64,000 nt of DNA from Patescibacteria group bacterium AH-259-L05 (GTDB taxonomy: Bacteria; Patescibacteriota; Patescibacteriia; UBA2591; UBA6264). Under the pieces are notes generated by a model. The model was not told the DNA's origin. It was given only the letters and a program-made list of their open reading frames with translations, and did not search any database. The stretch spans positions 80,534-144,533 of the forward strand of contig JALLOO010000001.1 of the NCBI GenBank assembly GCA_027717985.1. Direction: 5' to 3'. The translations under genes were made by a program, and so were the position numbers. The first letter of the stretch is position 1; each line of letters starts with the position of its first letter. This document shows, piece after piece, positions 1-64,000 of the stretch.

Positions 1-81
1 CAAGGTCCTACCACCTCGGGAGGTCGGATCTCCAGCCATAGTATTGCCGCATCAATTATTTTACAAAATTATCTTGATCAA

Positions 82-140
82 ATAAGAACCTGACTTCGTC
101 AGAACCTTGAAGTTTGAAAGGAATAATATTTTTATCCAAA
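82..140 (+). repeat. Family-B short repeat, intergenic copy in the 5' leader of the MraY/WecA-type gene (ATAAGAACCTGACTTCGTCAGAACCTTGAAGTTTGAAAGGAATAATATTTTTATCCAAA)
   Basis: Nearly identical to 24905-24983 apart from a 20-nt nested insert there. Shares its core with 58668-58696 and 12808-12894. The core is two AGAACCT direct repeats flanking a CTGAC-TTC-GTCAG hairpin. Confidence 0.8.
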
Positions 141-144
141 CTTT

Positions 145-1242
145 ATGATATATATACTTTTTTTTATTGCAAGCTTTATACTTTCTATTTTTATAACCTT
201 TGTTGTTAAGACTCTTGCGTTAAAACTTAAAATATTAGATTGGCCAGAAGTAGGAGGACGGAAAATACATAAAAAGCCAGTTCCGCTCTTGGGCGGTTTG
301 GCTATTTTTATTACCTTTTTTGTTATTTTGTTTGTTATTTATTTGACGCCACTATGGCCAGAAGGCGCCGTAAAGCTAAAACATTTAATTGGATTATTAT
401 TAGGGGGGATAGTTATAATGGTTGGCGGATTTTTAGATGACAAATATCAATTAAAACCATATTATCAAATTATTTGGCCGATTATTGCAGTAATCATTAT
501 TGGTGTGAGCGGGATGGGAATCGAATATGTTAATAATCCTATAGGAGAAGGATATGTACATCTTGATACATATAAAATTGAGGTTATACGTTTGAGCGGG
601 ATCCCCTATTATTTTACGCCTTTGGCTGATATAGTAACGTTTGTATGGTTAATGCTGGTAATGTATGCTACTAAACTTCTTGATGGATTAGATGGATTGG
701 TAAGCGGTATAACTTTTTTGGGGGCGTTAAGTATTGCAGGATTGTCTTTTTTGACCATATTTTTTCAGCCTGATGTAGGATTAATGGCACTACTATTTGC
801 CGGCGCAGTATTAGGATTTTTATTATTTAATTTTCACCCTGCAAAAATATTTTTAGGAGAAGGAGGAAGTTTATTTGCCGGCTTTATGTTAGGGGCCCTT
901 GCTATTATTTCAGGGGGGAAATTAGCAACTACGTTTTTAATTGTGGGCTTAGCAGTATTTGATTTGTTTGGGGTAGTGGTGAGAAGGGTCATAATTTCAC
1001 ATGGTTCAGCATTTTTGCCTGATAGGGCTCACCTACATTTTCGTCTGCTCGAAGTTGGGCTTTCTCATAAAAAAGCAGTGTTATTGTATTGGATTATTGC
1101 GGTTTTGTTTGGTATTGCCGCTCTATTTTTACGCACCACCGGAAAAATTGTTGCATTAGCCATTTTATTGGCACTCTCAGTTATCTTAATTGGTTTTTTG
1201 CCTGCAAAAAAGGCTCAAATTGACAAACGAGGTGTTTCATGA
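145..1242 (+). CDS. Glycosyltransferase family 4, MraY/WecA-type polyprenyl-phosphate sugar-1-phosphate transferase
   Basis: 365-aa multi-TM ORF with motifs FLDDKYQLKP, KLLDGLDGL and NFHPAKIFLGEGGSLFAGF, typical of the MraY/WecA family. MraY versus WecA cannot be separated by eye. Confidence 0.8.
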   Translation: MIYILFFIASFILSIFITFVVKTLALKLKILDWPEVGGRKIHKKPVPLLGGLAIFITFFVILFVIYLTPLWPEGAVKLKHLIGLLLGGIVIMVGGFLDDKYQLKPYYQIIWPIIAVIIIGVSGMGIEYVNNPIGEGYVHLDTYKIEVIRLSGIPYYFTPLADIVTFVWLMLVMYATKLLDGLDGLVSGITFLGALSIAGLSFLTIFFQPDVGLMALLFAGAVLGFLLFNFHPAKIFLGEGGSLFAGFMLGALAIISGGKLATTFLIVGLAVFDLFGVVVRRVIISHGSAFLPDRAHLHFRLLEVGLSHKKAVLLYWIIAVLFGIAALFLRTTGKIVALAILLALSVILIGFLPAKKAQIDKRGVS

Positions 1243-1255
1243 TATACTGATTGCT

Positions 1256-2821
1256 ATGGTTAAGGCAAAGAAAGAAGAAATTGTGGTGTTTGCGCAAACG
1301 TATGACCGTAAAGTCAAAAAAGATATTGGCATTAAAACCAATGATCGCCGACAGCACATGTATTTATTAGGTACCGCAAAGACAGGGAAGTCAACAATGC
1401 TGGAAAACATGATATATCAAGATATATACGCAGGACGCGGCGTTGCGGTTGTTGACCCGCATGGCAAGTTGGCTTCACGGGTACTTAATTTTATCCCCAC
1501 CCATCGCATTAATGATGTTATTTATTTTAATCCTACTGACCGAGAACATCCTTTTGCATTTAATGTATTAGAAGATGTTGATGTAAGTTATCGACATTTT
1601 TTAGTTGTTTCTGGCCTGATCTCTGTTTTTAAAAAAATGTGGGTTGATATATGGGGGCCGCAATTAGAATATACGTTACGTAACATCATTTTAGCATTAC
1701 TTGAGTATCCTGGCTCAACCTTGTTGGGTATTATGCGTATGCTTTCCGATGAGGAATTTAGAGATCGCGTACTTACGCATAGTACTGATCCAGAAGTGAA
1801 GTCATTTTGGCGAGATGAGTATCCGCGCTACCCAGATCATTTACAAGCAGAAGTTATTACGCCAATTACTAATAGAATCAGTAAGTTATTATCTGTACCA
1901 TTGGTAAGAAATATTGTAGGGCAGGTGAAATCAAAAGTGAATATGCGCGAAGTACTTGATAAAGGAAAGATTGTAATTATAGATTTATCCAAGGCGCGTA
2001 TTGGAGAAGATGCGACAACCTTGTTGGGCGCGATGATGACGGTAAAAATTCAAATGGCGGCCATGGCCCGGAGACTTATGAGCGAGGATAAGCGACGTGA
2101 TTTTTATTTGTATATTGATGGATTTGATAACTTTGCCACTGATTCGTTTATTGAAACGCTATCAGAGGCACATACATATCGTCTCAACCTTGTTATCGCA
2201 CATCAATATATTGATCAGTTAGTAACAGGAGGAGATACACGTTTACGAGATGCTCTTTTTAATAATGTGGGAACCATGGTGATATATAGGGTGAGTGCTG
2301 AAGATAATACATTTTTATCTAAAACGTTGTTTCCTCGAAAGATTAAAAAAGTTGATTTAATGAATTTAGATAGGCACCAGATATATATTAAGCGTATAGT
2401 TGATGGTACCGTATCAAAGCCGTTTGCCGCCATGACCTTGCCCAGAATGGCATCCCTTGAGGGAAATAAACGTAAAATTATTACGCTCTCACAAGAGCAG
2501 TATACTGAGCCACAAAAAATTGTTGAAGAAAAAATAGCGCGATGGCGAGGCCTTATTAGCAAGGATGAACATGTATCTCCCCAAGGAGAAAAAGATATGT
2601 ACCAAGCAAGATGTGATACATGTAAGACAGATATATATATATCATTTATCCCTGATGGAGTGCGTCCCGTGTTTTGTAAAAAATGTTTAAAAGAATGGGA
2701 AAACCAGCAGAGTCATTTGCCCAGACAGGAACAAGAATATGAAAAAAAATCCCCCTTGCTGCAAGAAATTTCATTGGAACAAGCAATGAAAAAAGATCCT
2801 GTTTCATTTAAAAAAAGATAA
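1256..2821 (+). CDS. VirD4/TraD-like (type IV coupling protein family) P-loop NTPase with C-terminal CxxC...CxxC zinc ribbon
   Basis: Walker A GTAKTGKST, VVDPHGKL, IAHQYIDQL (TraG/TraD-type Q..Q motif) and C-terminal CDTCKTDIYISFIPDGVRPVFCKKC. I prefer the start at ATG 1256 (MVKAKKEE) because the 1190 start overlaps the upstream CDS. Confidence 0.6.
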   Translation: MVKAKKEEIVVFAQTYDRKVKKDIGIKTNDRRQHMYLLGTAKTGKSTMLENMIYQDIYAGRGVAVVDPHGKLASRVLNFIPTHRINDVIYFNPTDREHPFAFNVLEDVDVSYRHFLVVSGLISVFKKMWVDIWGPQLEYTLRNIILALLEYPGSTLLGIMRMLSDEEFRDRVLTHSTDPEVKSFWRDEYPRYPDHLQAEVITPITNRISKLLSVPLVRNIVGQVKSKVNMREVLDKGKIVIIDLSKARIGEDATTLLGAMMTVKIQMAAMARRLMSEDKRRDFYLYIDGFDNFATDSFIETLSEAHTYRLNLVIAHQYIDQLVTGGDTRLRDALFNNVGTMVIYRVSAEDNTFLSKTLFPRKIKKVDLMNLDRHQIYIKRIVDGTVSKPFAAMTLPRMASLEGNKRKIITLSQEQYTEPQKIVEEKIARWRGLISKDEHVSPQGEKDMYQARCDTCKTDIYISFIPDGVRPVFCKKCLKEWENQQSHLPRQEQEYEKKSPLLQEISLEQAMKKDPVSFKKR

Positions 2822-2822
2822 C

Positions 2823-4985
2823 ATGAAAACTGATAAAATTCGAAAAACATTTTTAGATTTTTTTAAGAGAAGGGGTCATGAAATTATTCCCTCATCTTCG
2901 TTAATTCCTGCTGATCCGACAGCATTATTTACTTCAGCAGGTATGCAGCAATTTGTGCCGTATTTGTCTGGTGAGGTTGAACCGCCCTATCGCCGTGCCG
3001 CAAGTGCGCAAAAGTGTTTTCGTACCTCTGATATTGATGAGGTAGGTGATGAATATCATCATACCTATTTTGAAATGCTTGGTAATTGGTCATTTGGTGA
3101 TTATTTTAAGACTGAGGCAATTCAATGGGCATTGGAATTATTGGTAAAAGAATATAAGTTACCACAGGATAAGCTTTGGGTGACTGTATTTTTAGGAGAA
3201 AGAGGCGTGTCCAAAGATACGGAAGCAGCAAAGCTGTGGGAGCAATTTGGCGTTGATAAGAAAAGAATTAAAGAGTTTGGTATGGAGGATAATTTTTGGG
3301 GGCCGGTTGGTTCAACCGGGCCATGCGGGCCATGTACTGAAATTCATTATGATCAAGGCAAAGATTTTCAAAAAGAAAAATGCTCTCTTAATGGATGCGG
3401 GCCGAATTGTAGTTGCGGGAGATTTGTTGAAGTATGGAATTTAGTATTTATGGAGTATCGCAAGACTCGTGAAGGTAAATATGAAAAATTACCTGCGCAA
3501 AACGTTGATACCGGCGCGGGATTAGAACGTCTCGCCGCAGTGCTTCAAAACAAATCATCAGATTATGAAACAGATTTATTTTTGCCCATAGTTAATACAA
3601 TTAAAGAGCTTTCGCCAATTTCTTTGTCATCTCCCCCTCTGTCTTCCCGAGCGACCCCTCCTTTGTCATCCCGAGCGACCCCTCCTTTGTCATCCCGAGC
3701 GACCCCTCCTTTGTCATCCCGAGCGACCCCTCCTTTGTCATCCCGAGCGACCCCTCCTTTGTCATCCCGAGCGACCCCTCCTTTGTCATCCCGAGCGACC
3801 CCTCCTTTGTCATCCCGAGCGACCCCTCCTTTGTCATCCCGAGCGACCCCTCCTCTGTCTTCCCGAGCGACCCCTCCTTTGTCATCCCGAGCGACCCCTC
3901 CTTTGTCATCCCGAGCGACCCCTCCTTTGTCATCCCGAGCGACCGAAGGGAGCGAGGGATCCCAACAAAATGAAAAAGCAGTTCGCGTTATTGCTGATCA
4001 TATGCGCGCCGTGTGTTTTTTAATTGCCGATGGCGTGATTCCTTCAAATGAAGATCGCGGATATATGCTTCGCCGGTTAATGCGAAGGGCGATGCGCTAT
4101 GCTCGCAGGCTTCATATGGGGAAAAATTTTTTAATCCCCATTTGCCAAGTGATCATTGATGTATATAAGGGGCAGTATCCCGAATTACAAAAAAAACAAA
4201 ATGATATTTTAACATTGGTGCAAAACGAAGAAGAAAAATTTATGAAAAGCCTGCGTGATGGATTGAAACGGTTTAGAGTATTAGTACAAGAGACAAAAAA
4301 TCAAGACGAGACTGTTTTAGATCCTCAAAAAACATTTCAACTCTATGATACGTATGGCTTCCCGATTGAATTAACCATTGAGATGGCGCAGGAAAAGGGA
4401 TTAACAGTGGATGAAGTTGGGTTTCAAAAAGAGTTTGAGCGTCATCGAAAAATATCACGCGCCGGCGCAGTGCATAAGTTTAGTGGTGTTGGTGAGTGGG
4501 GAGATAAGGTCGCGCCCCAGCACAGCGCTACCCATTTGCTCCATCAAGCATTGCGCGATGTACTAGGCGAGCATGTGCATCAAGATGGTTCTGATTTAAC
4601 GCCTGAGCGCCTGCGGTTTGATTTTACACACCCTAAGCCATTAACAAAGGAAGAGATTAAAGCAATTGAAGATTTGGTAAATAAGCAAATTGAGCGCGAT
4701 CTCATCGTGACGGTTGAAAAAAAGAAATTTGAAAATGCGGTTAAAGCTGGTGCGCTTGCTTTTTTTAGAGAGAAATATCCTAAAGAAGTGACCGTCTATA
4801 CTATGGGGGATTTTTCAAAAGAGGTATGTACCGGGCCGCATGTTAAACATACGAACCAAATTGGAAAATTTAAAATTGTAAAAGATGAAGCGCTTTCTGC
4901 AGGAGCGAGAAGGATTAGAGCAGTGGTTGAGGGGAGTACATATAAACCAAAAGGGATTTCAGTTTTTGATTCTAAAAGCATTTAA
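2823..4985 (+). CDS. alaS: Alanine--tRNA ligase, short form (no C-Ala domain), carrying a 13x8-aa repeat insertion
   Basis: FTSAGMQQF, RVIADHMRAVCFLIADGVIPSNEDRGY, and the editing-domain motifs HSATHLLHQAL and CTGPHV. 720 aa including about 114 aa encoded by the repeat. Confidence 0.93.
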   Translation: MKTDKIRKTFLDFFKRRGHEIIPSSSLIPADPTALFTSAGMQQFVPYLSGEVEPPYRRAASAQKCFRTSDIDEVGDEYHHTYFEMLGNWSFGDYFKTEAIQWALELLVKEYKLPQDKLWVTVFLGERGVSKDTEAAKLWEQFGVDKKRIKEFGMEDNFWGPVGSTGPCGPCTEIHYDQGKDFQKEKCSLNGCGPNCSCGRFVEVWNLVFMEYRKTREGKYEKLPAQNVDTGAGLERLAAVLQNKSSDYETDLFLPIVNTIKELSPISLSSPPLSSRATPPLSSRATPPLSSRATPPLSSRATPPLSSRATPPLSSRATPPLSSRATPPLSSRATPPLSSRATPPLSSRATPPLSSRATPPLSSRATPPLSSRATEGSEGSQQNEKAVRVIADHMRAVCFLIADGVIPSNEDRGYMLRRLMRRAMRYARRLHMGKNFLIPICQVIIDVYKGQYPELQKKQNDILTLVQNEEEKFMKSLRDGLKRFRVLVQETKNQDETVLDPQKTFQLYDTYGFPIELTIEMAQEKGLTVDEVGFQKEFERHRKISRAGAVHKFSGVGEWGDKVAPQHSATHLLHQALRDVLGEHVHQDGSDLTPERLRFDFTHPKPLTKEEIKAIEDLVNKQIERDLIVTVEKKKFENAVKAGALAFFREKYPKEVTVYTMGDFSKEVCTGPHVKHTNQIGKFKIVKDEALSAGARRIRAVVEGSTYKPKGISVFDSKSI
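3621..3962 (+). repeat. Family-A repeat: tandem array of 13 x 24 bp (CCCCTCCTTTGTCATCCCGAGCGA-type) plus terminal hairpin arm, in frame in alaS
   Basis: 3633-3944 is 13 phased 24-nt units translated as (PPLSSRAT)13. Two units carry the CTGTCTTCC variant. The 3945-3961 arm GAAGGGAGCGAGGGATC pairs with the last unit. Confidence 0.95.
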
Positions 4986-4988
4986 TGT

Positions 4989-5681
4989 ATGTATACAATA
5001 AAGCTTGAACAATTTTCTGGCCCGTTTGATATCCTCCTTAGTTTAATTGAGAAAGAAAAATTAGATATTACTGAAGTTTCATTATCCAAGGTAGCTGATG
5101 AATTTCTTAAATATGTACATACACTGGAAGAGGTAAGCGCGCAAGAACTTGCTGATTTTTTAGAAGTCGTTGCAAAGCTGATTTTGATTAAATCGCGGCT
5201 TTTGATTCCTGAGGCTATATTTGATGAAGAAGAAGCTGATGAGCTTATTGATCAGTTAAAGATTTATCGCGAATTCGCACATGCATCAAAAGGTGTATCA
5301 CACTTAGTAGCTGCGCCGTTGTATTCATTTGCTAAAGAAAAGATACCGTTAGCCGAAACATCAAATATTACCTTTGACTTAAAAGTAGATCCATTACTTT
5401 TGGAAAAAAACTTTAAAAGCATTGTATTTGACATTTTAGAGCAGATTAAGCTTTCACAAAAAAGTATAAAGAGAAAAGTGATTTCTTTGCGAGAAAAAGT
5501 TAATGAATTGCTTATTTTGCTTAAAAAACATGAAAAAGTTATATTTAACCCCCTACTGAAAGGCAAGAAGCGCATTGAGCAGGCAGTAATGTTTTTAGCA
5601 GTGTTAGAATTAATGAAGCAAAAAAAAGTGCAGGTACAACAAAAAGAATTATTTGGTGAGATTGTAATTAAACAAATATAG
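4989..5681 (+). CDS. scpA: Segregation and condensation protein A
   Basis: N-terminus FSGPFDILLSLIEKEKLDITEVSLSKVADEF is typical of ScpA. It is followed directly by scpB. Confidence 0.85.
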   Translation: MYTIKLEQFSGPFDILLSLIEKEKLDITEVSLSKVADEFLKYVHTLEEVSAQELADFLEVVAKLILIKSRLLIPEAIFDEEEADELIDQLKIYREFAHASKGVSHLVAAPLYSFAKEKIPLAETSNITFDLKVDPLLLEKNFKSIVFDILEQIKLSQKSIKRKVISLREKVNELLILLKKHEKVIFNPLLKGKKRIEQAVMFLAVLELMKQKKVQVQQKELFGEIVIKQI

Positions 5682-5683
5682 AC

Positions 5684-6214
5684 ATGGCACTAAAGTCAAT
5701 ATTAGAAAGTTTATTATTTATTGCGCATCGGCCATTAGAAAAAAAAGAAATGGCAGCGTTTGCTAATGGATCTAAAGAAGAGGTTGATGAAGTGCTTACT
5801 ATATTGATTAATGAATATAACAGCAGGGGAGGAGGCATTAAAATTATTCAAAACAACAATGAGTATCAAATGGTAACGGCGCCGCAAAATAGTGAAGTAG
5901 TTTCAAAATTTTTAAAGACTGAAATTACCGGAGAATTAACGCCTGCATCATTAGAGACTTTATCAATTATTGCGTATCGGGGGCCGATTATAAGAGATGA
6001 GTTGGAGCAGATCCGTGGGGTAAATTGTTCTATTATTTTACGGAATTTACTCATTAAAGGATTAATTATTGAGATTAATAAAGATAAGCAGATATATAAT
6101 GTGAGTTTAGATTTTATCCGCCAACTCGGTATTGTGGATATTAAAGAACTCCCTGATTACGACCGCTTAAAACGAGATATTCCCTTATCTTCACTCATAA
6201 GCGAAGAAGAGTAA
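5684..6214 (+). CDS. scpB: Segregation and condensation protein B
   Basis: ILESLLFIAHRPL and SIIAYRGPIIRDELEQIRGV winged-helix motifs. Adjacent to scpA. Confidence 0.85.
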   Translation: MALKSILESLLFIAHRPLEKKEMAAFANGSKEEVDEVLTILINEYNSRGGGIKIIQNNNEYQMVTAPQNSEVVSKFLKTEITGELTPASLETLSIIAYRGPIIRDELEQIRGVNCSIILRNLLIKGLIIEINKDKQIYNVSLDFIRQLGIVDIKELPDYDRLKRDIPLSSLISEEE

Positions 6215-6286
6215 GCTCTCATAGTTCAACGGATAGAACACAGGTTTCCGGAACCTGCAATGGAGGTTCAATTCCTCCTGAGAGCA
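6215..6286 (+). tRNA. tRNA-Arg (anticodon CCG)
   Basis: Hand-folded cloverleaf: acceptor GCTCTCA/TGAGAGC, D arm GTTC/GAAC, anticodon arm CAGGT-TTCCGGA-ACCTG (CCG at positions 34-36), T arm GGAGG-TTCAATT-CCTCC. No CCA is encoded. Confidence 0.85.
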
Positions 6287-6298
6287 TTTTGAATTAGA

Positions 6299-7633
6299 AT
6301 GGTAAAAATAGTTTTAAAAAAAATGATTCCCAATCAATTTTTATTGTTATATCATAAGATTTTGGCATATGTAGCTGCGTTTTTGTATGGGCATCCAAGT
6401 AAAAAAATGATTGTTATTGGCGTAACCGGAACTTCAGGCAAGTCAACCGTAGTTAATTTAATTGCAAGCATTTTAGAAGCTGCTGGACATAGATGTGGTT
6501 TAACTACCACATTTAATTTTAAAATTGGCAATAAAGAGATTGTTAATACCATGCGCATGACCATGCCGGGTAGATTTAAGCTGCAAAGTCTATTAAAGCA
6601 AATGCATAGAGCTGGATGTGAGTATGCTATTATTGAAACAACCTCTCAAGGAATTGTTCAATTTCGACATATAGGCATTAATTATGATATGGCCGTGTTT
6701 ACGAATTTATCTCCTGAGCATATTGAATCACATGGAAGTTTTAAAAAGTACCGTCAAGCTAAAGAAGTGCTATTTAAACATGTAACTAAAAAGAAGAATA
6801 AGGTAATTAATGGCAAGAAGATTAAAAAAATAATCGTGGTAAATAGTGATGATGAAAATGCAGAACATTTTTTAAAGTACAGGGCTGATGAAAAATATGA
6901 ATATGGAATACAATGTAAAAGACAAAGTACAGGGCATAACATTATTAAAGCAGAGGATATTGTATCAGGCATTAGGGGGGTAGAATTTAGTATTCAAGGG
7001 ATGGCATTTCAATTGCAGTTGCTGGGTACATTTAGTGTATATAATGCGTTAGCAAGTATAAGTGTTGCGTTATCACAGGGCATAGATTTATCTACGTGCC
7101 AGAAGACATTAGAGGGCATACAAAATATGCCAGGGAGAATGGAAATAGTAGCGCGTGAACCATTAGTTATTATTGATCAAGTATATATACCTGACTCCTT
7201 AGAGAAAGTTTATAAGACTATTGAAAGTTTCAAGTATCAAGTATTAGATTCTAAGACGATTTGTGTATTTGGTGCAGCAGGCGGGGGAAGAGATACGTGG
7301 AAGCGACCAGTTTTGGGAAGAGTTGCACAAAAATATTGTGATTATATAATCGTTACTACTGAAGATCCATACGATGAAGATCCACAAGTAATTATTAATG
7401 AGGTAATTTCTGGTATAGCGAATAATCAAGACTTAATTAAACACAAAAAACTTTTTATGATTCTTGATCGTGAGGAAGCTATTGAAAAAGCATTAGAAAT
7501 TGCACAAAAAAATGATATTGTTGTTATAACAGGTAAGGGCGCAGAGCAATCAATAGTGATAAAAGGTAAAAAAATACCATGGAGTGATAAAAAAGTAGTA
7601 AAAAAGTTGTTAGAGCATAAAAGGAGTGTGTAA
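6299..7633 (+). CDS. Mur ligase family protein (MurE-like UDP-N-acetylmuramoyl-tripeptide synthetase)
   Basis: P-loop VIGVTGTSGKST, Mur central and C-terminal domains, and TTEDPYDEDP (compare the MurE DNPRxEDP region). Confidence 0.72.
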   Translation: MVKIVLKKMIPNQFLLLYHKILAYVAAFLYGHPSKKMIVIGVTGTSGKSTVVNLIASILEAAGHRCGLTTTFNFKIGNKEIVNTMRMTMPGRFKLQSLLKQMHRAGCEYAIIETTSQGIVQFRHIGINYDMAVFTNLSPEHIESHGSFKKYRQAKEVLFKHVTKKKNKVINGKKIKKIIVVNSDDENAEHFLKYRADEKYEYGIQCKRQSTGHNIIKAEDIVSGIRGVEFSIQGMAFQLQLLGTFSVYNALASISVALSQGIDLSTCQKTLEGIQNMPGRMEIVAREPLVIIDQVYIPDSLEKVYKTIESFKYQVLDSKTICVFGAAGGGRDTWKRPVLGRVAQKYCDYIIVTTEDPYDEDPQVIINEVISGIANNQDLIKHKKLFMILDREEAIEKALEIAQKNDIVVITGKGAEQSIVIKGKKIPWSDKKVVKKLLEHKRSV

Positions 7634-7682
7634 AAACTGTGGATAACCTATTTCTTTGCTTATTTAAGGGGAAAAATCATGC

Positions 7683-7711
7683 TTGACAAAACAAAATTAA
7701 TATGCTATTGT
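7683..7711 (+). promoter_or_regulatory. Predicted sigma70-type promoter upstream of rpoB (TTGACA-17-TATTGT)
   Basis: -35 at 7683-7688, 17-nt spacer, -10 at 7706-7711. A perfect TGTGGATAA 9-mer lies at 7638-7646. Confidence 0.4.
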
Positions 7712-7848
7712 AAAATACAATCTAATAAATTTACCCTTTTGTATCAGGGTAATAGACTAATTTTGTCCCCTTGAATATTATTTAGAGACAAAATTGAATT
7801 AAAAAATCCCTTATAGATATCTTGAGGGGATTTTTGCGTCTTGTATCT

Positions 7849-10800
7849 ATGCCCATCTCTACTAAACAACGTAAAACATTTTTTACTTCAAAATTTGATC
7901 TGTCCTTGCCTGATTTAGTTGAAATACAAAAGGCTTCGTATGATTGGTTTTTGAAAAAAGGAATTAAAGAATTATTTGAAGAATTCTCTCCTATCGAAGA
8001 TGCAGTAGGGAGAAATCATGAATTACATTTTAAAAGTTGTTCATTAGGAGCACCAAAATTTGATGAAATCACGAGTAAAAATCGCAACCTAACCTATGAA
8101 GCGCCCTTGACCGTAAAAGCGCGCTTAATTAATAAGAAAACTGGCAAGAAGACTTCGCAAGAAGTATATTTTAGTGACATTCCGCTGATGACAAAACGCG
8201 GAACGTTTATTATTAATGGTATTGAGCGTGTTGTAGTGCAACAGCTTGTGAGGTCGCCCGGCGTATTCTTCTCAGGAGAATTAATCAAAGGGCGACTTTT
8301 TTATGGCGCAAAGATTATTCCTGACCGTGGTGCATGGTTTGAGCTTGAAACTGATACGAAAGGTGTGATGTGGGTGCGCATTGATAGACAGAGGAAAACG
8401 ACCATAACCGCACTCCTGAGAGTTTTTGAGCTTGGTACGGATAAAGAAATTTTAGATGCGTTTAAACAATTTAAAGACGGATCAGGACTAGATTATATTA
8501 AAGCAACCCTTGAAAAAGACCCTTCCTCGACTGAACAAGAGGGGTTGATTGAGGTGTATAGAAAAATTCGGCCAGGAGAGCTGGCAACGGTTGATAATGC
8601 TAAATCATTGATTTATGCTATGTTGTTTAAATCAAACCGGTATGATCTAAGCAAGGTGGGGCGGTATAAAATGAATCAACGACTCGGTTTTGATAAAAGT
8701 GTAAAAGAGCGCGTATTGCGCCAGAAAGATATTGTTGCGGTAATTGCTGAGATGATACGACTGAGTATCAATCAATCATTACCTGATGATATCGATCATT
8801 TAGCGAATAGACGAGTACGTGCTGTTGGTGAATCAGTTCAGAATAGGATGCGTGTAGGAATGTTACGGCTTCAAAGAATTATTCGGGATAGAATGAGTGT
8901 TGTTGAGCAAAAAGCATTAACGCCAGGACAATTGATTAATGTGAGGCCCATTACGGGCGTGATTAGAGAGTTTTTTATGTCATCGCAATTATCTCAGTTT
9001 ATGGATCAAACCAACATTCTTTCAGAGCTTGAGCACAAACGCAGGTTAACCGCGGTAGGCCCGGGAGGTCTCACCCGAGAGCGTGCTGGCTTTGAGGTTC
9101 GCGATGTACATAGAACGTATTATGGGAAAATTTGTCCGATTGCAACACCGGAAGGCCCAAATGTTGGTTTAGTAAACCATCTAAGCTGTTATGCACGACT
9201 GAGCGAATATGGCTTTATGGAGACCCCGTATCGTAAGGTAGTAAAGGGAAAACTTACTAATGAAATTGCCTATTTAAATGCGCATGAGGAAGAGCAACAT
9301 ATTTTAGCGCCCTATTCTACTCCCATTGATAAAAATGGGAACATTAGTGAAGAAGGAGTTGAAGCACGAATTCATGGCCGTCCAGGATTTTGTCGGTCTA
9401 AAGAAGTTGAATTTATTGATGTAGCGTCAAATCAAGTTGTCAGTGTAGCGACCAGTTTGATCCCCTTTTTAGAGCATGATGATGGTGTACGGGCTTTGAT
9501 GGGGACTAACATGCAACGACAAGCAGTGCCGTTAGTAAGACCAGCTTCTCCTCTTGTGGGAACGGGAATTGAGGCGCGTATTGCAAAAGATTCTGATCAT
9601 ATGATTCATGCTCAAAAAGCAGGACGAGTAACGAGTATTGATGCAAATCATGTTACTATTTCTTACACTTCAGGCGGAGAAGAAATATATTACCTTAATA
9701 AATTCCAACGATCTAATTTTGATACATGCTTTAATCAGCGGCCAACCGTAGCCAAGGGACAAAGGATAAAAGCTGGCGAGATTTTAGCAGAAGGACCTTC
9801 AATTGAAAATGGAGAGTTAGCCTTGGGACAAAATATATTGGTTGCGTTTATGCCATGGGAGGGAGGAAATTATGAAGATGCCATTTTAATATCGTCACGA
9901 TTAGTGCAAAGTGATCTGTACTCTTCGCTTCATATTGATGAACACACCATTGATATTCGCGAGACAAAGTTTGGACCGGAAATGATGACGTGTGATATTC
10001 CTAATGTAAGTGAAGAAAAGTTAAAAAATCTTGATGATGAAGGAATTGTGCGCATTGGTGCAGAGGTACAGTCTGGAGATATTTTAGTGGGCAAAATTAC
10101 ACCAAAGGGCGAGATTGAGCTGACCGCAGAAGAAAAACTTTTGCGTGCGATTTTTGGAGAAAAAGCGCAGGATGTTCGTGACTCCTCTTTGTATTTAGAG
10201 CATGGTGAGCATGGGAAAATTATTGATATAAAAATATTTTCCCGTGATAAAGGAGATAAATTGCCGTCAGGGGTAATTAAATCTATAAGCGTGTTAATTG
10301 CTGATCTGCGTAAGATACAAATTGGTGACAAAATGGCAGGCCGTCATGGAAATAAAGGAGTTATATCGCGCATTGTGGCCGAGGAAGATATGCCATATTT
10401 AAAAGATGGCACACCCGTTGATATTATTTTAAATCCATTAGGTGTAGTTTCTCGAATGAATTTAGGACAAATTTTAGAAACACATTTAGGTTTAGCTGCC
10501 CAGGCATTAGGGTATAAGGCAGCAAGCCCTGTATTAAATGGCGTTACCATGATTGAGATTAAACGTGAACTTAAGCGTGCAGGGTATTCTGAGAGCGGTA
10601 AGGCTATGCTCTATGATGGAAGAACCAGCGAGCAATTTAAGGAGCCCATAACCATTGGCTATATTTACATGATGAAACTCAATCATTTGGTTGAAGACAA
10701 AATTCATCAACGTTCAATTGGGCCATATTCATTGATTACCCAGCAGCCATTAGGTGGAAAAGCGCAGTTTGGAGGGCAGCGATTTGGAGAAATGGAAGTA

Positions 10801-11046
10801 TGGGCGCTTGAAGGATATGGTGCTGCGCATGCCCTTCAAGAAATGTTGACCATTAAATCCGATGATGTGGTTGGACGAACTAAGGCATATGAGTCAATTA
10901 TTAAAGATGAACCTATTAAGGAGATTCATATTCCAGAATCATTTAGCGTATTGGTGCGCGAATTAAAGGGATTAGCGTTGGGGGTTGATATGTTGCGTCA
11001 TGGCAGGAAACTCCCCGCGCGACGCGATAAGAAATCGAGGCGCTAG
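7849..11046 (+). CDS. rpoB: DNA-directed RNA polymerase subunit beta
   Basis: GPGGLTRERAGFEVRDVH, NMQRQAVPL and GGQRFGEMEVWALE. I prefer the ATG at 7849 (MPISTKQRK) over the upstream TTG at 7822. Confidence 0.96.
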   Translation: MPISTKQRKTFFTSKFDLSLPDLVEIQKASYDWFLKKGIKELFEEFSPIEDAVGRNHELHFKSCSLGAPKFDEITSKNRNLTYEAPLTVKARLINKKTGKKTSQEVYFSDIPLMTKRGTFIINGIERVVVQQLVRSPGVFFSGELIKGRLFYGAKIIPDRGAWFELETDTKGVMWVRIDRQRKTTITALLRVFELGTDKEILDAFKQFKDGSGLDYIKATLEKDPSSTEQEGLIEVYRKIRPGELATVDNAKSLIYAMLFKSNRYDLSKVGRYKMNQRLGFDKSVKERVLRQKDIVAVIAEMIRLSINQSLPDDIDHLANRRVRAVGESVQNRMRVGMLRLQRIIRDRMSVVEQKALTPGQLINVRPITGVIREFFMSSQLSQFMDQTNILSELEHKRRLTAVGPGGLTRERAGFEVRDVHRTYYGKICPIATPEGPNVGLVNHLSCYARLSEYGFMETPYRKVVKGKLTNEIAYLNAHEEEQHILAPYSTPIDKNGNISEEGVEARIHGRPGFCRSKEVEFIDVASNQVVSVATSLIPFLEHDDGVRALMGTNMQRQAVPLVRPASPLVGTGIEARIAKDSDHMIHAQKAGRVTSIDANHVTISYTSGGEEIYYLNKFQRSNFDTCFNQRPTVAKGQRIKAGEILAEGPSIENGELALGQNILVAFMPWEGGNYEDAILISSRLVQSDLYSSLHIDEHTIDIRETKFGPEMMTCDIPNVSEEKLKNLDDEGIVRIGAEVQSGDILVGKITPKGEIELTAEEKLLRAIFGEKAQDVRDSSLYLEHGEHGKIIDIKIFSRDKGDKLPSGVIKSISVLIADLRKIQIGDKMAGRHGNKGVISRIVAEEDMPYLKDGTPVDIILNPLGVVSRMNLGQILETHLGLAAQALGYKAASPVLNGVTMIEIKRELKRAGYSESGKAMLYDGRTSEQFKEPITIGYIYMMKLNHLVEDKIHQRSIGPYSLITQQPLGGKAQFGGQRFGEMEVWALEGYGAAHALQEMLTIKSDDVVGRTKAYESIIKDEPIKEIHIPESFSVLVRELKGLALGVDMLRHGRKLPARRDKKSRR

Positions 11047-11079
11047 GTCTTGAAAATTAATTAACATTAATTTCATCGC

Positions 11080-14000
11080 ATGCCGACACCATCAACAATT
11101 TCCACATTAACGTTACCATCTGATAAAAGAAGACATCAGGCTGATTTTGATGCGATACGTTTACATCTCGCATCACCAAAAGAGATTATGGAGGAATGGT
11201 CATATGGGGAGGTTACGAAGCCAGAAACCATTAATTATCGATCTCGTAAGCCAGAGCGCGACGGCTTATTTTGTCAGAGAATTTTTGGTCCGGTAAAAGA
11301 CTGGCAGTGCGCGTGCGGCAAATATAAAAAGCTGCGCTATCGTGGTATCACGTGTGATCGTTGCGGCGTTGAGATAACGCGATCGTTAGTACGGCGTGAA
11401 CGCTTGGGCCATATTAAACTTGCTGCACCAGTAGCCCATATTTGGTTTTTGCGCAGCGTCCCATCAAAAATCGGGCTGTTGTTAGATATGTCAGTTGCGG
11501 CATTAGAAAAAGTGGCTTATTTTGCTAATTTTATCATTACCCATGTTGATGAAGATTTAAAAGAAAAAGCGCAAGAAAAATTAGAGCAAGAGTTTAATGA
11601 TGAGAAAAAAGCGCTTAAACATGAAAAACATAACGATTCAAAGGAATATGCAAGGAGACTTGAGGATCTAACGACAGCATATAAAGAAACAAAGCGTGAA
11701 ATAACAGAGTTATATGAAAAGCGTTTGTTAACTGAACTAGAATATCGCGAGCTTTCGATGAGCTATGGGCATATTTTTGAGGCTGGTATTGGTGCAGAGG
11801 CAATTTTAAAATTACTTGAAAATCTTGATTTGTCTAAACTTGCACGAGAACTTGAAAAGAAGCGGGGAGAAACAACCAATCCTACTAAAAAGAAAAAATT
11901 ACTCCAGCGTATAAAGTATGTCCACAATTTTATTACCAATAATGTCAAGCCAGAGTATATGGTGCTCCGTGCAGTGCCCGTGATTCCACCAGAACTAAGG
12001 CCATTAGTGCCGTTAGATGGCGGCAGGTTTGCGTCTTCAGATTTAAATGATTTGTATCGACGGATAATCAATCGCAATAATCGTTTAAAACGATTGTATG
12101 ATTTGCATGCGCCAGAGGTGATTTTACGCAATGAAAAGAGAATGCTTCAAGAAGCAGTTGATGCATTAATTGATAATGAAATGCGTTCAGGGAAAACAAC
12201 CATTGCCTCGACTGGGCAGCGAAGGCCCTTAAAATCTTTAGCTGATATTTTAAAAGGAAAGCAAGGGCGATTTCGACAGAATTTACTTGGGAAGCGCGTA
12301 GATTATTCAGGCCGATCTGTTATTGTGGTTGGGCCGCGCCTGAAGTTAAGTCAGTGCGGTCTGCCAAAGCTTATGGCAGTGGAATTGTTTAAGCCGTTTA
12401 TTGCTTCTGAATTAATTAAGCGAGAAATTGTTCATAATGTGAGATCCGCCAATCGTTTAATTGAGACAGGGACTGAAGAGGTATATGCTATTTTAGAAGA
12501 AATTATTAAAGATACACATGTATTATTGAATCGTGCGCCAACACTTCATCGATTAGGCATTCAAGCGTTTCAGCCTGTATTGATTGAAGGAAAAGCGATT
12601 CAAATTCATCCCTTGGTATGTGCAGCATTTAATGCTGATTTTGATGGAGATCAAATGGCGGTACACGTTCCTATTACGAGTCAGGCACGTGATGAGGCAA
12701 AAAATATTATTCTCTCAACACACAATTTGTTAAAGCCGGCAACGGGCGAGCCAATTGTGACCCCAACGCAAGATATGATCTGGGGCGCATATTATATGAC
12801 CTATTGTGAGCGGAGCGAACAACAAGGTTCTGCGAAGCATGGTTCTTATGACGAGCGGAGAGAGGAACAAGGTTCTGCGAAGCACGGTTCTTATATTCAC
12901 AAAAAAAGTAAAAAAGAATATCCGAATTTTAGTAGTATCGATGAAGCAGTGTTGGCATACTCAATCGGGAAAATTACGCTTCAAGAGAAAATTAACGTTA
13001 GAGTTGATTCTGAGCGCAGACAAGTGAGTGTGGGGCGGTTATTATTTAATGCAATTCTGCCAAAAGGAATTTATACTATGGATACCGTGGTTGATAAAGG
13101 GACGTTAAAACAAATTGTAATTAAAACAATTCAAAAATATGGCAGAGATAAGACAGTTGAATTGTTGGATCAAATTAAACAAACTACACTCACGTATTTA
13201 ACAGGATCAGGGCTTTCGTGGGGAATGGATGATTTGCCTGACTTGGAGCAAAAAAAAGAGATTCTTGCTGAGGCAGAAAAACGCATTGATGAGATTAGAA
13301 ACCAATATGAAACCGGTTTGTTATCTGAAAATGAACGATATTTAAAAAGTATCGAAGTGTGGATTAGCGCAAAAGATAAAATTACTGAGGTGGTGAGAAA
13401 ACGAGATCCTGAATTTAGTCCTATATTTTCTATGGTTGAATCCGGTGCACGGGGTTCATGGGCACAGCTTACCCAAATGTTTGGTATGCGTGGTATTGTA
13501 TCTTCGCCAACCGGCAGATTAATTGAGCTTCCTATTAAATCTTCATTTAAAGAAGGATTTAATGTGTTAGAATATTTTATTTCTACCCATGGTTCGCGAA
13601 AAGGTGTATCTGATACCGCGCTTCGTACGGCGAGTGCGGGATATTTAACCCGGCGCATGGTTGATGTATGTCAGGACATTATTATTACTAAAAATGATTG
13701 TAAGAGTGCAAAGGGTTTTAAGTTCACGCGTGAAGACAATACAAAAATGGGAGAAAATTGGCAAACGCGTTTATTTGGCAGAGTAGCAGAAAAGGCAATC
13801 CATGACCCAAAATCAAAGGCTGTTATTGTTCGCAAAAATGATGTTATATCATATGATAAGGCAGAGGAAATACAAAATGCAGATCCTGAAGAGGTAAGGA
13901 TTCGATCGGTATTAACGTGTCAATCAGTGCGCGGTATATGCGCGCGATGCTATGGCTATGATTTAAGCTATAACGAGCCGGTTAAGATTGGTACACCAGT

Positions 14001-15012
14001 CGGTATTATTGCAGCTCAAAGTATTGGTGAACCAGGAACCCAGCTGACGCTGAGGACGTTTCATACAGGAGGTGTTGCGGGTAAAGATATTACACAAGGG
14101 CTTCCGCGTGTTGAAGAGCTGTTTGAAGTTAGGCCAGTAAAGCGGAAAGCAGTTATGGCAAAGCATAAGGGCACTGTTAAGATTATCTCATCAGATGATC
14201 AAAAAAGAGTTAGGATTACCTATCTGAGCAGACAAGAAGATACGTATACCATTGCGGGCAAAAAAGCCAAGCTTAACGTTAAGCAAGGGCAAAAATTAAA
14301 AAAGGGCGATAGTATTGCAATATTACCCTCCTTGTCATCCCGCGCCTCGCGCGGGAAGACAAAAGAAGTGTCATCTTCTGGGAAGAAAATCACGGCGCGG
14401 CATAGTGGAGAAGTTGCTATTGAAGATACGGTGGTTACGGTAACATATGAGGGGGAAAAACATGAAGAGTATGATGTGGCCGGATATACCATATGGGTTA
14501 AAGACAAAGATAAGGTAGAGAAGGGTCAGCAATTAACTGATGGAAGTTTGGATTTGCGTGAACTCTATACATTGCGCGGCAAAGAAGAGGTAGAAAAATA
14601 TATATTGCGGGAAATTCAATATATTTATTCATCTCAGGGGCAAAGATTAAATGATAAGCATGTTGAGCTCATTATTCGTCAAATATTTTCCCGCGTATTA
14701 GTAGTGGATTCTGGTGATACTGATCTTTTGCCCGGAGAGATTGTACCCAAAGCGTATGTAATTGAAGCAAATAAGATAGTTGAAAAAGAAGGTAAGAAAT
14801 CGGCCAAAGTAAAGGAGCTGCTCACTGGTATCACCCGGGTTTCACTCTCGACCGATAGCTGGCTTTCTGCTGCGAGTTTTCAAGAAACATCTCGTGTGTT
14901 AGTTAATGCGGCAATTAGCGGGCGGCCTGATTATTTACGCGGGTTAAAAGAAAATGTAATTGTGGGACAATTAATCCCTGCGGGAACCGGTTTGGAATCT
15001 AGAAAGGCCTAG
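11080..15012 (+). CDS. rpoC: DNA-directed RNA polymerase subunit beta-prime, with two repeat-derived in-frame insertions
   Basis: Zn finger CACGKYKKLRYRGITCDRCGV, catalytic NADFDGDQMAVH, and trigger-loop region DITQGLPRVEELFE. Confidence 0.96.
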   Translation: MPTPSTISTLTLPSDKRRHQADFDAIRLHLASPKEIMEEWSYGEVTKPETINYRSRKPERDGLFCQRIFGPVKDWQCACGKYKKLRYRGITCDRCGVEITRSLVRRERLGHIKLAAPVAHIWFLRSVPSKIGLLLDMSVAALEKVAYFANFIITHVDEDLKEKAQEKLEQEFNDEKKALKHEKHNDSKEYARRLEDLTTAYKETKREITELYEKRLLTELEYRELSMSYGHIFEAGIGAEAILKLLENLDLSKLARELEKKRGETTNPTKKKKLLQRIKYVHNFITNNVKPEYMVLRAVPVIPPELRPLVPLDGGRFASSDLNDLYRRIINRNNRLKRLYDLHAPEVILRNEKRMLQEAVDALIDNEMRSGKTTIASTGQRRPLKSLADILKGKQGRFRQNLLGKRVDYSGRSVIVVGPRLKLSQCGLPKLMAVELFKPFIASELIKREIVHNVRSANRLIETGTEEVYAILEEIIKDTHVLLNRAPTLHRLGIQAFQPVLIEGKAIQIHPLVCAAFNADFDGDQMAVHVPITSQARDEAKNIILSTHNLLKPATGEPIVTPTQDMIWGAYYMTYCERSEQQGSAKHGSYDERREEQGSAKHGSYIHKKSKKEYPNFSSIDEAVLAYSIGKITLQEKINVRVDSERRQVSVGRLLFNAILPKGIYTMDTVVDKGTLKQIVIKTIQKYGRDKTVELLDQIKQTTLTYLTGSGLSWGMDDLPDLEQKKEILAEAEKRIDEIRNQYETGLLSENERYLKSIEVWISAKDKITEVVRKRDPEFSPIFSMVESGARGSWAQLTQMFGMRGIVSSPTGRLIELPIKSSFKEGFNVLEYFISTHGSRKGVSDTALRTASAGYLTRRMVDVCQDIIITKNDCKSAKGFKFTREDNTKMGENWQTRLFGRVAEKAIHDPKSKAVIVRKNDVISYDKAEEIQNADPEEVRIRSVLTCQSVRGICARCYGYDLSYNEPVKIGTPVGIIAAQSIGEPGTQLTLRTFHTGGVAGKDITQGLPRVEELFEVRPVKRKAVMAKHKGTVKIISSDDQKRVRITYLSRQEDTYTIAGKKAKLNVKQGQKLKKGDSIAILPSLSSRASRGKTKEVSSSGKKITARHSGEVAIEDTVVTVTYEGEKHEEYDVAGYTIWVKDKDKVEKGQQLTDGSLDLRELYTLRGKEEVEKYILREIQYIYSSQGQRLNDKHVELIIRQIFSRVLVVDSGDTDLLPGEIVPKAYVIEANKIVEKEGKKSAKVKELLTGITRVSLSTDSWLSAASFQETSRVLVNAAISGRPDYLRGLKENVIVGQLIPAGTGLESRKA
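12808..12894 (-). repeat. Family-B-related tandem duplication (42 + 45 nt) in frame in rpoC
   Basis: Two consecutive copies of GAGCGGAG(C/A)GA..CAAGGTTCTGCGAAGCA(T/C)GGTTCTTAT encode ERSEQQGSAKHGSY / DERREEQGSAKHGSY. The core matches CAAGGTTCTGACGAAGTCAGGTTCTTAT at 58668-58696. Confidence 0.8.
14327..14365 (+). repeat. Family-A repeat (long-palindrome subtype) in frame in rpoC
   Basis: CCCTCCTTGTCATCCCGCGCCTCGCGCGGGAAGACAAAAG. A 14-bp stem (TTGTCATCCCGCGC / GCGCGGGAAGACAA) with one mismatch. Encodes [13 protein letters not shown]. Confidence 0.85.
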
Positions 15013-15040
15013 ATTTTAGATTTAAGATTCTAGATTTATG

Positions 15041-15068
15041 AGTTTGCTTTACTATGCAAACTTTTTAT
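15041..15068 (+). terminator. Rho-independent terminator-like hairpin after rpoC
   Basis: AGTTTGC-TTTACTAT-GCAAACT followed by TTTTAT. The stem is AT-rich, so only moderate support. Confidence 0.45.
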
Positions 15069-15076
15069 GCTATAAT
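15068..15076 (+). promoter_or_regulatory. Extended -10 promoter element (TGcTATAAT) upstream of ftsK
   Basis: TG at 15068-15069 and TATAAT at 15071-15076. The -35 is weak (TTTACT). The family-A repeat at 15109-15182 would lie in the leader. Confidence 0.4.
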
Positions 15077-15108
15077 GATCACATTAATGATCTTGAATTA
15101 CGAAATAG

Positions 15109-15182
15109 CCCCACCTTGTCATTCCGAGCGAACTGCCCCCTTTTGTCATTCCGAGCGAGCCCAAAGGCGAGCGAGGAATCTC
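15109..15182 (+). repeat. Family-A repeat, intergenic copy (two TTGTCATTCCGAGCGA units plus GAGCGAGGAATC arm) in the ftsK leader
   Basis: CCCCACCTTGTCATTCCGAGCGAACTGCCCCCTTTTGTCATTCCGAGCGAGCCCAAAGGCGAGCGAGGAATCTC. Same architecture as 3921-3961 and 18121-18169. Confidence 0.9.
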
Positions 15183-15206
15183 AAACATTAATGAGTATTG
15201 ATTTTT

Positions 15207-17390
15207 ATGGCTAAAAAAAGACAAAGAAAATCAACAAAGCTTCGAAAAGAGCGTAAAACAAAAAAGAATAGAAAAAGGAGGAAAAAGCAAGGATTTGAAA
15301 AAATGAGTGAATTTCATCGTCAGGCTATATCCATTATTTTGATAGCCCTGTCAGTAATTTTGTTGTTAAGCCAAATTGGACTTGCCGGTATAGCAGGTGA
15401 GTTTTTCGCACTCGGACTTCAAATATTATTTGGCTGGGTGAGCTGGTTTATCCCGGTGATATTTTTAATTTTAGCGTTTATTAGTATTAAATATGATGCA
15501 ATTCAAGATCAGAGTATACTTCGCCTAAAACGGCCGCCTTCATTTATTACTCGTTTTCTCGTCCTAATACTCTTAGCAGTTATATTATCTTCAGCACTTC
15601 ATGTCTCATTTATTAATAATCCAACCGCATTAAACGAATTACAAGGCGGTGGATATATTGGGTATGGCATTAGTTATGTGATGGTGAAAACCTTTGGCAA
15701 TTGGGCAAGTTGGATTATTTTCGCAGCCGCTTTTATTATTGGGTTGTTTGTTGCGCTTTCAGGCATGATAAAGAAAAAACCGAAAAAAGAAGAACGGGTA
15801 GTGGTAAAACAGAGCTTTATACATCGTATTTTTGAAAAAATAAAAAAACTCATATCTCATAAACAGCCAGCAGTTGAGAGCACATCAGAAACAGAAAAGT
15901 TGCTTGAAGTATTACCAGAGGATGAAGGAGCTTTATCCTCTCCCTCAAAACAAAAACCAACACTTCCTATTACGGCGATAAAATCATATCAAAAAGCTGA
16001 TATGCCGTTACATCTATTAGATAGCGCCAGCTCTAAACCAAACGCAGGAGATATTAAGGCGAATAAATTAATTATTAAGCGTACATTAGAGAATTTTTAT
16101 ATTCCGGTGGAAATGGGAGAGGTAAAGGTTGGCCCTACGGTAACACAATATACATTAAAGCCAGCAGAAGGCGTAAAATTATCTAAAATTACCACGCTTC
16201 ACAATGATCTATCAATGGCATTAGCAGCGCATCCGATTCGTATTGAAGCGCCCATTCCCGGCCGATCTATGGTAGGGATTGAAGTGCCGAATGTCCGTGT
16301 TGCCGTGATTCGCTTAAAAGAAATGTTAGTGAGCGATACGTTTAAAAAACGAAAATCAAATTTAACTATATCGCTCGGCCGTGATGTAGCAGGAAGAATT
16401 TGGTTGGCAGATTTATCTAATATGCCGCATATGTTAGTAGCAGGCAGTACGGGATCAGGAAAAACAATATTTTTAAATTCAGTTATTATAAGTTTAATTT
16501 ATCAAAATGCGCCTGAAGATTTGCGTTTTATTTTAATTGATCCAAAACGCGTTGAGCTTACGTTATATAATGAACTGCCGCATTTATTAACCCCCGTTAT
16601 CGTGGATGTTGATAAAACAATTAATGCCCTGAAATGGACTATTGGTGAAATGGAGCGTCGGTTTGACATAATGCATGACGCACAAAAACGAAACATTAGT
16701 ACGTATAATAGCGCGTTTTCTAATAGTAGACTCCCCTATATTATTGTTATTATAGATGAGTTAGCGGATTTAATGGTTACCGCACCACATGAGGTGGAAA
16801 CCTGTATTATTCGTTTAGCGCAGATGGCACGTGCAACAGGAATCCATTTAGTGATGGCAACCCAACGCCCGTCGGTTGACATTATTACGGGATTAATTAA
16901 GGCAAATATTACCACGCGCGTTGCGTTTTCAGTAGCTTCTGCAGTTGATTCACGAACCATTTTAGATTTTTCTGGTGCAGAACGGTTGTTAGGACGGGGA
17001 GATATGCTATTTATCTCGCCTGAGATTTCAAAACCACGGCGTTTGCAGGGCCCGTATGTTTCTGATATCGAGATTAAAAAAGTAGTTGAGTATTTAAAAA
17101 ATATTGCGAAACCTTTGTATAAAGAAGAAGTTACGGAATCACAGCCAGATGATATACGTTCTCATTTTGGCGATTTAAAAAAAGATGAACTTTTAGATGA
17201 GGCGCGCGAGACAGTAATTGCAGCGGGGAAAGCATCGGCATCATATTTACAGCGGCGACTGCGTATTGGCTATGCCAGGGCCGCGCGACTCCTAGATTTA
17301 TTAGAAGAAGAGGGGACTATTGGGCCTCAAGAAGGATCAAAACCACGAGAAGTATACACGTCTTCTTCTAATAAAGAAGACGCGGAGTAG
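15207..17390 (+). CDS. ftsK: DNA translocase FtsK/SpoIIIE
   Basis: N-terminal TM segments, Walker A VAGSTGSGKT, Walker B IIVIIDELADLM, and a C-terminal gamma winged helix (SYLQRRLRIGYARAARLLD). ATG 15207 is preferred. Confidence 0.92.
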   Translation: MAKKRQRKSTKLRKERKTKKNRKRRKKQGFEKMSEFHRQAISIILIALSVILLLSQIGLAGIAGEFFALGLQILFGWVSWFIPVIFLILAFISIKYDAIQDQSILRLKRPPSFITRFLVLILLAVILSSALHVSFINNPTALNELQGGGYIGYGISYVMVKTFGNWASWIIFAAAFIIGLFVALSGMIKKKPKKEERVVVKQSFIHRIFEKIKKLISHKQPAVESTSETEKLLEVLPEDEGALSSPSKQKPTLPITAIKSYQKADMPLHLLDSASSKPNAGDIKANKLIIKRTLENFYIPVEMGEVKVGPTVTQYTLKPAEGVKLSKITTLHNDLSMALAAHPIRIEAPIPGRSMVGIEVPNVRVAVIRLKEMLVSDTFKKRKSNLTISLGRDVAGRIWLADLSNMPHMLVAGSTGSGKTIFLNSVIISLIYQNAPEDLRFILIDPKRVELTLYNELPHLLTPVIVDVDKTINALKWTIGEMERRFDIMHDAQKRNISTYNSAFSNSRLPYIIVIIDELADLMVTAPHEVETCIIRLAQMARATGIHLVMATQRPSVDIITGLIKANITTRVAFSVASAVDSRTILDFSGAERLLGRGDMLFISPEISKPRRLQGPYVSDIEIKKVVEYLKNIAKPLYKEEVTESQPDDIRSHFGDLKKDELLDEARETVIAAGKASASYLQRRLRIGYARAARLLDLLEEEGTIGPQEGSKPREVYTSSSNKEDAE

Positions 17391-17405
17391 ATAAAAAATT
17401 ATTAC

Positions 17406-18149
17406 ATGTCGTTTACTTCAAAACAAGTGAGATCAGATACCTTAGGGCATGTGTTACAACAAACGCGCGAGGATAAGGGATTGAGTCTTAAAGATGTAGA
17501 ACAAAGTACGAGCATTGTTAAAAAATATTTAGAATATTTAGAAGCAGATGATTTTTATAAATTCCCCAGTACAACATATACGCGCGGGATTCTCAAACGT
17601 TATGCAGAGGCGTTAGAATTGGATGCGCGAAGTATTATAAATCAATGGGAACGAGAATATAGCGCTCCTTTGTCATCCCGTCCCCCCTTGTCATCCCGTT
17701 CCCCTTTGTCATCCCGTTCCCCTTTGTCATCCCGCGCGAAGCGCGGGAAGACAAAGGAAAAGTTGTCATCCCGCATCCCACTAAAGTGGGCTTCTCCTAA
17801 AAACGTTGTAGTACTGGCAATCCTTATCTTGATTTTATTATATATTGGTGTTAATATTAAAACAGCGATAGCACCACCATTAATTGAGATTATACATCCG
17901 CCAGATGAATTTATAGCTTCAAAGTCCAGCATTGTCGTACAAGGTACAACAAAACCTCATATAGAAGTATTTATAAACAATCAATTAATTGGCATCGCTG
18001 ATGCTTATGGGGGCTTTGAACAAGTCGTGGCCTTATTGCCTGGTTTAAATACCATTGAGATTTCAGCCAAGAAAAAATATTCGCGTATGCGAACCATATA
18101 CCGCCAGATCGTATTAGAAGCCCCCTCCCTTGTCATCCCGAGCGACTGA
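17406..18149 (+). CDS. RodZ-like HTH/transmembrane protein, with repeat-derived internal segment and repeat-derived C-terminus
   Basis: N-terminal XRE-type HTH ([38 protein letters not shown]), one TM ([16 protein letters not shown]) and a C-terminal beta-rich domain, as in RodZ. Confidence 0.6.
17665..17790 (+). repeat. Family-A repeat cluster (4 x 18-nt TTTGTCATCCCG units, a 17-bp-stem palindrome, one more unit) in frame in the rodZ-like gene
   Basis: Encodes [41 protein letters not shown]. The palindrome is CCTTTGTCATCCCGCGC-GAA-GCGCGGGAAGACAAAGG at 17721-17757, with a GCGAAGC centre. Confidence 0.9.
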
Positions 18150-18169
18150 AAGGAGCGAGGGACTGATTC
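18121..18169 (+). repeat. Family-A repeat spanning the rodZ-like stop codon and the recA leader
   Basis: CCCCCTCCCTTGTCATCCCGAGCGACTGAAAGGAGCGAGGGACTGATTC. It encodes the last 9 aa (APSLVIPSD) and the TGA stop (18147-18149) of the upstream gene. Confidence 0.9.
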
Positions 18170-18189
18170 GTATATTAATATTGATTTTT

Positions 18190-19197
18190 ATGGCACAACA
18201 AGACCAAAAACAAGACAGGAAAAAAGCTGCAGAATCTGCAGTTGAACAGTTGCAGTCTCGGTTTGGCGAAGGGGCTATTATGAAGCTGGGAGAAGCAAAA
18301 AAAATGAAAGTAGATGTGATTCCCACCGGCTGTCTTTCCCTTGATTTAGCATTAGGCGTTGGAGGCATTCCTCGCGGCCGGGTTATAGAAATTTTTGGAC
18401 TTGAGATGACTGGAAAATCAACCCTGGCGCTTCATATCATAGCTGAAGCACAAAAAAAAGGCGGTATAGCCGCTTTTGTTGATGCCGAGCATGCGTTAGA
18501 CCCAGATTATGCCAAGCGCATTGGTGTTAAAGTTGATGATTTATTAATTTCTCAGCCAGATACAGGAGAGCAAGCCTTAGAGATTGTTGAAACATTGGTT
18601 CGCTCAAATGGGGTAGATGTGATTGTGATAGATTCAGTAGCTGCATTAACACCAAGAAAGGAGATTGAAGGCGAGATGGGAGATCATCATATTGGCCTTC
18701 AAGCCCGTTTAATGAGTCAAGCGCTGCGAAAGTTAACCAGCATCGTGGGTAAAACAAAAACTGCAGTTATTTTTATTAATCAAATTCGAATGAAAATCGG
18801 AGTTTATTTCGGGAACCCTCAGACCACGACCGGAGGGTTGGCTTTAAAATTTTATTCATCAGTTAGAATTGAACTGCGCCGTTTAGTACAAATTAAAAAA
18901 GGTGATGAAGTAATAGGCAATCGGGTTAAGGCAAAAGTAGTGAAAAATAAAGTAGCCCCACCGTTTAAAATTGCTGAGTTTGAGATTATGTATAACGAAG
19001 GAATTTCATATACGGGTGATTTGCTTAACTTAGGCGCAAAATATGGTTTGGTAACAAAAAAAGGCAACACCTTATACTATGATAAAGAAAAACTTGGTGT
19101 TGGCTGGGAAAATGCAAAAAATTATTTAAAAGAAAATTCTAAAATGGCAGCTGATCTAAAAAAACAAATCCTCAAATCCCTCAAAGAACAAGAATAA
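18190..19197 (+). CDS. recA: Recombinase RecA
   Basis: [19 protein letters not shown] (P-loop), [12 protein letters not shown] and [13 protein letters not shown] 18190 (MAQQDQK) is preferred, because the 18130 extension is encoded by the repeat. Confidence 0.95.
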
Positions 19198-19215
19198 AAT
19201 TCAGTATTTTAAAAA

Positions 19216-19250
19216 ATCCAGCTTCTCACTGATGAGAGCCGGATCTTTTT
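19216..19250. terminator. Bidirectional terminator-like hairpin between convergent recA and the HEPN gene
   Basis: An A6 tract, then the imperfect stem ATCCAGCTTCTC / GAGAGCCGGAT, then a T5 tract. Confidence 0.5.
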
Positions 19251-19261
19251 ATTTTCTAATT

Positions 19262-19633
19262 TTATTTAAGATTAGTTAATAATTTATCAACTTCTTGTGG
19301 AAATTTTAAAGCTTTTTTAAAAACTGCATCAGCCATCTTTTCATTATAAGTGTGGGCAATACGGTTTCTGTTGTCTAAAAATTCAAACCATGTTTCAACA
19401 TTTTCAATTAATTCTAGTTTTCCAGCTTGTCTTAGACAATTTTTAGGACTTTGGCAATTAAGGCCCTGGTCTCTAATATATTCCTGAATAGTTTTCCATC
19501 CAAGTTCAAAAGTAAATTCAAATCTTTGAACAGTAGCATCTTTATTCATTCTAGTAGGACTAGCCTTTGTTGCTTGTTTAAGTCTTTGGTTAGCTTTTTT
19601 AAGATCTTTAATTAAACTATAAAGTTTTGTCAT
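19262..19633 (-). CDS. HEPN-domain protein, HI0074-family nucleotidyltransferase substrate-binding subunit (toxin of a HEPN/MNT pair)
   Basis: VQRFEFTFELGWKTIQEY and the RNRIAHTY (Rx4-6H) motif. Overlaps the upstream MNT gene by 4 nt. Confidence 0.85.
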   Translation of the reverse strand: MTKLYSLIKDLKKANQRLKQATKASPTRMNKDATVQRFEFTFELGWKTIQEYIRDQGLNCQSPKNCLRQAGKLELIENVETWFEFLDNRNRIAHTYNEKMADAVFKKALKFPQEVDKLLTNLK

Positions 19634-19914
19634 AATTGTTTTATTTTAGACAAAGCTATGTCTTTAAATTTTTTATCAACGAATGAAAAATCAACAATAT
19701 CAACGTTATATGGCAGGTCAGATTCTTCTAATGCCTCTTCAATTAAAATCTTGGTGCTTGAAGGAATGGGTTTTTTGCTCCAAATGCCAATATCATAGTC
19801 ACTGTATTTTTTAGCTTTACCAGTTGCTCTAGAGCCAAAAATAAAGACTTTGTGAACTTTAGGATCAAGAAATTGAAAAATGATTTTTTTAATTGTTTTT
19901 TCTGCTGATTTCAT
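19630..19914 (-). CDS. Minimal nucleotidyltransferase (MNT) domain protein (antitoxin partner)
   Basis: IFGSRATGKAKKYSDYDIGIW (GS...DxD pol-beta-type NTase motif). 94 aa. Confidence 0.8.
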   Translation of the reverse strand: MKSAEKTIKKIIFQFLDPKVHKVFIFGSRATGKAKKYSDYDIGIWSKKPIPSSTKILIEEALEESDLPYNVDIVDFSFVDKKFKDIALSKIKQL

Positions 19915-20121
19915 AATTTATCTCTCATACATTATAGTGTACTATATTTGTTAAAAATTTTCGTATATGTGGTGCTGAGCAAAGTCGTTTGCTTAATCAG
20001 GGCGCTTATGTATTAGGATAACATAATACAAAAAAAGAGTAAATGGGCAGATTTGTCCAATACAAGATGAGCCCCGAATAGATCCCGCTTTCTCACGCAA
20101 AATGAGCCCCAAATTGCGTTA

Positions 20122-21429
20122 TCACAAATACCAGACAGGAATAAATTTAATAGACGTAGAGTTGATTTTTGTTTCTCCCCAAAATCCTTTTGTGAGAATT
20201 AACCCTTTTTGAGGCTTATATTGAGATACAAAATTTCTAAAACTCCTTGAGATATATGCAGATTTTAAGGCAGAATATTTTATTTCTACGGGGATAAGAT
20301 CTTTTGGTCTTTCTATAATGAAGTCTACTTCAGCGCCTGCTTTTGTTCTCCAGTATTTTAGTTCTAGTTCATCATCCTGTTTTCTTAATTGAGAAAAAAC
20401 TACATTTTCTGCTAATGCACCCATATCTGTTCTTAAGGAAATGGCGTTAAAATTATTAATAATATAGTTTCGGAGCCCTGAGTCAATAAAGTAGGTTTTA
20501 GGTGATTTTCTTATCTCTGTTGTTTTATTGGTAAAAAATGGTTTTATAAGTGAGATAATAAAGGTTTCTTCTAAAACAGAAAGATAGTGTTTAACTTCTT
20601 CAAAGTAACTGCCAGAATCATCAATAAGCGAATCATATTTAATTAGATTGCCTGTTCGGAGCCCTAATAAATTAATTAGTTTTTTAAACGTTGAAGTATT
20701 GGTTATTTTTAAAAGTTCTATAATATCTTTTTTAATATACGTATTATAAATATTTTTAAGCACTGTTCTTTTTGTTTCGTTATCATTGGTTTTTAATACC
20801 TCTGGATACCCTCCCCATATAGTATATTGTTCAAATAGTTTTTCAAAATCTTTACTAAAAATATCTTTTTTGGGAGAAATGAAGGGCTGAGAATCATCAA
20901 TAAATGCTTTTACTTGCTTAGATTTTTCCTGGTAAACATTATTGAGTTGTTTAGATTTAACTTGTAAAAACTCCTCAAAATCAAATTGCCACAGATCAAG
21001 AAAAAATACCCTTCCTACTAAAAATTTGGCTGTCTTTCCGGTTAGCTCTAAAGAAGAAGATCCGGTGATGATAAATTTAATATTATCAAATGTATCGTAT
21101 AATAGTTTTAAAATGTGTCCGCCTTGTTCTAGGTAGTGAAATTCATCTATTAAAAGATAAAATGTTTCTTTTTTGTCTGAAATTATACTTTTTATAGCCT
21201 CTCGTGCATCAAGAGTAAATTTTTCTAACATTTCATCATCTTCAAAGGTAATGAATATTATGTTATCTGGATTTACTTTTTTTTCTTGCGTTAACCATTG
21301 TTCAAGCATTCTCAAAAGAGTAGTTTTGCCTGCTTGCCGCGGACCCTTAATAGCTAAAATTTCTTTTCTATCTATCCATTTTTTAACATAAGTAAATAAG
21401 TTTCGGTTTAAATATCGTTCTTTTCCCAT
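20122..21429 (-). CDS. AAA+ ATPase with DUF4143-type C-terminal domain (AAA_14 family)
   Basis: Walker A IKGPRQAGKTTLL, LLIDEFHYL, YFIDSGLRNY, and a C-terminal restriction-endonuclease-like EVDFII motif. I prefer the start at ATG 21429 (MGKERY) because the promoter and repeats lie inside the longer ORF. Confidence 0.8.
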   Translation of the reverse strand: MGKERYLNRNLFTYVKKWIDRKEILAIKGPRQAGKTTLLRMLEQWLTQEKKVNPDNIIFITFEDDEMLEKFTLDAREAIKSIISDKKETFYLLIDEFHYLEQGGHILKLLYDTFDNIKFIITGSSSLELTGKTAKFLVGRVFFLDLWQFDFEEFLQVKSKQLNNVYQEKSKQVKAFIDDSQPFISPKKDIFSKDFEKLFEQYTIWGGYPEVLKTNDNETKRTVLKNIYNTYIKKDIIELLKITNTSTFKKLINLLGLRTGNLIKYDSLIDDSGSYFEEVKHYLSVLEETFIISLIKPFFTNKTTEIRKSPKTYFIDSGLRNYIINNFNAISLRTDMGALAENVVFSQLRKQDDELELKYWRTKAGAEVDFIIERPKDLIPVEIKYSALKSAYISRSFRNFVSQYKPQKGLILTKGFWGETKINSTSIKFIPVWYL

Positions 21430-21435
21430 AAAAAG

Positions 21436-21495
21436 TTTTAATAATAGTAGGGTTATTACTAAATACTTTTTAATAATAGTAGGGTTATTACTAAA
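21436..21495. repeat. Two 28-nt direct repeats (TTTTAATAATAGTAGGGTTATTACTAAA), 32-nt period, upstream of the AAA ATPase
   Basis: Copies at 21436-21463 and 21468-21495. The distal copy overlaps the predicted -10 and spacer. The proximal copy lies between the -10 and the ATG. Confidence 0.85.
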
Positions 21496-21501
21496 AGTCA
21501 A
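21473..21501 (-). promoter_or_regulatory. Predicted sigma70-type promoter (TTGACT-17-TATTAT) for the AAA ATPase gene
   Basis: On the minus strand, -35 is at 21501-21496 and -10 at 21478-21473. A perfect TTATCCACA/TGTGGATAA 9-mer lies 6 nt upstream, at 21508-21516. Confidence 0.5.
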
Positions 21502-21519
21502 CCCAACTTATCCACAGGC

Positions 21520-22218
21520 TCAAAATATTTTGTAATACAACATCCCTATATATTCATGAAATGCAATATCAGTTTTTCGTAAGTTTTCTGCATTGGGGAA
21601 TATGTCAGTAATAGCATAGATAAATTCTACTTTAAAATCAGTTGGCGCAGGAATAGGTAAGGTTCCTGCTTTTTCAAATATATACATTGAGCGCGGCATA
21701 TGATAGGCAGACGTAACTAAAAAGAACGGTTTATTATTGACCATTTCTTTAACATAGTATGCACTTTCTTTTGTTGTTCGTGACGTATCTTCTAGCAGTA
21801 TATTATTTTCAGGAATACCTCGATCTTTTAAAAATATTTTTACTTTTTCAGCCTCATTTATTTCAGGATTGAGCGGCCGCGAGCCAGAAATAATTATTTC
21901 GAGAGGATTGTCTGCTAAAGAATGTAATCGCAAAATCTCACTTGCACGCAAAACATTACCTTCTTTACCTCCCAAGAGCAATACAATGGTATCAGCAGAA
22001 TTAATATTTTTTTCAGTAACGATAGAATATTTGTTTTCAAGAGGATATAGGAGCAGATCAGCAATAGGGGAAAGGGAAAAAAGATAATATAAAATAAAAC
22101 CAGTAATAAGCAGTATTTTTCCGAGTTTTTGTTTCCATACAATCAGTCCTATTAAAATAAAAACACCCACAAACACACTTGGCACTATAAATTGTTGCAC
22201 AAGTTTAAACAACATCAT
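21520..22218 (-). CDS. DUF218 (YdcF/ElyC-like) domain membrane protein
   Basis: N-terminal TM helices and the TSAYHMPRS motif characteristic of DUF218. Confidence 0.7.
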   Translation of the reverse strand: MMLFKLVQQFIVPSVFVGVFILIGLIVWKQKLGKILLITGFILYYLFSLSPIADLLLYPLENKYSIVTEKNINSADTIVLLLGGKEGNVLRASEILRLHSLADNPLEIIISGSRPLNPEINEAEKVKIFLKDRGIPENNILLEDTSRTTKESAYYVKEMVNNKPFFLVTSAYHMPRSMYIFEKAGTLPIPAPTDFKVEFIYAITDIFPNAENLRKTDIAFHEYIGMLYYKIF

Positions 22219-22277
22219 ATATTAAAAGTATATTGTATTTTTTCACGTATTTACTAAAGAAATAAAAAGGAATAAGT

Positions 22278-22511
22278 TCAACAGTAGTTTTTTTTATTTT
22301 TTTCTTGCGCGGATTCATATACAATTCTCCAATCCCCAACTCTAAATTTAAAAAAACCCCTGAAGGGTTTGCCTAAAGGGAGAGGTGTAATATAATCAAA
22401 ATTATTTATAAACCAATTTAATTTATGCAGAATCCTCTTTCTAACGGGAAGATCTAATCGTCCTAAATCTTCCTCTGCTTCATCGGTAATAATAAATCGC
22501 CATTGCCTCAT
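22278..22511 (-). CDS. RelE/ParE-family toxin-like protein (C-terminally short)
   Basis: FKFRVGDWRIVYE matches the RelE/ParE core. The ORF ends soon after, within A7/A8 homopolymer runs, and the usual C-terminal HRK..Y segment is not seen. Confidence 0.5.
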   Translation of the reverse strand: MRQWRFIITDEAEEDLGRLDLPVRKRILHKLNWFINNFDYITPLPLGKPFRGFFKFRVGDWRIVYESAQEKNKKNYC

Positions 22512-22513
22512 AA

Positions 22514-22714
22514 TCAGTACTTTGCCAAAACATCTTTAAGGGCCTTAACTTTTCCTGCCTGTTTAGACCGGACAGATTTTTTTAAACGTTTAATAGCCTC
22601 GGGTCTAAGCAGCATACCAAAATCAGGATCGCTCAATATTTCTCTTAGAGCGCCAACTACTTCGCGATGAGCCATTTCACTAATTTTTCCATTTTTAGTT
22701 AAAGTTTTGGCCAT
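22514..22714 (-). CDS. Putative antitoxin partner of the RelE-like gene
   Basis: Small (66 aa from MAKTLTK) and 2 nt upstream of the toxin-like ORF. I do not recognise a family. The start is chosen downstream of the predicted promoter. Confidence 0.4.
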   Translation of the reverse strand: MAKTLTKNGKISEMAHREVVGALREILSDPDFGMLLRPEAIKRLKKSVRSKQAGKVKALKDVLAKY

Positions 22715-22733
22715 AGTTTGATTATACTTTACT

Positions 22734-22762
22734 ATTTTAGGGAAATTCCCAAAAATAGTCAA
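22734..22762 (-). promoter_or_regulatory. Predicted sigma70-type promoter (TTGACT-17-TAAAAT) for the antitoxin/toxin pair
   Basis: On the minus strand, -35 is at 22762-22757 and -10 at 22739-22734. A perfect TTATCCACA/TGTGGATAA 9-mer lies at 22780-22788, 17 nt upstream of the -35. Confidence 0.5.
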
Positions 22763-22814
22763 TACCACTTACATGCCACTTATCCACAACTATAAAAGTC
22801 GGACTTTTTTAAGT

Positions 22815-22847
22815 GAGACCGGGTTTCCTCTTGAGAAACCCGGTCTC
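22815..22847. terminator. Perfect 13-bp hairpin downstream of the wzz-like gene
   Basis: GAGACCGGGTTTC-CTCTTGA-GAAACCCGGTCTC. T-rich on the plus side and A-rich on the minus side, so orientation and function are uncertain. Confidence 0.45.
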
Positions 22848-22883
22848 TTATTCTTTCAATTTACACGTTACGGGTTATTATAT

Positions 22884-23858
22884 TTACAATCTTACCTTCC
22901 TAAAATACTCACTCGCAAACGCATAAAATATACCAATAAACAATCCTAAAATTCCCGCAATCATCACATTTTGAGTTCTGTTGGGAGCGATTCTTGTCTC
23001 AGGCGGAGCCGCCGCAACCTCAACAGTGGTGGGCGTTGTTTGATATGCTTTTTCAAACTCTTTTTGCTGTAACTGTTGATCAATATTTATTAATTGCTGC
23101 TCTAAACTTAAAATTTGCGCTTTTTTATTCTCTTCTTGATTTTTAACACCTGCTAATAAATTAATATAGCTTTCAGCAATGCGTCCTTGTCCTTCAGATT
23201 GCACATTAGCCCTTTTGCTAATTTCTTTTTCATAATACATAATATCTTCTTCCAGACGAGCAGCATCTTGTTTAATTTTTTCAATATCTTTAAAAGTTTT
23301 TTCTTTATTTTTTTCAATTGTTTCAATTTCTTTATTTAATGTTTTTTCAGCTTCAGAAAAAAGTAGTTGATGCCGATTATTCAATATTTCAACAACCGCA
23401 TTAACCATTTCAACTGATTTTTCTGGCGTTTGTCCCCGGCCTTTTATACGTACAAAGGTAGATTTTTTTATAGCATCAATATCAAAACGACCTTTTAGGG
23501 CTATAGGAAATATTTCATTAGATAATCCTAATTTTGAATGAAGTCGTTCTAAGGTTATTTCCCGATCAAATATTGCCTTAATATCATCAACACTTTCTAT
23601 GTTTGACCCTTTTATTTGTGAGATTTTTACTAAAGATGTTGCCTCAAATGTTTCAGGCATAGTTAAACTAATGACCGCAGTAAGTATTACCGCTGCAAAA
23701 AAAATCGCCAAGATTTGCACTTTTCTTTTTAAGAGCACATCAATATAATCACGCAAATCAATTTCCTCCTCATAAACAACATTGTCATTGCGAGGCGCCG
23801 TAGGCGCCGAAGCAATCTCATTTTGCTCCTTGTTTTTTTCTTGATTTTGATTTTCCAT
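22884..23858 (-). CDS. Polysaccharide chain-length determinant (Wzz-like) protein
   Basis: N-terminal EEEIDLRDYIDVLLKRK followed by a TM, a long coiled-coil periplasmic region, and a C-terminal TM (IAGILGLFIGIFYAF). Confidence 0.65.
   Translation of the reverse strand: MENQNQEKNKEQNEIASAPTAPRNDNVVYEEEIDLRDYIDVLLKRKVQILAIFFAAVILTAVISLTMPETFEATSLVKISQIKGSNIESVDDIKAIFDREITLERLHSKLGLSNEIFPIALKGRFDIDAIKKSTFVRIKGRGQTPEKSVEMVNAVVEILNNRHQLLFSEAEKTLNKEIETIEKNKEKTFKDIEKIKQDAARLEEDIMYYEKEISKRANVQSEGQGRIAESYINLLAGVKNQEENKKAQILSLEQQLINIDQQLQQKEFEKAYQTTPTTVEVAAAPPETRIAPNRTQNVMIAGILGLFIGIFYAFASEYFRKVRL
23782..23819 (+). repeat. Family-A-like GC-rich hairpin repeat in frame in the wzz-like gene N-terminus
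   Basis: TTGTCATTGCGAGGCGCCGTAGGCGCCGAAGCAATCTC: the same TTGTCAT lead and ATTGC-GA...GA-GCAAT architecture. Encodes EIASAPTAPRND on the minus strand. Confidence 0.6.
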
Positions 23859-23872
23859 AGATTGGTCGATTG

Positions 23873-24103
23873 TTAAATTCTTGTTAAAATATCTAAATAT
23901 TCTTTTGATGATATACCTAATATTCTTAAATTGTTGCGTATAATAAATATTGGCAGTTCAGAGTATCGAGGAATTATTACTGGTCTTTTTAGATCATCTC
24001 TCCACTAAGTTCGGCGATCTCCTTTTTCTCTTACAAAGTGACAGCCAACAAATAATACAAATTTTTCAAATTTTTTCCAATGAATAGGAACCAAACGAAA
24101 CAT
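23873..24103 (-). pseudogene. hicA: HicA-like toxin gene interrupted by an in-frame TAG
   Basis: Single frame: MFRLVPIHWKKFEKFVLFVGCHFVREKGDRRT-TAG(24007-24005)-WRDDLKRPVIIPRYSELPIFIIRNNLRILGISSKEYLDILTRI. GDR replaces the usual GSH motif. Confidence 0.6.
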
Positions 24104-24108
24104 GTAGT

Positions 24109-24399
24109 TTAAGCATTTAATGGTACTTTGACGCTTTCCAATTCTTGTGAAACAACTGCTGGCGGCATCCATTTTGTTTTTACCCGTTTCCATCCCAACT
24201 CTTGCAAGACCTCGGATAAAGTACCTCTTTTAAGTGTTTCTTCAAAAAAGATTTCAACAGCTTCATTAAACCGTTTTTTTGCCTCATCATAGTTTTTTCC
24301 GCATGTAGATAAATCAAGCGCTGGCGTATAAGCAATAAAGGTTTTCCCTTCGCGGAAAACAGATACTGGTAAATTAACTTCTACTTTTACTCGTTTCAT
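24109..24399 (-). CDS. hicB: HicB-like antitoxin (UPF0150 family)
   Basis: REGKTFIAYTPALDLSTCGKNYDEAKKRFNEAVEIFFE is typical of the HicB N-terminal domain. It sits 5 nt upstream of the hicA remnant. Confidence 0.7.
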   Translation of the reverse strand: MKRVKVEVNLPVSVFREGKTFIAYTPALDLSTCGKNYDEAKKRFNEAVEIFFEETLKRGTLSEVLQELGWKRVKTKWMPPAVVSQELESVKVPLNA

Positions 24400-24448
24400 A
24401 AATTTTTATTGGTTATTGATTGTTTATAACAAGCAGTCTAATTGATAT

Positions 24449-24477
24449 ATTATATCATCGTTTTTTAAACCAGTCAA
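24449..24477 (-). promoter_or_regulatory. Predicted consensus promoter (TTGACT-17-TATAAT) for hicB
   Basis: On the minus strand, -35 is at 24477-24472 (inside the 3' end of the galE-like gene) and -10 at 24454-24449. Confidence 0.5.
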
Positions 24478-25453
24478 TAGTTAATTTTAGGCCGGTATTT
24501 AAATCAATTTTTGGCTTCCACCCAAGCTCTCTTTTTATTTTTTCCCAATCAAGCGCACTTCGCTGCAACTCTCCTTTAATAGGCGGTTCATATTTTTTAG
24601 ATATTTTAGAATTAGTAAATTGAGTTAATTTTTTAAAAATTTGATTAACACTAGTTTGCTTCCCAGTGCCAACATTGTATATACCTATTTTATTTCCTCC
24701 AAGAGCCAATAAATTCGCACGTACCACATCTTCAACATACACATAATCCCGTGTTTGTCTGCCAGATCCGTTAATAGTACATGGTTTGTTGTTCAATATA
24801 TTGAGAATAAATATAGCAATAACTCCTGCTTCTGCAAGCACATTTTGTCGTGGGCCATACACATTTGCGTATCTGAGCACAACGTAATCCAGCCCAAATT
24901 GTTTATAAGAACCTGACTTCGTCGCGCTAAGCGCGACTTTGTCAGAACCTTGAAATTTGAAAGGAATGATATCTTTATCCAAATTATAATAAATTTTTAA
25001 ATATTTTTCAACCGTGAGCTTGCTTAACCCATAAGGCGAAGTTGGCTGAGCAGTGTAACTTTCAAGTGTAGGTATTTTTTTTGTTTCCCCATAGATAGCC
25101 CCACCAGTTGAAGAGAAAATAATTTTTTTTACTTTATATTTTTGCGCGTTTTCAATAACATTAAGCGATCCTAATATATTAACATCAGCGTCGAATACAG
25201 GGCTTTCTAAAGAGGCTCTTAAATTGATCTGTGCGGCACAATGAAATACAATGTCAGGTTTTTCACTAATAAAAATCTCATTAACTTTTTTATCTCGAAT
25301 GTCTATCTTAAAGAATTTTGCTTTTGGATTTATATTTTTTTTTAATCCAGTCGATAAATCATCAATTATATATACTTTATGCCTATTTTGAATGAGAGAG
25401 TCCACAAGGTGAGAACCAATAAACCCCGCCCCACCAGTTACTAAAATTTTCAT
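24455..25453 (-). CDS. NAD-dependent sugar epimerase (UDP-glucose 4-epimerase GalE-like), with a repeat-derived 26-27-aa insertion
   Basis: ILVTGGAGFIGSH and YGLSKLTVEKY (YxxxK). The conserved run ...KIYY / KQFGLDYVVLRYANVYGPRQ is interrupted by NLDKDIIPFKFQGSDKVALSATKSGSY. Confidence 0.8.
   Translation of the reverse strand: MKILVTGGAGFIGSHLVDSLIQNRHKVYIIDDLSTGLKKNINPKAKFFKIDIRDKKVNEIFISEKPDIVFHCAAQINLRASLESPVFDADVNILGSLNVIENAQKYKVKKIIFSSTGGAIYGETKKIPTLESYTAQPTSPYGLSKLTVEKYLKIYYNLDKDIIPFKFQGSDKVALSATKSGSYKQFGLDYVVLRYANVYGPRQNVLAEAGVIAIFILNILNNKPCTINGSGRQTRDYVYVEDVVRANLLALGGNKIGIYNVGTGKQTSVNQIFKKLTQFTNSKISKKYEPPIKGELQRSALDWEKIKRELGWKPKIDLNTGLKLTIDWFKKR
24905..24983 (+). repeat. Family-B repeat, full-length copy with nested GCGC palindrome, in frame in the galE-like gene
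   Basis: Collinear with 82-140 apart from an extra GCGCTAAGCGCGACTTTGTC. The palindrome GTCGCGC-TAA-GCGCGAC is at 24921-24937 and is flanked by GACTTCGTC / GACTTTGTC. Confidence 0.9.
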
Positions 25454-25457
25454 GTTT

Positions 25458-27344
25458 TTATTTATATGTAGGAATGAGTTCCTTTAAAATTTTAATTATA
25501 TTATCTTTATTTCTGTCAGTAAGAGCAGTTTTTAATTTTTCTAATCCATTAATTAATTTTTGTTCATCAAAATCACTTAATTTGGCAATAAATATTTTTT
25601 CGTGTTTTGTTGGTGTTTCTGAATCAGTAAGAAGTTCTTCAAACATCTTTTCTCCTGGCCGCGGCTTAATAAAAACAATAGGAATATCTACATCAGGTTC
25701 GTATCCGGCTAATTTAATCATTTCTCTGGCTAAATCAAGCACTTTCATAGGTTTTCCCATATCAAGAACAAAAACTTCACCTCCTTTACTGGTAGCGCCT
25801 GCTTGCATAACAAGTAAACAGGCTTCAGCAGTTACCATAAAATATCTTTTCATGTCTGGACCAGTGACTTCAACTGGTCCGCCTTTTTTAATTTGTTGTT
25901 CAAAAATACCAACTACATTTCCCTGAGAATCAAGCACATTGCCAAATCTGACTGCGCAGAATTTGGTTTTGTCTTGTTTATTTAACCATAAACAAATCAT
26001 TTCCCCGACCTGTTTTGTTGCTCCCATAACAGAACTTGGGTTAACTGCTTTGTCAGTAGAAATAAGAACAAGTTTTTCGGTTCCATATTTTAGAGCTGTT
26101 TCCCCAACAATTAAAGTACCAAATATATTATTTTTAACTGCTGCATCTGGATGGGACTCCATTACTGGTACATGTTTATACGCAGCAGCATGAAATACAA
26201 CGTCAGGTTTAAAAGTATTAAAAAGCCATTCTATTTTGTCCTTATCACAAATATCACCCACAATAAAAGATTTTGATATATTTGGATATTTCTTTTTTAA
26301 ATCTCGTTCTAAATGGAAAATTCCAGTTTCATTTTGATCTAGAGCAATTAAATTTTCTGGTGAGAAGTTTAATATTTGTTCGCACAAGTGTGAGCCAATA
26401 GAGCCAGCCGCGCCAGTAACTAAAACTGTTTTGCGAGAAATAAATTCTTTAATGGATTGTGTATCAATAGTAACGGCATCTCGTCCTAGAAGATCTTCTA
26501 TAGAAACTTCGCGAATATGGCTTAAGCTAACCTTTTCAGCGAGAATTTCTTTTGTTCCGGGTAAAATTTTTATTTTTTCAACCCCAGCCTTCCTAGTTGA
26601 TTCAACAGTTTCTCGAATAGCTTTTTGAGAAGCTGAAGGCATGGCGATAATAAGCTCTTCAACGTTATGTTTTTTTATAATATCAGGTATGTTTTTTCGT
26701 GTTCCTAATACTTTAACCCCATGGATTAAAACCCCTTGTTTCATAGGATTATCATCAATAAATCCAACTGGAGCATAGGGGCTGTTTTTAGAAGATAAGA
26801 TATGTCTAGATAGTTGTTCTCCGGCGTCACCAGCGCCAATAATTACAACAGGAATTCCTTTTCTTTTTTTGCCATTGTAAGAAATTCCTCGTTTAAGTCC
26901 ATGTAAATAAATTCTTTTAGAAAAACGAAGTCCACCCGTTGTTAAAAGGGTTAAAAAGCCTGAAATAAAAATAATAGAGCGGGGAAATCCAGCAAAAATA
27001 GGATGTTCACGAAAGATAAAAAGTTCAGTGCCCACAACAAGAAAACTGACAACAACGGCTCTAAATAATTTTAAAAGTTCGTTAACACTAATAAAGGACC
27101 ATGAGATAGAATATAATTTTTCCAGCCAAAAGAAAAAAATAGTTACCGGCACAGCTAACAGAATAAATCCTTTTATCATTGTAGAATATTCTTCATATGG
27201 AATCGATCCATCAAATCGTAGAAAAAATCCCAGCCAGCACGATAAAGTTATCAGGACAATATCACCAAGTAGAAAGAAAATCGTTCTTTTAGTTGTTGTC
27301 CGAGCAAGAATTTTTTGTTTAAGTTTTTTAATCGCGGATTTCAT
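25458..27344 (-). CDS. Membrane-anchored polysaccharide biosynthesis protein CapD/PglF/WbpM-like (nucleotide-sugar 4,6-dehydratase family)
   Basis: Four N-terminal TM segments, two Rossmann folds (VVIIGAGDAGEQ; VLVTGAAGSIGSHL). 628 aa. Confidence 0.8.
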   Translation of the reverse strand: MKSAIKKLKQKILARTTTKRTIFFLLGDIVLITLSCWLGFFLRFDGSIPYEEYSTMIKGFILLAVPVTIFFFWLEKLYSISWSFISVNELLKLFRAVVVSFLVVGTELFIFREHPIFAGFPRSIIFISGFLTLLTTGGLRFSKRIYLHGLKRGISYNGKKRKGIPVVIIGAGDAGEQLSRHILSSKNSPYAPVGFIDDNPMKQGVLIHGVKVLGTRKNIPDIIKKHNVEELIIAMPSASQKAIRETVESTRKAGVEKIKILPGTKEILAEKVSLSHIREVSIEDLLGRDAVTIDTQSIKEFISRKTVLVTGAAGSIGSHLCEQILNFSPENLIALDQNETGIFHLERDLKKKYPNISKSFIVGDICDKDKIEWLFNTFKPDVVFHAAAYKHVPVMESHPDAAVKNNIFGTLIVGETALKYGTEKLVLISTDKAVNPSSVMGATKQVGEMICLWLNKQDKTKFCAVRFGNVLDSQGNVVGIFEQQIKKGGPVEVTGPDMKRYFMVTAEACLLVMQAGATSKGGEVFVLDMGKPMKVLDLAREMIKLAGYEPDVDIPIVFIKPRPGEKMFEELLTDSETPTKHEKIFIAKLSDFDEQKLINGLEKLKTALTDRNKDNIIKILKELIPTYK

Positions 27345-27355
27345 TTCAAATATTG

Positions 27356-28276
27356 TTATTTGTTGGATAACAAACTTTTTACTCTTTCCACAATTGTTTC
27401 TGGCGTGAGTCCATATTCTTTTCGTAAGAAGTCTCGACTTCCTATTTTTTTTGCAAACGTGTCATTAACCCCGATTCTTTGAAATATAATTCTTTTTGAC
27501 ATATTTTCCATTAATATTTCTGCTACTGCACCGCCCAGCCCTCCCAGAATAGTATGTTCTTCAATGGTAACCACAGCGTTGGTTTTTTGAGCCGTTTTTA
27601 AGATTGTTTCTTTATCGATTGGTTTAATGGTATGCATGCTTATGACTTCTACATTGATATTTTCTTTTGAAAGGAATTCTGCAGCCTCGATAGCCGGCTC
27701 TAACATCCCCCCTGTTGTTATCATAGATATATCATTTCCCTCGCGCACTGTTATTGCTTTACCAATTTTGAAATCAGGAGGTGTTTGATGGATTCGTTTA
27801 CTCATAGAAAGACGTAGATAGCAGGGCCCTCTTTTTTTAATAACCGCTTTTGTAGCAAGGCTTGCTTCAATAGGGTCATTTGGTGCTATAACAGTCATAT
27901 TGGGCAAAGATCTTAGAATGGCAAGATCTTCTGTAGGGTGGTGTGTTGATGCTAATGCGCCATAGTGAAAGCCACCGCCAACAGCAACGATCTTTACATT
28001 ATGGTTGTGATAACATACGTCACTTCGAATTTGTTCTAAACAGCGAAGAGTAGGGAAGTTGCCAATGGAGTAGGTAAAAACTGTTTTCCCTGTGCTTGCC
28101 AGACCAGCTGCAATTCCAGTCATATTCTGCTCTGCAACGCCAGCATTAAGAAATTGATTTGGAAATTGGGCCTGAAAATCTTCAATAACTGAATACCCAA
28201 GATCGCCCGTAATAAAAAAGATATTTTTATTTTTCTCTGCGACTTCAGTCAGTGTTTTAATAAAGGCATTTCTCAT
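27356..28276 (-). CDS. Transketolase, C-terminal (pyrimidine-binding) subunit
   Basis: GVAEQNMTGIAAGLA and a 306-aa size typical of split transketolase. Overlaps the N-terminal subunit gene by 4 nt. Confidence 0.8.
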   Translation of the reverse strand: MRNAFIKTLTEVAEKNKNIFFITGDLGYSVIEDFQAQFPNQFLNAGVAEQNMTGIAAGLASTGKTVFTYSIGNFPTLRCLEQIRSDVCYHNHNVKIVAVGGGFHYGALASTHHPTEDLAILRSLPNMTVIAPNDPIEASLATKAVIKKRGPCYLRLSMSKRIHQTPPDFKIGKAITVREGNDISMITTGGMLEPAIEAAEFLSKENINVEVISMHTIKPIDKETILKTAQKTNAVVTIEEHTILGGLGGAVAEILMENMSKRIIFQRIGVNDTFAKKIGSRDFLRKEYGLTPETIVERVKSLLSNK

Positions 28277-29112
28277 AAACCAAAATCTTCTTTTTTAATA
28301 TTTAATTCATTAAATGCTTGTTCTAAGAGTTTTTCATCCATATTTTTGTAATGCCATGCTACGGTATTTTCCATAAAACTTACCCCCTTTCCTTTTATAG
28401 TATGGGCAATAACAAACAAGGGCTTTCCTTTTTTAACAGGGATAGGTGTAAGCGCTGATTCGATTTCTGTATGGTTATGTCCATCGATCTCTTTTACGGT
28501 CCATCCAAATGCTTTTAGTTTATCAGCAACGGGCTCAAGATCAAGTGTATCTTTTACCGGTGCTAAACTTTGAATTTTATTATAATCTAAGATAACAATT
28601 AAGTTATCTAATTTGTGATAAGGAGCGAAAAGAAAGGCCTCCCAATTTGAGCCTTCATCCATTTCTCCGTCGCTTACGATAACGAACGTACGATATTTTT
28701 TTTTATCTCGTTTTCCCGCAAGTGCAACTCCACAGGCAAACGGTAGTCCATGCCCTAATGATCCAGTTGAAAGCTCAATGCCGGGAACATTGAGTTTGGT
28801 AACATGTCCTGCAAGTTTTCCATCATCTTGATAATACGTGTCAAGCCATGACATTGGGAAGAATCCTTTGAGCGCTAATGCCGCATATACAACAGCGGCT
28901 CCGTGTCCTTTGCTCATAATAAATCGATCTCGATCTTCCCATTCTGGGTTTTTGGGATCAATATTTAAAATATTTTTATATAAAACAGCGATAATATCTA
29001 CTGCTGAAAGGTTTGATCCAGCGTGAGCACTTTGTCCTTGATATACCATCTTAAGAACATATCCTCTAATTTTTTTCGCTTGTTCCTGGTAGTTTTTTTC
29101 TTTGGTATGCAT
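28273..29112 (-). CDS. Transketolase, N-terminal (ThDP-binding) subunit
   Basis: SAHAGSNLSAVDI, GSLGHGLP and VSDGEMDEGSNWEA (ThDP/Mg motif). Confidence 0.8.
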   Translation of the reverse strand: MHTKEKNYQEQAKKIRGYVLKMVYQGQSAHAGSNLSAVDIIAVLYKNILNIDPKNPEWEDRDRFIMSKGHGAAVVYAALALKGFFPMSWLDTYYQDDGKLAGHVTKLNVPGIELSTGSLGHGLPFACGVALAGKRDKKKYRTFVIVSDGEMDEGSNWEAFLFAPYHKLDNLIVILDYNKIQSLAPVKDTLDLEPVADKLKAFGWTVKEIDGHNHTEIESALTPIPVKKGKPLFVIAHTIKGKGVSFMENTVAWHYKNMDEKLLEQAFNELNIKKEDFGL

Positions 29113-29184
29113 AATGTTATTTTTTGTGTTATGTTTTTATAATCTGGCAATAGAAATATTAAACCCTTTAAACTTCCAAGGCTC

Positions 29185-29205
29185 TGGCCTCATTTTTTGT
29201 ATTTC
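29185..29205. repeat. 21-nt direct repeat TGGCCTCATTTTTTGTATTTC (copy 1)
   Basis: Identical to 29455-29475. Lies 10 nt beyond the stop of the small Cys-rich ORF. Confidence 0.85.
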
Positions 29206-29214
29206 CTTATTTTT

Positions 29215-29394
29215 TTATTTAACGCTAGATTCCTCTCGCACTGTTTTATTATTTTGTCTATGCTTTCTGTCGGTGCAGAGACACGCTTTTAGTGGATGTT
29301 GGTAATCTGTACAGTCTGGCGCTTGACAAGCACATGGTGTATCAGATACTCCTTCACAGCCACCAGTACAGATATAATGTTTGTGATTTTCCAT
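29215..29394 (-). CDS. Small Cys/His-rich protein (59 aa), putative metal-binding; not in the supplied ORF track
   Basis: Hand-translated: MENHKHYICTGGCEGVSDTPCACQAPDCTDYQHPLKACLCTDRKHRQNNKTVREESSVK. Seven Cys in CxxxC, CxC and CxC spacing plus four His. Same strand as the operon and fills an otherwise empty 375-nt gap. Confidence 0.5.
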   Translation of the reverse strand: MENHKHYICTGGCEGVSDTPCACQAPDCTDYQHPLKACLCTDRKHRQNNKTVREESSVK

Positions 29395-29454
29395 AATTAA
29401 TAATTAGCTAGTTATTTTTTTTTAACTATGGACGGGAACATCGAGGCGATTTTT

Positions 29455-29475
29455 TGGCCTCATTTTTTGTATTTC
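29455..29475. repeat. 21-nt direct repeat TGGCCTCATTTTTTGTATTTC (copy 2)
   Basis: Identical to 29185-29205. Lies 13 nt beyond the stop of the methyltransferase gene. The adjacent GAGGC...GCCTC stem followed by a T run looks like a terminator when read on the plus strand. Confidence 0.85.
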
Positions 29476-29487
29476 GTTTATTCTTTA

Positions 29488-30267
29488 TTACTGTTTATGC
29501 GCTACTGCAAAGAATACCTTATATTGATGACCGGGAACATTATGAGGAATAGGCATTGGCGGGGAATATTTGACCATGCCATGTTTAATTTCTGGTGGTA
29601 ATTCTAATAATTTGCCAAAAAGAAGTCTTTTAAATACTTCCTTGCCTTTCATTGTTTTTGGTATAAGATGCAATTTGACAGCAACTCTTTTTATAATGGA
29701 TATAATTTTGTTTTTCAATGATTTTGTTGAGATAGGGCAATCAGCAAAGAATTTAATATCTTTGAAATTATGATTTTTTAGCAAATTATATAATTCTGGT
29801 ACAGAATAATATTTATAGCTAAAAGGACTTTTATTAAAATCAGACCAGTCTTTATTAACCGTGCCAATAATTAAGGTCCCTGTTTTTCTAAGTACACGCC
29901 AGGCTTCTTTAAGAAATTTTTCTGGATGTTTTAAATAATAAATAGCTTCATATATGATAATCACGTCAAAAGAGTTATCTTCAAAAGGTAGATTGTGGGC
30001 ATCAAATGAGCGGAGTTCAATATTGTCTCTTCCCTGATAATATTCTTTTGCATATTTTAAAATATTTTTATCAATATCTCCGCCAATTACTGTTTTGGCT
30101 TTTTTAGCCAAAAATCCTAATCCTTGACCGGCGCCGCATGCTACTTCAAGAACGTCTTTGTTTTCACAAAACTGAGCAGCAAAATAATAACGGTTACAGC
30201 TTCTGGCAAATTGTTCTTTAGAGGCTTTAGATCTAGGGAGCTCTGTGATAGTGCTATAGTCAACCAT
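29488..30267 (-). CDS. Class I SAM-dependent methyltransferase
   Basis: VLEVACGAGQGLGFLA (motif I) and FDVIIIYEAIYYL. Confidence 0.75.
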   Translation of the reverse strand: MVDYSTITELPRSKASKEQFARSCNRYYFAAQFCENKDVLEVACGAGQGLGFLAKKAKTVIGGDIDKNILKYAKEYYQGRDNIELRSFDAHNLPFEDNSFDVIIIYEAIYYLKHPEKFLKEAWRVLRKTGTLIIGTVNKDWSDFNKSPFSYKYYSVPELYNLLKNHNFKDIKFFADCPISTKSLKNKIISIIKRVAVKLHLIPKTMKGKEVFKRLLFGKLLELPPEIKHGMVKYSPPMPIPHNVPGHQYKVFFAVAHKQ

Positions 30268-31366
30268 AAAAAGTGTGGATTGATTTAATTACGTATTTAA
30301 TTTGACTTTCATTAAGTTCAGGAATTAAGGGCAGAGAGATTACCTCTTTAGCAAACTGTTCTGTGTTGGGTAAATTAAAATGCGAAAGTTTTAGGGATTT
30401 TTGATGGTGAATAGGGATTGGGTTTGAAATGATTGTTTCGATACTTTTTTCTTTTAGGAATAAAGCAAGTTTATCTCGTTTTCGAGCCTTGATTACATAG
30501 TTTTGATAAACATCGAAAAATCGTCCCTTTGATTGCGGAGGGGGAGGGAGAAAGATTTTATTTATATTAGATAATCCTTGATGGTATATAGCAGCTAATT
30601 TTCGTCGTCTCTTGATCCAAGAGGGAAGATATTTGAATTTTACATTAAGAACGGCTGCTTGAAGATTATCTAAACGACTAGTAAATCCATAACACACTAA
30701 TTTGTTTTTAGTTTCTCGGCCGTGATCCCTTAATAAGCGAATTTTCTTTGCTAGAATTTTGTTATTCGTACAAACTATTCCAGCATCTCCAAGCGCACCA
30801 AGAAGCTTTGCTGGGTAGAAACTGAAGCAGCTAGACAATCCAAACGATCCTGCTTTTTTGCCGTCAAATTTAGCACCAAGCGCTTGGGCAGCATCTTCGA
30901 TTAGTATTAGATTATGCTTTTTAGCAATAGTCATTAATTTTTTCATATCACAAACCCGGCCATTAAAATGAACAGGAATAATTGCTTTAGTTTTGTTTGT
31001 AATTACTGCCTTCAATTTATCCATATCCATATTATAGTCATCTCCAACATCAACCAAAATCGGCCTAGCGCCGCAATGGATAATGGCCTCTATTGTGGCG
31101 ACAAACGTATGAGCTACAGTAATCACTTCATCACCTTTTCCTATACCAGCAGCGCGTAACGAAAAGATTAAAGAATCGGTACAACTATTCACCCCAACTG
31201 CATATTTAACACCCAGAAATGAGGCTGTGTTTTTTTCAAATTTTTCCACGTCACTACGAAGGATTAAATCACCCCTTGATAACGCTCTTGTTATTGTCGT
31301 GTCTATTTCCTTTTTTAGATTCTTATACTGGAGCGGATAATTTACAAATGGTACTTTATATCGCAT
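30260..31366 (-). CDS. DegT/DnrJ/EryC1/StrS-family PLP-dependent sugar aminotransferase
   Basis: FSFYPAKLLGALGDAG (PLP lysine region) and LIEDAAQALGA. Confidence 0.85.
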   Translation of the reverse strand: MRYKVPFVNYPLQYKNLKKEIDTTITRALSRGDLILRSDVEKFEKNTASFLGVKYAVGVNSCTDSLIFSLRAAGIGKGDEVITVAHTFVATIEAIIHCGARPILVDVGDDYNMDMDKLKAVITNKTKAIIPVHFNGRVCDMKKLMTIAKKHNLILIEDAAQALGAKFDGKKAGSFGLSSCFSFYPAKLLGALGDAGIVCTNNKILAKKIRLLRDHGRETKNKLVCYGFTSRLDNLQAAVLNVKFKYLPSWIKRRRKLAAIYHQGLSNINKIFLPPPPQSKGRFFDVYQNYVIKARKRDKLALFLKEKSIETIISNPIPIHHQKSLKLSHFNLPNTEQFAKEVISLPLIPELNESQIKYVIKSIHTFYG

Positions 31367-31390
31367 GTTATTTAGATAGATAAAGTAGTT

Positions 31391-32146
31391 TTATTTAATA
31401 GTTGCGTATCCTATATATGGGTCAAATTCTAATCTTTCTATTTTTAGTTTATTTATCCCCACTGTTTTAAGAAGTGCCATTGTCTCTCCTGGCCAGATCG
31501 GGTTATCTAATTCATCAAAAGCGATAATGGCGCCTTTTGGCATCCTTGGATAAAAATGTTCAAGGGCAACTTTTGTTGGTTCGAATAGATCGAAATCTAA
31601 AAATAATAAACTTACAACAAGATGTTTATTATTTTTAATAAATTCCGGGATAGTTTTAATAGCGTCACCCTTTATCAACTGGACCTTATTTACATGTCCT
31701 AGGAATCTGGTTGAGTCGTATATTTTTATTAAATTATTTAACTCCTTAAAGGAATCAGCCGAAAGAGCCCCAGTCTTTATTTTAGAAAATTTACTTTTAT
31801 CTTCTTTTACTACAGAAGGAAAACCACCAAAAGTATCAAATCCATATATTCGTCTTGTTAAATTGACTGGTTCGAAAATAGCACTCATTTTAGCCCATGC
31901 CATTAGTCCAAATCCACGATGAACACCACATTCTATAATAGATCCTTTGATTGTTAAAATTTTTTTAAAAATTTCATATAATGTAAAAAGTCGTGTAAGC
32001 TTTTGTCGTCTAATATATTTAGTAAAATCGTCCAGTTTTGTTTCGAGATTATCTGGACATGTAATAAAAGCTTGAGCCAGTTTTTTAACCTCCTCTTTTT
32101 CAGTACTTGTTCTCAGCCCTCCTTCGGGAACAATTTTTTTCTCCAT
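31391..32146 (-). CDS. TylF/MycF-family sugar O-methyltransferase
   Basis: GSIIECGVHRGFG and LLFLDFDLFEPT, typical of macrocin-O-methyltransferase-like enzymes. Confidence 0.75.
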   Translation of the reverse strand: MEKKIVPEGGLRTSTEKEEVKKLAQAFITCPDNLETKLDDFTKYIRRQKLTRLFTLYEIFKKILTIKGSIIECGVHRGFGLMAWAKMSAIFEPVNLTRRIYGFDTFGGFPSVVKEDKSKFSKIKTGALSADSFKELNNLIKIYDSTRFLGHVNKVQLIKGDAIKTIPEFIKNNKHLVVSLLFLDFDLFEPTKVALEHFYPRMPKGAIIAFDELDNPIWPGETMALLKTVGINKLKIERLEFDPYIGYATIK

Positions 32147-32229
32147 AGTTTGTATCTGATTAAATTTTGTTAGTTATTGTTCTAAGATTATGATATCCTA
32201 ATAGGCAGGGTTAGTCAATTTATCAAAAT

Positions 32230-32823
32230 TTAACGTTTGAATAGGATTTTAATAGTTTTTAGTATGATTTTTATGTCAATCCAGAGCGAATGATTTTTAA
32301 CATATTGTAAGCCAAGTCTGACTTTTTCAGGATTTATTTTTTCCATATAATCCTTATCAGGATCTTTACTTCCACGAAGAATTTCTTCTTCATTTGGAAA
32401 TGCAATAGAAGCATAATCAGTTATTCCTGGGCGTACACTTAAAAGAGCTTTTTCTTCTTGAGTGTAAAGCTTAACAGCCCAGGGGACTTGAGGTCGAGGA
32501 CCCACAAAGCTCATTTCTCCTTTTAGAACATTAATAAGTTGTGGCAATTCATCGAGCTTATATTTTCTAATAAATCTGCCAATTTTTGTAATACGAGGAT
32601 CGTCTTCCGCCGTTGAGGTGGGCCCAAGCTTTTCAGCGTCTTTGATCATAGTTCTGAATTTATAGATTCTAAAAGGTTTTTCATTTTTTCCTATACGAAG
32701 GCCTCGATGAAAAACATGTCCTGGCGAATCCAGTTTTATGGCAATACTTATAATTAAAAGAAAAGGAGCAAGGATGAACAGCCCTATTAAAGAGCAAAAA
32801 GTATCAAATAATCTTTTAATCAT
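32230..32823 (-). CDS. Small monotopic phosphoglycosyl transferase (PglC/WbaP C-terminal type sugar transferase); initiating enzyme
   Basis: KRLFDTFCSLIGLFILAPFLLI re-entrant helix, DELPQLINVLKGEMSFVGPRP and PGITDYA. Confidence 0.85.
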   Translation of the reverse strand: MIKRLFDTFCSLIGLFILAPFLLIISIAIKLDSPGHVFHRGLRIGKNEKPFRIYKFRTMIKDAEKLGPTSTAEDDPRITKIGRFIRKYKLDELPQLINVLKGEMSFVGPRPQVPWAVKLYTQEEKALLSVRPGITDYASIAFPNEEEILRGSKDPDKDYMEKINPEKVRLGLQYVKNHSLWIDIKIILKTIKILFKR

Positions 32824-33619
32824 TTTTATTAATAGAATGTTTTCGTGGTTCTGAGAGGATATAAGCAGTTTGCCATGCTAACCATTTTAATAATGGTATT
32901 CTCAGTAATATAGAATCTATTATTTCGAAAGATCTTAGTAGAACATTGAATCCAGGTAAATTATGAAAAGGGATGGCTAATACTGTAGTTAAGTGAAAGA
33001 ATTTAATATCCTCAATTTTATTAAAGTTTTTTTTTGCTATCATTATATCATTTTTACTTAAAATATGACGCATTTCCCATTCGGTTCTTAGATGAGGTGT
33101 CATTTTTCTATATAACTGAAAAATAGGATTATAGACTAATGGTTCATTACAAATAACTTTTCCTTGTGGTTTAAGTACCCTGGCTAATTCAGGATAAACT
33201 TTTTTAACATCAAGGTGATGGAGAACACCACAACAAACAATAATGTCAAAATAATTGTCCTCAAAGTTTAATTTTTCAGCATCCATTACAAGAAAAGAAG
33301 TGTTTTTTTCAACACCTTGTTTTATGGCCAATTTATTGCAGTTTTGAATTGAAATATCTGAAATATCTATTCCTGTTGCCTGAGCCCCTTTTTTGGCTAA
33401 GAAAATAGTCATTGCTCCGTTTCCGCAGCAATAATCCAATGCTCTTTTATTCGGACAGTTTTGAATTATCCAATTATTAACAAATTTTCTACTTTTTCGA
33501 GTAACAGAATAAATTTTTTTATTAGAGGTTAAATATTCGTATTCAAGTACATCATTTTCTAGCGTTTTGTTTCTTACTTTATTATGAAATTTTGCCTCCT
33601 CTTGTTTTCGTGAGTCCAT
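32816..33619 (-). CDS. Class I SAM-dependent methyltransferase
   Basis: ALDYCCGNGAMTIFLAKKG and FDIIVCCGVLHHL. Confidence 0.75.
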   Translation of the reverse strand: MDSRKQEEAKFHNKVRNKTLENDVLEYEYLTSNKKIYSVTRKSRKFVNNWIIQNCPNKRALDYCCGNGAMTIFLAKKGAQATGIDISDISIQNCNKLAIKQGVEKNTSFLVMDAEKLNFEDNYFDIIVCCGVLHHLDVKKVYPELARVLKPQGKVICNEPLVYNPIFQLYRKMTPHLRTEWEMRHILSKNDIMIAKKNFNKIEDIKFFHLTTVLAIPFHNLPGFNVLLRSFEIIDSILLRIPLLKWLAWQTAYILSEPRKHSINKND

Positions 33620-33652
33620 AGGTTTATTTTTTAAAAATTTTATTAAGACATA

Positions 33653-34858
33653 TTATTGGCTAATATTTTTAAGTAATTTACTAGCCAATATTCGCATATC
33701 ATGATATTTTTTGACATAATTTAAGCCGTTTTTTCCCATTTGAATTCTCTGTTCAGGTGTCATAGTAATTAATTTTTTAATAGCTTGCGCTAAAGCTTTA
33801 GGATTTTCTGGTGGTATAGTAATTCCTGCTTTTGCCTCGGCTACAGGATTATTTCCGCCCTTTACTGCGTAGAGGATTGGTCTTTGCGATGAAAGATAGT
33901 CAAAAAGTTTAACTGGGCTCATGCCGTATTTTAATAAAGAAAGATCTTTAAAGCTATAAACGAAAGCATCTGCTTCTCCCATTGCATCTGCTATTTTTTC
34001 TTTAGGGATGAGTCCACGGAATTCTATATTTTGTAGACCTAATTTTTTTGAGTATCTAATAATATTCTTTTTTTCTGAGCCGTTGCCAATAAAAATGAAT
34101 TTTACCTTGTATTTTCCTTCATTTTGCAGTATTTTATCTGCTTCTAACACGATTTCTAAGCAGTGATATTTTGAGTATCCGCCGATATACATTATCGCAA
34201 AAGTTTCAGAAGTCCCGCCATTATACGGTTTGAGATTTTTATACCGAGATAAGTCTACTCCATTAGGAATCCAGACAACTTTATTTTTCGAGATGCCGTA
34301 TTGAGATAGGTATTCACTGACATAAGGCAGTAAGGTAATTATTTTTTTAGCCTTTTGAGCAAGAAATTTTTCTAAAACTCTCAGGCCCCAAGTGATAGGA
34401 TTTTTATCAGATAAAGCCCCCATATCAATAAGCGTCTGCGGCCAAAGATCAGTAATTTCAAAATAAAAGTGACATTTTTTTACTCTTGATAGTAAGTATG
34501 CTGAAAGTACAGCAAAAGGATGAACACACGTTCCTATAATAACATCAGGCTTTTCTTTTAGTTTTTTGCCGATCCAAAAAGCTCTCCAGGAATAATTTAA
34601 GACGTTTATAACTCGGCGCCAATCATTTTTTTGATAAGGAAACGTTTTAATAAAAATAAATCTGACGCCATCATAATCTTTAGCTTTCCATTTCTCGTCT
34701 TTTTGAAGCTCCTCATCTTTCAAGCTATAGTGACTAAAGCTCGAGGCAAAAACACTTACGTGATGACCCTTTTTTACTAGCTGCTTTCCTAAGTCATAAC
34801 TTCTGGTAGCTTGTCTATCCGGAGGGTCGGCATAATGATTTAAAATCCATAGATCCAT
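33653..34858 (-). CDS. Glycosyltransferase family 4 (WbuB-like)
   Basis: N-terminus ILNHYADPPDRQATRSYDLGKQLVKKGHHV is typical of the WbuB-type GT4 enzymes. Confidence 0.75.
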   Translation of the reverse strand: MDLWILNHYADPPDRQATRSYDLGKQLVKKGHHVSVFASSFSHYSLKDEELQKDEKWKAKDYDGVRFIFIKTFPYQKNDWRRVINVLNYSWRAFWIGKKLKEKPDVIIGTCVHPFAVLSAYLLSRVKKCHFYFEITDLWPQTLIDMGALSDKNPITWGLRVLEKFLAQKAKKIITLLPYVSEYLSQYGISKNKVVWIPNGVDLSRYKNLKPYNGGTSETFAIMYIGGYSKYHCLEIVLEADKILQNEGKYKVKFIFIGNGSEKKNIIRYSKKLGLQNIEFRGLIPKEKIADAMGEADAFVYSFKDLSLLKYGMSPVKLFDYLSSQRPILYAVKGGNNPVAEAKAGITIPPENPKALAQAIKKLITMTPEQRIQMGKNGLNYVKKYHDMRILASKLLKNISQ

Positions 34859-34880
34859 GATATGTTTTTTAATATAAATT

Positions 34881-34912
34881 AAGTGCTATCCAATACATTA
34901 TTGATAGCACTT
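34881..34912. terminator. Perfect 10-bp hairpin between the Gfo/Idh/MocA and GT4 genes
   Basis: AAGTGCTATC-(12 nt)-GATAGCACTT. Flanks are only moderately U-rich, so it could be a terminator, an attenuator or a processing site. Confidence 0.35.
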
Positions 34913-34969
34913 TGTATCTCTTTTTTAATAGATTTGTATTGGGTCTTAAGATCGAGAAAGGGAATGTGC

Positions 34970-36004
34970 TTACGTGATCTGTATTTTTTTTGCATCACTT
35001 TTTAAAGATGTTTGTCCTGCCTCTAATATTTTGACTACAGCAAGACCATTATATCCATCGCTGAGAGGTTGTTTATTTTTTTTAATACACTCGATGAAGT
35101 GTGAACATTCAACGTGGAGAGGTTCTCGAAAGGTGAAATGAGGAATATGTATATCACCCTTTCTAATAAAGAGTTTAAATTCTTCTTGTGTTTTAGGGAT
35201 GGCGAGCTCTTCACGAATATGAGAAGGTTTTTTATATATCCCTTTATCAAATAGTTGAATTTTAGTGTTATCTGATACATCATCATAGACAAGCATTTTT
35301 TTACTCCCGACAATAACTGCGCGGCGGACTTTATTTGGGTCAATCCAGCTTGTATGAATTTGAACAAAGACTTTATCTGGAAATTCTAAATTTAAGAAGA
35401 CAACATCTTCAATTCCATCCTGTAGATAGTCTACGCCGTGTGCAGAAACCCTGAGAGGTGATTGATTAAGCCAATAGAGTGCAACGGAAATATCATGGGG
35501 GGCAAAGTTCCACATGGCATTAACATCGTCTCGGACTCTTCCCAAATTGAGTCTTTGAAAGTAAATGTAGTGGATTTTACCTAATTCACCTTTATCAATA
35601 TATTCTTTTGCTTTTCTTACTGCGTCGTTATAAAGAAAGGTATGTCCAGTCATAAGAATTTTTTTGTTTTTTTCTGATAAAGTTATGAGTTTTTTTGCCT
35701 CAGAAACTTTGGTTGCCAAAGGCTTTTCAATAAAGACATGTTTTCCTTTATCTAAAGCTTTTTTACCAAATTCATAATGGAGTTGTGCTGGTAAAGCAAT
35801 TATCACTGCCTCAATTTCAGAATTATTAAGAATATCATCAAAGTTTTTAGTCAGTACAATATCTGGATATTGTTTTTTTATAAAATCAAGCCGCTCATCT
35901 CGATAATCACATACACTGTGAAGATCGACGTCTTCAATAGCATAAAAGTTCCTGATCAAATTTGGTCCCCAGTAACCAGCACCGAGGATAGCTATTTTAA
36001 TCAT
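34970..36004 (-). CDS. Gfo/Idh/MocA-family NAD(P)-dependent sugar oxidoreductase
   Basis: IAILGAGYWGPN Rossmann motif and the EKPLA motif. Confidence 0.8.
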   Translation of the reverse strand: MIKIAILGAGYWGPNLIRNFYAIEDVDLHSVCDYRDERLDFIKKQYPDIVLTKNFDDILNNSEIEAVIIALPAQLHYEFGKKALDKGKHVFIEKPLATKVSEAKKLITLSEKNKKILMTGHTFLYNDAVRKAKEYIDKGELGKIHYIYFQRLNLGRVRDDVNAMWNFAPHDISVALYWLNQSPLRVSAHGVDYLQDGIEDVVFLNLEFPDKVFVQIHTSWIDPNKVRRAVIVGSKKMLVYDDVSDNTKIQLFDKGIYKKPSHIREELAIPKTQEEFKLFIRKGDIHIPHFTFREPLHVECSHFIECIKKNKQPLSDGYNGLAVVKILEAGQTSLKSDAKKIQIT

Positions 36005-36104
36005 ATTTTGTTTATTTCTTTTTAAGGTTTGTGGTAAGATTAAAGGTTATTATAAGTTTAACATAATATTTTTTTTTGTAAATACCTAGACGAGAGCAGA
36101 CAAT

Positions 36105-36887
36105 TCAATCACCCTCTTTTGTTAATTGTTTATTAATTTTATTGACTAGTTTTAATAATTTTAGATCAACATTAACCATATCACCCAGTTGTATTAATGA
36201 ATTTGTGTCTTTTGGCAAACAGGTGCCTCCATATCCGCGATACCCCTCAAACAGTACATCTAAATGTGAATGGTTGATTCGTGGATCTGTACCAGCCATA
36301 TCTTTAATTCTATCATAATTAATGTTTAATTTTTGACACAAGTCATAAATTTGATTGGCAAATATTACCTTGGTTGCTAAAAATATATTTTTAAAATATT
36401 TTGCCATTTCTGCTTCCGTAGCTGGTACAATAAATTCATGAGGGGCTTTAGGTAAAATTTTTAATATAGTTTGTGCTATTGATTTACTTTTTTTGGTATA
36501 GCCAATAATTTGTTCATGAGGATTTGCCATATCTTTTTTTGCTGACCGTGCCCGTAAAAACTCTGGATTAAATAATACTTTATGTTGCGGATATTTTCTT
36601 TGTATTTTTTCAGTTGTTCCAGGAAGGACCGTAGATTTAATGACTATAATTTTTTCACCTTTTATAATAGAAAATACGTCTTCTACTGCTGAGAGATCAA
36701 ATCCTATTTTTTTATCATAAGGGGTGGGTACACAGATGAATATAATATCAGCCTGATTTATTTCGTCAGGGCTGCCAATATTTTTATATTTATCATAGAG
36801 AAGGGCATGGGGGAATACACTGGCAATTGCTCCTCCAACTACTCCTACACCAATTATTCCAATTTTTTTATTTTTAGAGCTTGTCAC
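36105..36887 (-). CDS. Nucleotide-sugar dehydrogenase family protein (short, UDP-glucose/GDP-mannose dehydrogenase-like)
   Basis: KIGIIGVGVVGGA, IIFICVPTP and the catalytic-Cys motif GGTCLPKD. Only 260 aa, so the usual C-terminal domain appears to be missing. Confidence 0.65.
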   Translation of the reverse strand: MTSSKNKKIGIIGVGVVGGAIASVFPHALLYDKYKNIGSPDEINQADIIFICVPTPYDKKIGFDLSAVEDVFSIIKGEKIIVIKSTVLPGTTEKIQRKYPQHKVLFNPEFLRARSAKKDMANPHEQIIGYTKKSKSIAQTILKILPKAPHEFIVPATEAEMAKYFKNIFLATKVIFANQIYDLCQKLNINYDRIKDMAGTDPRINHSHLDVLFEGYRGYGGTCLPKDTNSLIQLGDMVNVDLKLLKLVNKINKQLTKEGD

Positions 36888-36911
36888 AGTTTTTTTTATT
36901 AATTTATTTTA

Positions 36912-38030
36912 TCACGCTTTAAAGTTTTTATAAGCCTTAAGTAATTTTTTACTTTCATTTTCCCAATTATATTTTTCTGAAATCGCCTTTCTGCCGTTTT
37001 TTCCCATTTTTCGTGCTTTTTCCGGATGTTTTATTAAATACTCAATAGCCCTGGTAATTTCTTGTATATTTGTTGGATCAACAGTAATTCCACATTTATT
37101 TCCTTCCACAATTTCTTTATACAAAGCAAAATTTGAGGCAATCACTGGCAGTTCAGCCAACATATATTCAAAAAGTTTGTTTGGTAGACAGCTTATATTG
37201 TTAGCGTATGGAAGGTAGGTGACAATACCAATACAGGCTTGTTTAGAATATTTTTCTTTCTCTTTAAATGAAACCCAAGGAATCATCCTGATGTGTTGAC
37301 TTATATTTAATTTTTTAATTAATTTTTCGATTTTTTCAGCAAAGGAAGCTGGTGCAATTGTGCCCACTAAATATAGCTTCCATTCAGGGTATTTTTCTAT
37401 TACTAATGCGAAAGCTTTGATTAATTCGTATATCCCTCTGATTTCTGACATCCATCCTAAGTAGATGATGTGTTTTTTGCGCGTTGAAGATTTATATAGT
37501 TCAGATAAATCCAACAAAGGATAGTTTTCTATTCGTTCTGTTTTGACTTTCATTTTTTGATAACGTTGGCCAATAATGGGCGTAGTATAAATTACAAGGT
37601 CTAAAAAAGGAACTAATATTTTTTCTATAAAAGCAAAGGATTTACTTGCTATTTTTCTTAGATATACTGGAATCCAGATTCTATCTAATATAACATTGGG
37701 ATAGTGTTCATGAACGTCATAGATAATTTTTGCCCTTGTTAAAATTTTTAGCAAGACGCCAAATGGCAATAGTTCCGGATCATGAAAATGATAAATATCA
37801 GATTTTTGTTTGAACGCTAATTTTAATAGCTTCCAGTCGATTAATATACGCCTGAATCTGTTTTTTGGTTTTGGTAAAGCAATAATTTTAATACCATCAA
37901 CCGTTTCATTCTGGTCGTGTTGAGCAATTAAGGTTACATTATAACCGGCTCCAGCCAAGGTTTTTGCTTGTTTATGAAAAATCCGTACGTCAAAAGTAGG
38001 ATGAACTGAGGTTAAAATACAAACTTTCAT
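36912..38030 (-). CDS. Glycosyltransferase family 4 (GT-B)
   Basis: EYMLAELPVIASNF (the E-x7-E region of GT4) and a two-Rossmann layout. Confidence 0.7.
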   Translation of the reverse strand: MKVCILTSVHPTFDVRIFHKQAKTLAGAGYNVTLIAQHDQNETVDGIKIIALPKPKNRFRRILIDWKLLKLAFKQKSDIYHFHDPELLPFGVLLKILTRAKIIYDVHEHYPNVILDRIWIPVYLRKIASKSFAFIEKILVPFLDLVIYTTPIIGQRYQKMKVKTERIENYPLLDLSELYKSSTRKKHIIYLGWMSEIRGIYELIKAFALVIEKYPEWKLYLVGTIAPASFAEKIEKLIKKLNISQHIRMIPWVSFKEKEKYSKQACIGIVTYLPYANNISCLPNKLFEYMLAELPVIASNFALYKEIVEGNKCGITVDPTNIQEITRAIEYLIKHPEKARKMGKNGRKAISEKYNWENESKKLLKAYKNFKA

Positions 38031-38132
38031 AAATTTAGTATATTTTAATCAATGAATTGTTTTAGCCAGGGTCCTATTAAGAAAATCCAGCAAAGTATAT
38101 AGTAATTCAGATTAACCTTTCCGGCTCGATGT

Positions 38133-39422
38133 TTATTTAGAATATTTATAAGATTTTTTAGATTGTAGATACCTTGATTTCTGCGGTCTTAAAATATTAT
38201 TAAGTGCATATGCTACTCCAATCCAAATAAAAAGGAAGCGAACCGTGTTAATTCCTCCGCTTAACATAGCGTCTAAAAAAGTAAAGATAAAAAGTGCTAG
38301 AATCGTATTTGTTAATATATATTTTTTTGGTTTATTCTTTTTAAGATGAAGTAAATGAAAAAAAGAAAATCCAATAAGCAGAATAAGTAAAATAAGACCA
38401 AAAAATCCTAATTCAGAACCAGTTTCTAAAAGTATATTATGGGGATATACCCACCCTTTTTCATTAAGAGCAAAGTTCTGAAACCCTCCCACGCCCAGTC
38501 CTGCGACAGGATGGAGATAGAGTCCTTTCAATGCCGTAGAGAACATTCCCAACCTTTCTTCTATTGGGCTTATCTCTCCTGGCGCTGAAAAAATGCCTTT
38601 AATTCGTAGCAAGGAGATTTGAGTAAATTCAGGAAAGACAAGGAAAGATAAGCCGATTAAAAGAATAACCACGATTACAAATACGAAGGCTGATTTATTA
38701 ACACTGAACCTTTGTATGTTAAAAGAGAATAAGAGCATTAAAATTACTGTCAATATTAAAATAAGTAGCGGTGCTCTTGCCGCGATATATACAAGGCTGA
38801 ATAGATTGATTAATAATACCGTAGACCATAATAGTTGTTTTTTAATATTTTTTCCTCTCATAAAATAAAACAGAGTTATAATGACAGTTATCCCAGAAAT
38901 TATACCCAGAGTGAGATAATCGGCACTGAATGCCAGGACTACCTCTCCGCTTCTACCGGAAATGAGAGCAGCGATACTCGTTAGGGTAGATAAGCCGATT
39001 ATCATATAAAAGAACCTTTTCAAAATAGTTTCATTTTTAAATAGAAATAGCGGTCCAAAAGCAGCTAAAGCAGTAAGCGTAATAAATTTAAAAAATTTTT
39101 CTGCGCCGTAGGTTGAGGCAGAGGTATAGGTGAGGCTCAGGAACATGAGGACAGCTATTCCTAAGTAAGGTAAAAATAGTTTTGAAGAAATTCGGACGAT
39201 ATGCCACTTTTTTTTAAGAACATTTTTTAAAATGACTAAGACAACAATAGCGCCGAAAAAAACGGTCAAGTCAAAAAATTCAGGAAAAAGATTTTCTAAT
39301 TGCGGCGTTGCCTTAAAAAGGCCAGCAGTAAGAAAAAGAGCAAGGCTGATTTCCGAATACTTCCACAAAAGCGGTAAGATAACAAATCCCAAGATGATAT
39401 AAAGCAAGATTGAAGTAATCAT
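38133..39422 (-). CDS. O-antigen polymerase/ligase family (Wzy-like) membrane protein
   Basis: At least 10 TM helices and the loop HPVAGLGVGGFQNF...YPHNILLETGSELGFFG (Wzy_C type). Confidence 0.7.
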   Translation of the reverse strand: MITSILLYIILGFVILPLLWKYSEISLALFLTAGLFKATPQLENLFPEFFDLTVFFGAIVVLVILKNVLKKKWHIVRISSKLFLPYLGIAVLMFLSLTYTSASTYGAEKFFKFITLTALAAFGPLFLFKNETILKRFFYMIIGLSTLTSIAALISGRSGEVVLAFSADYLTLGIISGITVIITLFYFMRGKNIKKQLLWSTVLLINLFSLVYIAARAPLLILILTVILMLLFSFNIQRFSVNKSAFVFVIVVILLIGLSFLVFPEFTQISLLRIKGIFSAPGEISPIEERLGMFSTALKGLYLHPVAGLGVGGFQNFALNEKGWVYPHNILLETGSELGFFGLILLILLIGFSFFHLLHLKKNKPKKYILTNTILALFIFTFLDAMLSGGINTVRFLFIWIGVAYALNNILRPQKSRYLQSKKSYKYSK

Positions 39423-39451
39423 GTTTTTAAAAATCCTTAATAGTAATAATA

Positions 39452-40972
39452 TTAATCAATATAGCCTAGGTTTCTCAATTTTTCCTTAAGTTTTTCTTCC
39501 TCTTCTTTTGTGTAAACCTCTTCTGGCGGAATTGATACAGTTTTTTGGTTCTTTCTTCTTTTTGATTTTCTGTCTTTCATTTCTTCTAACCAATTTATTA
39601 ATATTTTTTTATGTTCAGTTGCAATATCTTTTTTTGTCTTAGCAATATTATTATTCTCCAATGGATCTTTTTCTAGATCATATAGTTCTTCAACATCTCG
39701 TGCCCCTATTCCATACTTACAGCAGGGGTCGTTATTTAAAGGAGAGAGAATGTATTTAAATTTTTTAGTCCGTAGAGCAAATCTCCATTCTGTCGCGCCG
39801 TCCATAGTAATGGCAAATGGCCAGGATTTGTTCTCCTCTTTAATTAAAGGGAGTAGGTTCTTACCGTCAAAGTCATAAGGAGCTAGATCAATACCTAACA
39901 ATTCTAAAACAGTAGGTAGCATATCAGTATGTTGTACAAACCCTTTGATTTTTTTTCTTTTAGGCAATCCCGGTCCGGACAATATTAAAGGAACATGTGT
40001 TACTTGTTCATATAAACCAAAATGGCTGAGGAAGAGTCCCTCGCGAAGAAAATTATCTCCATGGTCGCCGGTTATTATAAAAATGGTTTTGTCAAAGATA
40101 TTATTTTTCTTAAGGTCCAGAATTAAGCGTTTAATTTCATCATCAACATATCTGATCCCCGCGTTATAACAGGACTCTATTTCTCCAGAATATTTTATTC
40201 CTTTAAGATCATTTTTTGTGAACTGCATTAACTGATGATTATTAGAGATGCGCTTTAATAAGCTTGCTGTTTTTCCCCCTTTCTTATCCGGCCTGAACAT
40301 TTGTTTATATTTTTTGGGAATGGTATCAAATGGAAGATGGGCGTCTGTGTAATGAATGTTAAGAAAAAATTTATCCTGTTTTTTTAGCTGTTTTATTAAT
40401 GTCAGGGCGGTATTTGTCATCGACTCTGCGTTTATAATGCCTTTTGACACCCCAAAAAGCTTTGTGATAAAGAAAAAACTATTCTGTAAAGAAAAGGGGA
40501 CGTTTTCAAAAATTTTACGAGCGATTGACCGTATTTTATTAGATTTAATGAACGAAACCGGCCTTATAGATTTATTTAGTCCAATTTCTTTTTCTGAATC
40601 ACCATAAAAGTCAAAACCTCTTTTGTGCCAGCGGTATAGCCAACTAACCGCAAAGGTATGGTACCCAAACTGTTTAAGTATTTGAGCTATACTGACAGAA
40701 CCACTAGAGTAAAATTGTTTCATTTCTTCTTCTGTAACGTCCGTACCGTGATGTGCAATGCCATGAGAAACAGGAAACCTGCCTGTGAACATAGAAGTTA
40801 GAGACGGGTCTGTGTGGTTGATACAGCAATATGCATTTTCAAAAATTACTCCATTTCTCGCTAAAGAATCTATAGTGGGGCTGGTTGGTTTTTTATACCC
40901 ATAACAGCTTAGATTTTCTGTTCGAAGCGCATCTATTACAATGAGAATGATATTATAAGGTAATTGTTTCAT
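39452..40972 (-). CDS. Sulfatase-like (alkaline-phosphatase superfamily) protein with Thr at the nucleophile position
   Basis: NIILIVIDALRTENLSCYGY, HTDPSLTSMFTG (aligns to the C/S-x-P-x-R-x4-TG motif as T-D-P-S-L) and ITGDHGD. Confidence 0.7.
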   Translation of the reverse strand: MKQLPYNIILIVIDALRTENLSCYGYKKPTSPTIDSLARNGVIFENAYCCINHTDPSLTSMFTGRFPVSHGIAHHGTDVTEEEMKQFYSSGSVSIAQILKQFGYHTFAVSWLYRWHKRGFDFYGDSEKEIGLNKSIRPVSFIKSNKIRSIARKIFENVPFSLQNSFFFITKLFGVSKGIINAESMTNTALTLIKQLKKQDKFFLNIHYTDAHLPFDTIPKKYKQMFRPDKKGGKTASLLKRISNNHQLMQFTKNDLKGIKYSGEIESCYNAGIRYVDDEIKRLILDLKKNNIFDKTIFIITGDHGDNFLREGLFLSHFGLYEQVTHVPLILSGPGLPKRKKIKGFVQHTDMLPTVLELLGIDLAPYDFDGKNLLPLIKEENKSWPFAITMDGATEWRFALRTKKFKYILSPLNNDPCCKYGIGARDVEELYDLEKDPLENNNIAKTKKDIATEHKKILINWLEEMKDRKSKRRKNQKTVSIPPEEVYTKEEEEKLKEKLRNLGYID

Positions 40973-41033
40973 ATTTTACTAGAATAGTTATTTTTAATTA
41001 GTATTATTGAATTGAGATTACATTTTGATAACC

Positions 41034-43721
41034 TTAATATATTTTTGATACATAAACTATCGGATATGTCTCGGCCAGACCAACCTCATAATCCTCGCCG
41101 ACGCCTGGCCTCCAGGCCATATATGAAATAAAAGCTTTTTGGCACATTTCTTTATTATTGATTGAGTCGAATATTCTGATTTTAAACCCATCTTTTGTTA
41201 CATTTTCTATCTGATAGTTAAATATATTACAGCCATCTTTTATTCTTGCCGAGCTCAAAACAACAGGTTTTATATCAAAAGGAGAAGGGAATTTAATATA
41301 CTGAGATGAAGTATTATCTGCTATATCAATTTCTGCGTTATGCATTTCTTGGGACTTTTTTTCACCATAACTAACCGAAATACTTTCTCTGACAAAATAA
41401 GAAACGAGCCCTTTAAAATCAGAGTCGATATTCTTGCTGTCAGCATAAGGGAGAGGACAAATATCAAAGCTGCGGGAAGTTATATTTTTTATATACACTC
41501 CAAAGCCTGGATTGTCACTCGTGGATAATTTTGCTATTATCACCGGATCTTTATATGGGTTTATAAAGTTTATTGTTTTACACTGATTTTCTAATTTAAC
41601 TTCACCCCCTTGATTTACACTGCCTATAACGACGTCTTTATTGTCCCAGACAAAATAAGCTATTTGTTGTTTTTGGCCAAAATCGTTATTGGAGTCCCTT
41701 ACATCCAATTTCATTTTAGCTTGAGAGGGTCCTATATCTTTAATCAACAGGTTGATCGGCTTATCAATATTGCTGGCAGTTTGGGCCTCGGCCATGACAA
41801 CGGGCCGACTATCAAAGTCTGGTTTAAAATAAACCGGCTGCCATGTACTGCCTATAAAACCCGGTGTCAGTATCTCGTTAATTGCATCCTCCTCCCACCC
41901 TAGGGAATCATTAAAAAAAAGACTTTTGATGTATTGAAATTTTTCAGGATTATTTTCTTTTAAGTCTTCTAGATAAGGCCGAACTTCTGATCCAATATGA
42001 GTGGTAAAATCATAAGCTATAATCTTATTTATTTTGAAGATTTTTATTCTCCCATTAGCAAATTCTATAACCTTGGTAAAACCTGGATTTGCATAATAAT
42101 ACAAAGATTCAAAATTCGTTTTAGAAGAAGTTACAATCACATAATCAATTGATTTATTTTCTAAAATATCTAGCAGATCATCTTCAATTATGGCGCTAAT
42201 TCTTTTGCTAGTCTTGTGCCACCATCCATCGAAGTAAAGAAATAAAACCTTTTTTTTCTGTGTTGCTTTTTTTTGTGGGATTGTTGCGATATCTGATCTT
42301 AAAAGAGGGATAGTATGAATAGGATAATTGCCCCGGGTGTAGAAATAGATACCTTGTCGGTATGTATGATCTGTCAAGAAACGAGAGCCTGGCGGAATAT
42401 TTTTAAGTATCCATTCCCCAGCCTTTTTAACCGGAGGGTAAAAGTTGTCACCAGCTTCTGGTTGTAAATTATACTCTTTATTAAAAATATCTCCGATGGG
42501 CCTAATTGTTTTGAGATAGTCCAGCATATTATTTTCGCCCACGGTAATCTGGATTAGTACTGCTGATATAACTAAAATAACACTCACTGTTATACCGGGC
42601 TGAGCTGTGAATTGTTTAATTTTGAAAAAGGTTTTTTTTCTCGTCACAGTCCTTGCCAGCCAAATTAGGAAATGAGCCAGGATAAGATAAGACAAGAGGA
42701 AGAACAAAAAGGTATGACCGGGCCTACCGCCCCATAGGCCGCTAAAATATATAATTGGGACAAGAAGAAGAAAACATACTGTTAGGACTATATCAGCCTT
42801 ATGTTTAAATACGGCTCGGATGAAGGTAAAAATCCAGGCAATCAAAAACAGAGGGGCAAGAATAAAATGAGGAGCCAAAATAAGACGATAATATTCTAAA
42901 AGACCTGATATGTAGTATGTCTGGCTAGCTGGAGGTAGATAAGGATAATTCCCTGATAGAAAGGGTCTTAGAACAACCTGCGCAGCCCTACCTCCTCCCT
43001 TGCCAAGCAAGGGAAGTTCTCCGTGCCCTATGTATCCATATAGTAGCCATGGCAGAATACCCACTAATAAGGCCAGAGAGAATAATATGACACCATAGAG
43101 ATTTTTTCGGGTACGATATTTTTTTATAAATAGCCAGAGCAGAATTGGAAAAGGAAAGAATAGTATAGTTAGTGTCTTAACTAAGAAACCGGCAGCCAAT
43201 GCTATTCCACTTGTCACAAATAACCACCATATATTTTTTTTAAAAGCAAGGACACAGAGTAATATGGACAAGAGTGTAAAAGTAGGGACAATGTGGTCAT
43301 AATGGATTAGGGCCGACCATTGACTTATACTGTATGAAGACAGTACGAGAAGACCGGCAGCCAGGCCTACTTTTTTGTTCCAGAGCTCCTTTCCTAAAAA
43401 GTATATAATTAAAGGATTTATTATATAAAATAATCGGTTCAGCAAAAAAATACTTTTAATTGATATGTCGAATAGCCAGAAAAATACAGCAACGAGAAAT
43501 GGAAAGCCTGGCGGCTTTAGGAAGATTGGGGACAAATCTGTGTCAACATAGCCCAGACCTTTATAAATGTTTAAACCCAAAGACTGGTACCATGATCCAT
43601 CGGTTGGTACGTTAACTTCTTTAAGAGGAGAAAGTAAGACCGCGATAATCAATAACCATGCCCAGAATGGGACTTTTTTTATCCAGACTTTAAATAAGCT
43701 TATAATATTTAACAGCGTCAT
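41034..43721 (-). CDS. GT39/ArnT/PMT-like polyprenyl-phosphate-dependent glycosyltransferase fused to three C-terminal H-type-lectin-like repeats
   Basis: About 12 TM helices in aa 1-390 with a first-loop VPTDGSWY region. In aa ~625-870, three internal repeats of the pattern x-F-x-x-P-F/Y-x-x-x-P-V-V...I-x-N-I/V-T-x-x-x-F-x-I...I-x-Y-x-x-W. Confidence 0.65.
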   Translation of the reverse strand: MTLLNIISLFKVWIKKVPFWAWLLIIAVLLSPLKEVNVPTDGSWYQSLGLNIYKGLGYVDTDLSPIFLKPPGFPFLVAVFFWLFDISIKSIFLLNRLFYIINPLIIYFLGKELWNKKVGLAAGLLVLSSYSISQWSALIHYDHIVPTFTLLSILLCVLAFKKNIWWLFVTSGIALAAGFLVKTLTILFFPFPILLWLFIKKYRTRKNLYGVILFSLALLVGILPWLLYGYIGHGELPLLGKGGGRAAQVVLRPFLSGNYPYLPPASQTYYISGLLEYYRLILAPHFILAPLFLIAWIFTFIRAVFKHKADIVLTVCFLLLVPIIYFSGLWGGRPGHTFLFFLLSYLILAHFLIWLARTVTRKKTFFKIKQFTAQPGITVSVILVISAVLIQITVGENNMLDYLKTIRPIGDIFNKEYNLQPEAGDNFYPPVKKAGEWILKNIPPGSRFLTDHTYRQGIYFYTRGNYPIHTIPLLRSDIATIPQKKATQKKKVLFLYFDGWWHKTSKRISAIIEDDLLDILENKSIDYVIVTSSKTNFESLYYYANPGFTKVIEFANGRIKIFKINKIIAYDFTTHIGSEVRPYLEDLKENNPEKFQYIKSLFFNDSLGWEEDAINEILTPGFIGSTWQPVYFKPDFDSRPVVMAEAQTASNIDKPINLLIKDIGPSQAKMKLDVRDSNNDFGQKQQIAYFVWDNKDVVIGSVNQGGEVKLENQCKTINFINPYKDPVIIAKLSTSDNPGFGVYIKNITSRSFDICPLPYADSKNIDSDFKGLVSYFVRESISVSYGEKKSQEMHNAEIDIADNTSSQYIKFPSPFDIKPVVLSSARIKDGCNIFNYQIENVTKDGFKIRIFDSINNKEMCQKAFISYMAWRPGVGEDYEVGLAETYPIVYVSKIY

Positions 43722-44572
43722 TTTTTGAATAGTTTTTTTAAAACACCCGGTAGTAAGTTATAAAAATATAATCTGGCACTATTTCCCTTTATCAGGGGAT
43801 CAACAAGTTGATGCCTTAGTCGAATTTTTAAAAAGTATTTTAAGTCTTTAAAACTCAAATCTCTAAGCGAAAATATTAATTTATTTTCACTCGTTGGGTG
43901 CATGAAAATTATAGCAGTTTCTCCCTGTTTTATTCTCCTTAGCTTACGAACAGGATAGGAGGGAAAGTATCTCCAACCATCTGCCACTACCAGATGGTCT
44001 AAGATATGATAGTAATTAAATCTTTTATCTTGTTGAGGCCCCATGCCAATGGTGAAATCATGATATAATAGACCTAATTCTTTAGGAGGAACGTCTTTAT
44101 AAATATCTCCATTTATTTTTCCGAGCGCGTCCATAGCAGGATGGCCGTGATAAACCATTCCTTTTATATCTTTGCCAATAAGGGCCGACAGCCTTCTAAC
44201 ATCCTTTTTTATATTTTTCAAGGCATTTTCCCCTAACGCGAGCTCTTCATAATAGTGGTCGGTATGCAGTCCCACTTCAAACCCCCTACTTGAGACAAGT
44301 TTGGGAATGGGCGAGTTCCAGGTGTTATAGTATCGTTCCGGATGTGTTAAGAAATAAAACGAGCCATGAATATTTTTTTGTTTTAAGTGCGTTGACAACT
44401 TACTGCATAGATCAAGCTCTTCATCTACATCAATACGTACGATTACATTGACTTTATTTTTTTTCGGTTGAGCGTTTCTTTTTATAAAGTATTCATAAAC
44501 AGAATAAGTTTGATATTTTTCCTTTGACAGTTCTTCGAAGAGTAGTTTATAGGGTTTTGCAATCCTCTCCAT
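43718..44572 (-). CDS. Putative polysaccharide deacetylase-like (CE4-like) protein
   Basis: VRIDVDEE and GLHTDHY resemble NodB motifs 1 and 2. This is a weak by-eye assignment. Confidence 0.4.
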   Translation of the reverse strand: MERIAKPYKLLFEELSKEKYQTYSVYEYFIKRNAQPKKNKVNVIVRIDVDEELDLCSKLSTHLKQKNIHGSFYFLTHPERYYNTWNSPIPKLVSSRGFEVGLHTDHYYEELALGENALKNIKKDVRRLSALIGKDIKGMVYHGHPAMDALGKINGDIYKDVPPKELGLLYHDFTIGMGPQQDKRFNYYHILDHLVVADGWRYFPSYPVRKLRRIKQGETAIIFMHPTSENKLIFSLRDLSFKDLKYFLKIRLRHQLVDPLIKGNSARLYFYNLLPGVLKKLFKK

Positions 44573-44575
44573 AAT

Positions 44576-45754
44576 TTATTTTTTTTTATTTGAGTAATAG
44601 AGTTCTAAGTAAAGCTCTTGGGTTTTTTTTACATGATCATTAAAGTCAAACTCTTTTTCAGCTTTTTTTCTAGCACGTTGGCCCATTTCTTGAGCCCTTT
44701 CTTTGTCTTTAATTAGCTTAATAATTGCTTTAGCCAGTGCCTCAGGATTTTTAGGAGGAATGATAATACCTGTTTGGTTATTATCTATAAATTCTCGCAT
44801 TCCTTGGGATTTTCCCTCCGTAGCAATTACTGACTTGGCCTCTGCCATTGATTCAAGAGTAGCCATTCCGCCGACCGGGTCGTCCATTGTCTCTACACTG
44901 ATATCAAGTGCGGCAATTATTTCCGGGATATCAGATCTAAATCCAGTAAAAATAACACTGTCACTAATGTTAAGTCTTTGAGCCATTTTGATCAATTTAT
45001 TTTTAGAAGGCCCATCGCCCACTATCATAAATTTTGCTTCAGGGATTTTTGGAAGGACTATCGTTGCTGCTTCTAGGAATAGATCAAATCTCATTGATGA
45101 TACTATCCTGGCTATTTTGCCTATTACCGGTGTATTAATATTTATATTAAATTCTTTTCTAATTTTTTCTCCAGATATGTCAGGATTAAACTTATTTAAA
45201 TCTATACCGTGGGGGATATAGCGAATTTTATCTTCGTTTATTCCTCGTTTCACTAGCTCATCTTTAATTGTTTTAAGGAGGGCGATAAATTTTGTCACCC
45301 AATATGTAAAGGGAAGTAATTTAAAAATCTTATAATGCAGACGTTCATAGCTTTGCATGGTGCACCCAGGAGTGCGGATTGATGGAATTCCTGCGATTCG
45401 AGCAGCTGATACTCCTACTATGTAGGAAAAAATACCATTGGTATGGACAATATCAATTTTTTCTTCGCGAATGAATTTAATTACTCTGTAAATAGGATTA
45501 ATACAAATCCAGGGTTTAATTATCGGTACCTTAAAAGAGGTGAGTCTTTTCAGTATTTGATCGGTCTCTGCATATTTGAGTAGTCCTAAATCGGCATTTA
45601 TAATTCTCTGACGCCAAGAGCCGTCTATAGCGTAGCCTACTATGCAATCGAATCTTGATTTATCTAGTTTTTCAGCTATTAAGATTGCGTAGTTTTGCTG
45701 TCCTCCTATACCAATATTATCAAGGAGCATGAGTACTTTAATTTTTTTCGTCAT
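44576..45754 (-). CDS. Glycosyltransferase family 4 (GT-B)
   Basis: LESMAEAKSVIATEG and a typical GT4 N-terminus KVLMLLDNIGIGGQQ. Confidence 0.7.
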   Translation of the reverse strand: MTKKIKVLMLLDNIGIGGQQNYAILIAEKLDKSRFDCIVGYAIDGSWRQRIINADLGLLKYAETDQILKRLTSFKVPIIKPWICINPIYRVIKFIREEKIDIVHTNGIFSYIVGVSAARIAGIPSIRTPGCTMQSYERLHYKIFKLLPFTYWVTKFIALLKTIKDELVKRGINEDKIRYIPHGIDLNKFNPDISGEKIRKEFNININTPVIGKIARIVSSMRFDLFLEAATIVLPKIPEAKFMIVGDGPSKNKLIKMAQRLNISDSVIFTGFRSDIPEIIAALDISVETMDDPVGGMATLESMAEAKSVIATEGKSQGMREFIDNNQTGIIIPPKNPEALAKAIIKLIKDKERAQEMGQRARKKAEKEFDFNDHVKKTQELYLELYYSNKKK

Positions 45755-46527
45755 AAGTTTTGGGGCTTATAGTTCAAGATATTTTGTAATTCTTTCCGTT
45801 CGGGAAAATTTATCAGCACTGCTCGGTTCAAGCCTTGATAAACAAAGAGACTGCCAGCAGCTACTGCCGATGCCCCAGACTTAGTTGATTGTTCTAAGTG
45901 TTCAATTTTGCCAGCGCCGCCGCAGGCAATTAAGGGAATAGTGATTGAACTAGAGACTTGTTTGATTAGATTAAGGTCATATCCTTCCATTGTCCCGTCT
46001 TGGTCAATCGAGTTTAAAAGTATTTCTCCCGCACCAATTTTTTCCATCTGACTGGCAAAATCTATAGGGTTTAGTTTAGTTGGTTTTGTTCCAGAATGAG
46101 TATAGACTCTGTATTTTCCGCCCAGCTTTTTTTTAACATCAATTGAGACAACAATGCTTTGGCTGCCAAATAAACTGGAAGCTTTTCTAATAAAGTCTGG
46201 ATTTTCAACTGCATAAGAACAAATGACAATTTTTTCTACACCCAAACTGAATATCTGCCTCATGTCATCGATATTTCTAATGCCGCCGCCATAGGCCATG
46301 GGCATAAAGCATTCATTAGTAATCTCAGATATAAGTTTAAATGGGGGTTTTCTGTTTTCATTCGTAGCATCAATATCAAGAAAAACTAGTTCATCAACCT
46401 CGAGATTGTTATAAATCCGGATCGTATTGATTGGATCGCCAATATAATTTTCATTCTTAAATTTGATTGTTTTGACTAAAGACAAGTCCTTAAGTAACAG
46501 ACATGGCATTACTCTTTTCATCAACAT
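45751..46527 (-). CDS. HisF-like cyclase subunit (WbuZ-type, glycan amidotransferase complex)
   Basis: (beta/alpha)8 HisF motifs (DELVFLDI, LIACGGAGK). Lies in a glycan cluster next to HisH-like and WbuX-like genes. Confidence 0.75.
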   Translation of the reverse strand: MLMKRVMPCLLLKDLSLVKTIKFKNENYIGDPINTIRIYNNLEVDELVFLDIDATNENRKPPFKLISEITNECFMPMAYGGGIRNIDDMRQIFSLGVEKIVICSYAVENPDFIRKASSLFGSQSIVVSIDVKKKLGGKYRVYTHSGTKPTKLNPIDFASQMEKIGAGEILLNSIDQDGTMEGYDLNLIKQVSSSITIPLIACGGAGKIEHLEQSTKSGASAVAAGSLFVYQGLNRAVLINFPERKELQNILNYKPQNL

Positions 46528-46533
46528 AGATAT

Positions 46534-47151
46534 CTATATATGTTCTGCAAAGTTTTTTAATAATTTCATACCAAATTTATGACTTTTTTCAGGATGAAAT
46601 TGAGCGCCGATAAGGTTATTATGTTGGATCATTGAAGTAAAATTATACCCATGGTATGTCGTTGTCAATATGTCTTGGGAATCATTGCAAACAATGTGAT
46701 ATGAATGGACAAAGTAAAACCTGGCATCTTGATACATATTTTTTAAGACAGGACTTTGTTTTTTTGTTGTAATGGTATTCCAGCCCATGTGCGGGATTTT
46801 TAAATTTGTTTGATCATTGTTAAATTTGAATCTGACTGTTTGGGCATTAATCCATGCGAGGCCAGGGAGCTGCCCTTCTTCACTCTTTTTACTGAATAGC
46901 TGCATACCAAGACAAACTCCCAAAATCGGCGTTTTCTCTTTGATAACTTTATGGTTTAAAATAGGGATGAGACCCGAATCTTTGAGATTTTTCATTCCAT
47001 TATCAAATGCACCCACGCCGGGTAAGATTAACTTATCAGCACTCATAATGTCTGAGGTGTTTGAAGAAATAAGGCTTTTTGTTCCAATTTTTTTGAGCAT
47101 ATTTTGGACCGAGCCTAGATTTCCTACTCCATAGTCAATAATTACAATCAT
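46534..47151 (-). CDS. HisH-like glutamine amidotransferase subunit (WbuY-type)
   Basis: GVCLGMQL (catalytic Cys), HSY and FHPEKS. Confidence 0.8.
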   Translation of the reverse strand: MIVIIDYGVGNLGSVQNMLKKIGTKSLISSNTSDIMSADKLILPGVGAFDNGMKNLKDSGLIPILNHKVIKEKTPILGVCLGMQLFSKKSEEGQLPGLAWINAQTVRFKFNNDQTNLKIPHMGWNTITTKKQSPVLKNMYQDARFYFVHSYHIVCNDSQDILTTTYHGYNFTSMIQHNNLIGAQFHPEKSHKFGMKLLKNFAEHI

Positions 47152-47167
47152 ATATTTTCCGTTTTAT

Positions 47168-48304
47168 TTAAGTCTTCTCTTTAGATGTGTATTTTATAAA
47201 AAATGTTTTTGGTACAAGATTCATTTTATACAGAATCCAAAAGAGCGGCCGCATTTTTTCAAATGTTTTTTTATAGGTTTTATAATCTTTGTATGATTTA
47301 AGCGGTAGAGCCATAATCTTTTCAGATTCCTCGTTTGATAACCCAAGTCGTTTTTTAAAGTATTCTACAAGCCCCTCTTCTAAATAGGGCGGCTGACTGT
47401 ATATCTCTAGTGCTTGTTCGCGGGTTATTTTACCGGCTCTCACAGACGCAGATAAGCTATGGTCTCTATTATCTATACCAAATTTTTTTGGTAGATAATA
47501 GCTATGGAAAAATGCCGTCATCCTGTTTTCCAAGTGATGCCCGCCATAGTACATCCAATTAAATTTTTTCTCCAAAAATTTTTTCGCTTCCTCTTTTGAA
47601 TATTTTATATACCACAGAGGACGAATTTTTTTAATTCTTTTTAATAGTATCCATTTTAAAAAGGTCAACAGTTTCATATTTGGGAATGTTTTGATTTTGT
47701 ATGTACCCAATTTTTTTTGTATATCATCTATATATTTTCCGTCAAAATACATTGTCCCCAAAGGTGAAACCCCTTCTGCCATAAATGAGTGTCCCTCTAA
47801 AATATATTTAATTCCATATTTATCTGCTGCCCGATATAGAACTTCGGCTAATCCTAGGTCAGTGGGTGCATCAAGTTCAGGTACACTCGCTTTAAAGAAC
47901 GATAAAAAAATGTCATCCATCTCTTTGTTATCCACCACATGGGTATATAAATCAACATTAAGTTTTTTTAATACCTTATAAATGTTTTCTGTTGCAATAT
48001 CAGTGTTCCAGGTGTTGTCATAATGTGCGGCCAAAGGGCGAAGCCCTAGCTCAACTGCTTTATAAATCATATATGAAGAATCTGTTCCTCCACTTACTCC
48101 TACCACACAATCATATTTTTTGTTTTTTCCAGCCAGTTTTATTTGCTCTACAATCTCATAAAATTTTTTTTCTCCTTCATCTGTCCCGGTCTTATATTCC
48201 TGTTTAAGTTGTTCAATTAAGTGACAGTAATTACAAACGCCCTTATCGTCGAAAATGATTCCTGCTGTATTTTCATCATAAATACACTTGGTACAAATTT
48301 TCAT
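47168..48304 (-). CDS. N-acetyl sugar amidotransferase (WbuX/LPS-biosynthesis PP-loop ATPase family)
   Basis: N-terminal Zn ribbon CTKCIYDE...CNYCH and the PP-loop VVGVSGGTDSS. Confidence 0.75.
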   Translation of the reverse strand: MKICTKCIYDENTAGIIFDDKGVCNYCHLIEQLKQEYKTGTDEGEKKFYEIVEQIKLAGKNKKYDCVVGVSGGTDSSYMIYKAVELGLRPLAAHYDNTWNTDIATENIYKVLKKLNVDLYTHVVDNKEMDDIFLSFFKASVPELDAPTDLGLAEVLYRAADKYGIKYILEGHSFMAEGVSPLGTMYFDGKYIDDIQKKLGTYKIKTFPNMKLLTFLKWILLKRIKKIRPLWYIKYSKEEAKKFLEKKFNWMYYGGHHLENRMTAFFHSYYLPKKFGIDNRDHSLSASVRAGKITREQALEIYSQPPYLEEGLVEYFKKRLGLSNEESEKIMALPLKSYKDYKTYKKTFEKMRPLFWILYKMNLVPKTFFIKYTSKEKT

Positions 48305-48305
48305 G

Positions 48306-49193
48306 TTATTTTTTTATTTCCCAATCAGTTATGGTTACATAACCATCTTTTGTGGCTATTTTTATTTCTTTTTCATCTTGACTCAAAATAAATCCTGACT
48401 TATAAGGGATTTTATCAATTTTAGTAGGGAGCTTAGCAGACCAGGCTTTTATCTTTTGCCCTTTTTTATCAAAAAAAAGGGCTCCAGGATAAGGCTTGGT
48501 TTGGGCCCGTATCCAATTGTATATTTCCCAAGAGGTTTTATTCCAGTCAATTAATCCTTGTTCCGGCCTCCTTTGAGGAAAATAGGTAGCCTGAGCTTCA
48601 TTTTGTTCTATTCTAGGCGCCCGCCCCATTTCTATTAAAGGAATATATTTTTTTAAGATTTGTAAGGACGCTGCAGTGGCTTTATCATAAACCGTCTTTA
48701 TCGTATCTTTTCTAGTAATAGAGAATTCTTTTTGTGCAATAATATCTCCATTGTCTACGCCCTGAACAAAGTAAAAAAAACTAACACCAGCTTTTTTTTC
48801 TCCATTGATAATTGCCCATACTAATGGTGCTCCGCCTCGATATTGAGGCAGTAACGAAGCATGAATACCTGCGCAGCATAAGCGAGGAATATCTAAGATA
48901 ACTTTTGGGATTATGTAATACCAGCCGGCCACGAAAATAAAATCTGGCTTATAATTTTTGATTTGATTTACATATTGTTTCATTTTGCCTGTAACCTCAA
49001 CCATGGGAATGTTAAATTTTTGAGTAATTGTTTTAAAGTTTTTGTGTGTAACGATTTTTACTGGTTTTTTAGAATAAGAGATTGTAAAGGACTGAGGAAT
49101 AGTATAGATGGCGACTATACTTTTTTTCATTTCTAAAAGCTTCTCAAGGCAGGTAAAACCAAATTCAGTTGAGCCCATAAAAATTATTCTCAT
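48306..49193 (-). CDS. Formyltransferase (Fmt/ArnA-N-like; probable sugar N-formyltransferase)
   Basis: HASLLPQYRGGAPL and IIFMGSTEFG. Located in a glycan cluster. Confidence 0.75.
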   Translation of the reverse strand: MRIIFMGSTEFGFTCLEKLLEMKKSIVAIYTIPQSFTISYSKKPVKIVTHKNFKTITQKFNIPMVEVTGKMKQYVNQIKNYKPDFIFVAGWYYIIPKVILDIPRLCCAGIHASLLPQYRGGAPLVWAIINGEKKAGVSFFYFVQGVDNGDIIAQKEFSITRKDTIKTVYDKATAASLQILKKYIPLIEMGRAPRIEQNEAQATYFPQRRPEQGLIDWNKTSWEIYNWIRAQTKPYPGALFFDKKGQKIKAWSAKLPTKIDKIPYKSGFILSQDEKEIKIATKDGYVTITDWEIKK

Positions 49194-49204
49194 ATTTTCA
49201 TCTG

Positions 49205-50302
49205 TTAAACTTGTTTATTTTTTTTTCTGCCGGAAACAAAATAACCTGCATATTTCCACCCTTTTGGCTGAATAAATTGTATGTTATAAAGGTTATTGTT
49301 TTTAAACCAAGATTTAATTTCTTCCCGAGCGTGATGACTTACATATTTAGGATGATACCAGTCAAGATTTATTAAAGTAGAGCTGTCAAAACCTAAGCTC
49401 TTGTTATAAAAACATTTTAAAAAGTGGTCATAAATAAATTTCTGCAGATTATACCTTCCCTTTTTAATTTCTAACAAAGGTATATCGCAGTCTATAATTA
49501 AAGGTTGTTTAAGTTTTTGCAAGGACTTCCCTAATTTTGTCATTTGTTCTGAAAATTTTAAACATTGTGCAAAAGTCATTTCTGTTGATATTTCTCTAAT
49601 TTTCTCATCAGCTAATTCTCGAAGAAAGGGTTTTTTGCAATATATATAAATTCCAATAAGTCCACCAGGTTTTAAGTGGTTGCACAACGCTTGGAAAGCT
49701 TTTTTAGCGTCTCCGGTGTGATGTAATACGCCGATCGAAAAAATGATATCGAAAAAGTTTTTTCTAAAAGGCAAGCGAAGTAGATCGGCCTGAGCGATAA
49801 AAACATTCGAGATATTTTTCGTTAGTTTATAGGCTGTTTCAACAGATAGTGACAGATCAACTGCGAACCTGTTTACCTTTTTATTTCTATTGAACAGGTA
49901 TTCACTCCATGCGACTCCGCATCCCACATTTAAACAATTCATGTTATCTTTAAACAATTTGTTTAATTCTGTTGCCTTTTTAACACCAAGTGTAGCAAGA
50001 AGTTGTTCTTTAAGTAGTTTGAATTCAGCTTTGTCATCTAGCCCCCATACTCGATATGTTTTTTCTCTCCATTTGTCTCCAAAACTTTTTCCTGTTTTTG
50101 TTGCGCCAGAAGCGGCTGTCCGAGACTCGTCATAAAACCTTTTTGGTACAAATCTGGGGATGCCATCAATTATTGGATAGGTATGTTTTTGAAAAATAAG
50201 TCTGCCGCGAATAATTTTTCCGCCCCGAGAGGAATTAATTTTAAGTTCCAGCGGTTCGTTCGTTAGCGGATCAATCAGAAAATGAATCCATTTTTTTTGC
50301 AT
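49205..50302 (-). CDS. SAM-dependent methyltransferase with N-terminal Trm112-like zinc-ribbon-like segment
   Basis: YPIIDGIPRFVP, LNVGCGVAWSEY and FDIIFSIGVLHH. Confidence 0.7.
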   Translation of the reverse strand: MQKKWIHFLIDPLTNEPLELKINSSRGGKIIRGRLIFQKHTYPIIDGIPRFVPKRFYDESRTAASGATKTGKSFGDKWREKTYRVWGLDDKAEFKLLKEQLLATLGVKKATELNKLFKDNMNCLNVGCGVAWSEYLFNRNKKVNRFAVDLSLSVETAYKLTKNISNVFIAQADLLRLPFRKNFFDIIFSIGVLHHTGDAKKAFQALCNHLKPGGLIGIYIYCKKPFLRELADEKIREISTEMTFAQCLKFSEQMTKLGKSLQKLKQPLIIDCDIPLLEIKKGRYNLQKFIYDHFLKCFYNKSLGFDSSTLINLDWYHPKYVSHHAREEIKSWFKNNNLYNIQFIQPKGWKYAGYFVSGRKKNKQV

Positions 50303-50314
50303 AACTTATATTTT

Positions 50315-52198
50315 TTAAAAGGTGGATTTTTTATCAATAAATATTTTATTCCAGTGCTCAAAGCACAGTAATGACCAAATGAAAAGGCGGTGATTTGTTT
50401 TGCCAGAGACATGTTCATTTATTATGTTTTCTACAAACGTAGGCTGAAAATAGTTATATATTTTTGCGTTTTTATTCAGAAGCAAATCAGAAATATAGTC
50501 TATGCTTTCCCCCCTAAACCAGGTAGCATCAGGAGCGGAGAACCCCTGTTTTATTTGATTGGTTATGTGAGACGGCACGTAGCGAGACATCGCTTTTCGC
50601 AGAATTATTTTTCCATCTCTCGTCCTTGTTAAGTATCTTTGCAATTCATTCTCGTCTGCCTTTATAACCTTGTTTAGGTTGCGCAATTTAAGTTTTACAG
50701 GAATTTTCATAGCAAATTCTACTAGGTCATTGTCCATGAAGGGAACCCTGCTTTCTAAGCTATGGGCCATACTTAATTTGTCTTCTACAACGAAAAGTCC
50801 ATGGAGAAACGTTTTTATTTCAAAGTATAAAGATTTATTTATGTGATCTTCAGGAGCATATACTTTTTCTTTTTGTTGTTTTATCACATTTTTAAATACG
50901 TCAAATGTTGAATATTTTTTGATTTGTTCTAATGTTTCTGGTTTGAAAAATCGAGATAGGGCATTTTCAGGAACGAGTCGTTGCCAGTAGTGATAGTATT
51001 TTTCTATATATTGATTAGAATCGTGGCTTGCTGCTGCCTTATAGTATCGCCAGGGGTAGCCTGCGAAAAGCTCATCTCCTCCTGCGCCAGATAAAACAAC
51101 TTTTACAAAATTACTTGCCAGCCGGGCAACATAATAGTTAGGATAGCATTGACCAACCCGCAGATCTTCTAAATGCCATATGAGTTTTTCCATAACCCTT
51201 TCCATATCACCAGCCTTAAGCACTACTTCATAGTGTTCGGTTTTATACAAATAAGATAATGCTTCAGCTTTTTTTCTCTCATCAAACCCCAGCTCTAATC
51301 CTGATGCAGAGCTTAAATCAAAGCCGCAGGTAAAGGTACACAGGTGTGGCAGATGCCGACCAGCTACAGAGGTTATGGATCCTGAGTCCATGCCGCCACT
51401 TAGATACGATCCTACCGGAACATCGCTCATAAGTTGTCGTTTCACTGCTTGAGCAAAGAGTCGGTCTAGTTCTTGTATATATTCTTGCTCAGATAAAGGG
51501 TGTGAAGGTTCTTCAAAACGATAATCCCAATAGGTAACCTGTTGAAATGACTTGCCATCATTGCTTTTTATAGTGGCAAACGTACCAGGTGGTAATAGTC
51601 TAATGTTAGAAAATAGCGTTTTGTCAGAAAAAATGTTTTGAAACGTAAAGTATTCAAGAAGTGCAGGAGCGCATACCGCTGCCTTTACTCGAGGATCTTC
51701 AAGAATAGCTTTTATTTCTGAAGCAAAAATAAAAGTATTATTTTTAAAATAGTAATACAGGGGCTTTATCCCATATCTATCTCTTGCTAAAAATAGTTTT
51801 TTATTTTTTTCATCCCAGATTGCAAACGCAAACATGCCATTGAATTTATCCAAACATTTTTCCTTCCATTGTTCATACGCGTGAAGAATGACTTCAGAAT
51901 CTGTATTTGATATAAATGTGTGTCCTTTATTTTCTAATATTTTTTTTAACTCTTTAAAATTATAGATTTCTCCATTATAAACTAACCATAGTGTTTTATC
52001 TTCATTGGTCATTGGCTGACGGCCAAGCTCGGTTAGATCAATAATTGATAACCGCCTATGTCCTAATCCAACATTAGCATTAATATAAATACCTTTATCA
52101 TCGGGTCCTCGATGAATCATAGTATCGCGCATTTTTTCTATATTTTCTGCTGATACTTTTTTTCCATCCAAATTTATTTTACCAATGATTCCACACAT
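50315..52198 (-). CDS. asnB: Asparagine synthase (glutamine-hydrolysing) family amidotransferase
   Basis: MCGIIGK (Ntn Cys2) and the PP-loop SGGMDSGS. 627 aa. Confidence 0.85.
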   Translation of the reverse strand: MCGIIGKINLDGKKVSAENIEKMRDTMIHRGPDDKGIYINANVGLGHRRLSIIDLTELGRQPMTNEDKTLWLVYNGEIYNFKELKKILENKGHTFISNTDSEVILHAYEQWKEKCLDKFNGMFAFAIWDEKNKKLFLARDRYGIKPLYYYFKNNTFIFASEIKAILEDPRVKAAVCAPALLEYFTFQNIFSDKTLFSNIRLLPPGTFATIKSNDGKSFQQVTYWDYRFEEPSHPLSEQEYIQELDRLFAQAVKRQLMSDVPVGSYLSGGMDSGSITSVAGRHLPHLCTFTCGFDLSSASGLELGFDERKKAEALSYLYKTEHYEVVLKAGDMERVMEKLIWHLEDLRVGQCYPNYYVARLASNFVKVVLSGAGGDELFAGYPWRYYKAAASHDSNQYIEKYYHYWQRLVPENALSRFFKPETLEQIKKYSTFDVFKNVIKQQKEKVYAPEDHINKSLYFEIKTFLHGLFVVEDKLSMAHSLESRVPFMDNDLVEFAMKIPVKLKLRNLNKVIKADENELQRYLTRTRDGKIILRKAMSRYVPSHITNQIKQGFSAPDATWFRGESIDYISDLLLNKNAKIYNYFQPTFVENIINEHVSGKTNHRLFIWSLLCFEHWNKIFIDKKSTF

Positions 52199-53369
52199 TT
52201 TTTATGTTTGTTATAAGATAATTAAATTCTTTATTGGTCATTTGAGGATAAAATGGCAAGGCTACTGATAATCTGTCAGCAACTAAAGCGTTTGGGAAGT
52301 CAGTTAAGGCAATATTATATTTTTTCTTATAATAATTTGTGGTATGAACAGCATGTGTTCCTGGTCGTGCTGCAATACCAACTTTTTCGAGTCTATCCAT
52401 AAATTTATTTCTTTTTTGATATAGCGATGATAGTTTTCCTATATTAAGCCCACCGCTTTTATTAAATGGCGATTCAGGCCAGAAAAGACACACAAAAGCT
52501 TGGTAGCCATGAATATAGTTTTTTAGGACGATTGGCGGCTTGAGCCAAGGAAACTGTTTTAAGGAGGAGTAAAGTTTTTTAGCTAAAGCCTTTTTCTTTT
52601 TAAGGATTTGAAAAAGTTTTTTTACTTGTTCAATGCCAATTGCTCCTTGGATATCAGTCATGCGGTAGTTATATCCGCGAATATTAAAGTCGGGCAAAAG
52701 ATAGCCAGCTTTTTTATGTCTTTGAAGATCTGATTTAGAAGCGCCATGATCGCGAAGCGCATTTACCATGTTAGCAATTTTTTTGCTGTTGGTTAAGATC
52801 ATCCCGCCCTCGCCACAAGTTATAGATTTTCGAGGGTGAAAGCTTAAGCATCCTGCATCTCCCATAGCTCCAGCATGTTTTTTATAGTAGAAGCCGCCTA
52901 TAGCGCAGGCTGCGTCTTCAATAACTTTCAGTTTATACTGACGAGCTATTTTTAAAATCGGTCTCATATCAGCACAAAGACCAAAAAGGTGAACCGGCAT
53001 GATAGCTTTTGTTTTTTTAGTTACTTTTTCTTCTATTTTCGCTGGATCTATATTAAAGGTGTTGAGATCAATATCAACAAAAATAGGCGTAGCGCCCACA
53101 TATTCAACAGCGTTTACTGATGCAATATAGGTAAAAGAAGGAACAATAACCTCATCTCCTTGTCCAATGCCAGTAGCTATTAAAGCGAGGTGAAGAGCCG
53201 TGGTGCAAGAAGTGGTTGCTTTAGCATACTTAACTTTAGTAAATTGAGCTATTTTTTTTTCAAATGTAGCTACTTTGGGTCCCTGTACTACCCAACCGCT
53301 CTTGAGCGGTTCCTGAACTGCTTGTAGTTCTTTATTGTCAAACCAAGGCTTAGTAATAGGGATTTTCAT
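52179..53369 (-). CDS. DegT/DnrJ/EryC1/StrS-family sugar aminotransferase
   Basis: VIEDAACAIGG and FHPRKSITCGEGG. Confidence 0.85.
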   Translation of the reverse strand: MKIPITKPWFDNKELQAVQEPLKSGWVVQGPKVATFEKKIAQFTKVKYAKATTSCTTALHLALIATGIGQGDEVIVPSFTYIASVNAVEYVGATPIFVDIDLNTFNIDPAKIEEKVTKKTKAIMPVHLFGLCADMRPILKIARQYKLKVIEDAACAIGGFYYKKHAGAMGDAGCLSFHPRKSITCGEGGMILTNSKKIANMVNALRDHGASKSDLQRHKKAGYLLPDFNIRGYNYRMTDIQGAIGIEQVKKLFQILKKKKALAKKLYSSLKQFPWLKPPIVLKNYIHGYQAFVCLFWPESPFNKSGGLNIGKLSSLYQKRNKFMDRLEKVGIAARPGTHAVHTTNYYKKKYNIALTDFPNALVADRLSVALPFYPQMTNKEFNYLITNIKNVWNHW

Positions 53370-53380
53370 ATGTATATAAT

Positions 53381-54352
53381 TTAGTTATTGAGAAGCTTTT
53401 TAGATACTTGACTATCTCGCCACTTAATTACTTCTTCAATCCCTTCATCTAGTTGTATTTTTGTTTTAAACCTTAGGTCTTTTTCAGCTTTATTAGTTGA
53501 GCCTATTCGATGGGTTACAAAGGTTAACCCTTGGGGTAGATATTGTATTTTTTGTTTTGAGTTAGTGATTTTTAAAATGAGTTTAACCAATTCTTTAATA
53601 GTAGTTCTCGTACCTGCGCCAATGTTATAAAATTCATCTGTTTTATTGCTTTTTAAAGCCAGAATGTTTGCTCGAGCTACATCAGCAACATGAATAAAGT
53701 CATAGGACTGAGATCCGTCACCATAAATTTGTGGTGGTTTATTTTTGTAGAGTCGATCAAGGACCTTCATAATCACAGAAGTATACACACTTTTATAATC
53801 CTGGCGAGAACCATATATATTCATATAGCGCAGTCCAACGTGGTTAAGTCCATAACGTTCATTGAAAGCTCGACACATCTGTTCACCAGCAACTTTTGTT
53901 GCTCCATAAAAGGTTCGATTATTAAAAGGGTGGTCTTCAGTCATAGGAATCTCTAAGGCATTTCCATAAACTGATGCTGAGGAAGAGTAAATCAATTTTT
54001 TGATTTTGTTTTTTAAGCATGCTTCAATCACATTAAAGGTGCCTCGAACATTAACCTCAAAAGCAGCCCGAGGATAATCATAGCAATGTTTGAGCCAGAG
54101 TGCAGCTAGGTGAAATACATAATCTTTTCCTTTGAGCACAGTGTTGAGTACATCAGTGAAGAGAATATCTTCTTTTAATAAGGTAACGCGCTTGTCTCTA
54201 AGTGCATTTTTAAGATTATCTTCTGTGCCTCGAGTGAGATTGTCATATACAACAATTTCTTTAACTGGTTCTTTAAGTAATTGGTCAACTAAATGAGAAC
54301 CAGTAAATCCTGCTCCTCCAATGACCACAATTTTTGTATTTTTTAATTCCAT
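53381..54352 (-). CDS. NAD-dependent nucleotide-sugar epimerase/dehydratase
   Basis: IVVIGGAGFTGSHL and YGATKVAGEQ (YxxxK). I prefer the start at ATG 54352 (MELKNTK) because the predicted -10 overlaps the longer ORF's start. Confidence 0.8.
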   Translation of the reverse strand: MELKNTKIVVIGGAGFTGSHLVDQLLKEPVKEIVVYDNLTRGTEDNLKNALRDKRVTLLKEDILFTDVLNTVLKGKDYVFHLAALWLKHCYDYPRAAFEVNVRGTFNVIEACLKNKIKKLIYSSSASVYGNALEIPMTEDHPFNNRTFYGATKVAGEQMCRAFNERYGLNHVGLRYMNIYGSRQDYKSVYTSVIMKVLDRLYKNKPPQIYGDGSQSYDFIHVADVARANILALKSNKTDEFYNIGAGTRTTIKELVKLILKITNSKQKIQYLPQGLTFVTHRIGSTNKAEKDLRFKTKIQLDEGIEEVIKWRDSQVSKKLLNN

Positions 54353-54401
54353 AAAAAGATGTTCCTTATGTTCGTCTTGTTTTGATCCACCTCCCTTTAT
54401 T

Positions 54402-54431
54402 AGTATATACATTTTAAGGCCAAATTGTCAA
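54402..54431 (-). promoter_or_regulatory. Predicted internal promoter (TTGACA-18-TATACT)
   Basis: On the minus strand, -35 is at 54431-54426 and -10 at 54407-54402, in the 97-nt gap after the wzx-like gene. Confidence 0.4.
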
Positions 54432-54449
54432 GATTAGTCTTGTATCTTT

Positions 54450-56003
54450 TTAGCCTCGTTTTTGCTGGTTTTGTATGGAATAAAACAATTTATTTTTTAC
54501 CGCAGTAAGTATCTCTTTATCTTCAGGAGGGAATACATTCATTTTGTTAAGGATAAATAAATAACATATGAATGTTAATAAAGATATTATACCTATCATT
54601 ATAATGTTTTCTACAACAATATAATTTTTAGTAATATAAAATACAGATATAAATAAAAACAATCCAACCACAAATGTTTTTAAATATTGGGAGCTAAAAG
54701 GATGTATATTTTTTTTAATTTTTAAATATAAGAGAGCCATCAGTTCTATCACAAGGGAAGAAAATGCAAGTGAAAGCGCTGCGCCAGTAATACCGAGCCG
54801 GGGAATCAATAGCAACATAAGCGAAATATTAAGCAACGCTCCAATTATAGAGATGACTAGAATAAATTTTGTTTTTCCAAATACATTAAGAAGTTCTCCT
54901 ACAGAGCCGCTTAAAACGTTTATAAACATTCCAACAGATAATATCATTAACGGGAGAGCAGCAGGCAAAAATTGTGCGCCGAAAAGAGTTCTTAAAATTA
55001 ATTCTGGGAAAAAGAAAAAGAAAAAAAATAAAGGCAATGTAATGGTTGTTGCCCACCGCGCAATATTTTTATATATAAGTTCAATTTCTTTTAATTTGTT
55101 TTTTCCATGCAGATCGGTGGCAACCGGCATAATAATTCTATTCGTTGCGTAGAGAAACGAGGGTAAGAGTATAGCAATGGGCAGGGCCGCGCTATAAAAA
55201 CCTACTTCTTGAGTTGAGAGAAAAAATCCTATGAGTAGAATATCAGCTCTTTGTCTGAATATATCGACAATAAGTGATCCAGCCAATGGAAGGGAAAAAG
55301 AAACCATTTCACCAGACGCACTTTTTGCCCTTACTTTTTTTATACTTGAGTATAATTTACTTTTCCTAATAACAAGAATTGCTAATACGGTGACAAATAT
55401 GAGCGGAATTAAGTATGAGTATGGAGTATAGTAAATCGAAAATCCAAAGATTATAAGTCCTAGTAAAATCATCAATCTTAAAAGAAGGTTAAGTATATTA
55501 TCATGAATAATAATATTTTTCATGCTTTTCATTCCTCTAAATATTCCCAGAATATAGTTAAATACTGAAAGAATAGGGATAGTTATGGCAAATATTTTAA
55601 TTATAGATATAAGGTTTTGGTTTTTAAAAATATGGGTTGAAATCCATGTAGCGTTTATATAGATTAAGCTTGCGAAAATAATACTGGTAATTATTATTAT
55701 TTTTGCCCCAAATATAAGTCCGCCCTTAAGTTTTTCATAATTTTTTTTTGCCCGAAATAAGGGTATAAATCGAGCAATACCTATATCAAGTCCTAGTAAA
55801 GAAATACTCGCACATGTTATCAAAACTGCCGTTCCCAAGCTAAACATACCATACGCAGAAGGGCCGTAATAACGGCCCATTACTATTTTAAATGTATAGT
55901 TGAACAAGATTCCTACAATTGTTCCAATAAGAATGATTCCAGCTCCTTTCACAACCTCATTATATGGTTGTATAGAAGGGAGACGATTTTTGTTATTTTG
56001 CAT
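54450..56003 (-). CDS. wzx: Wzx-type polysaccharide flippase (MOP superfamily)
   Basis: 517 aa with about 14 TM helices and the typical polysaccharide_biosynthesis-protein layout. Overlaps wecB by 11 nt. Confidence 0.75.
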   Translation of the reverse strand: MQNNKNRLPSIQPYNEVVKGAGIILIGTIVGILFNYTFKIVMGRYYGPSAYGMFSLGTAVLITCASISLLGLDIGIARFIPLFRAKKNYEKLKGGLIFGAKIIIITSIIFASLIYINATWISTHIFKNQNLISIIKIFAITIPILSVFNYILGIFRGMKSMKNIIIHDNILNLLLRLMILLGLIIFGFSIYYTPYSYLIPLIFVTVLAILVIRKSKLYSSIKKVRAKSASGEMVSFSLPLAGSLIVDIFRQRADILLIGFFLSTQEVGFYSAALPIAILLPSFLYATNRIIMPVATDLHGKNKLKEIELIYKNIARWATTITLPLFFFFFFFPELILRTLFGAQFLPAALPLMILSVGMFINVLSGSVGELLNVFGKTKFILVISIIGALLNISLMLLLIPRLGITGAALSLAFSSLVIELMALLYLKIKKNIHPFSSQYLKTFVVGLFLFISVFYITKNYIVVENIIMIGIISLLTFICYLFILNKMNVFPPEDKEILTAVKNKLFYSIQNQQKRG

Positions 56004-57135
56004 ATTCGTGTTGATGAATAATTTTTACAATTCGCTGCGCTGTTTTTCCATCCCAATACTTGGGAGATTTTCCTTTTTTGCCACGACCCGATAAGATTTT
56101 ATTTATCTCCCTTATAATTCTATTTTTGTTTGTTCCAACAACAATGTTAGTTCCAATCCCTACGGTTACGGGTCTTTCAGTATTTTCTCGAATCGTGAGA
56201 CAGGGGATTTTCAGAATGGTAGTTTCTTCGGTAATCCCGCCGCTATCAGTGATAACAAACTTACTACTTGCCATGAGTGAGAGTATATCAATATAGTTGA
56301 TGGGCGGAATTAAAATTAGGTTTTTTATATTTTTAATCCACTTCTCAAGTCCGAATTCTTGTATTCTTTTTTTTGCTCGTGGATGAACTGGATAGATTAT
56401 TTTTATTTGTTTTTGAATTTCTTTAAAGGCAGAAAATAATTCCTTAAGTGTTTTTTTATTGTCAACGTTACTCGGACGATGAAGCGTTAAAATAGCATAT
56501 TCTTTTGGCTTTACATTAAGCTGGTTTAATATTTTTAGTTTTTGTTTTGCATTTTTAATTTTTGGTAATTGATTTTTTAATGTGTCTATCATTATATTGC
56601 CAACATAAAATATTTTTTTTCTCGGAATTCCTTCATTGGTAAGATTGGTAATACCGATTGGATCGCTTACAAAAAGATAATCTGCAATGTGATCAGTAAG
56701 GAGGCGGTTAAATTCTTCGGGCATAGTTCGGTCAAAACTTCGAAGACCTGCTTCTATATGTGCGACAGGAATCTGTAGTTTGGCAGCTACGAGTGCTCCT
56801 GCAAGTGTTGAATTAACATCGCCAACCACAATAACCAGTTGTGGTTTTTCTTTTAAACAGACCTTTTCGAATGCAATCATTATTTTACCAGTTTGGGTGC
56901 CGTGTAGATCTGATCCAACACCGAGGTTGTAATAAGGGTTTGGTATATTCAAGTCTTTAAAAAATACTTTAGACATTTTAAAATCGTAATGCTGTCCAGT
57001 ATGAACCAAAATTGTTTTAAATTGAGGATATTTTTTAAATTGAGGATATTTTTCAAATTCTTCAAGTAATGGGGCAATTTTAATAAAATTTGGTCGTGCG
57101 CCAACAACACATATAATTTTTGTCCTTTTAGGCAT
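55993..57135 (-). CDS. wecB: UDP-N-acetylglucosamine 2-epimerase (non-hydrolysing)
   Basis: VHTGQHYD, VGDVNSTLAG and DSGGITEE. Contains a KYPQFK x2 duplication. Confidence 0.85.
   Translation of the reverse strand: MPKRTKIICVVGARPNFIKIAPLLEEFEKYPQFKKYPQFKTILVHTGQHYDFKMSKVFFKDLNIPNPYYNLGVGSDLHGTQTGKIMIAFEKVCLKEKPQLVIVVGDVNSTLAGALVAAKLQIPVAHIEAGLRSFDRTMPEEFNRLLTDHIADYLFVSDPIGITNLTNEGIPRKKIFYVGNIMIDTLKNQLPKIKNAKQKLKILNQLNVKPKEYAILTLHRPSNVDNKKTLKELFSAFKEIQKQIKIIYPVHPRAKKRIQEFGLEKWIKNIKNLILIPPINYIDILSLMASSKFVITDSGGITEETTILKIPCLTIRENTERPVTVGIGTNIVVGTNKNRIIREINKILSGRGKKGKSPKYWDGKTAQRIVKIIHQHEYAK
57017..57052. repeat. Perfect 18-bp tandem duplication (TTAAATTGAGGATATTTT x2) in frame in wecB
   Basis: 57017-57034 is identical to 57035-57052 and encodes KYPQFKKYPQFK. 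Confidence 0.9.
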
Positions 57136-58246
57136 AAAATTTTTTAATTGTTTTTATAATTTTACTCTGGTTTTTATTTGACAATTCTGGGTAGACTGGT
57201 AGTGACAAAATTTCTTTGCTTGCTTGTTCTGCTTCGGGAAAGTCGCCTCTTCGATATCCTAAATCTCGAAATACCGATTGTAAATGTAATGGTACGGGAT
57301 AGTAGATAATCGTAGGAATAGTGTGTTGGTGTAGGTAGGTTTGCAATTTATTTCTCTGTTTTATGCGAATAGTGTATTGGTGATAGGCATGGGTATTATG
57401 CTTTTCGACAAAAGGAGTATGAATTTGTTTTATATTTTTGAGGGCATGATTATATACGGCGGCTTTTTGTTGCCGTGATCTTATCCAGGAGTTTAAATAT
57501 TTTAATTTAACATTGAGAACCGCAGCTTGAAGTGCATCAAGTCGAGAATTTATGCCCAACATATTAGCGACGTATTTTTGATATCTTCCATGAATTCTCA
57601 GTAATTTGATTTTTTCAGCTATTTTTTTATTATTTGTAACGATCATTCCTCCATCACCATAGGCGCCGAGATTTTTAGAAGGGAAAAAAGAAAAGCAGCC
57701 AAAGTCCCCGATTGATCCAATTGGCTTGCCCTTGTATCTGGCTCCGAGCGCTTGGGCTGCATCTTCAATAACTTTGATTTTATATTTTCGAGCAATAGAT
57801 GTGATAGCATCCATGTCTGACGATTGACCATATATGTGGACTGGTATAATTGCTTTTATTTTTTTTCGTCTATTAGGTGAGATGTGTTTAATAGTTTTTT
57901 CAAGTTTATGGGGATCAAGAGTATATGTTTTTGGATCAATATCAACAAAAATTGGCTGAGCCTCGCGAAGTACGATAACGTCAGCGGTTGCGATAAAGGT
58001 AAACGGCGTGGTGATTACCTTGTCGCCAGGACCGATATCGAGTGCCATAAGTGAGAGAAGGAGCGCATCAGTACCAGAATTTAAGCCGATTGCATATTTA
58101 GTGTCGCAATATTTAGCAATTTCTTTTTCAAATTTTTCTACTTCTTTACCCAAAATAAACTGACCACTGTTTAGAACGTTTTGGATGGCTTGGTTAATTT
58201 CTTTTTTAATTGACCTATATTGAGCGTTAAGATCAAGATATTTCAT
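57128..58246 (-). CDS. DegT/DnrJ/EryC1/StrS-family sugar aminotransferase
   Basis: VIEDAAQALGA and FFPSKNLGAYGDGG. Confidence 0.85.
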   Translation of the reverse strand: MKYLDLNAQYRSIKKEINQAIQNVLNSGQFILGKEVEKFEKEIAKYCDTKYAIGLNSGTDALLLSLMALDIGPGDKVITTPFTFIATADVIVLREAQPIFVDIDPKTYTLDPHKLEKTIKHISPNRRKKIKAIIPVHIYGQSSDMDAITSIARKYKIKVIEDAAQALGARYKGKPIGSIGDFGCFSFFPSKNLGAYGDGGMIVTNNKKIAEKIKLLRIHGRYQKYVANMLGINSRLDALQAAVLNVKLKYLNSWIRSRQQKAAVYNHALKNIKQIHTPFVEKHNTHAYHQYTIRIKQRNKLQTYLHQHTIPTIIYYPVPLHLQSVFRDLGYRRGDFPEAEQASKEILSLPVYPELSNKNQSKIIKTIKKFYA

Positions 58247-58401
58247 AGCTATTATTTAATTTTTATTAGTTTGCCATTTGTATTTAAAGATTTTTGACAG
58301 GCATCGAGTATATTAAGTATCTTAGAAGTTTTCTCTCCTTAATCAAGTCATGCCATGAACATAAACAGTTTTGGGCATAAGTTAATATTAAAAATTGAAG
58401 A

Positions 58402-58650
58402 TTACCAATCTTCAATAATTTTTTTTGTTTTATTTTTTAATTTATGATATATGCTGGCGGTTTTCCTCTCAGCTTTTGGCGAGATTAATCTTAATATTTC
58501 TGCTCCTACAATTTTATATCTACCGCCAACTTTATTGGCTCTGATAATACCTTTTTTTAGCCAACGTTTAATTGTACTTTCACTTATTTTTAAAAAATTT
58601 CTGGCTTCTTTTGTAGTATAAATTTTATTTGGTTTAATTTCATCCATCAT
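58402..58650 (-). CDS. Excisionase/MerR-superfamily helix-turn-helix DNA-binding protein
   Basis: YTTKEARNFLKISESTIKRWLKKGIIRANKVGGRYKI matches the excisionase-family HTH signature. 82 aa. Confidence 0.65.
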   Translation of the reverse strand: MMDEIKPNKIYTTKEARNFLKISESTIKRWLKKGIIRANKVGGRYKIVGAEILRLISPKAERKTASIYHKLKNKTKKIIEDW

Positions 58651-58667
58651 AACGATTTAATTGAAAA

Positions 58668-58696
58668 TCAAGGTTCTGACGAAGTCAGGTTCTTAT
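58668..58696 (-). repeat. Family-B repeat core in the 5' leader of the HTH gene
   Basis: The plus strand reads TCAAGGTTCTGACGAAGTCAGGTTCTTAT, the reverse complement of 82-110. It lies 18 nt upstream of the ATG at 58650. Confidence 0.85.
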
Positions 58697-58722
58697 AAAG
58701 AGACACCCATTAACCTTAGATT

Positions 58723-58751
58723 ATTATATCAAAGGTGTCAATAGGTGTCAA
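58723..58751 (-). promoter_or_regulatory. Perfect consensus sigma70 promoter TTGACA-17-TATAAT
   Basis: On the minus strand, -35 is at 58751-58746 and -10 at 58728-58723. Probable start of the 58.6-to-22.9-kb transcription unit(s). Confidence 0.6.
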
Positions 58752-58770
58752 CAGGTATCAACAGGTTTAT
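58731..58770. repeat. Four 10-bp phased direct repeats (AAAGGTGTCA ATAGGTGTCA ACAGGTATCA ACAGGTTTAT) overlapping the -35
   Basis: Helical-phase spacing of the A-GGT-TCA core, directly upstream of and overlapping the consensus promoter. Confidence 0.75.
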
Positions 58771-58883
58771 AAGTGGAAAACTTTTTTATATTTTCTGTTC
58801 TTTATTGCATCTCTAGCAGCAAACACCGTAGCAGTTTTTTGAACAATTTTGATTGTAATTAAATCCAGAATGATTAGCTAAAA

Positions 58884-59867
58884 TTAAAACACAATCATAA
58901 TTTTTAAAGATTTGCGGAGTACTTTACTAGATTTTATGTCCAACAATACCCCAACAAAAGCGCCACCAAGGGCTAATGATATTGAAACAATATGGATTAG
59001 GAAACTGTAAATAACAGCATCATGTTTAGCAACCCCAATCAAGAGTAATCCAAGAGTCAAACCTCCTTCTTTGTAACCAAAACCACCAATGGTGTTTAAA
59101 GGAATTAATCCTGCAACTACAGATATAGAAGCAATGAGTATTGCTTCGCCATATGAAATTGCTAAACCAATAGATATACAAAACAATTGAACCATTAAAA
59201 AATTTGAACCCCAAAATAGAACTGTGGTAATAAACAATTGTTTTTTCTTTTTTTTATTAATTTTTAAAGCTTCTGATATAGAATACAAGTTATTATTAAT
59301 TTTTTTCAACCATTTATTTTTATCAGAAACCAGTTTATTTGAAAGATTAGCAAATACTTTAACTATTTTATTAAGATATTGAATTGATAACCAGGCAATA
59401 AGAGCGATTAAAAAATATCCAATATACAATATTTTTTTATTTTCAATATCAATATTACTAAAAAAAATTAACCCTCCACCTAAAAATAAAGCTATTACCA
59501 AGATATCAAATATTCTTGTGAGTAATATACTTGATAAACCAGTTGAAATTGCTTGATTTGTATTTTTTTTAATTAAGTATGGGAAAGTTAATTCTCCTAT
59601 TCCGCCGGGAAACAACCTTGTATACAAGTTATAAAAAAGGGTTATTCTGAAAATATCAAGTATTTTCAAACGAACCGCCAAACTATAGTTAAATCTAATT
59701 GCCCTTATTAAACTTGAAATAAATGTAAACAAAAAAGCAATAATCATCAATGGATAATTGATTTTTAATTTAAAGTCTTGAATTCTACCAAGATCAATTT
59801 GTTTAACTAGCAAGACAATTATAATAATAGAAAATATTGTTCCAAATATTATTTTTTTCCTTTTCAT
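58884..59867 (-). CDS. Flippase-like / LPG-synthase-TM (UPF0104) family membrane protein
   Basis: 327 aa with about 8 TM helices and a basic N-terminus. The layout is typical of UPF0104 proteins found beside glycosyltransferases. Confidence 0.5.
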   Translation of the reverse strand: MKRKKIIFGTIFSIIIIVLLVKQIDLGRIQDFKLKINYPLMIIAFLFTFISSLIRAIRFNYSLAVRLKILDIFRITLFYNLYTRLFPGGIGELTFPYLIKKNTNQAISTGLSSILLTRIFDILVIALFLGGGLIFFSNIDIENKKILYIGYFLIALIAWLSIQYLNKIVKVFANLSNKLVSDKNKWLKKINNNLYSISEALKINKKKKKQLFITTVLFWGSNFLMVQLFCISIGLAISYGEAILIASISVVAGLIPLNTIGGFGYKEGGLTLGLLLIGVAKHDAVIYSFLIHIVSISLALGGAFVGVLLDIKSSKVLRKSLKIMIVF

Positions 59868-60769
59868 CCGTTATTTTTTTTAATATATAATTGTATAATC
59901 GAGCCCTTTTTAATCAATGCTTCAAAAGCCGTAAAAGGATAAACAATGATTTGCAATAACATATAAATTATCAATAAATGTTTTGGATATTTACCTTGAT
60001 ACGTTTTTCTAATTCTTTTTGGTGTAAAAATAGGAAACAACGATAAGACCAGTGCGCTTGATGATGTTTTATGTGAAAAGTATTTAACTTTCTCTATTTT
60101 TAGATTGTTATAAGCCTTAATCAAATATTTTAATGACTTTAAATTAAAATGGTTTAAATGAATGGGTATTTGTAATGGTTGCCATTTTTTCTTAAATAAC
60201 TTATAGCCCAAAGAATTAATATTTGGTAATTCAATTATTAATATACCTTCAGGTTTTAATAATTCCACAGCCTTTTCTAGAGATTTTTTTGGATTATATA
60301 AATGCTCAAGCACATGAAGACAAACAATAGCCTTAAACTGCTCATGATTAAAATTTGAATTTTCTATTGTTGTGTTAATTAAATTTTTATTTTGATAGCT
60401 TTTGTTATATAAGTCTATGCCTAAGCAGTTAAAATTAGTTTTATTTAATAAATTCACAAAAGATCCATCACCAGCGCCCCAATCTAGTATTTGGTCGCTC
60501 TCAGAAGCATTTTTCTTTAAATATTTAATAATGTTATACACTCTAATCTTATAAAACAAACCTAAAAGACCTTGTGAAAGGCAGCCTGGCTTTTGCCAAT
60601 ATTCTTCATTATAGTATTTGTTTAATTGTTCTTGATTTGGGACTGGATCAGTGCTTACAAATGAACATATTAAACATTGTTTTAATGAATAAATTTCATT
60701 AAATGATGTTTTATAATCAGATAGCAATGTTTTAAACTGATCTCTATTACAAATTCTACATTTTTCCAT
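59864..60769 (-). CDS. Class I SAM-dependent methyltransferase with N-terminal Cys4 ribbon
   Basis: CRICN...CLICSF, ILDWGAGDGSF and AIVCLHVLEHL. Confidence 0.7.
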   Translation of the reverse strand: MEKCRICNRDQFKTLLSDYKTSFNEIYSLKQCLICSFVSTDPVPNQEQLNKYYNEEYWQKPGCLSQGLLGLFYKIRVYNIIKYLKKNASESDQILDWGAGDGSFVNLLNKTNFNCLGIDLYNKSYQNKNLINTTIENSNFNHEQFKAIVCLHVLEHLYNPKKSLEKAVELLKPEGILIIELPNINSLGYKLFKKKWQPLQIPIHLNHFNLKSLKYLIKAYNNLKIEKVKYFSHKTSSSALVLSLFPIFTPKRIRKTYQGKYPKHLLIIYMLLQIIVYPFTAFEALIKKGSIIQLYIKKNNG

Positions 60770-60772
60770 AAT

Positions 60773-61516
60773 TTAATTTGTATGAGTTGGCTTTTGAGCC
60801 TTAACAAAATAATTTAGCGTATAATTCCTTTTTTTATCAATAAAATCAATGGAACTTAGTATTGACGGAATAATTAAGACAAATAATAAATATGAAATTA
60901 ATTCGAAAGGAAAAAATAACACTCTTACAGTACGATTTTTTATTTGCCAAAACATTGTTTTTGGGAGAACCGTAAGTCGATTTGCTAAATATTTAAAATA
61001 ACCGCATGAAGGTTTTATATAAATTACTTTAAATCCTGTGCTTTGCAGAATATGTTGCAAGCCAAAGTTTGTATATCGATAATAATCATGAGGTGCTTGA
61101 TGAACGCCCCAACCTTGAGGCGCAGAAATATAAATTGTTCCACCTGGTTTTAGAATGCGAAAAATTTCATTTAATACTTTTTTAGGCTCTTTAACGTGTT
61201 CAAGTACTTGTGTACAAATGACACTATCAAATTTATTATCAGAAAAGGGAGTATTTTCTAAATCATAAACATAATCTAATTTGCTATAATCCCACGTATC
61301 ATCTCCATAAGCTATATCAACGGCAACATACTTTTGTTTATTAAATATTGATTTATATTGGCACTGTCCTGCACCTGCATCAAGAACAGTTTTATTTGGG
61401 CCTATGTCTTTTGCAGCAGAAATTAAAAATTTGCGAATGTCATATTCGCTGCTTGATATAGTTCTTTTTATAAAGTTTGGACAATATTTGTTATAAATTG
61501 TACTTAAAATTTTCAT
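60773..61516 (-). CDS. Class I SAM-dependent methyltransferase (type 11) with C-terminal hydrophobic segment
   Basis: VLDAGAGQCQY, FDSVICTQVLEHV, and a C-terminal FFPFELISYLLFVLIIPSIL segment. Confidence 0.7.
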   Translation of the reverse strand: MKILSTIYNKYCPNFIKRTISSSEYDIRKFLISAAKDIGPNKTVLDAGAGQCQYKSIFNKQKYVAVDIAYGDDTWDYSKLDYVYDLENTPFSDNKFDSVICTQVLEHVKEPKKVLNEIFRILKPGGTIYISAPQGWGVHQAPHDYYRYTNFGLQHILQSTGFKVIYIKPSCGYFKYLANRLTVLPKTMFWQIKNRTVRVLFFPFELISYLLFVLIIPSILSSIDFIDKKRNYTLNYFVKAQKPTHTN

Positions 61517-61520
61517 ACAA

Positions 61521-63026
61521 TTACATATAACCTAATGATTTTAATTTTTTAATTGTGTCATCGTCTTGGCTCTGTTTAGCCCCAATTTTATGGCGCTTTT
61601 GATGTAAAAATTTGTTTAAAGAATTTTCTAGGCTTTTCGAAATATCCTGTTCAATCTCATATAAATTTACTGTCTCCCCCGGATCGTTTTTGATATTGTA
61701 TAATTCTCTTTTTGAATTTCTTTGTTTTTTTAATTTTTCTTCAATTTTTGTATATAAATTTTTTTGTTTACGAATAATAAAATTGTCCCAGAATTTTTGT
61801 AATAAAAAAATTCTGTATTTTTTATTCTTCCAAAATCTATAACAGAACATTTTGAACAAAACAAATATATTTTTTATTGATTTATTTTCTATGATTTTCT
61901 CAGGTTCCCTAATTAATTTCCATTCATTGGTTCTATAAACAATACGTTTATTTTCAAAATATTTTGGAAAATACGTTTCAGAATATATGAAATCCTTTAT
62001 TTTTTGCTCTTTAGTTGATTGGTCTTTTAGTATATCTAAAATATTTTTACCAATTACATTCTCTGGCATTTTAAATTTAAACCTATTTATTATCGTTGGG
62101 AAAATATCGCCATTACTCACTAAACAATTTACCTTTTTTTCTTTAACGTCTTTTGCCATAGGTCCACTAATGATCAAAGGGATTCTTATAATACTTTCAT
62201 ATAATGTTCTACCATGTCCAATATATTCGTGTTCACCCAAACTTTCTCCATGATCACTAGTAAAAATAATTGAAGTATTTGAATTTAGATTGTTATTGTT
62301 AATAACATTAATTATTTTACCAATACAATCATCAATATTTTTAACGCCACCTTCATAAAGTTCTTTAAATTGATTAATATCGCTTTCTTTTAGCTCTAAA
62401 TTGCCTTTATTAAATTCTTCTGCTTGTTTTACTGATCCATTTATAATGCCAACATATTCTTGGGACTCCTTGCGTATAAAACGCTTTGGCGGTGAATACG
62501 GAAGATGTACATCCCAAAAGTGTAGGAAAAGCATGAATTTATTATCTTTGTTTTTTTTAATCCATTTAATAGCCAAGTCTGTTATAACTTCTCCCCAACG
62601 AAAAATAACTTCATTTTGTGTGTCTGAAATAATTTTTCTATCATTATAAAATCCTTGCGTTTCAAAGACGTCATTATAATAATCAAAACCGCGGTCAAAA
62701 CCACGAGTTTTATCTAAAACAAAAGAGCCTATTATTGCTCCGGTTTTATAGTCATTTTTTTTGAAAATTTCACCTAAAGTAGTAAATCTATCGCTCATTA
62801 CATATGAAAATTCTCTTACGCCGTGTTGAAATGGATAAACGCCAGTTAGTAAGGTACTAAAAACTACCGGAGTGACAGTTGATACGGTAAATGCATTATT
62901 AAAAATACAGCCATTTTGAGCTAAATTATCAATGTTTATTGTTTCACTTTTGTCATAACCATAACACGACAAATAATCAGGCCTTAAAGAATCTATAAGA
63001 ATGAATATTAGGTTTTTATGACCCAC
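61521..63026 (-). CDS. Sulfatase-like (alkaline-phosphatase superfamily) protein, paralogue of 39452-40972
   Basis: NLIFILIDSLRPDYLSCYGY and FTSDHGESLGEH. No C/S-x-P-x-R motif. Shares the C-terminal LKSLGY-type ending with the other copy. Confidence 0.7.
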   Translation of the reverse strand: MGHKNLIFILIDSLRPDYLSCYGYDKSETINIDNLAQNGCIFNNAFTVSTVTPVVFSTLLTGVYPFQHGVREFSYVMSDRFTTLGEIFKKNDYKTGAIIGSFVLDKTRGFDRGFDYYNDVFETQGFYNDRKIISDTQNEVIFRWGEVITDLAIKWIKKNKDNKFMLFLHFWDVHLPYSPPKRFIRKESQEYVGIINGSVKQAEEFNKGNLELKESDINQFKELYEGGVKNIDDCIGKIINVINNNNLNSNTSIIFTSDHGESLGEHEYIGHGRTLYESIIRIPLIISGPMAKDVKEKKVNCLVSNGDIFPTIINRFKFKMPENVIGKNILDILKDQSTKEQKIKDFIYSETYFPKYFENKRIVYRTNEWKLIREPEKIIENKSIKNIFVLFKMFCYRFWKNKKYRIFLLQKFWDNFIIRKQKNLYTKIEEKLKKQRNSKRELYNIKNDPGETVNLYEIEQDISKSLENSLNKFLHQKRHKIGAKQSQDDDTIKKLKSLGYM

Positions 63027-63037
63027 TTAAAATTAAT

Positions 63038-64000
63038 TTAAACGTTTCTCATTAAAACTAGTTTTAAAATATAGAATTTTTGAACCTTCCTATTTTTAAG
63101 TACAATACACCTTTTCTTTGAATAAAGAGGTAAATAAAAAAGAGCAATTATCATACAAATCATTGAAAAGAAGGCAAGAGGAATAGACAATAGTAATTTT
63201 TGAATAAATGGAATTCGTAATTCTACTATTTTAAATAAGTTCCCTACAAATAGCATTGGGAAAAAGATTACGAATTCAATATTTGTCATATTTTTATAAA
63301 AAGCAAAAACTCTATTCATAATTGCTTTAGCGGCAATTTTTAAATGAAATAAATTAAACTTTGGATTGCTATAATGTAGATGAAAAATAATTGAATCTCG
63401 TACGGCGCATATTTTTAAGCCTAGATTATGAAGCCTCATTGATAAATCTGTATCCTCAACGTACATTTTAAATTGTTCATCAAAAAGATACCCTAATTTC
63501 TTAATTGTTTTTTTAGTAATAATAAATGCACCGCCTGAAAGTATTTTTGGGTATAATATTTTTTTGTTTTTGTTTTTATAATATTTCCCATAGCCAAAGA
63601 TAGATAAACTATAATAATATAGACAATTTAAAAACGAAGATCTGTCCATAGTCTTAAATTCTTTAGTTTCTGGCATAAGCATGTTTGATGTACATGCTCC
63701 AATATTATCATGACCAATAATTTTTTGCACAAGGTTTTTAAGCCAGTGCTGATGACAAATAATGTCTTGATTGAGGAATGCAAGATATTTATACTTGGCG
63801 TGCTTTATGGCATGGTTATTGCCAGCGGCAAAGCCAACATTGCTATACAATACCATGTATCTAACTTTTTTGAACTCTTTAGTGATAGAAATGGTATTGT
63901 CTGTTGAGGCATTATCAACAACAATAATTTCATATTTTTCTCTTGGATAAGATTGGTCCTCTAAGGATTTTAATAGATTTCTAATATATTTGCTTCCATT
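63038..64000 (-). CDS. Glycosyltransferase family 2 (5' end beyond the window edge)
   Basis: The frame stays open to nt 64000. Hand translation of 63857-64000 gives ...YEIIVVDNASTDNT..., followed by NVGFAAGNN, FLNQD and VEDTDLSMR. Confidence 0.75.
   Translation of the reverse strand, partial: NGSKYIRNLLKSLEDQSYPREKYEIIVVDNASTDNTISITKEFKKVRYMVLYSNVGFAAGNNHAIKHAKYKYLAFLNQDIICHQHWLKNLVQKIIGHDNIGACTSNMLMPETKEFKTMDRSSFLNCLYYYSLSIFGYGKYYKNKNKKILYPKILSGGAFIITKKTIKKLGYLFDEQFKMYVEDTDLSMRLHNLGLKICAVRDSIIFHLHYSNPKFNLFHLKIAAKAIMNRVFAFYKNMTNIEFVIFFPMLFVGNLFKIVELRIPFIQKLLLSIPLAFFSMICMIIALFYLPLYSKKRCIVLKNRKVQKFYILKLVLMRNV

Follow-up and report, generated by a model that had tools for sequence, protein, structure and literature searches.

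The window, i.e. the whole stretch of DNA analysed (64,000 nucleotides), belongs to the single-cell genome "Patescibacteria group bacterium AH-259-L05", to which one protein matches at 100%, while its nearest RecA relatives are CPR genomes (70-73% identity); the reduced-genome type of host originally supposed is thereby identified as Patescibacteria (CPR). Directly beyond the conserved rpoB-rpoC-ftsK-recA block, amid toxin-antitoxin genes, lies an island of glycan genes. The original prediction had proposed comparing the locus across relatives, and in about 40 of them the island content beside recA was absent, i.e. not conserved.

From 19262 to 64000 the minus strand carries every family-supported open reading frame (ORF). 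Between the Wzz gene (22884) and the window end 38 co-oriented genes were identified, of which 35 are glycan-related. Start/stop overlaps occur in nine gene pairs, the remaining gaps are mostly ≤37 nt, and about 96% of this region is coding (non-coding total about 1.6 kb of 41.1 kb), in agreement with the single-strand cluster of at least 40 kb and about 36 genes that had been predicted. As to whether the cluster continues past 64 kb, a GT2 ORF is still open at base 64000, which takes the cluster up to the window edge; it measures at least 41 kb, with its 5′ end beyond the window. The following features mark its other end or carry no glycan annotation:

22815..22847, no strand assigned: perfect 13-bp GC-rich hairpin, 37 nt past the Wzz stop codon, the probable 3′ end of the operon
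23873..24399, minus strand: hicAB-like toxin-antitoxin pair; the hicA-like toxin (~23873-24100) is split by a frameshift, as read from two frames, and the HicB-like ORF (24109-24399) has a weak HicB_lk match (E 0.21)
29215..29394, minus strand: Cys-rich 59-aa ORF with 35-nt direct repeats on both sides and no match in the Pfam search

Pfam and NCBIfam profile searches regained nearly all of the parts list drawn up beforehand, the naming of sulfatases excepted, and the matches to Wzz, Wzy_C, Wzx and a PglC-type transferase bear out the Wzx/Wzy-dependent machinery that it described:

22884..23858, minus strand: Wzz / polysaccharide co-polymerase (Pfam Wzz 33 bits, cut-off 25.5, and GNVR)
32230..32823, minus strand: PglC-type polyprenyl-phosphate sugar-phosphate transferase, 197 aa (Bac_transf E 3.4e-64, profile positions 1-178 of 179)
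33653..34858, minus strand: GT4 glycosyltransferase
36912..38030, minus strand: GT4 glycosyltransferase
38133..39422, minus strand: Wzy_C-domain polytopic membrane protein (PF04932 39 bits, cut-off 31.7)
41034..43721, minus strand: GT-C (PMT_2) glycosyltransferase with H_lectin domain
44576..45754, minus strand: GT4 glycosyltransferase
54450..56003, minus strand: Wzx / MOP-family flippase (PF13440 and PF01943)
58884..59867, minus strand: LPG_synthase_TM / flippase-like membrane protein, in the distal low-GC module
63038..64000, minus strand: GT2 glycosyltransferase, truncated by the window end (GT-A domain and C-terminal hydrophobic segments)

The Wzz protein presents two transmembrane segments, a coiled-coil centre and a Pro-rich motif ahead of the second segment; its NCBIfam EpsF/Wzz matches are weak. 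The small PglC-type transferase is the candidate initiating enzyme, and the Wzy_C protein, with at least nine hydrophobic segments, is predicted to be either a polymerase or a PglL-like ligase. The GT-C enzyme has about 9-11 transmembrane segments and an extracytoplasmic domain of about 200 aa, and it is fused to two to three H-type-lectin repeats, a fusion that is among the few rare accessories of the locus. The GT2 enzyme showed no resemblance to GtrB/ArnC, and a GT2 of that type for the lipid-linked donor of the GT-C was not found in the window, nor was an LCP-type ligase.

Substrate assignments throughout the locus are by family similarity. The genes for nucleotide-sugar synthesis are:

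24455..25453, minus strand: SDR epimerase/dehydratase-family enzyme (Pfam Epimerase match split over residues 3-155 and 183-331)
25458..27344, minus strand: membrane-anchored PglF/CapD/WbpM-type UDP-HexNAc 4,6-dehydratase (Polysacc_synt_2 350 bits, and CoA_binding_3), also similar to PseB/FnlA
30260..31366, minus strand: DegT aminotransferase 1, sugar 3-aminotransferase group (closest solved structures QdtB, WbpE)
34970..36004, minus strand: Gfo/Idh/MocA oxidoreductase (best family match archaeal UDP-GlcNAc 3-dehydrogenase)
36105..36887, minus strand: short NDP-sugar dehydrogenase, 260 aa (GxGxxG and catalytic GGTCLPKD Cys)
52179..53369, minus strand: DegT aminotransferase 2, 4-aminotransferase group (closest solved structures perosamine synthase, ArnB)
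53381..54412, minus strand: second SDR, nearest to UDP-hexose/HexNAc 4-epimerases (6dnt, WbgU, WbpP)
55993..57135, minus strand: non-hydrolysing UDP-GlcNAc 2-epimerase, WecB / WbpI-like (TIGR00236 355 bits, cut-off 210)
57128..58246, minus strand: DegT aminotransferase 3, WbpE/QdtB-like, C3 amination (316 bits to WbpE, 3nu7)

One of the copies of a short interspersed repeat forms a 27-aa in-frame insertion in the first SDR (nt 24902-24982). The Gfo/Idh/MocA enzyme, scoring 164 bits against NF040723 (under its cut-off of 450), is the putative WbpB-like step. The short dehydrogenase lacks the C-terminal UDP-binding domain and scores under its equivalog cut-off; its family, conserved in Patescibacteria, has members of 258-287 aa, its closest relatives lie in Patescibacteria contigs (60-78% identity), and it is not a remnant. 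In contig L083 the gene order is short dehydrogenase, Gfo, hexapeptide acetyltransferase and DegT, from which the WbpA step can be assigned to the short dehydrogenase. A WbpD-type acetyltransferase is absent in the locus.

The tailoring enzyme families fit the amino, formyl, acetamidino and methyl sugars that had been proposed:

27356..29112, minus strand: split transketolase-like ThDP enzyme (N subunit 28273-29112, Pyr+C subunit 27356-28276)
29488..30267, minus strand: class I SAM methyltransferase MT1
31391..32146, minus strand: TylF-type O-methyltransferase (PF05711 45 bits, cut-off 23)
32816..33619, minus strand: class I SAM methyltransferase MT2
43718..44572, minus strand: distant CE4-fold metallo-deacylase (Pfam 16 bits, below the threshold of 23.1)
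45751..48304, minus strand: acetamidino-forming trio, all three above NCBIfam cut-offs: AglZ/HisF2 (45751-46527, 368 bits, cut-off 310), HisH (46534-47151) and WbuX amidotransferase (47168-48304, 252 bits, cut-off 203)
48306..49193, minus strand: formyltransferase, Fmt/ArnA-N type, N and C domains (under the Met-tRNA Fmt cut-off)
49205..50302, minus strand: methyltransferase MT3 with N-terminal Trm112-like zinc ribbon
50315..52198, minus strand: AsnB-type glutamine amidotransferase (TIGR01536 487 bits, cut-off 267)
59864-60769 and 60773-61516, minus strand: two class I methyltransferases, in the distal module
39452..40972, minus strand: soluble sulfatase-fold enzyme, type A (T-D-P-S-L..TGR, DHGD metal motif, LGYID tail)
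61521..63026, minus strand: soluble sulfatase-fold enzyme, type B (T-P...LLTG, SDHGE, LGYM tail), in the distal module

Pfam and NCBIfam thus give six methyltransferases, one of them TylF-type. The CE4-like call, sub-threshold in Pfam, was upheld by an AlphaFold model (pLDDT 85.8) whose top seven PDB matches are CE4 deacetylases; D48/D50/H103/H106/H225 are invariant in 25 homologues, and the protein is probably a sugar N-deacetylase or N-deformylase. For the two "sulfatase-like" proteins the fold is right (Pfam Sulfatase family), but the name sulfatase should be dropped, because the C/S-x-P-x-R formylglycine motif is missing from both: Thr replaces its Cys/Ser at the formylglycine/nucleophile site. 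They are Thr-type alkaline-phosphatase-fold enzymes, which probably act on phosphoesters and not on sulfate.

The small HTH gene had been described as an interruption of the cluster. It turned out to be conserved as a lead gene and to possess a promoter:

58402..58650, minus strand: excisionase-family HTH_17 protein
58651..58765, minus strand: leader and promoter of the HTH gene, with three tandem, operator-like 10-nt TTGAYACC repeats

This promoter is a 12/12 match to TTGACA-17-TATAAT with an extended -10, its -35 box being the last of the three repeats, and a 233-nt gap separates the HTH gene from the distal module upstream. Identity of the HTH protein is about 63-65% with the aligned homologues and 44-73% with those in metagenome contigs. 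Among about 21 contigs of sufficient length, at least 17 have glycan genes downstream of the homologue. The gene is no interruption of the cluster, and the protein is presumed to be the conserved regulator, as well as lead gene, of Patescibacteria glycan operons. With its promoter and operator-like repeats, the HTH gene divides the region into two or more transcription units: the main operon, which it leads, runs from 58.65 to 22.9 kb, and the distal AT-rich module is a separate unit.

That the distal part is far more AT-rich, as spot counts had indicated (exact at 18.3% for 59221-59280 and 41.7% for 8401-8460), was confirmed by a computed profile, which is non-uniform: GC amounts to 38.9% in the core genes (1-19200), 34.3% in the main cluster (22884-58300) and 27.5% in the distal block (58301-64000), the next-lowest 5.7-kb stretch elsewhere having 31.6%. 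The step at about 58.3 kb is paralleled by shifts in GC1 and amino-acid usage; the upstream module (58.9 kb to >64 kb) has a compositional history unlike that of the main operon. The island is also modular, with modules common to different contigs: L083 (HTH 64%, dehydrogenase 75%, DegT aminotransferase 3 59% identity), L087 (CE4-like 47%, type A sulfatase-fold enzyme 40%, DegT aminotransferase 2 43%, AsnB 33%) and L081 (GT-C/lectin 62%, Wzx 41%).

Taken together, the region is likely a Patescibacteria (CPR) surface-glycan biosynthesis island working by the Wzx/Wzy route. Judging from the families present, the PglC-type transferase would begin the repeat unit on polyprenyl phosphate, the three GT4 and one GT2 enzymes would extend it in the cytoplasm, Wzx would flip it across the membrane, the Wzy_C protein would polymerise or ligate it, and Wzz would set chain length. 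Families and synteny suggest that UDP-GlcNAc could be acted on first by the short dehydrogenase and the Gfo-type 3-dehydrogenase, then by a WbpE-like aminotransferase and the WecB 2-epimerase, to yield 2,3-diamino-2,3-dideoxy-hexuronic acids, whose 3-N position may then be formylated by the formyltransferase or made acetamidino by WbuX/HisH/HisF2, and whose carboxyl could be amidated by the AsnB-type enzyme, which probably acts on a uronic acid. In a second route, the PglF-type 4,6-dehydratase followed by a 4-aminotransferase or SDR reductase may convert UDP-GlcNAc into 4-amino- or 6-deoxy-HexNAc sugars. Extra decoration may come from the six methyltransferases, the CE4-fold deacylase and the non-canonical split transketolase, although the latter could be a housekeeping enzyme. 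The GT-C with its lectin repeats probably attaches a sugar to a glycan-bearing acceptor on the outer side of the membrane. Host attachment, S-layer or pilin glycosylation and phage evasion, which had been put forward as roles of the glycan, are hypothetical.

The locus might instead serve mainly protein O-glycosylation, with a lipid-linked oligosaccharide moved en bloc by the Wzy_C protein as a PglL-type oligosaccharyltransferase, the GT-C glycosylating pilins or S-layer proteins, and no free or wall-linked polymer. The PglC- and PglF-type enzymes would suit this reading, as would the Wzy_C domain, which is common to polymerases, ligases and O-oligosaccharyltransferases including PglL/PilO. 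The closest relatives of the GT-C bear TPR repeats where the lectin repeats stand, and these we take to resemble TMTC-type protein O-mannosyltransferases. CPR cells are, moreover, dependent on pili (PMC6744442). However, a Wzz of typical topology ends the operon, which points to polymer chain-length control, and the window contains no pilin or S-layer gene; we regard this explanation, which is compatible with a polymer, as unlikely.

It is rather improbable that the 41 kb comprise two or three adjoining independent loci with different products, e.g. a distal lipid- or teichoic-acid-type module beside a polymer operon. The compositional step, the new unit opened at 58.7 kb by the gap and consensus promoter, the spread of module relatives over different contigs and a second WecA/MraY-family transferase in the window, outside the cluster (145-1242), favour such a division, whereas all genes are co-oriented, the cluster has a single Wzx, Wzy_C, Wzz and Bac_transf gene each, and the type A, type B and CE4-like genes, here divided between the main part (type A, CE4-like) and the distal part (type B), lie together in L087. 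Foreign DNA, from an assembly chimera or non-CPR contamination, is very improbable: chimerism is possible in single-cell assemblies, cluster GC is below that of the rpoBC region and Halarcobacter and Pseudomonadales are among the sources of the CE4-like homologues, but the short dehydrogenase and HTH gene are closest to Patescibacteria contigs, cluster GC equals that of the less conserved core genes ScpA/B and MurE (32-34%), and the same short repeat at 81-148 in the core block and at 24902-24990 and 58651-58699 (copy C, in the HTH leader) in the cluster ties core and island to one genome.

The surface-glycan island working by the Wzx/Wzy route is thus of a familiar, standard type with few rare accessories, and it illustrates the organisation of a sugar coat and its probable regulation in poorly known, tiny-genome CPR cells. 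Multi-gene glycan clusters of comparable kind occur in other Patescibacteria contigs, so that within the phylum this one does not stand out, contrary to the unusual density first attributed to it. Compared with E. coli TktA, the split transketolase retains the cofactor residues, while Leu and Met replace Asp469 and Arg520. The proposed steps to the diamino-hexuronic acids can be likened to WbpA (short dehydrogenase), WbpB (Gfo), WbpE (DegT) and WbpI (WecB).

Plus-strand housekeeping genes occupy positions 1-19200 of the window, while from 19262 to its end all ORFs with family support lie on the minus strand. The original prediction of a glycan cluster of at least 40 kb on a single strand was confirmed: minus-strand glycan genes run from 22884 to the window edge, and since the terminal GT2 ORF shows no stop codon ahead of base 64000, the cluster extends to that edge. 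Among the 38 genes counted between 22884 and 64000, 35 are glycan-related; nine neighbouring gene pairs overlap, and non-coding sequence amounts to about 1.6 kb of 41.1 kb. When all ORFs were scanned against Pfam and NCBIfam, the predicted parts list was reproduced nearly in full. The finding is real and had mostly been read correctly: the locus is a standard Wzx/Wzy-type glycan system. It is found in an unusual host and has a conserved regulator module and several accessories that are rare or specific to the lineage. The blocks and the genes discussed below are the following.

1-19200 (+): WecA/MraY-family transferase, TraD-like ATPase, AlaRS, ScpA/B, tRNA-Arg, MurE, RpoB, RpoC, FtsK, HTH_25 protein, RecA
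from 19262, before 22884 (-): HepT/MNT and ParE-type toxin-antitoxin pairs, DUF4143 ATPase, ElyC/DUF218 protein
24455-25453 (-): SDR1
30260-31366 (-): DegT1 aminotransferase
34970-36004 (-): Gfo/Idh/MocA oxidoreductase (Gfo)
36105-36887 (-): short dehydrogenase (MYX06_00530)
39452-40972 (-): Sulf1, type A sulfatase-fold protein
41034-43721 (-): GT-C, PMT_2/H-lectin protein
43718-44572 (-): CE4-like protein (MYX06_00555)
52179-53369 (-): DegT2 aminotransferase
53381-54412 (-): SDR2
57128-58246 (-): DegT3 aminotransferase
58402-58650 (-): HTH_17 gene
61521-63026 (-): Sulf2, type B sulfatase-fold protein

Some features of the layout were recorded separately. Among the housekeeping genes, the TraD/TrwB-like coupling-protein ATPase (1190-2821, +) carries a C-terminal CxxC-x17-CxxC zinc finger, and its gene shares 53 nt with that of the WecA-like transferase. 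At the 5' end of the DUF4143/AAA_14 ATPase ORF there is a perfect 28-nt tandem duplication with a 32-nt period (21436-21495); as the listed TTG start is apparently too far upstream, the duplication probably sits in the leader of this gene. A hicA-like toxin gene (23873-24100, -), downstream of an ORF assigned as HicB by a weak Pfam match only (E 0.21), is split into two reading frames by a frameshift, and is either a pseudogene or the product of a single-cell sequencing error. Between a methyltransferase gene and the transketolase genes, a Cys-rich 59-aa ORF (MENHKHYICTGGCEGVSDTPCACQAPDC...; 29185-29489, -) gave no family match and is flanked by 35-nt direct repeats, 89% identical and 270 nt apart, each with a small hairpin. 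The tRNA-Arg was the sole Rfam match over the window.

The assembly machinery expected of a Wzx/Wzy-dependent locus was recovered, with a family-level match for the polymerase. The initiating, PglC-type polyprenyl-phosphate sugar-phosphate transferase matched Bac_transf with an E-value of 3.4e-64 over profile positions 1-178 of 179, and the EPS_sugtrans catalytic domain with 245 bits. The Wzx flippase (MOP/PST family) scored 70.9 bits for Polysacc_synt_3 and 68.6 bits for Polysacc_synt, each over the cut-off. The chain-length regulator Wzz was identified with 33 bits (cut-off 25.5), transmembrane segments at 41-71 and 295-318 on either side of a coiled-coil part, and a Pro-rich motif preceding the second of these. 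The Wzy candidate matched Wzy_C (39 bits, cut-off 31.7), a domain also present in WaaL/PglL ligases, and has at least nine hydrophobic segments. With one initiating transferase, three GT4 enzymes and one GT2, the repeat unit could comprise up to about five sugars. The best matches of the window's sole GT2 are MftF, EpsD and enzymes of the chondroitin-synthase type; no GT2 of the ArnC/GtrB/DPMS type was found within the window, and one may be encoded past 64 kb.

The plus-strand PF00953 transferase (145-1242) scored slightly higher for WecA (72.9 bits, full length) than for MraY (56.2 bits), both under their cut-offs, and may represent a second, WecA/TagO-like initiating enzyme. Its gene has a leader repeat in common with the HTH gene of the glycan operon.

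The nucleotide-sugar enzymes point to two routes. WecB, WbuX, HisH, AglZ/HisF2 and AsnB each scored above their curated thresholds, including a WecB/WbpI-type 2-epimerase (TIGR00236, 354.8 bits, cut-off 210) and a contiguous acetamidino trio at 45751-48304, composed of WbuX (252 bits, cut-off 203), HisH (244 bits, cut-off 105) and AglZ/HisF2 (368.5 bits, cut-off 310; WbuZ 312 bits, cut-off 300). DegT3 and DegT1 group with the C3-aminotransferases WbpE and QdtB (316 bits for an aminotransferase against WbpE structures), DegT2 with C4-type perosamine synthase and ArnB, and SDR2 is nearest to UDP-hexose/HexNAc 4-epimerases. The best family match of Gfo was the archaeal UDP-GlcNAc 3-dehydrogenase, at 164 bits against a cut-off of 450. 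No Hexapep-family protein that could act as the WbpD 3-N-acetyltransferase was present among the cluster ORFs, which include a formyltransferase and the WbuX trio in its place. That this formyltransferase is the housekeeping Met-tRNA enzyme appears less likely, as it scored 170.5 against the fmt cut-off of 201.5 and its gene lies inside the operon.

The putative dehydrogenase of the first of these routes is atypical. The 260-aa product of 36105-36887 (-) retains the GxGxxG Rossmann motif and the catalytic Cys of GGTCLPKD, but lacks the whole C-terminal UDP-binding domain, has a shortened NAD domain and reaches only 170 bits for NDP-sugDHase (cut-off 189.8). Such a truncation could mark a pseudogene or remnant, a reading ruled out by its best 120 homologues (P0007-P0125 among them), which are all 258-287 aa long and 60-78% identical; the named ones are from Patescibacteria, and NCBI annotates the family mostly as hypothetical. 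The protein is therefore best described as a putative, conserved "mini" UDP-sugar dehydrogenase. On the comparison contig L083 its homologue is followed by Gfo, a hexapeptide acetyltransferase and DegT, which is the WbpA/B/D/E order, and this position supports a predicted role at the UDP-GlcNAc 6-dehydrogenase (WbpA) step. Taken together, the family matches and the L083 order suggest (i) a route to 2,3-diamino-hexuronic acids, which would be N-formylated or made acetamidino, 2-epimerised and possibly amidated; and (ii) a PglF-initiated 4-keto-6-deoxy-HexNAc branch, which would lead to 4-amino or 6-deoxy sugars. The latter branch would provide the usual substrates of PglC-type initiating enzymes.

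Two proteins had been predicted as sulfatase-like, and as true sulfatases they are ruled out by their nucleophile motif: neither contains the C/S-x-P-x-R formylglycine motif. Sulf1 reads T-D-P-S-L at this site, its Thr falling on the nucleophile position of choline sulfatase 7oz8 in the HMMER alignment, and Sulf2 reads V-T-P-V-V. Their arylsulfatase equivalog scores were 149-155 bits against a cut-off of 481. Both lack transmembrane segments, retain the DHG metal motif and share a C-terminal LGY(I/M), and both Thr-motif types recur on contig L087 beside a CE4-like gene. In this superfamily a Thr nucleophile is typical of phosphodiesterases and phospho-group transferases (NPP, EptA, LtaS), so Sulf1 and Sulf2 probably act on phosphoesters rather than sulfate, with low confidence as to the actual substrate.

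For the CE4-like protein (284 aa), the predicted assignment failed at the Pfam level (16 bits against 23.1) and was upheld by fold. When an AlphaFold model built from 25 homologues (pLDDT 85.8) was compared with the PDB, the seven best matches were all CE4 deacetylases (E-values 1e-6 to 1e-3), and the metal site and catalytic pair (D48, D50, H103, H106, H225) are invariant in the 25 homologues. The model thus indicates a distant CE4 member with a NodB fold, and the NCBIfam ArnD model gave no match to it.

The split transketolase, only about 24-31% identical overall to the E. coli enzyme, keeps the ThDP and Mg ligands, with His26, His66, His100, Asp155, Asn185, Glu411 and His473 (E. coli numbering) conserved. 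Among the residues that bind the sugar phosphate (Arg358, Ser385, His461, Asp469, Arg520), by eye Arg358 and Ser385 are probably retained as R2 and S29 of TK-C. No His aligns with His461, and Asp469 and Arg520 are replaced by Leu and Met, as the MAFFT and BLASTP alignments agree. These two replacements argue weakly for a tailoring role over that of a pentose-phosphate enzyme.

The GT-C protein, whose identical 895-aa NCBI entry is named "glycosyltransferase family 39 protein", combines an N-terminal polytopic PMT_2 domain (63.3 bits, cut-off 26.1; at least seven hydrophobic blocks in residues 1-400) with an extracytoplasmic domain of about 200 aa, behind which lie two to three H-type-lectin repeats. 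In an exhaustive HMMER search of 1.84 billion cluster representatives, one further protein only (P0002, 64% identity) showed this full architecture. Elsewhere, the middle domain was seen in GT-C proteins of 620-660 aa or joined to TPR repeats, and the lectin repeats in adhesin-like proteins with fn3, cadherin, PKD or subtilase domains. From these domain combinations, the protein looks like a swap of the acceptor-binding module.

The small HTH gene had been considered an interruption of the cluster, a view that the following observations reverse. It encodes an excisionase-family HTH_17 protein of about 80 aa with a conserved C-terminal KNKTKKII..W tail, also found in its homologues. Upstream of it, 72 nt away in a 233-nt gap, lies the single 12/12 TTGACA-17-TATAAT promoter with extended -10 in the region. 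Three 10-nt repeats stand there in tandem (CCTGTTGATA, CCTGTTGACA, CCTATTGACA), and the last of them forms the -35 box of this promoter. Across loci, these tandem TTGAYAYC repeats number three, sometimes four, and overlap the -35 box. A strict pattern for the triple repeat gave a single match across the entire window; it was found within 200 nt upstream in 18 of 34 HTH loci and elsewhere twice in 493 kb. Homologues of the HTH protein (about 63-65% identity in L083 and L085; 44-73% in metagenome contigs, with one weak match at 35%) precede glycan genes in L083, L085 and L086 and, among about 21 metagenome contigs of sufficient length, in at least 17. The lead gene and its repeats were located as follows.

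Window, 58402-58765 (-): HTH_17 lead gene and repeats
L083, 8400-8730: the same
L085, 4100-4434: the same
L090-L123: the same

The promoter, the repeats and the glycan genes downstream of its homologues mark the HTH gene as a conserved lead gene, and its product is presumably an autoregulated regulator of this operon class. It divides the AT-rich distal module from the main operon, which probably ends past Wzz in a 13-bp GC-rich hairpin. Between 38 and 57 kb, no internal terminators or promoters exceeded the shuffled expectation. In other loci, very large Wzy_C proteins (505-779 aa, one with TPR repeats) are encoded divergently upstream of the HTH gene (L083 4026-6365, L085 780-3092, L086 1-1516), a place taken in the window by the AT-rich module.

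With regard to the host, the plate AH-259 single-cell genomes were obtained from sub-seafloor sediment of the Atlantis Massif (PMC8406227), an origin that well L05 presumably shares. The closest RecA proteins, in a search of 185,579 species representatives, were only 70-73% identical and belong to genomes labelled Kuenen-, Uhr-, Falkow- or Magasanikbacteria or "Patescibacteria group". The suggestion of a reduced-genome, episymbiont-type host therefore holds at phylum level. The spot counts behind the predicted AT-richness of the distal part were exact (18.3% and 41.7% GC), and the full GC profile, given here by block, placed that part below every other 5.7-kb stretch of the window.

1-19200: 38.9% GC
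22884-58300: 34.3% GC
58301-64000: 27.5% GC

In the distal block first-codon-position GC is also shifted, FYMINK residues reach 44% against 29-39% elsewhere, and GARP residues 15% against 16.5-23%, a composition in keeping with relaxed constraint or with a long stay in a genome richer in AT. The GC content of the main cluster is no outlier, as less conserved core genes (ScpA/B, MurE, WecA-like) also show 32-36%. Third-position GC is core-like (0.31) at 38.1-53.4 kb and 0.24-0.26 in the main-cluster parts on either side.

The order rpoB-rpoC-ftsK-(HTH_25)-recA is conserved across many Patescibacteria contigs, and the cluster was absent downstream of recA in all of the approximately 40 contigs with 10 kb there, from distant relatives. 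The recA-adjacent content is not conserved at the distance of the relatives compared, and modules recur elsewhere. L083 shares the HTH gene (64% identity), the short dehydrogenase (75%), Gfo (41%) and a WbpE-like DegT (59%); L087 and L088 share the CE4-like gene, both sulfatase-fold types, DegT2, an SDR, AsnB and a PMT_2 gene; and L081 has the GT-C/H-lectin gene together with Wzx, a CE4-like gene, a formyltransferase and a phosphodiesterase-type protein. The full gene set was found in none of the compared contigs. Modules that recur on separate contigs in this way support the reading of a mosaic island. Large glycan clusters are common in the phylum, as shown by about 16-18 kb of glycan genes with an ABC exporter in the Nealsonbacteria contigs L085 (about 4.4-20.8 kb) and L086 (about 2.9-19.2 kb). 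No long flanking direct repeats or att-like sites were found around the island or the distal module.

A junction between unlike blocks in a single-cell genome could also reflect chimeric assembly. However, a short repeat (core ATAAGAACCTGACTTCGTCAGAACCTTGA) with a CTGAC-TTC-GTCAG hairpin occurs three times in the window against 0.01 copies expected.

81-148 (+): upstream of the WecA/MraY-like gene, in its 5' leader
58651-58699 (-): leader of the HTH gene
24902-24990 (+): inside SDR1, antisense, as an in-frame 27-aa insertion

The SDR1 copy contains an additional 18-nt GC-rich palindrome, with fold z-scores of about -4. As this repeat is common to the core block and the island, it argues against a chimeric assembly, which appears unlikely.

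CPR/Patescibacteria account for much of bacterial diversity and have almost no biosynthetic capacity; they live attached to other cells, and to our knowledge their surface coat is essentially undescribed. Literature on CPR Wzx/Wzy clusters and on transketolases in O-antigen clusters yielded general statements on elaborate CPR surfaces only. Here, 41 kb or more of a genome of about 1 Mb, several per cent, are spent on a predicted, strongly modified amino-sugar polymer whose synthesis would follow ordinary Wzx/Wzy logic. The modular island lies apart from the conserved core, which would be expected of a trait under diversifying host or phage pressure. A tentative proposal, which we consider rather improbable, is that Patescibacteria share a phylum-wide, previously undescribed organisation of glycan islands. 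In such an organisation the HTH protein would bind three tandem 10-bp TTGAYAYC sites over its own -35 box and control variable glycan operons. These would draw on enzymes specific to the lineage: a "mini" UDP-sugar dehydrogenase of two domains, soluble sulfatase-fold enzymes with a Thr nucleophile that occur alongside a distant CE4 deacylase, and a GT-C with a swappable acceptor-binding module (TPR to H-lectin repeats), the lectin-bearing form of which would, in this genome, decorate the cell's own HexNAc-rich polymer outside the membrane. What is gained is a conserved, putative regulator and operator pair by which glycan loci could be recognised in metagenomes, a new assignment for the "sulfatases", and a few enzymes with substrates that could be determined in vitro.

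Among the known systems, the Arn pathway (ArnA/B/C/D/T) resembles the locus in combining a PMT_2-type GT-C with a CE4-fold deacylase, a formyltransferase and a 4-aminotransferase. The genes for the GT-C and the CE4-like protein overlap, and L081 has the GT-C side by side with a CE4-like gene and a formyltransferase. However, the window lacks an ArnC/GtrB-type GT2, there is no lipid A acceptor, and ArnD was not matched, so the locus was not filed as Arn. Campylobacter pgl-type loci (PglC, PglF, PglE) share the small monotopic initiator, the membrane-anchored 4,6-dehydratase and the DegT aminotransferases, but here PglB is absent, the locus has Wzy_C and Wzz, and its tailoring enzymes are far more numerous. 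The Methanococcus Agl N-glycan pathway, with its AglX/Y/Z acetamidino trio (equivalent to WbuX/Y/Z), yields ManNAc3NAmA-type sugars, the same chemical theme, and AglZ/HisF2 and the archaeal UDP-GlcNAc 3-dehydrogenase were the best curated family matches, the latter (Gfo) below cut-off; assembly here is of the bacterial Wzx/Wzy/Wzz type, in contrast to the AglB oligosaccharyltransferase.

The wbp B-band O-antigen locus of Pseudomonas aeruginosa O5 (PAO1) has in common Wzz, Wzx, a membrane WbpM/PglF-type dehydratase, and HisH2/HisF2 with a WbpG/WbuX-type amidotransferase for acetamidino groups. Its Wzy has a candidate counterpart here, and its WbpA/B/E/I route to 2,3-diamino-2,3-dideoxy-mannuronic acids resembles the first route predicted above. 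Unlike PAO1, the host here has no outer membrane or lipid A, initiation is by a small PglC-type transferase instead of the WecA-family WbpL, WbpD is absent and the dehydrogenase lacks its C-terminal domain; extras comprise the formyltransferase, AsnB, six methyltransferases, the CE4-like protein, the Thr-type sulfatase-fold enzymes, the lectin-repeat GT-C and the transketolase. Other Patescibacteria loci (Nealsonbacteria GCA_002774555.1 PEYC01000032, here L086; JGI contigs L083 and L090-L123) vary in content and none holds the whole set, and L085 and L086 export by an ABC (Wzm/Wzt-type) system rather than Wzx/Wzy. These loci show the same HTH_17 gene with TTGAYAYC repeats and the same short dehydrogenase family, followed on one strand by SDR, DegT, methyltransferase and GT genes, likewise with toxin-antitoxin genes interspersed.

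What the first reader, a model, noticed from the sequence alone, without database searches (positions are those of the whole stretch)
24905..24983. A second repeat family (AAGAACCTGAC...) is inserted in frame in a galE-like gene and itself carries a nested palindrome flanked by 9-bp direct repeats
Seen in sequence:
- 24905-24983 is collinear with the intergenic copy at 82-140: ATAAGAACCTGACTTCGTC...AGAACCTTGAA(G/A)TTTGAAAGGAAT(A/G)ATAT(T/C)TTTATCCAAA.
- In the minus-strand gene it encodes NLDKDIIPFKFQGSDKVALSATKSGSY.
- That peptide splits the otherwise contiguous epimerase block ...LKIYY | KQFGLDYVVLRYANVYGPRQ.
- The coding copy contains 20 extra nt with a perfect palindrome, GTCGCGC-TAA-GCGCGAC (24921-24937).
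- The palindrome is bracketed by GACTTCGTC and GACTTTGTC, which looks like a target duplication of the GACTTCGTC site present once in the 82-140 copy.

Inference: this is a nested insertion, one mini-palindrome inside another repeat inside a gene, which points to repeated and recent mobility.
Basis: partly seen in the sequence, partly recalled or inferred. Interest (0 to 1): 0.8.

Follow-up and report, generated by a model that had tools for sequence, protein, structure and literature searches.

The report
In-frame hairpin repeat inside galE
A short two-hairpin repeat, widespread in the tiny-genome Patescibacteria and apparently undescribed, has inserted in frame into a sugar-epimerase gene (and into rpoC) and is read as an extra floppy protein loop, much like the palindromic elements of Rickettsia.

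Summary
24905-24985 is an 81-nt (27-codon) insertion in a GalE-like gene of Patescibacteria bacterium AH-259-L05. None of the 119 closest homologues, nor the best-aligned solved epimerases, has residues there. AlphaFold places it as a disordered loop after the YxxxK helix.

The insert belongs to a modular repeat: (A/T)TAAGAAC, hairpin 1, GAACCTTGA, hairpin 2, then usually ATAA. A covariance model finds exactly five copies in the window:
- two intergenic copies;
- the galE copy;
- two degenerate tandem copies inside rpoC.

The near-exact core occurs in 27 Patescibacteria assemblies. It stays 28/29 identical where neighbouring genes are about 63% identical. Both hairpin stems change by compensating substitutions.

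One orientation has stop codons in all three frames. This fits the finding that coding copies are always antisense.

The 20 extra nt extend hairpin 1 and bring the insert from 61 nt to 81 nt, a multiple of three. A separate transposition with a 9-bp target duplication is not established. The same 17-nt palindrome caps many unrelated hairpins in metagenomes, but 30 of 31 low-GC contexts lack such a duplication.

How the element moves is unknown. No matching Rfam family or paper was found.

The parts
24905..24985 (+). Full element copy, equal to the 81-nt insertion in galE.
   Evidence: Sequence. CM hit of 41.7 bits, E = 6e-9. The codon-level comparison with P0002 and P0003 shows exactly 27 extra codons. 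None of 119 homologues has residues there.
24905..24908 (+). ATAA at the left edge, repeated at 24986-24989. This is either a 4-bp target duplication or an end tetranucleotide; the inferred empty site TTGTTT-ATAA-TAAAT has one copy.
   Evidence: ATAA follows hairpin 2 in 13 of 32 copies with a clear hairpin 2.
24906..24912 (+). Left conserved box TAAGAAC.
   Evidence: These are invariant columns in the 28-variant alignment A3.
24913..24945 (+). Hairpin 1, extended form: CTGAC-TTC-GTCGCGC-TAA-GCGCGAC-TTT-GTCAG.
   Evidence: RNA and DNA folds give z = -4.5 to -5.6. The outer 5-bp stem covaries across the family.
24921..24937 (+). GC-rich apex palindrome GTCGCGC-TAA-GCGCGAC. Together with one of the two 9-nt repeats it makes up the 20 nt absent from copy 82-144.
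   Evidence: The same 17-mer occurs in at least 120 metagenome contigs.
24915..24923 (+). GACTTCGTC, the first of the two 9-nt direct repeats. The second, GACTTTGTC, lies at 24935-24943.
   Evidence: The geometry recurs in L043 and L007, but in only 1 of 31 other contexts of the palindrome.
24945..24953 (+). Right conserved box GAACCTTGA.
24954..24985 (+). Hairpin 2 (AATTTG...CAAATT). Relative to copy 1 (AGTTTG...CAAACT) it carries a compensating G>A / C>T change.
24455..25453 (-). Host gene: an extended-SDR UDP-glucose 4-epimerase-like protein of 332 aa, with the GxxGxxG and YxxxK motifs intact.
   Evidence: PDB 4zrm at E = 1e-90. NCBI names it an 'NAD-dependent epimerase/dehydratase family protein', Patescibacteria group bacterium AH-259-L05. 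Invariant G7, G8, G10, Y141 and K145. AF2 mean pLDDT 89.8.
82..144 (+). Canonical intergenic copy with the short hairpin 1 (90-102) and hairpin 2 (110-143). Its TGA at 91-93 ends the upstream ORF, and the ATG of the glycosyltransferase-4 gene follows at 145.
58668..58696 (-). Canonical core, 29/29 identical to 82-110. It lies in the leader of the HTH_17 gene 58402..58650, downstream of a TTGACA-17-TATAAT site.
   Evidence: (I1).
12822..12894 (-). Two degenerate tandem cores (12822-12849 and 12867-12894) inside rpoC (11080..15012, +). They are read as ...QQGSAKHGSY...EQGSAKHGSY... and form about 25-27 residues absent from 13 homologues.
   Evidence: (D16), Pfam, translation, CM at 31.3 bits each, alignment A4.

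Best explanation
24905-24985 is one copy of a short, modular, hairpin-forming repeat family of Patescibacteria. Its layout is (A/T)TAAGAAC, hairpin 1 (variable stem, usually a TTC loop), GAACCTTGA, hairpin 2 (lineage-specific), then usually ATAA.

The family behaves like a small non-autonomous mobile element of the REP, BOX or Rickettsia-palindromic-element kind. It normally fills intergenic spacers, sometimes as tandem arrays, and it is occasionally inserted into genes.

In one orientation the core carries TAA, TGA and TGA in the three frames. Such a copy can only survive between genes or at the very 3' end of a gene, where it supplies the stop codon. In the other orientation two frames are open.

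The galE copy sits in that permissive antisense orientation at an ATAA site. It is 81 nt long, so the gene stays in frame and is translated with a 27-residue disordered surface loop. This loop lies between the catalytic YxxxK helix and the next beta strand. The active-site motifs are intact, so the enzyme probably still works.

The 20 'extra' nucleotides are a GC-rich extension of hairpin 1, which is the family's variable module. They lengthen a 61-nt frameshifting unit to an 81-nt in-frame one. This is probably why this variant is the one found in a coding sequence.

Shown:
- the anatomy of the element and its copy census in the window;
- covariation in both hairpins;
- the in-frame insertion in galE;
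- presence or absence at orthologous sites;
- much stronger conservation of the core than of adjacent genes.

Inferred:
- that the element is mobilised as DNA, perhaps as a single strand by a hairpin-recognising enzyme;
- that the extended hairpin existed before the insertion;
- that the loop is tolerated rather than useful.
For: Family and anatomy:
- There are five CM hits in the window and nothing else.
- The near-exact core lies in 44 loci from 27 Patescibacteria assemblies.
- Tandem arrays have 40-67-nt units.
- Hairpin 1: all 5 pairs show changes on both sides, with 21 compensated cells against 5.4 in shuffles. 89% of cells are paired, against 24-54% when the partners are slid.
- 61% of distinct hairpin 1 variants have an outer stem of at least 4 bp, against 0.5% of shuffles.
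- Hairpin 2 stems differ by lineage but stay paired: AGTTTG/CAAACT, AATTTG/CAAATT, AATCGG/CCGATT, AATTAAAT/ATTTAATT.

Insertion:
- PDB and homologue alignments show a clean 27-residue gap.
- DNA of P0002 and P0003 shows the uninterrupted site.
- In the AF2 model the insert residues 161-184 have pLDDT below 50, between helix 140-157 and strand 189-195, in an otherwise 89.8-pLDDT model.

Frames and orientation:
- The three-frame stops can be read directly from the sequence.
- Four copies supply the upstream gene's stop codon.
- All three internal coding copies are antisense.
- Intergenic copies are 37 co-directional against 13 antisense to both neighbours.

Mobility:
- The nusB-rnc junction carries the element in 3 of 5 genomes, at two positions and with 1 to 4 units.
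- rpoC carries two copies absent from 13 homologues.

Constraint or homogenisation:
- The core is 28/29 identical where 300 nt of adjacent nusB is 61-65% identical.

Length arithmetic:
- The insertion is 81 nt (24905-24985) and carries 20 nt more in hairpin 1 than the canonical form, so a canonical-hairpin unit at this site would be 61 nt.
Against: - No transposase or other mobilising enzyme was found. tblastn with recalled IS200, IS608 and RAYT sequences hit nothing in about 390 kb of element-bearing DNA. No such Pfam family was hit among the 20 window ORFs scanned, mostly in the left third of the window; the ORFs right of about 25.5 kb were not scanned, apart from two near copy 3.
- There are no terminal inverted repeats.
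- The ATAA repeat could be part of the element rather than a target duplication.
- The very high conservation of the core across divergent genomes, and the 3:1 orientation bias, fit a selected cis-acting function at least as well as selfish spread.
- Only one genome shows coding copies, so the parallel with Rickettsia rests on three copies in two genes.
- Expression of the inserted GalE and its activity are untested.
- The source is a single-cell assembly and could not be re-examined.
Confidence: 0.7

Rival explanations
1. This is the nested transposition proposed by the first reader. An 11-nt GC palindrome (GCGCTAAGCGC) would be a separate mobile mini-element that inserted into the loop of hairpin 1 and duplicated the 9-bp target GACTTCGTC.
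For: - The two 9-mers differ by one base and match better as direct repeats than as inverted repeats.
- The same 9+11+9 layout is seen in L043 (GACTTCGCC-GCGTCAGACGC-GGCTTCGTC), and roughly in L007.
- The 17-nt palindrome recurs in at least 120 metagenome contigs. In low-GC contigs it caps stems of other repeat families.
- GC-rich mini-hairpins are enriched in the window: 9 distinct ones, against about 1-2 in shuffles.
Against: - Only 1 of 31 distinct low-GC contexts of the palindrome shows flanking direct repeats of at least 7/9.
- The three 'inserts' in hairpin 1 have three different sequences, so no single element is spreading.
- 11 nt is far below any known transposable unit.
- The 9-mer is itself the mini-hairpin GAC-TTC-GTC. 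Duplicating it is what keeps the longer stem paired, as selection for a hairpin would also produce.
- Hairpin 1 varies in length in many other ways, such as the TCGCTTCGCTC forms.
Confidence: 0.2
2. The family is primarily a selected cis-acting module rather than selfish DNA. It could be an intercistronic 'punctuation' element (three-frame stop plus a stabilising hairpin) when in the sense orientation. It could be an intrinsic-terminator-like hairpin when reversed. It would be recognised by a conserved host factor, and the galE and rpoC copies would be accidental by-products.
For: - The core is 97-100% conserved between genomes whose adjacent genes are about 63% identical, and across 27 assemblies.
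- Compensatory changes preserve both hairpins.
- Copies are co-directional with both neighbouring genes in 37 cases and antisense to both in 13.
- Copies often span the whole spacer from stop codon to start codon, including inside ribosomal-protein operons such as rplC-rplD and rpsB-tsf.
- The reverse orientation scores as terminator-like, UCUGAC-GAA-GUCAGG followed by UUCUUAU.
Against: - Orthologous junctions lack the element in some genomes, and copy number varies from 0 to 4.
- Both orientations occur.
- Tandem amplification and insertion into rpoC and galE are typical of selfish repeats.
- No Rfam family matches.
- No G-U pairs appear among 136 stem cells, which is unusual for an RNA structure.
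- The two readings are not mutually exclusive.
Confidence: 0.3
3. The 27-residue loop is native to this epimerase lineage, and the intergenic copies are decayed fragments of paralogous genes.
For: On the minus strand, copy 82-144 is open in one frame and would read LDKNIIPFKLQGSDEVRFL, which resembles the galE peptide (own translation of the sequence).
Against: - None of 119 homologues, and neither of the best-aligned PDB epimerases shown residue by residue, has the loop.
- The same core lies between unrelated genes in 27 assemblies, in tandem arrays and in rpoC.
- There is no epimerase-like sequence around 82-144.
Confidence: 0.01
4. The insertion is an artefact of single-cell amplification or assembly, that is, a chimeric join.
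For: - The source is a single amplified genome (the name AH-259-L05).
- Tandem arrays of this element coincide with runs of N in other assemblies.
Against: - The insert is precise and in frame. It is bounded by a 4-bp repeat and flanked on both sides by contiguous galE sequence.
- Chimeras join distant loci; they do not splice in a complete 81-nt unit.
- The copy differs from the other window copies at several positions, including a compensated pair.
Confidence: 0.03

Closest known systems
Rickettsia palindromic elements (RPE; Ogata et al. 2000, cited from my own knowledge)
   Same: Both are short palindromic repeats present in many copies in a small genome. Both are found between genes and also inserted in frame in protein-coding genes, including essential ones. 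Both are translated as extra segments at positions compatible with the fold.
   Different: The phylum differs. The unit is much shorter: 61-81 nt here, against roughly 100-150 bp for RPEs. The element is modular, with two conserved boxes flanking covarying hairpins. It has three-frame stops in one orientation and forms direct tandem arrays. Sequence relatedness to RPEs was not tested.
REP / BIME elements and their RAYT transposases in Proteobacteria
   Same: Both are small intergenic hairpins with a conserved short sequence next to a covarying stem. Both have many copies, are often co-transcribed inside operons, and show no terminal inverted repeats.
   Different: No RAYT or Y1 transposase gene was found in the DNA sampled. 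Arrays here are direct rather than inverted pairs. The core is conserved across divergent genomes rather than being species-specific. Coding insertions occur.
BOX elements of Streptococcus pneumoniae and Correia (CREE/NEMIS) elements of Neisseria
   Same: Both are modular and hairpin-forming, with a variable number of internal modules. Both sit next to gene starts and ends, where they can supply or disturb expression signals.
   Different: The element has no terminal inverted repeats like those of Correia elements. The sequence, host and module logic are different. Effects on expression are untested here.
IS200/IS605-derived palindrome-associated elements (PATE)
   Same: There are no inverted terminal repeats. 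A hairpin lies near each end. The same tetranucleotide (ATAA) abuts the left end and closes the right end. The loops read GNA closed by C-G on one strand, as in very stable single-stranded DNA mini-hairpins.
   Different: No TnpA gene was found. The cleavage-site logic is untested. The ATAA repeat may be an ordinary target duplication.
GC clusters and double-hairpin elements of AT-rich mitochondrial genomes (yeast, Allomyces; from my own knowledge)
   Same: Both are GC-rich palindromes scattered in an AT-rich genome. Both are found nested in other elements and inside genes. This resembles the GCGCTAAGCGC-type apex hairpins seen here and in low-GC metagenome contigs.
   Different: Those elements are organellar and have defined sequence classes. 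Here the apex palindromes differ in sequence, and their mobility is unproven.

Membership tests
Rickettsia palindromic elements (RPE-like in-frame selfish repeats) | A multi-copy palindromic repeat inserted in frame in protein-coding genes and kept as an open reading frame. | tested here: met
   galE has an 81-nt insert of 27 codons. rpoC has two copies read through as about 25-27 extra residues.
Rickettsia palindromic elements (RPE-like in-frame selfish repeats) | The insertion lies at a site compatible with the fold and function of the host protein. | tested here: met
   In the AF2 model the insert has pLDDT below 50, between helix 140-157 and strand 189-195, while the rest of the model is confident. 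The GxxGxxG and YxxxK residues are invariant. Enzyme activity was not tested.
Rickettsia palindromic elements (RPE-like in-frame selfish repeats) | Sequence membership in RPE-1 to RPE-10, with units of about 100-150 bp, in Rickettsiales. | tested here: not met
   The unit is 61-81 nt and the host is Patescibacteria. Direct alignment to RPE consensus sequences was not done, because none was available.
REP / REPIN-RAYT system | A short intergenic imperfect palindrome with an adjacent conserved motif, present in many copies. | tested here: met
   Conserved boxes flank a covarying 5-bp stem. There are 81 copies in the window plus 46 loci.
REP / REPIN-RAYT system | A cognate RAYT (Y1 HUH transposase) gene in the genome, typically flanked by the repeats. 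| tested here: inconclusive
   tblastn with recalled IS200, IS608 and RAYT proteins found nothing in L001-L046 or the window. A positive control hit an unrelated contig, L086. Only about 8 kb per locus was held, and whole genomes were not available.
REP / REPIN-RAYT system | Copies paired in inverted orientation (REPIN/BIME). | tested here: not met
   The arrays are head-to-tail direct repeats with periods of 40-67 nt.
MITE (miniature inverted-repeat transposable element) | Terminal inverted repeats. | tested here: not met
   The left end TAAGAACC and the right ends (...CAAACTT...ATTTAATT) are not complementary.
MITE (miniature inverted-repeat transposable element) | A target-site duplication. 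| tested here: inconclusive
   ATAA lies on both sides of the galE insert, and the inferred empty site has one copy. ATAA follows hairpin 2 in 13 of 32 copies. It could equally be the element's own end.
MITE (miniature inverted-repeat transposable element) | A parent insertion sequence sharing the ends. | not testable with these tools
   No transposase family was hit among the 20 window ORFs scanned with Pfam; most ORFs right of about 25.5 kb were not scanned. Complete genomes could not be fetched.
IS200/IS605-type single-strand elements (PATE) | Subterminal hairpins at both ends and no inverted terminal repeats. | tested here: met
   The two-hairpin fold appears on either strand, and there are no terminal inverted repeats.
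IS200/IS605-type single-strand elements (PATE) | A Y1 TnpA that cleaves at specific tetranucleotides, with strand-specific transposition. | not testable with these tools
   No TnpA was found in the sampled DNA. Biochemistry or a complete-genome strand analysis is needed.
Extended SDR / UDP-glucose 4-epimerase (the host gene) | A Rossmann GxxGxxG motif, the catalytic YxxxK, and full-length similarity to solved GalE enzymes. | tested here: met
   4zrm at E = 1e-90, with 175 PDB sequences matched. G7, G8, G10, Y141 and K145 are invariant among 120 homologues. Substrate specificity was not tested.
Any curated RNA family (Rfam 15) | A match at the gathering score. | tested here: not met
   Only tRNA and rRNA were found in the window and 14 loci. 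For 1-300 at E up to 10 there were only chance-level hits.

The most novel reading that the evidence does not exclude
The AAGAACC...GAACCTTGA family, together with the interchangeable GC-rich apex palindromes, would be a Patescibacteria-wide system of hairpin elements moved or copied as single-stranded DNA by a still unidentified host or element enzyme. Loop-targeted micro-insertions (an 11-nt palindrome flanked by a duplicated 9-nt mini-hairpin) would be a second tier of the same process. This would be a bacterial counterpart of mitochondrial GC clusters, and it would remodel essential proteins (RpoC, AlaRS, GalE) in ultra-small genomes. A milder form of the same idea is that the core is a conserved, orientation-dependent expression signal (three-frame stop or terminator) that has become self-propagating.
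Probability: 0.2. Interest if true: 0.8.

Novelty: new variant of a known kind. Interest (0 to 1): 0.6.

Why it matters
Patescibacteria have some of the smallest and most streamlined bacterial genomes, and they are usually described as poor in mobile DNA. A repeat family kept nearly identical across divergent lineages, filling operon spacers and writing extra loops into GalE and the RNA polymerase beta-prime subunit, would show three things.

- Selfish or semi-domesticated hairpin repeats shape both gene expression signals and protein sequences in these organisms.
- The unexplained insertions often seen in their proteins may have this origin.
- Assemblies break where these elements form arrays.

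The finding also gives a concrete sequence handle, the 29-nt core, with which to search for the enzyme or host factor that recognises it.

Tried and rejected
- **Rfam.** Nothing but tRNA and rRNA was found in the window and 14 loci.
- **Known self-cleaving ribozyme cores** (hammerhead, twister, pistol, hatchet). I compared these by eye from memory and found no match. This was not a formal test.
- **Promoter reading of hairpin 2.** Some subtypes contain TTGA-N16-TATAAT-like spacing. The window's own subtype does not, and the scan found no site in 82-144. I dropped it as a general explanation.
- **Phage or plasmid origin.**
  - blastn of the element against phage and plasmid collections gave no match.
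  - The canonical core gave 0 hits in viral contigs.
  - A relaxed two-box pattern gave 120 viral hits, but only 5 had an inner stem of at least 4 bp and none had the family's loop or second hairpin. I took these as chance.
- **Retrieving more of the source genome.** Five look-ups of window proteins were not on record.
- **Peptide search for other coding copies.** The first query was too short. A 68-aa composite query found no candidate, so this was uninformative.
- **Transposase search.** Recalled Y1 transposase and RAYT sequences gave no hit in element-bearing DNA.
- **Recurrent neighbour genes.** Clustering found only housekeeping genes such as nusB, rnc and rpsP, with no candidate mobilising gene.
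- **Literature.** Six searches, including the motif itself, found no description. The library is incomplete, so this is not proof of novelty.
- **False positive removed.** A loose-pattern 'coding copy' in L031 is a chance match inside triose-phosphate isomerase. A 'sense coding copy' in L043 is an over-extended ORF call.
Full report
**Observation**

24905-24983 is collinear with 82-140. The two long shared sub-patterns occur 2 and 3 times in the window, against 0.00 expected in shuffles.

A third copy, with a core identical in 29 of 29 nt, lies at 58668-58696 on the minus strand.

I built a covariance model from 28 variants of the core and ran it over the whole window without filters. It finds exactly five copies:
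- 82-110 (+)
- 58668-58696 (-)
- 24905-24953 (+)
- 12822-12849 (-)
- 12867-12894 (-)

The next match has E = 0.09.

**The host gene and the insertion**

ORF 24455..25453 (-) is an extended-SDR epimerase. Its best solved relative is the 4zrm UDP-glucose 4-epimerase (E = 1e-90). That alignment jumps from query 155/chain 160 to query 184/chain 162.

The protein is identical to an NCBI entry from 'Patescibacteria group bacterium AH-259-L05'. Among the 119 closest homologues, none has a residue in the 27 insert columns.

Codon-level comparison with the two nearest genes (P0002 and P0003, from L045 and L046) shows exactly 27 extra codons. On the window's plus strand the insert is 24905-24985. ATAA is present at its left edge and again immediately to its right, and the inferred empty site TTGTTT-ATAA-TAAAT has one copy.

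An AlphaFold model built on 120 homologues is confident (mean pLDDT 89.8), except at residues 161-184, where pLDDT is below 50. These residues form a loop between helix 140-157, which carries Y141 and K145, and strand 189-195. The Rossmann glycines and the YxxxK residues are invariant. The gene therefore looks functional and carries a disordered surface loop.

**What the repeat is**

I scanned one genome per species for ATAAGAACCTGAC-N(3-33)-GTCAGAACCTTGA. This returned 44 loci from 27 assemblies. Most are labelled Patescibacteria, Nealsonbacteria, Paceibacteria or Saccharibacteria. Three AT-rich assemblies are labelled Gammaproteobacteria, which I did not verify.

Aligning the copies shows a modular unit:
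- a left box (A/T)TAAGAAC;
- hairpin 1;
- a right box GAACCTTGA;
- hairpin 2;
- then commonly ATAA.

Hairpin 1 is variable in sequence and length, with 13 to 37 nt between the boxes, but it stays paired.
- All five outer pairs show changes on both sides.
- There are 21 compensated cells, against 5.4 in shuffles.
- 89% of cells are paired, against 24-54% when the partners are slid.
- 61% of distinct variants have an outer stem of at least 4 bp, against 0.5% of shuffles.
- No G-U cell occurs among 136.

Hairpin 2 comes in lineage-specific subtypes whose stems also covary. The window and AH-259-L07 share the same subtype. The galE copy differs from copy 82-144 by a compensated pair, AGTTTG/CAAACT against AATTTG/CAAATT.

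Units also form head-to-tail arrays of 40-67 nt. These often coincide with runs of N in MAGs, which are probably assembly gaps.

No Rfam family matches. There is no match in phage or plasmid collections, or in viral contigs beyond chance. Six literature searches found no description.

**Reading frames and orientation**

On the strand that reads ATAAGAACCTGAC..., the core contains TAA, TGA and TGA in the three frames. On the other strand two frames are open (QGSDEVRFL and KVLTKSGSY). This can be read directly from the sequence.

The placement of copies fits this.
- Four copies supply the stop codon of the upstream gene.
  - In two of them (L009, L024) the gene is nusB, whose tail becomes ...YKNLTSSEP* or ...YKNLTPSEP*; the other two are in L020 and L025.
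  - Read directly from the sequence, rplC in L001 and the ORF cut by the window start (...DQIRT*, stop at 91-93) also end at the element's TGA.
- All three genuine internal coding copies (galE and rpoC x2) are antisense.
- Intergenic copies are co-directional with both neighbours in 37 cases and antisense to both in 13. This count is not corrected for tandem copies.
- Reversed, the core scores as terminator-like: UCUGAC-GAA-GUCAGG followed by UUCUUAU. This could explain selection against that orientation inside operons, but it is an inference.

**Evidence for mobility and for constraint**

At the nusB-rnc junction the element is present in three of five genomes. It sits at two different insertion points and has one to four units. 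Of the other two genomes, one has abutting genes and one has a different repeat.

In rpoC of this window, two degenerate tandem copies add about 25-27 residues after DMIWGAYYMT. These residues are absent from 13 homologues.

The core is nevertheless 28/29 identical between genomes whose adjacent 300 nt of nusB are 61-65% identical. GalE is 61% identical (best BLASTP local alignment) between AH-259-L05 and L07, while their hairpin 2 sequences differ by 1 nt in 38. The element is therefore either under strong constraint or continually homogenised.

No mobilising enzyme was found.

Several features are compatible with a single-strand, hairpin-recognising mechanism of the IS200/IS605 or RAYT kind:
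- the absence of terminal inverted repeats;
- a hairpin near each end;
- the recurrent ATAA at both borders;
- loops that read GAA, GGA, GCA or GTA closed by C-G on one strand, as in the very stable d(GCGAAGC) mini-hairpin, which I cite from my own knowledge.

I offer this mechanism as the most likely one, with low confidence.

**The 'nested' palindrome**

The 20 extra nucleotides turn CTGAC-TTC-GTCAG into CTGAC-TTC-GTCGCGC-TAA-GCGCGAC-TTT-GTCAG. This is one continuous hairpin with a symmetric internal loop.

They also change the insert length from 61 to 81 nt, that is, from a frameshift to 27 codons. A survivorship filter may be why this variant is the one seen in a gene.

The 17-nt palindrome does recur. 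It is found in at least 120 metagenome contigs. In low-GC contigs it often forms the apex of other, unrelated hairpins. These include relatives of the window's other repeat family and, from the flanking sequence by eye, apparent rRNA- and tRNA-adjacent sites.

GC-rich perfect mini-hairpins are also enriched in this 35%-GC window: 9 distinct ones, against about 1-2 in shuffles.

However, flanking direct repeats of at least 7/9 occur in only 1 of 31 distinct low-GC contexts. The three extended hairpin 1 variants that share the 9+11+9 layout (window, L043, roughly L007) carry three different palindromes.

I therefore treat the extension as a variant of the family's variable module. A loop-targeted insertion remains possible at about 0.2.

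**Verdict**

The feature is best described as a new family of short modular hairpin repeats in Patescibacteria, apparently undescribed in the sources searched. Its behaviour combines traits of REP/BOX elements with those of Rickettsia palindromic elements. The galE copy is a clean example of an in-frame, translated insertion.

It fails the sequence, length and host criteria for RPE membership. It also lacks the inverted repeats of a MITE and the inverted pairing of REPINs.

I rate it a new variant of a known kind, with interest 0.6. The mechanism of spread and any cellular function remain open.

Noticed in passing
window 2823-4985 (repeat at 3585-3992): The alanyl-tRNA synthetase gene contains about 15 tandem 24-nt units of the other repeat family (CCCCTCCTTTGTCATCCCGAGCGA), in frame. 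The Pfam tRNA-synt_2c match is split into two stretches.
   Followed up: partly
window 11080-15012 (12822-12894): rpoC carries two degenerate tandem copies of the AAGAACC family. They are read as QQGSAKHGSY...EQGSAKHGSY and add about 25-27 residues absent from 13 homologues.
   Followed up: yes
window 3303, 14338, 17730, 18227, 23794, 24921, 41103, 42996, 55861: There are nine GC-rich perfect mini-hairpins (stem of at least 6 bp, loop of 3-5 nt) in a 35%-GC window, against about 1-2 in shuffles. Several lie in coding sequence: 23794-23808 encodes ...SAPTAP... near the N-terminus of the Wzz-like protein.
   Followed up: partly
L045 4001-5017 (P0002); P0008: The closest GalE homologues carry different in-frame inserts at other positions, for example GGMRLLRRFSPRLRRVEAGAPRNDKW in P0002. 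The DNA of that insert folds into GC-rich hairpins. Repeat-derived insertions therefore seem to recur in this protein family in Patescibacteria.
   Followed up: partly
window 58723-58751 (-): A perfect TTGACA-17-TATAAT site with a TG extension lies about 25 nt upstream of copy 58668-58696 and the small HTH_17 gene 58402..58650.
   Followed up: no
window 82-110 and 58668-58696: The two canonical cores are 29/29 identical and in inverted orientation, 58.5 kb apart (I1). I saw no recombinase among the 20 ORFs scanned and treated the pair as two ordinary copies. An invertible segment was not tested.
   Followed up: no
L001, L022, L038 (arrays of the element): Runs of N sit exactly inside tandem arrays of the element in three MAGs. 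This suggests that these arrays break or gap assemblies.
   Followed up: no
L046 5986-6053 versus window 24400-24454: In AH-259-L07 a full copy abuts the ATG of the 96-aa gene, which is orthologous to window 24109..24399. The window has no copy there, and the order of the Wzz and 96-aa genes differs between the two genomes.
   Followed up: partly
L003, L011, L014, L025, L036, L040: Three assemblies carrying the element are labelled 'uncultured Gammaproteobacteria'. They are AT-rich and carry their own hairpin 2 subtype. The taxonomic label looks doubtful but was not checked.
   Followed up: no
L132, L097, L115 (metagenome loci): The GTCGCGCTAAGCGCGAC hairpin also occurs inside what looks like a 23S rRNA gene segment and directly next to tRNA genes in low-GC contigs. 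I judged this from the flanking sequence by eye.
   Followed up: no
window 1190-2821 and 20122-21501: There is a TrwB/coupling-protein-like ATPase with a treble-clef zinc finger, and an AAA_14/DUF4143 ATPase. Copies of the latter also neighbour galE in L045 and L046.
   Followed up: no
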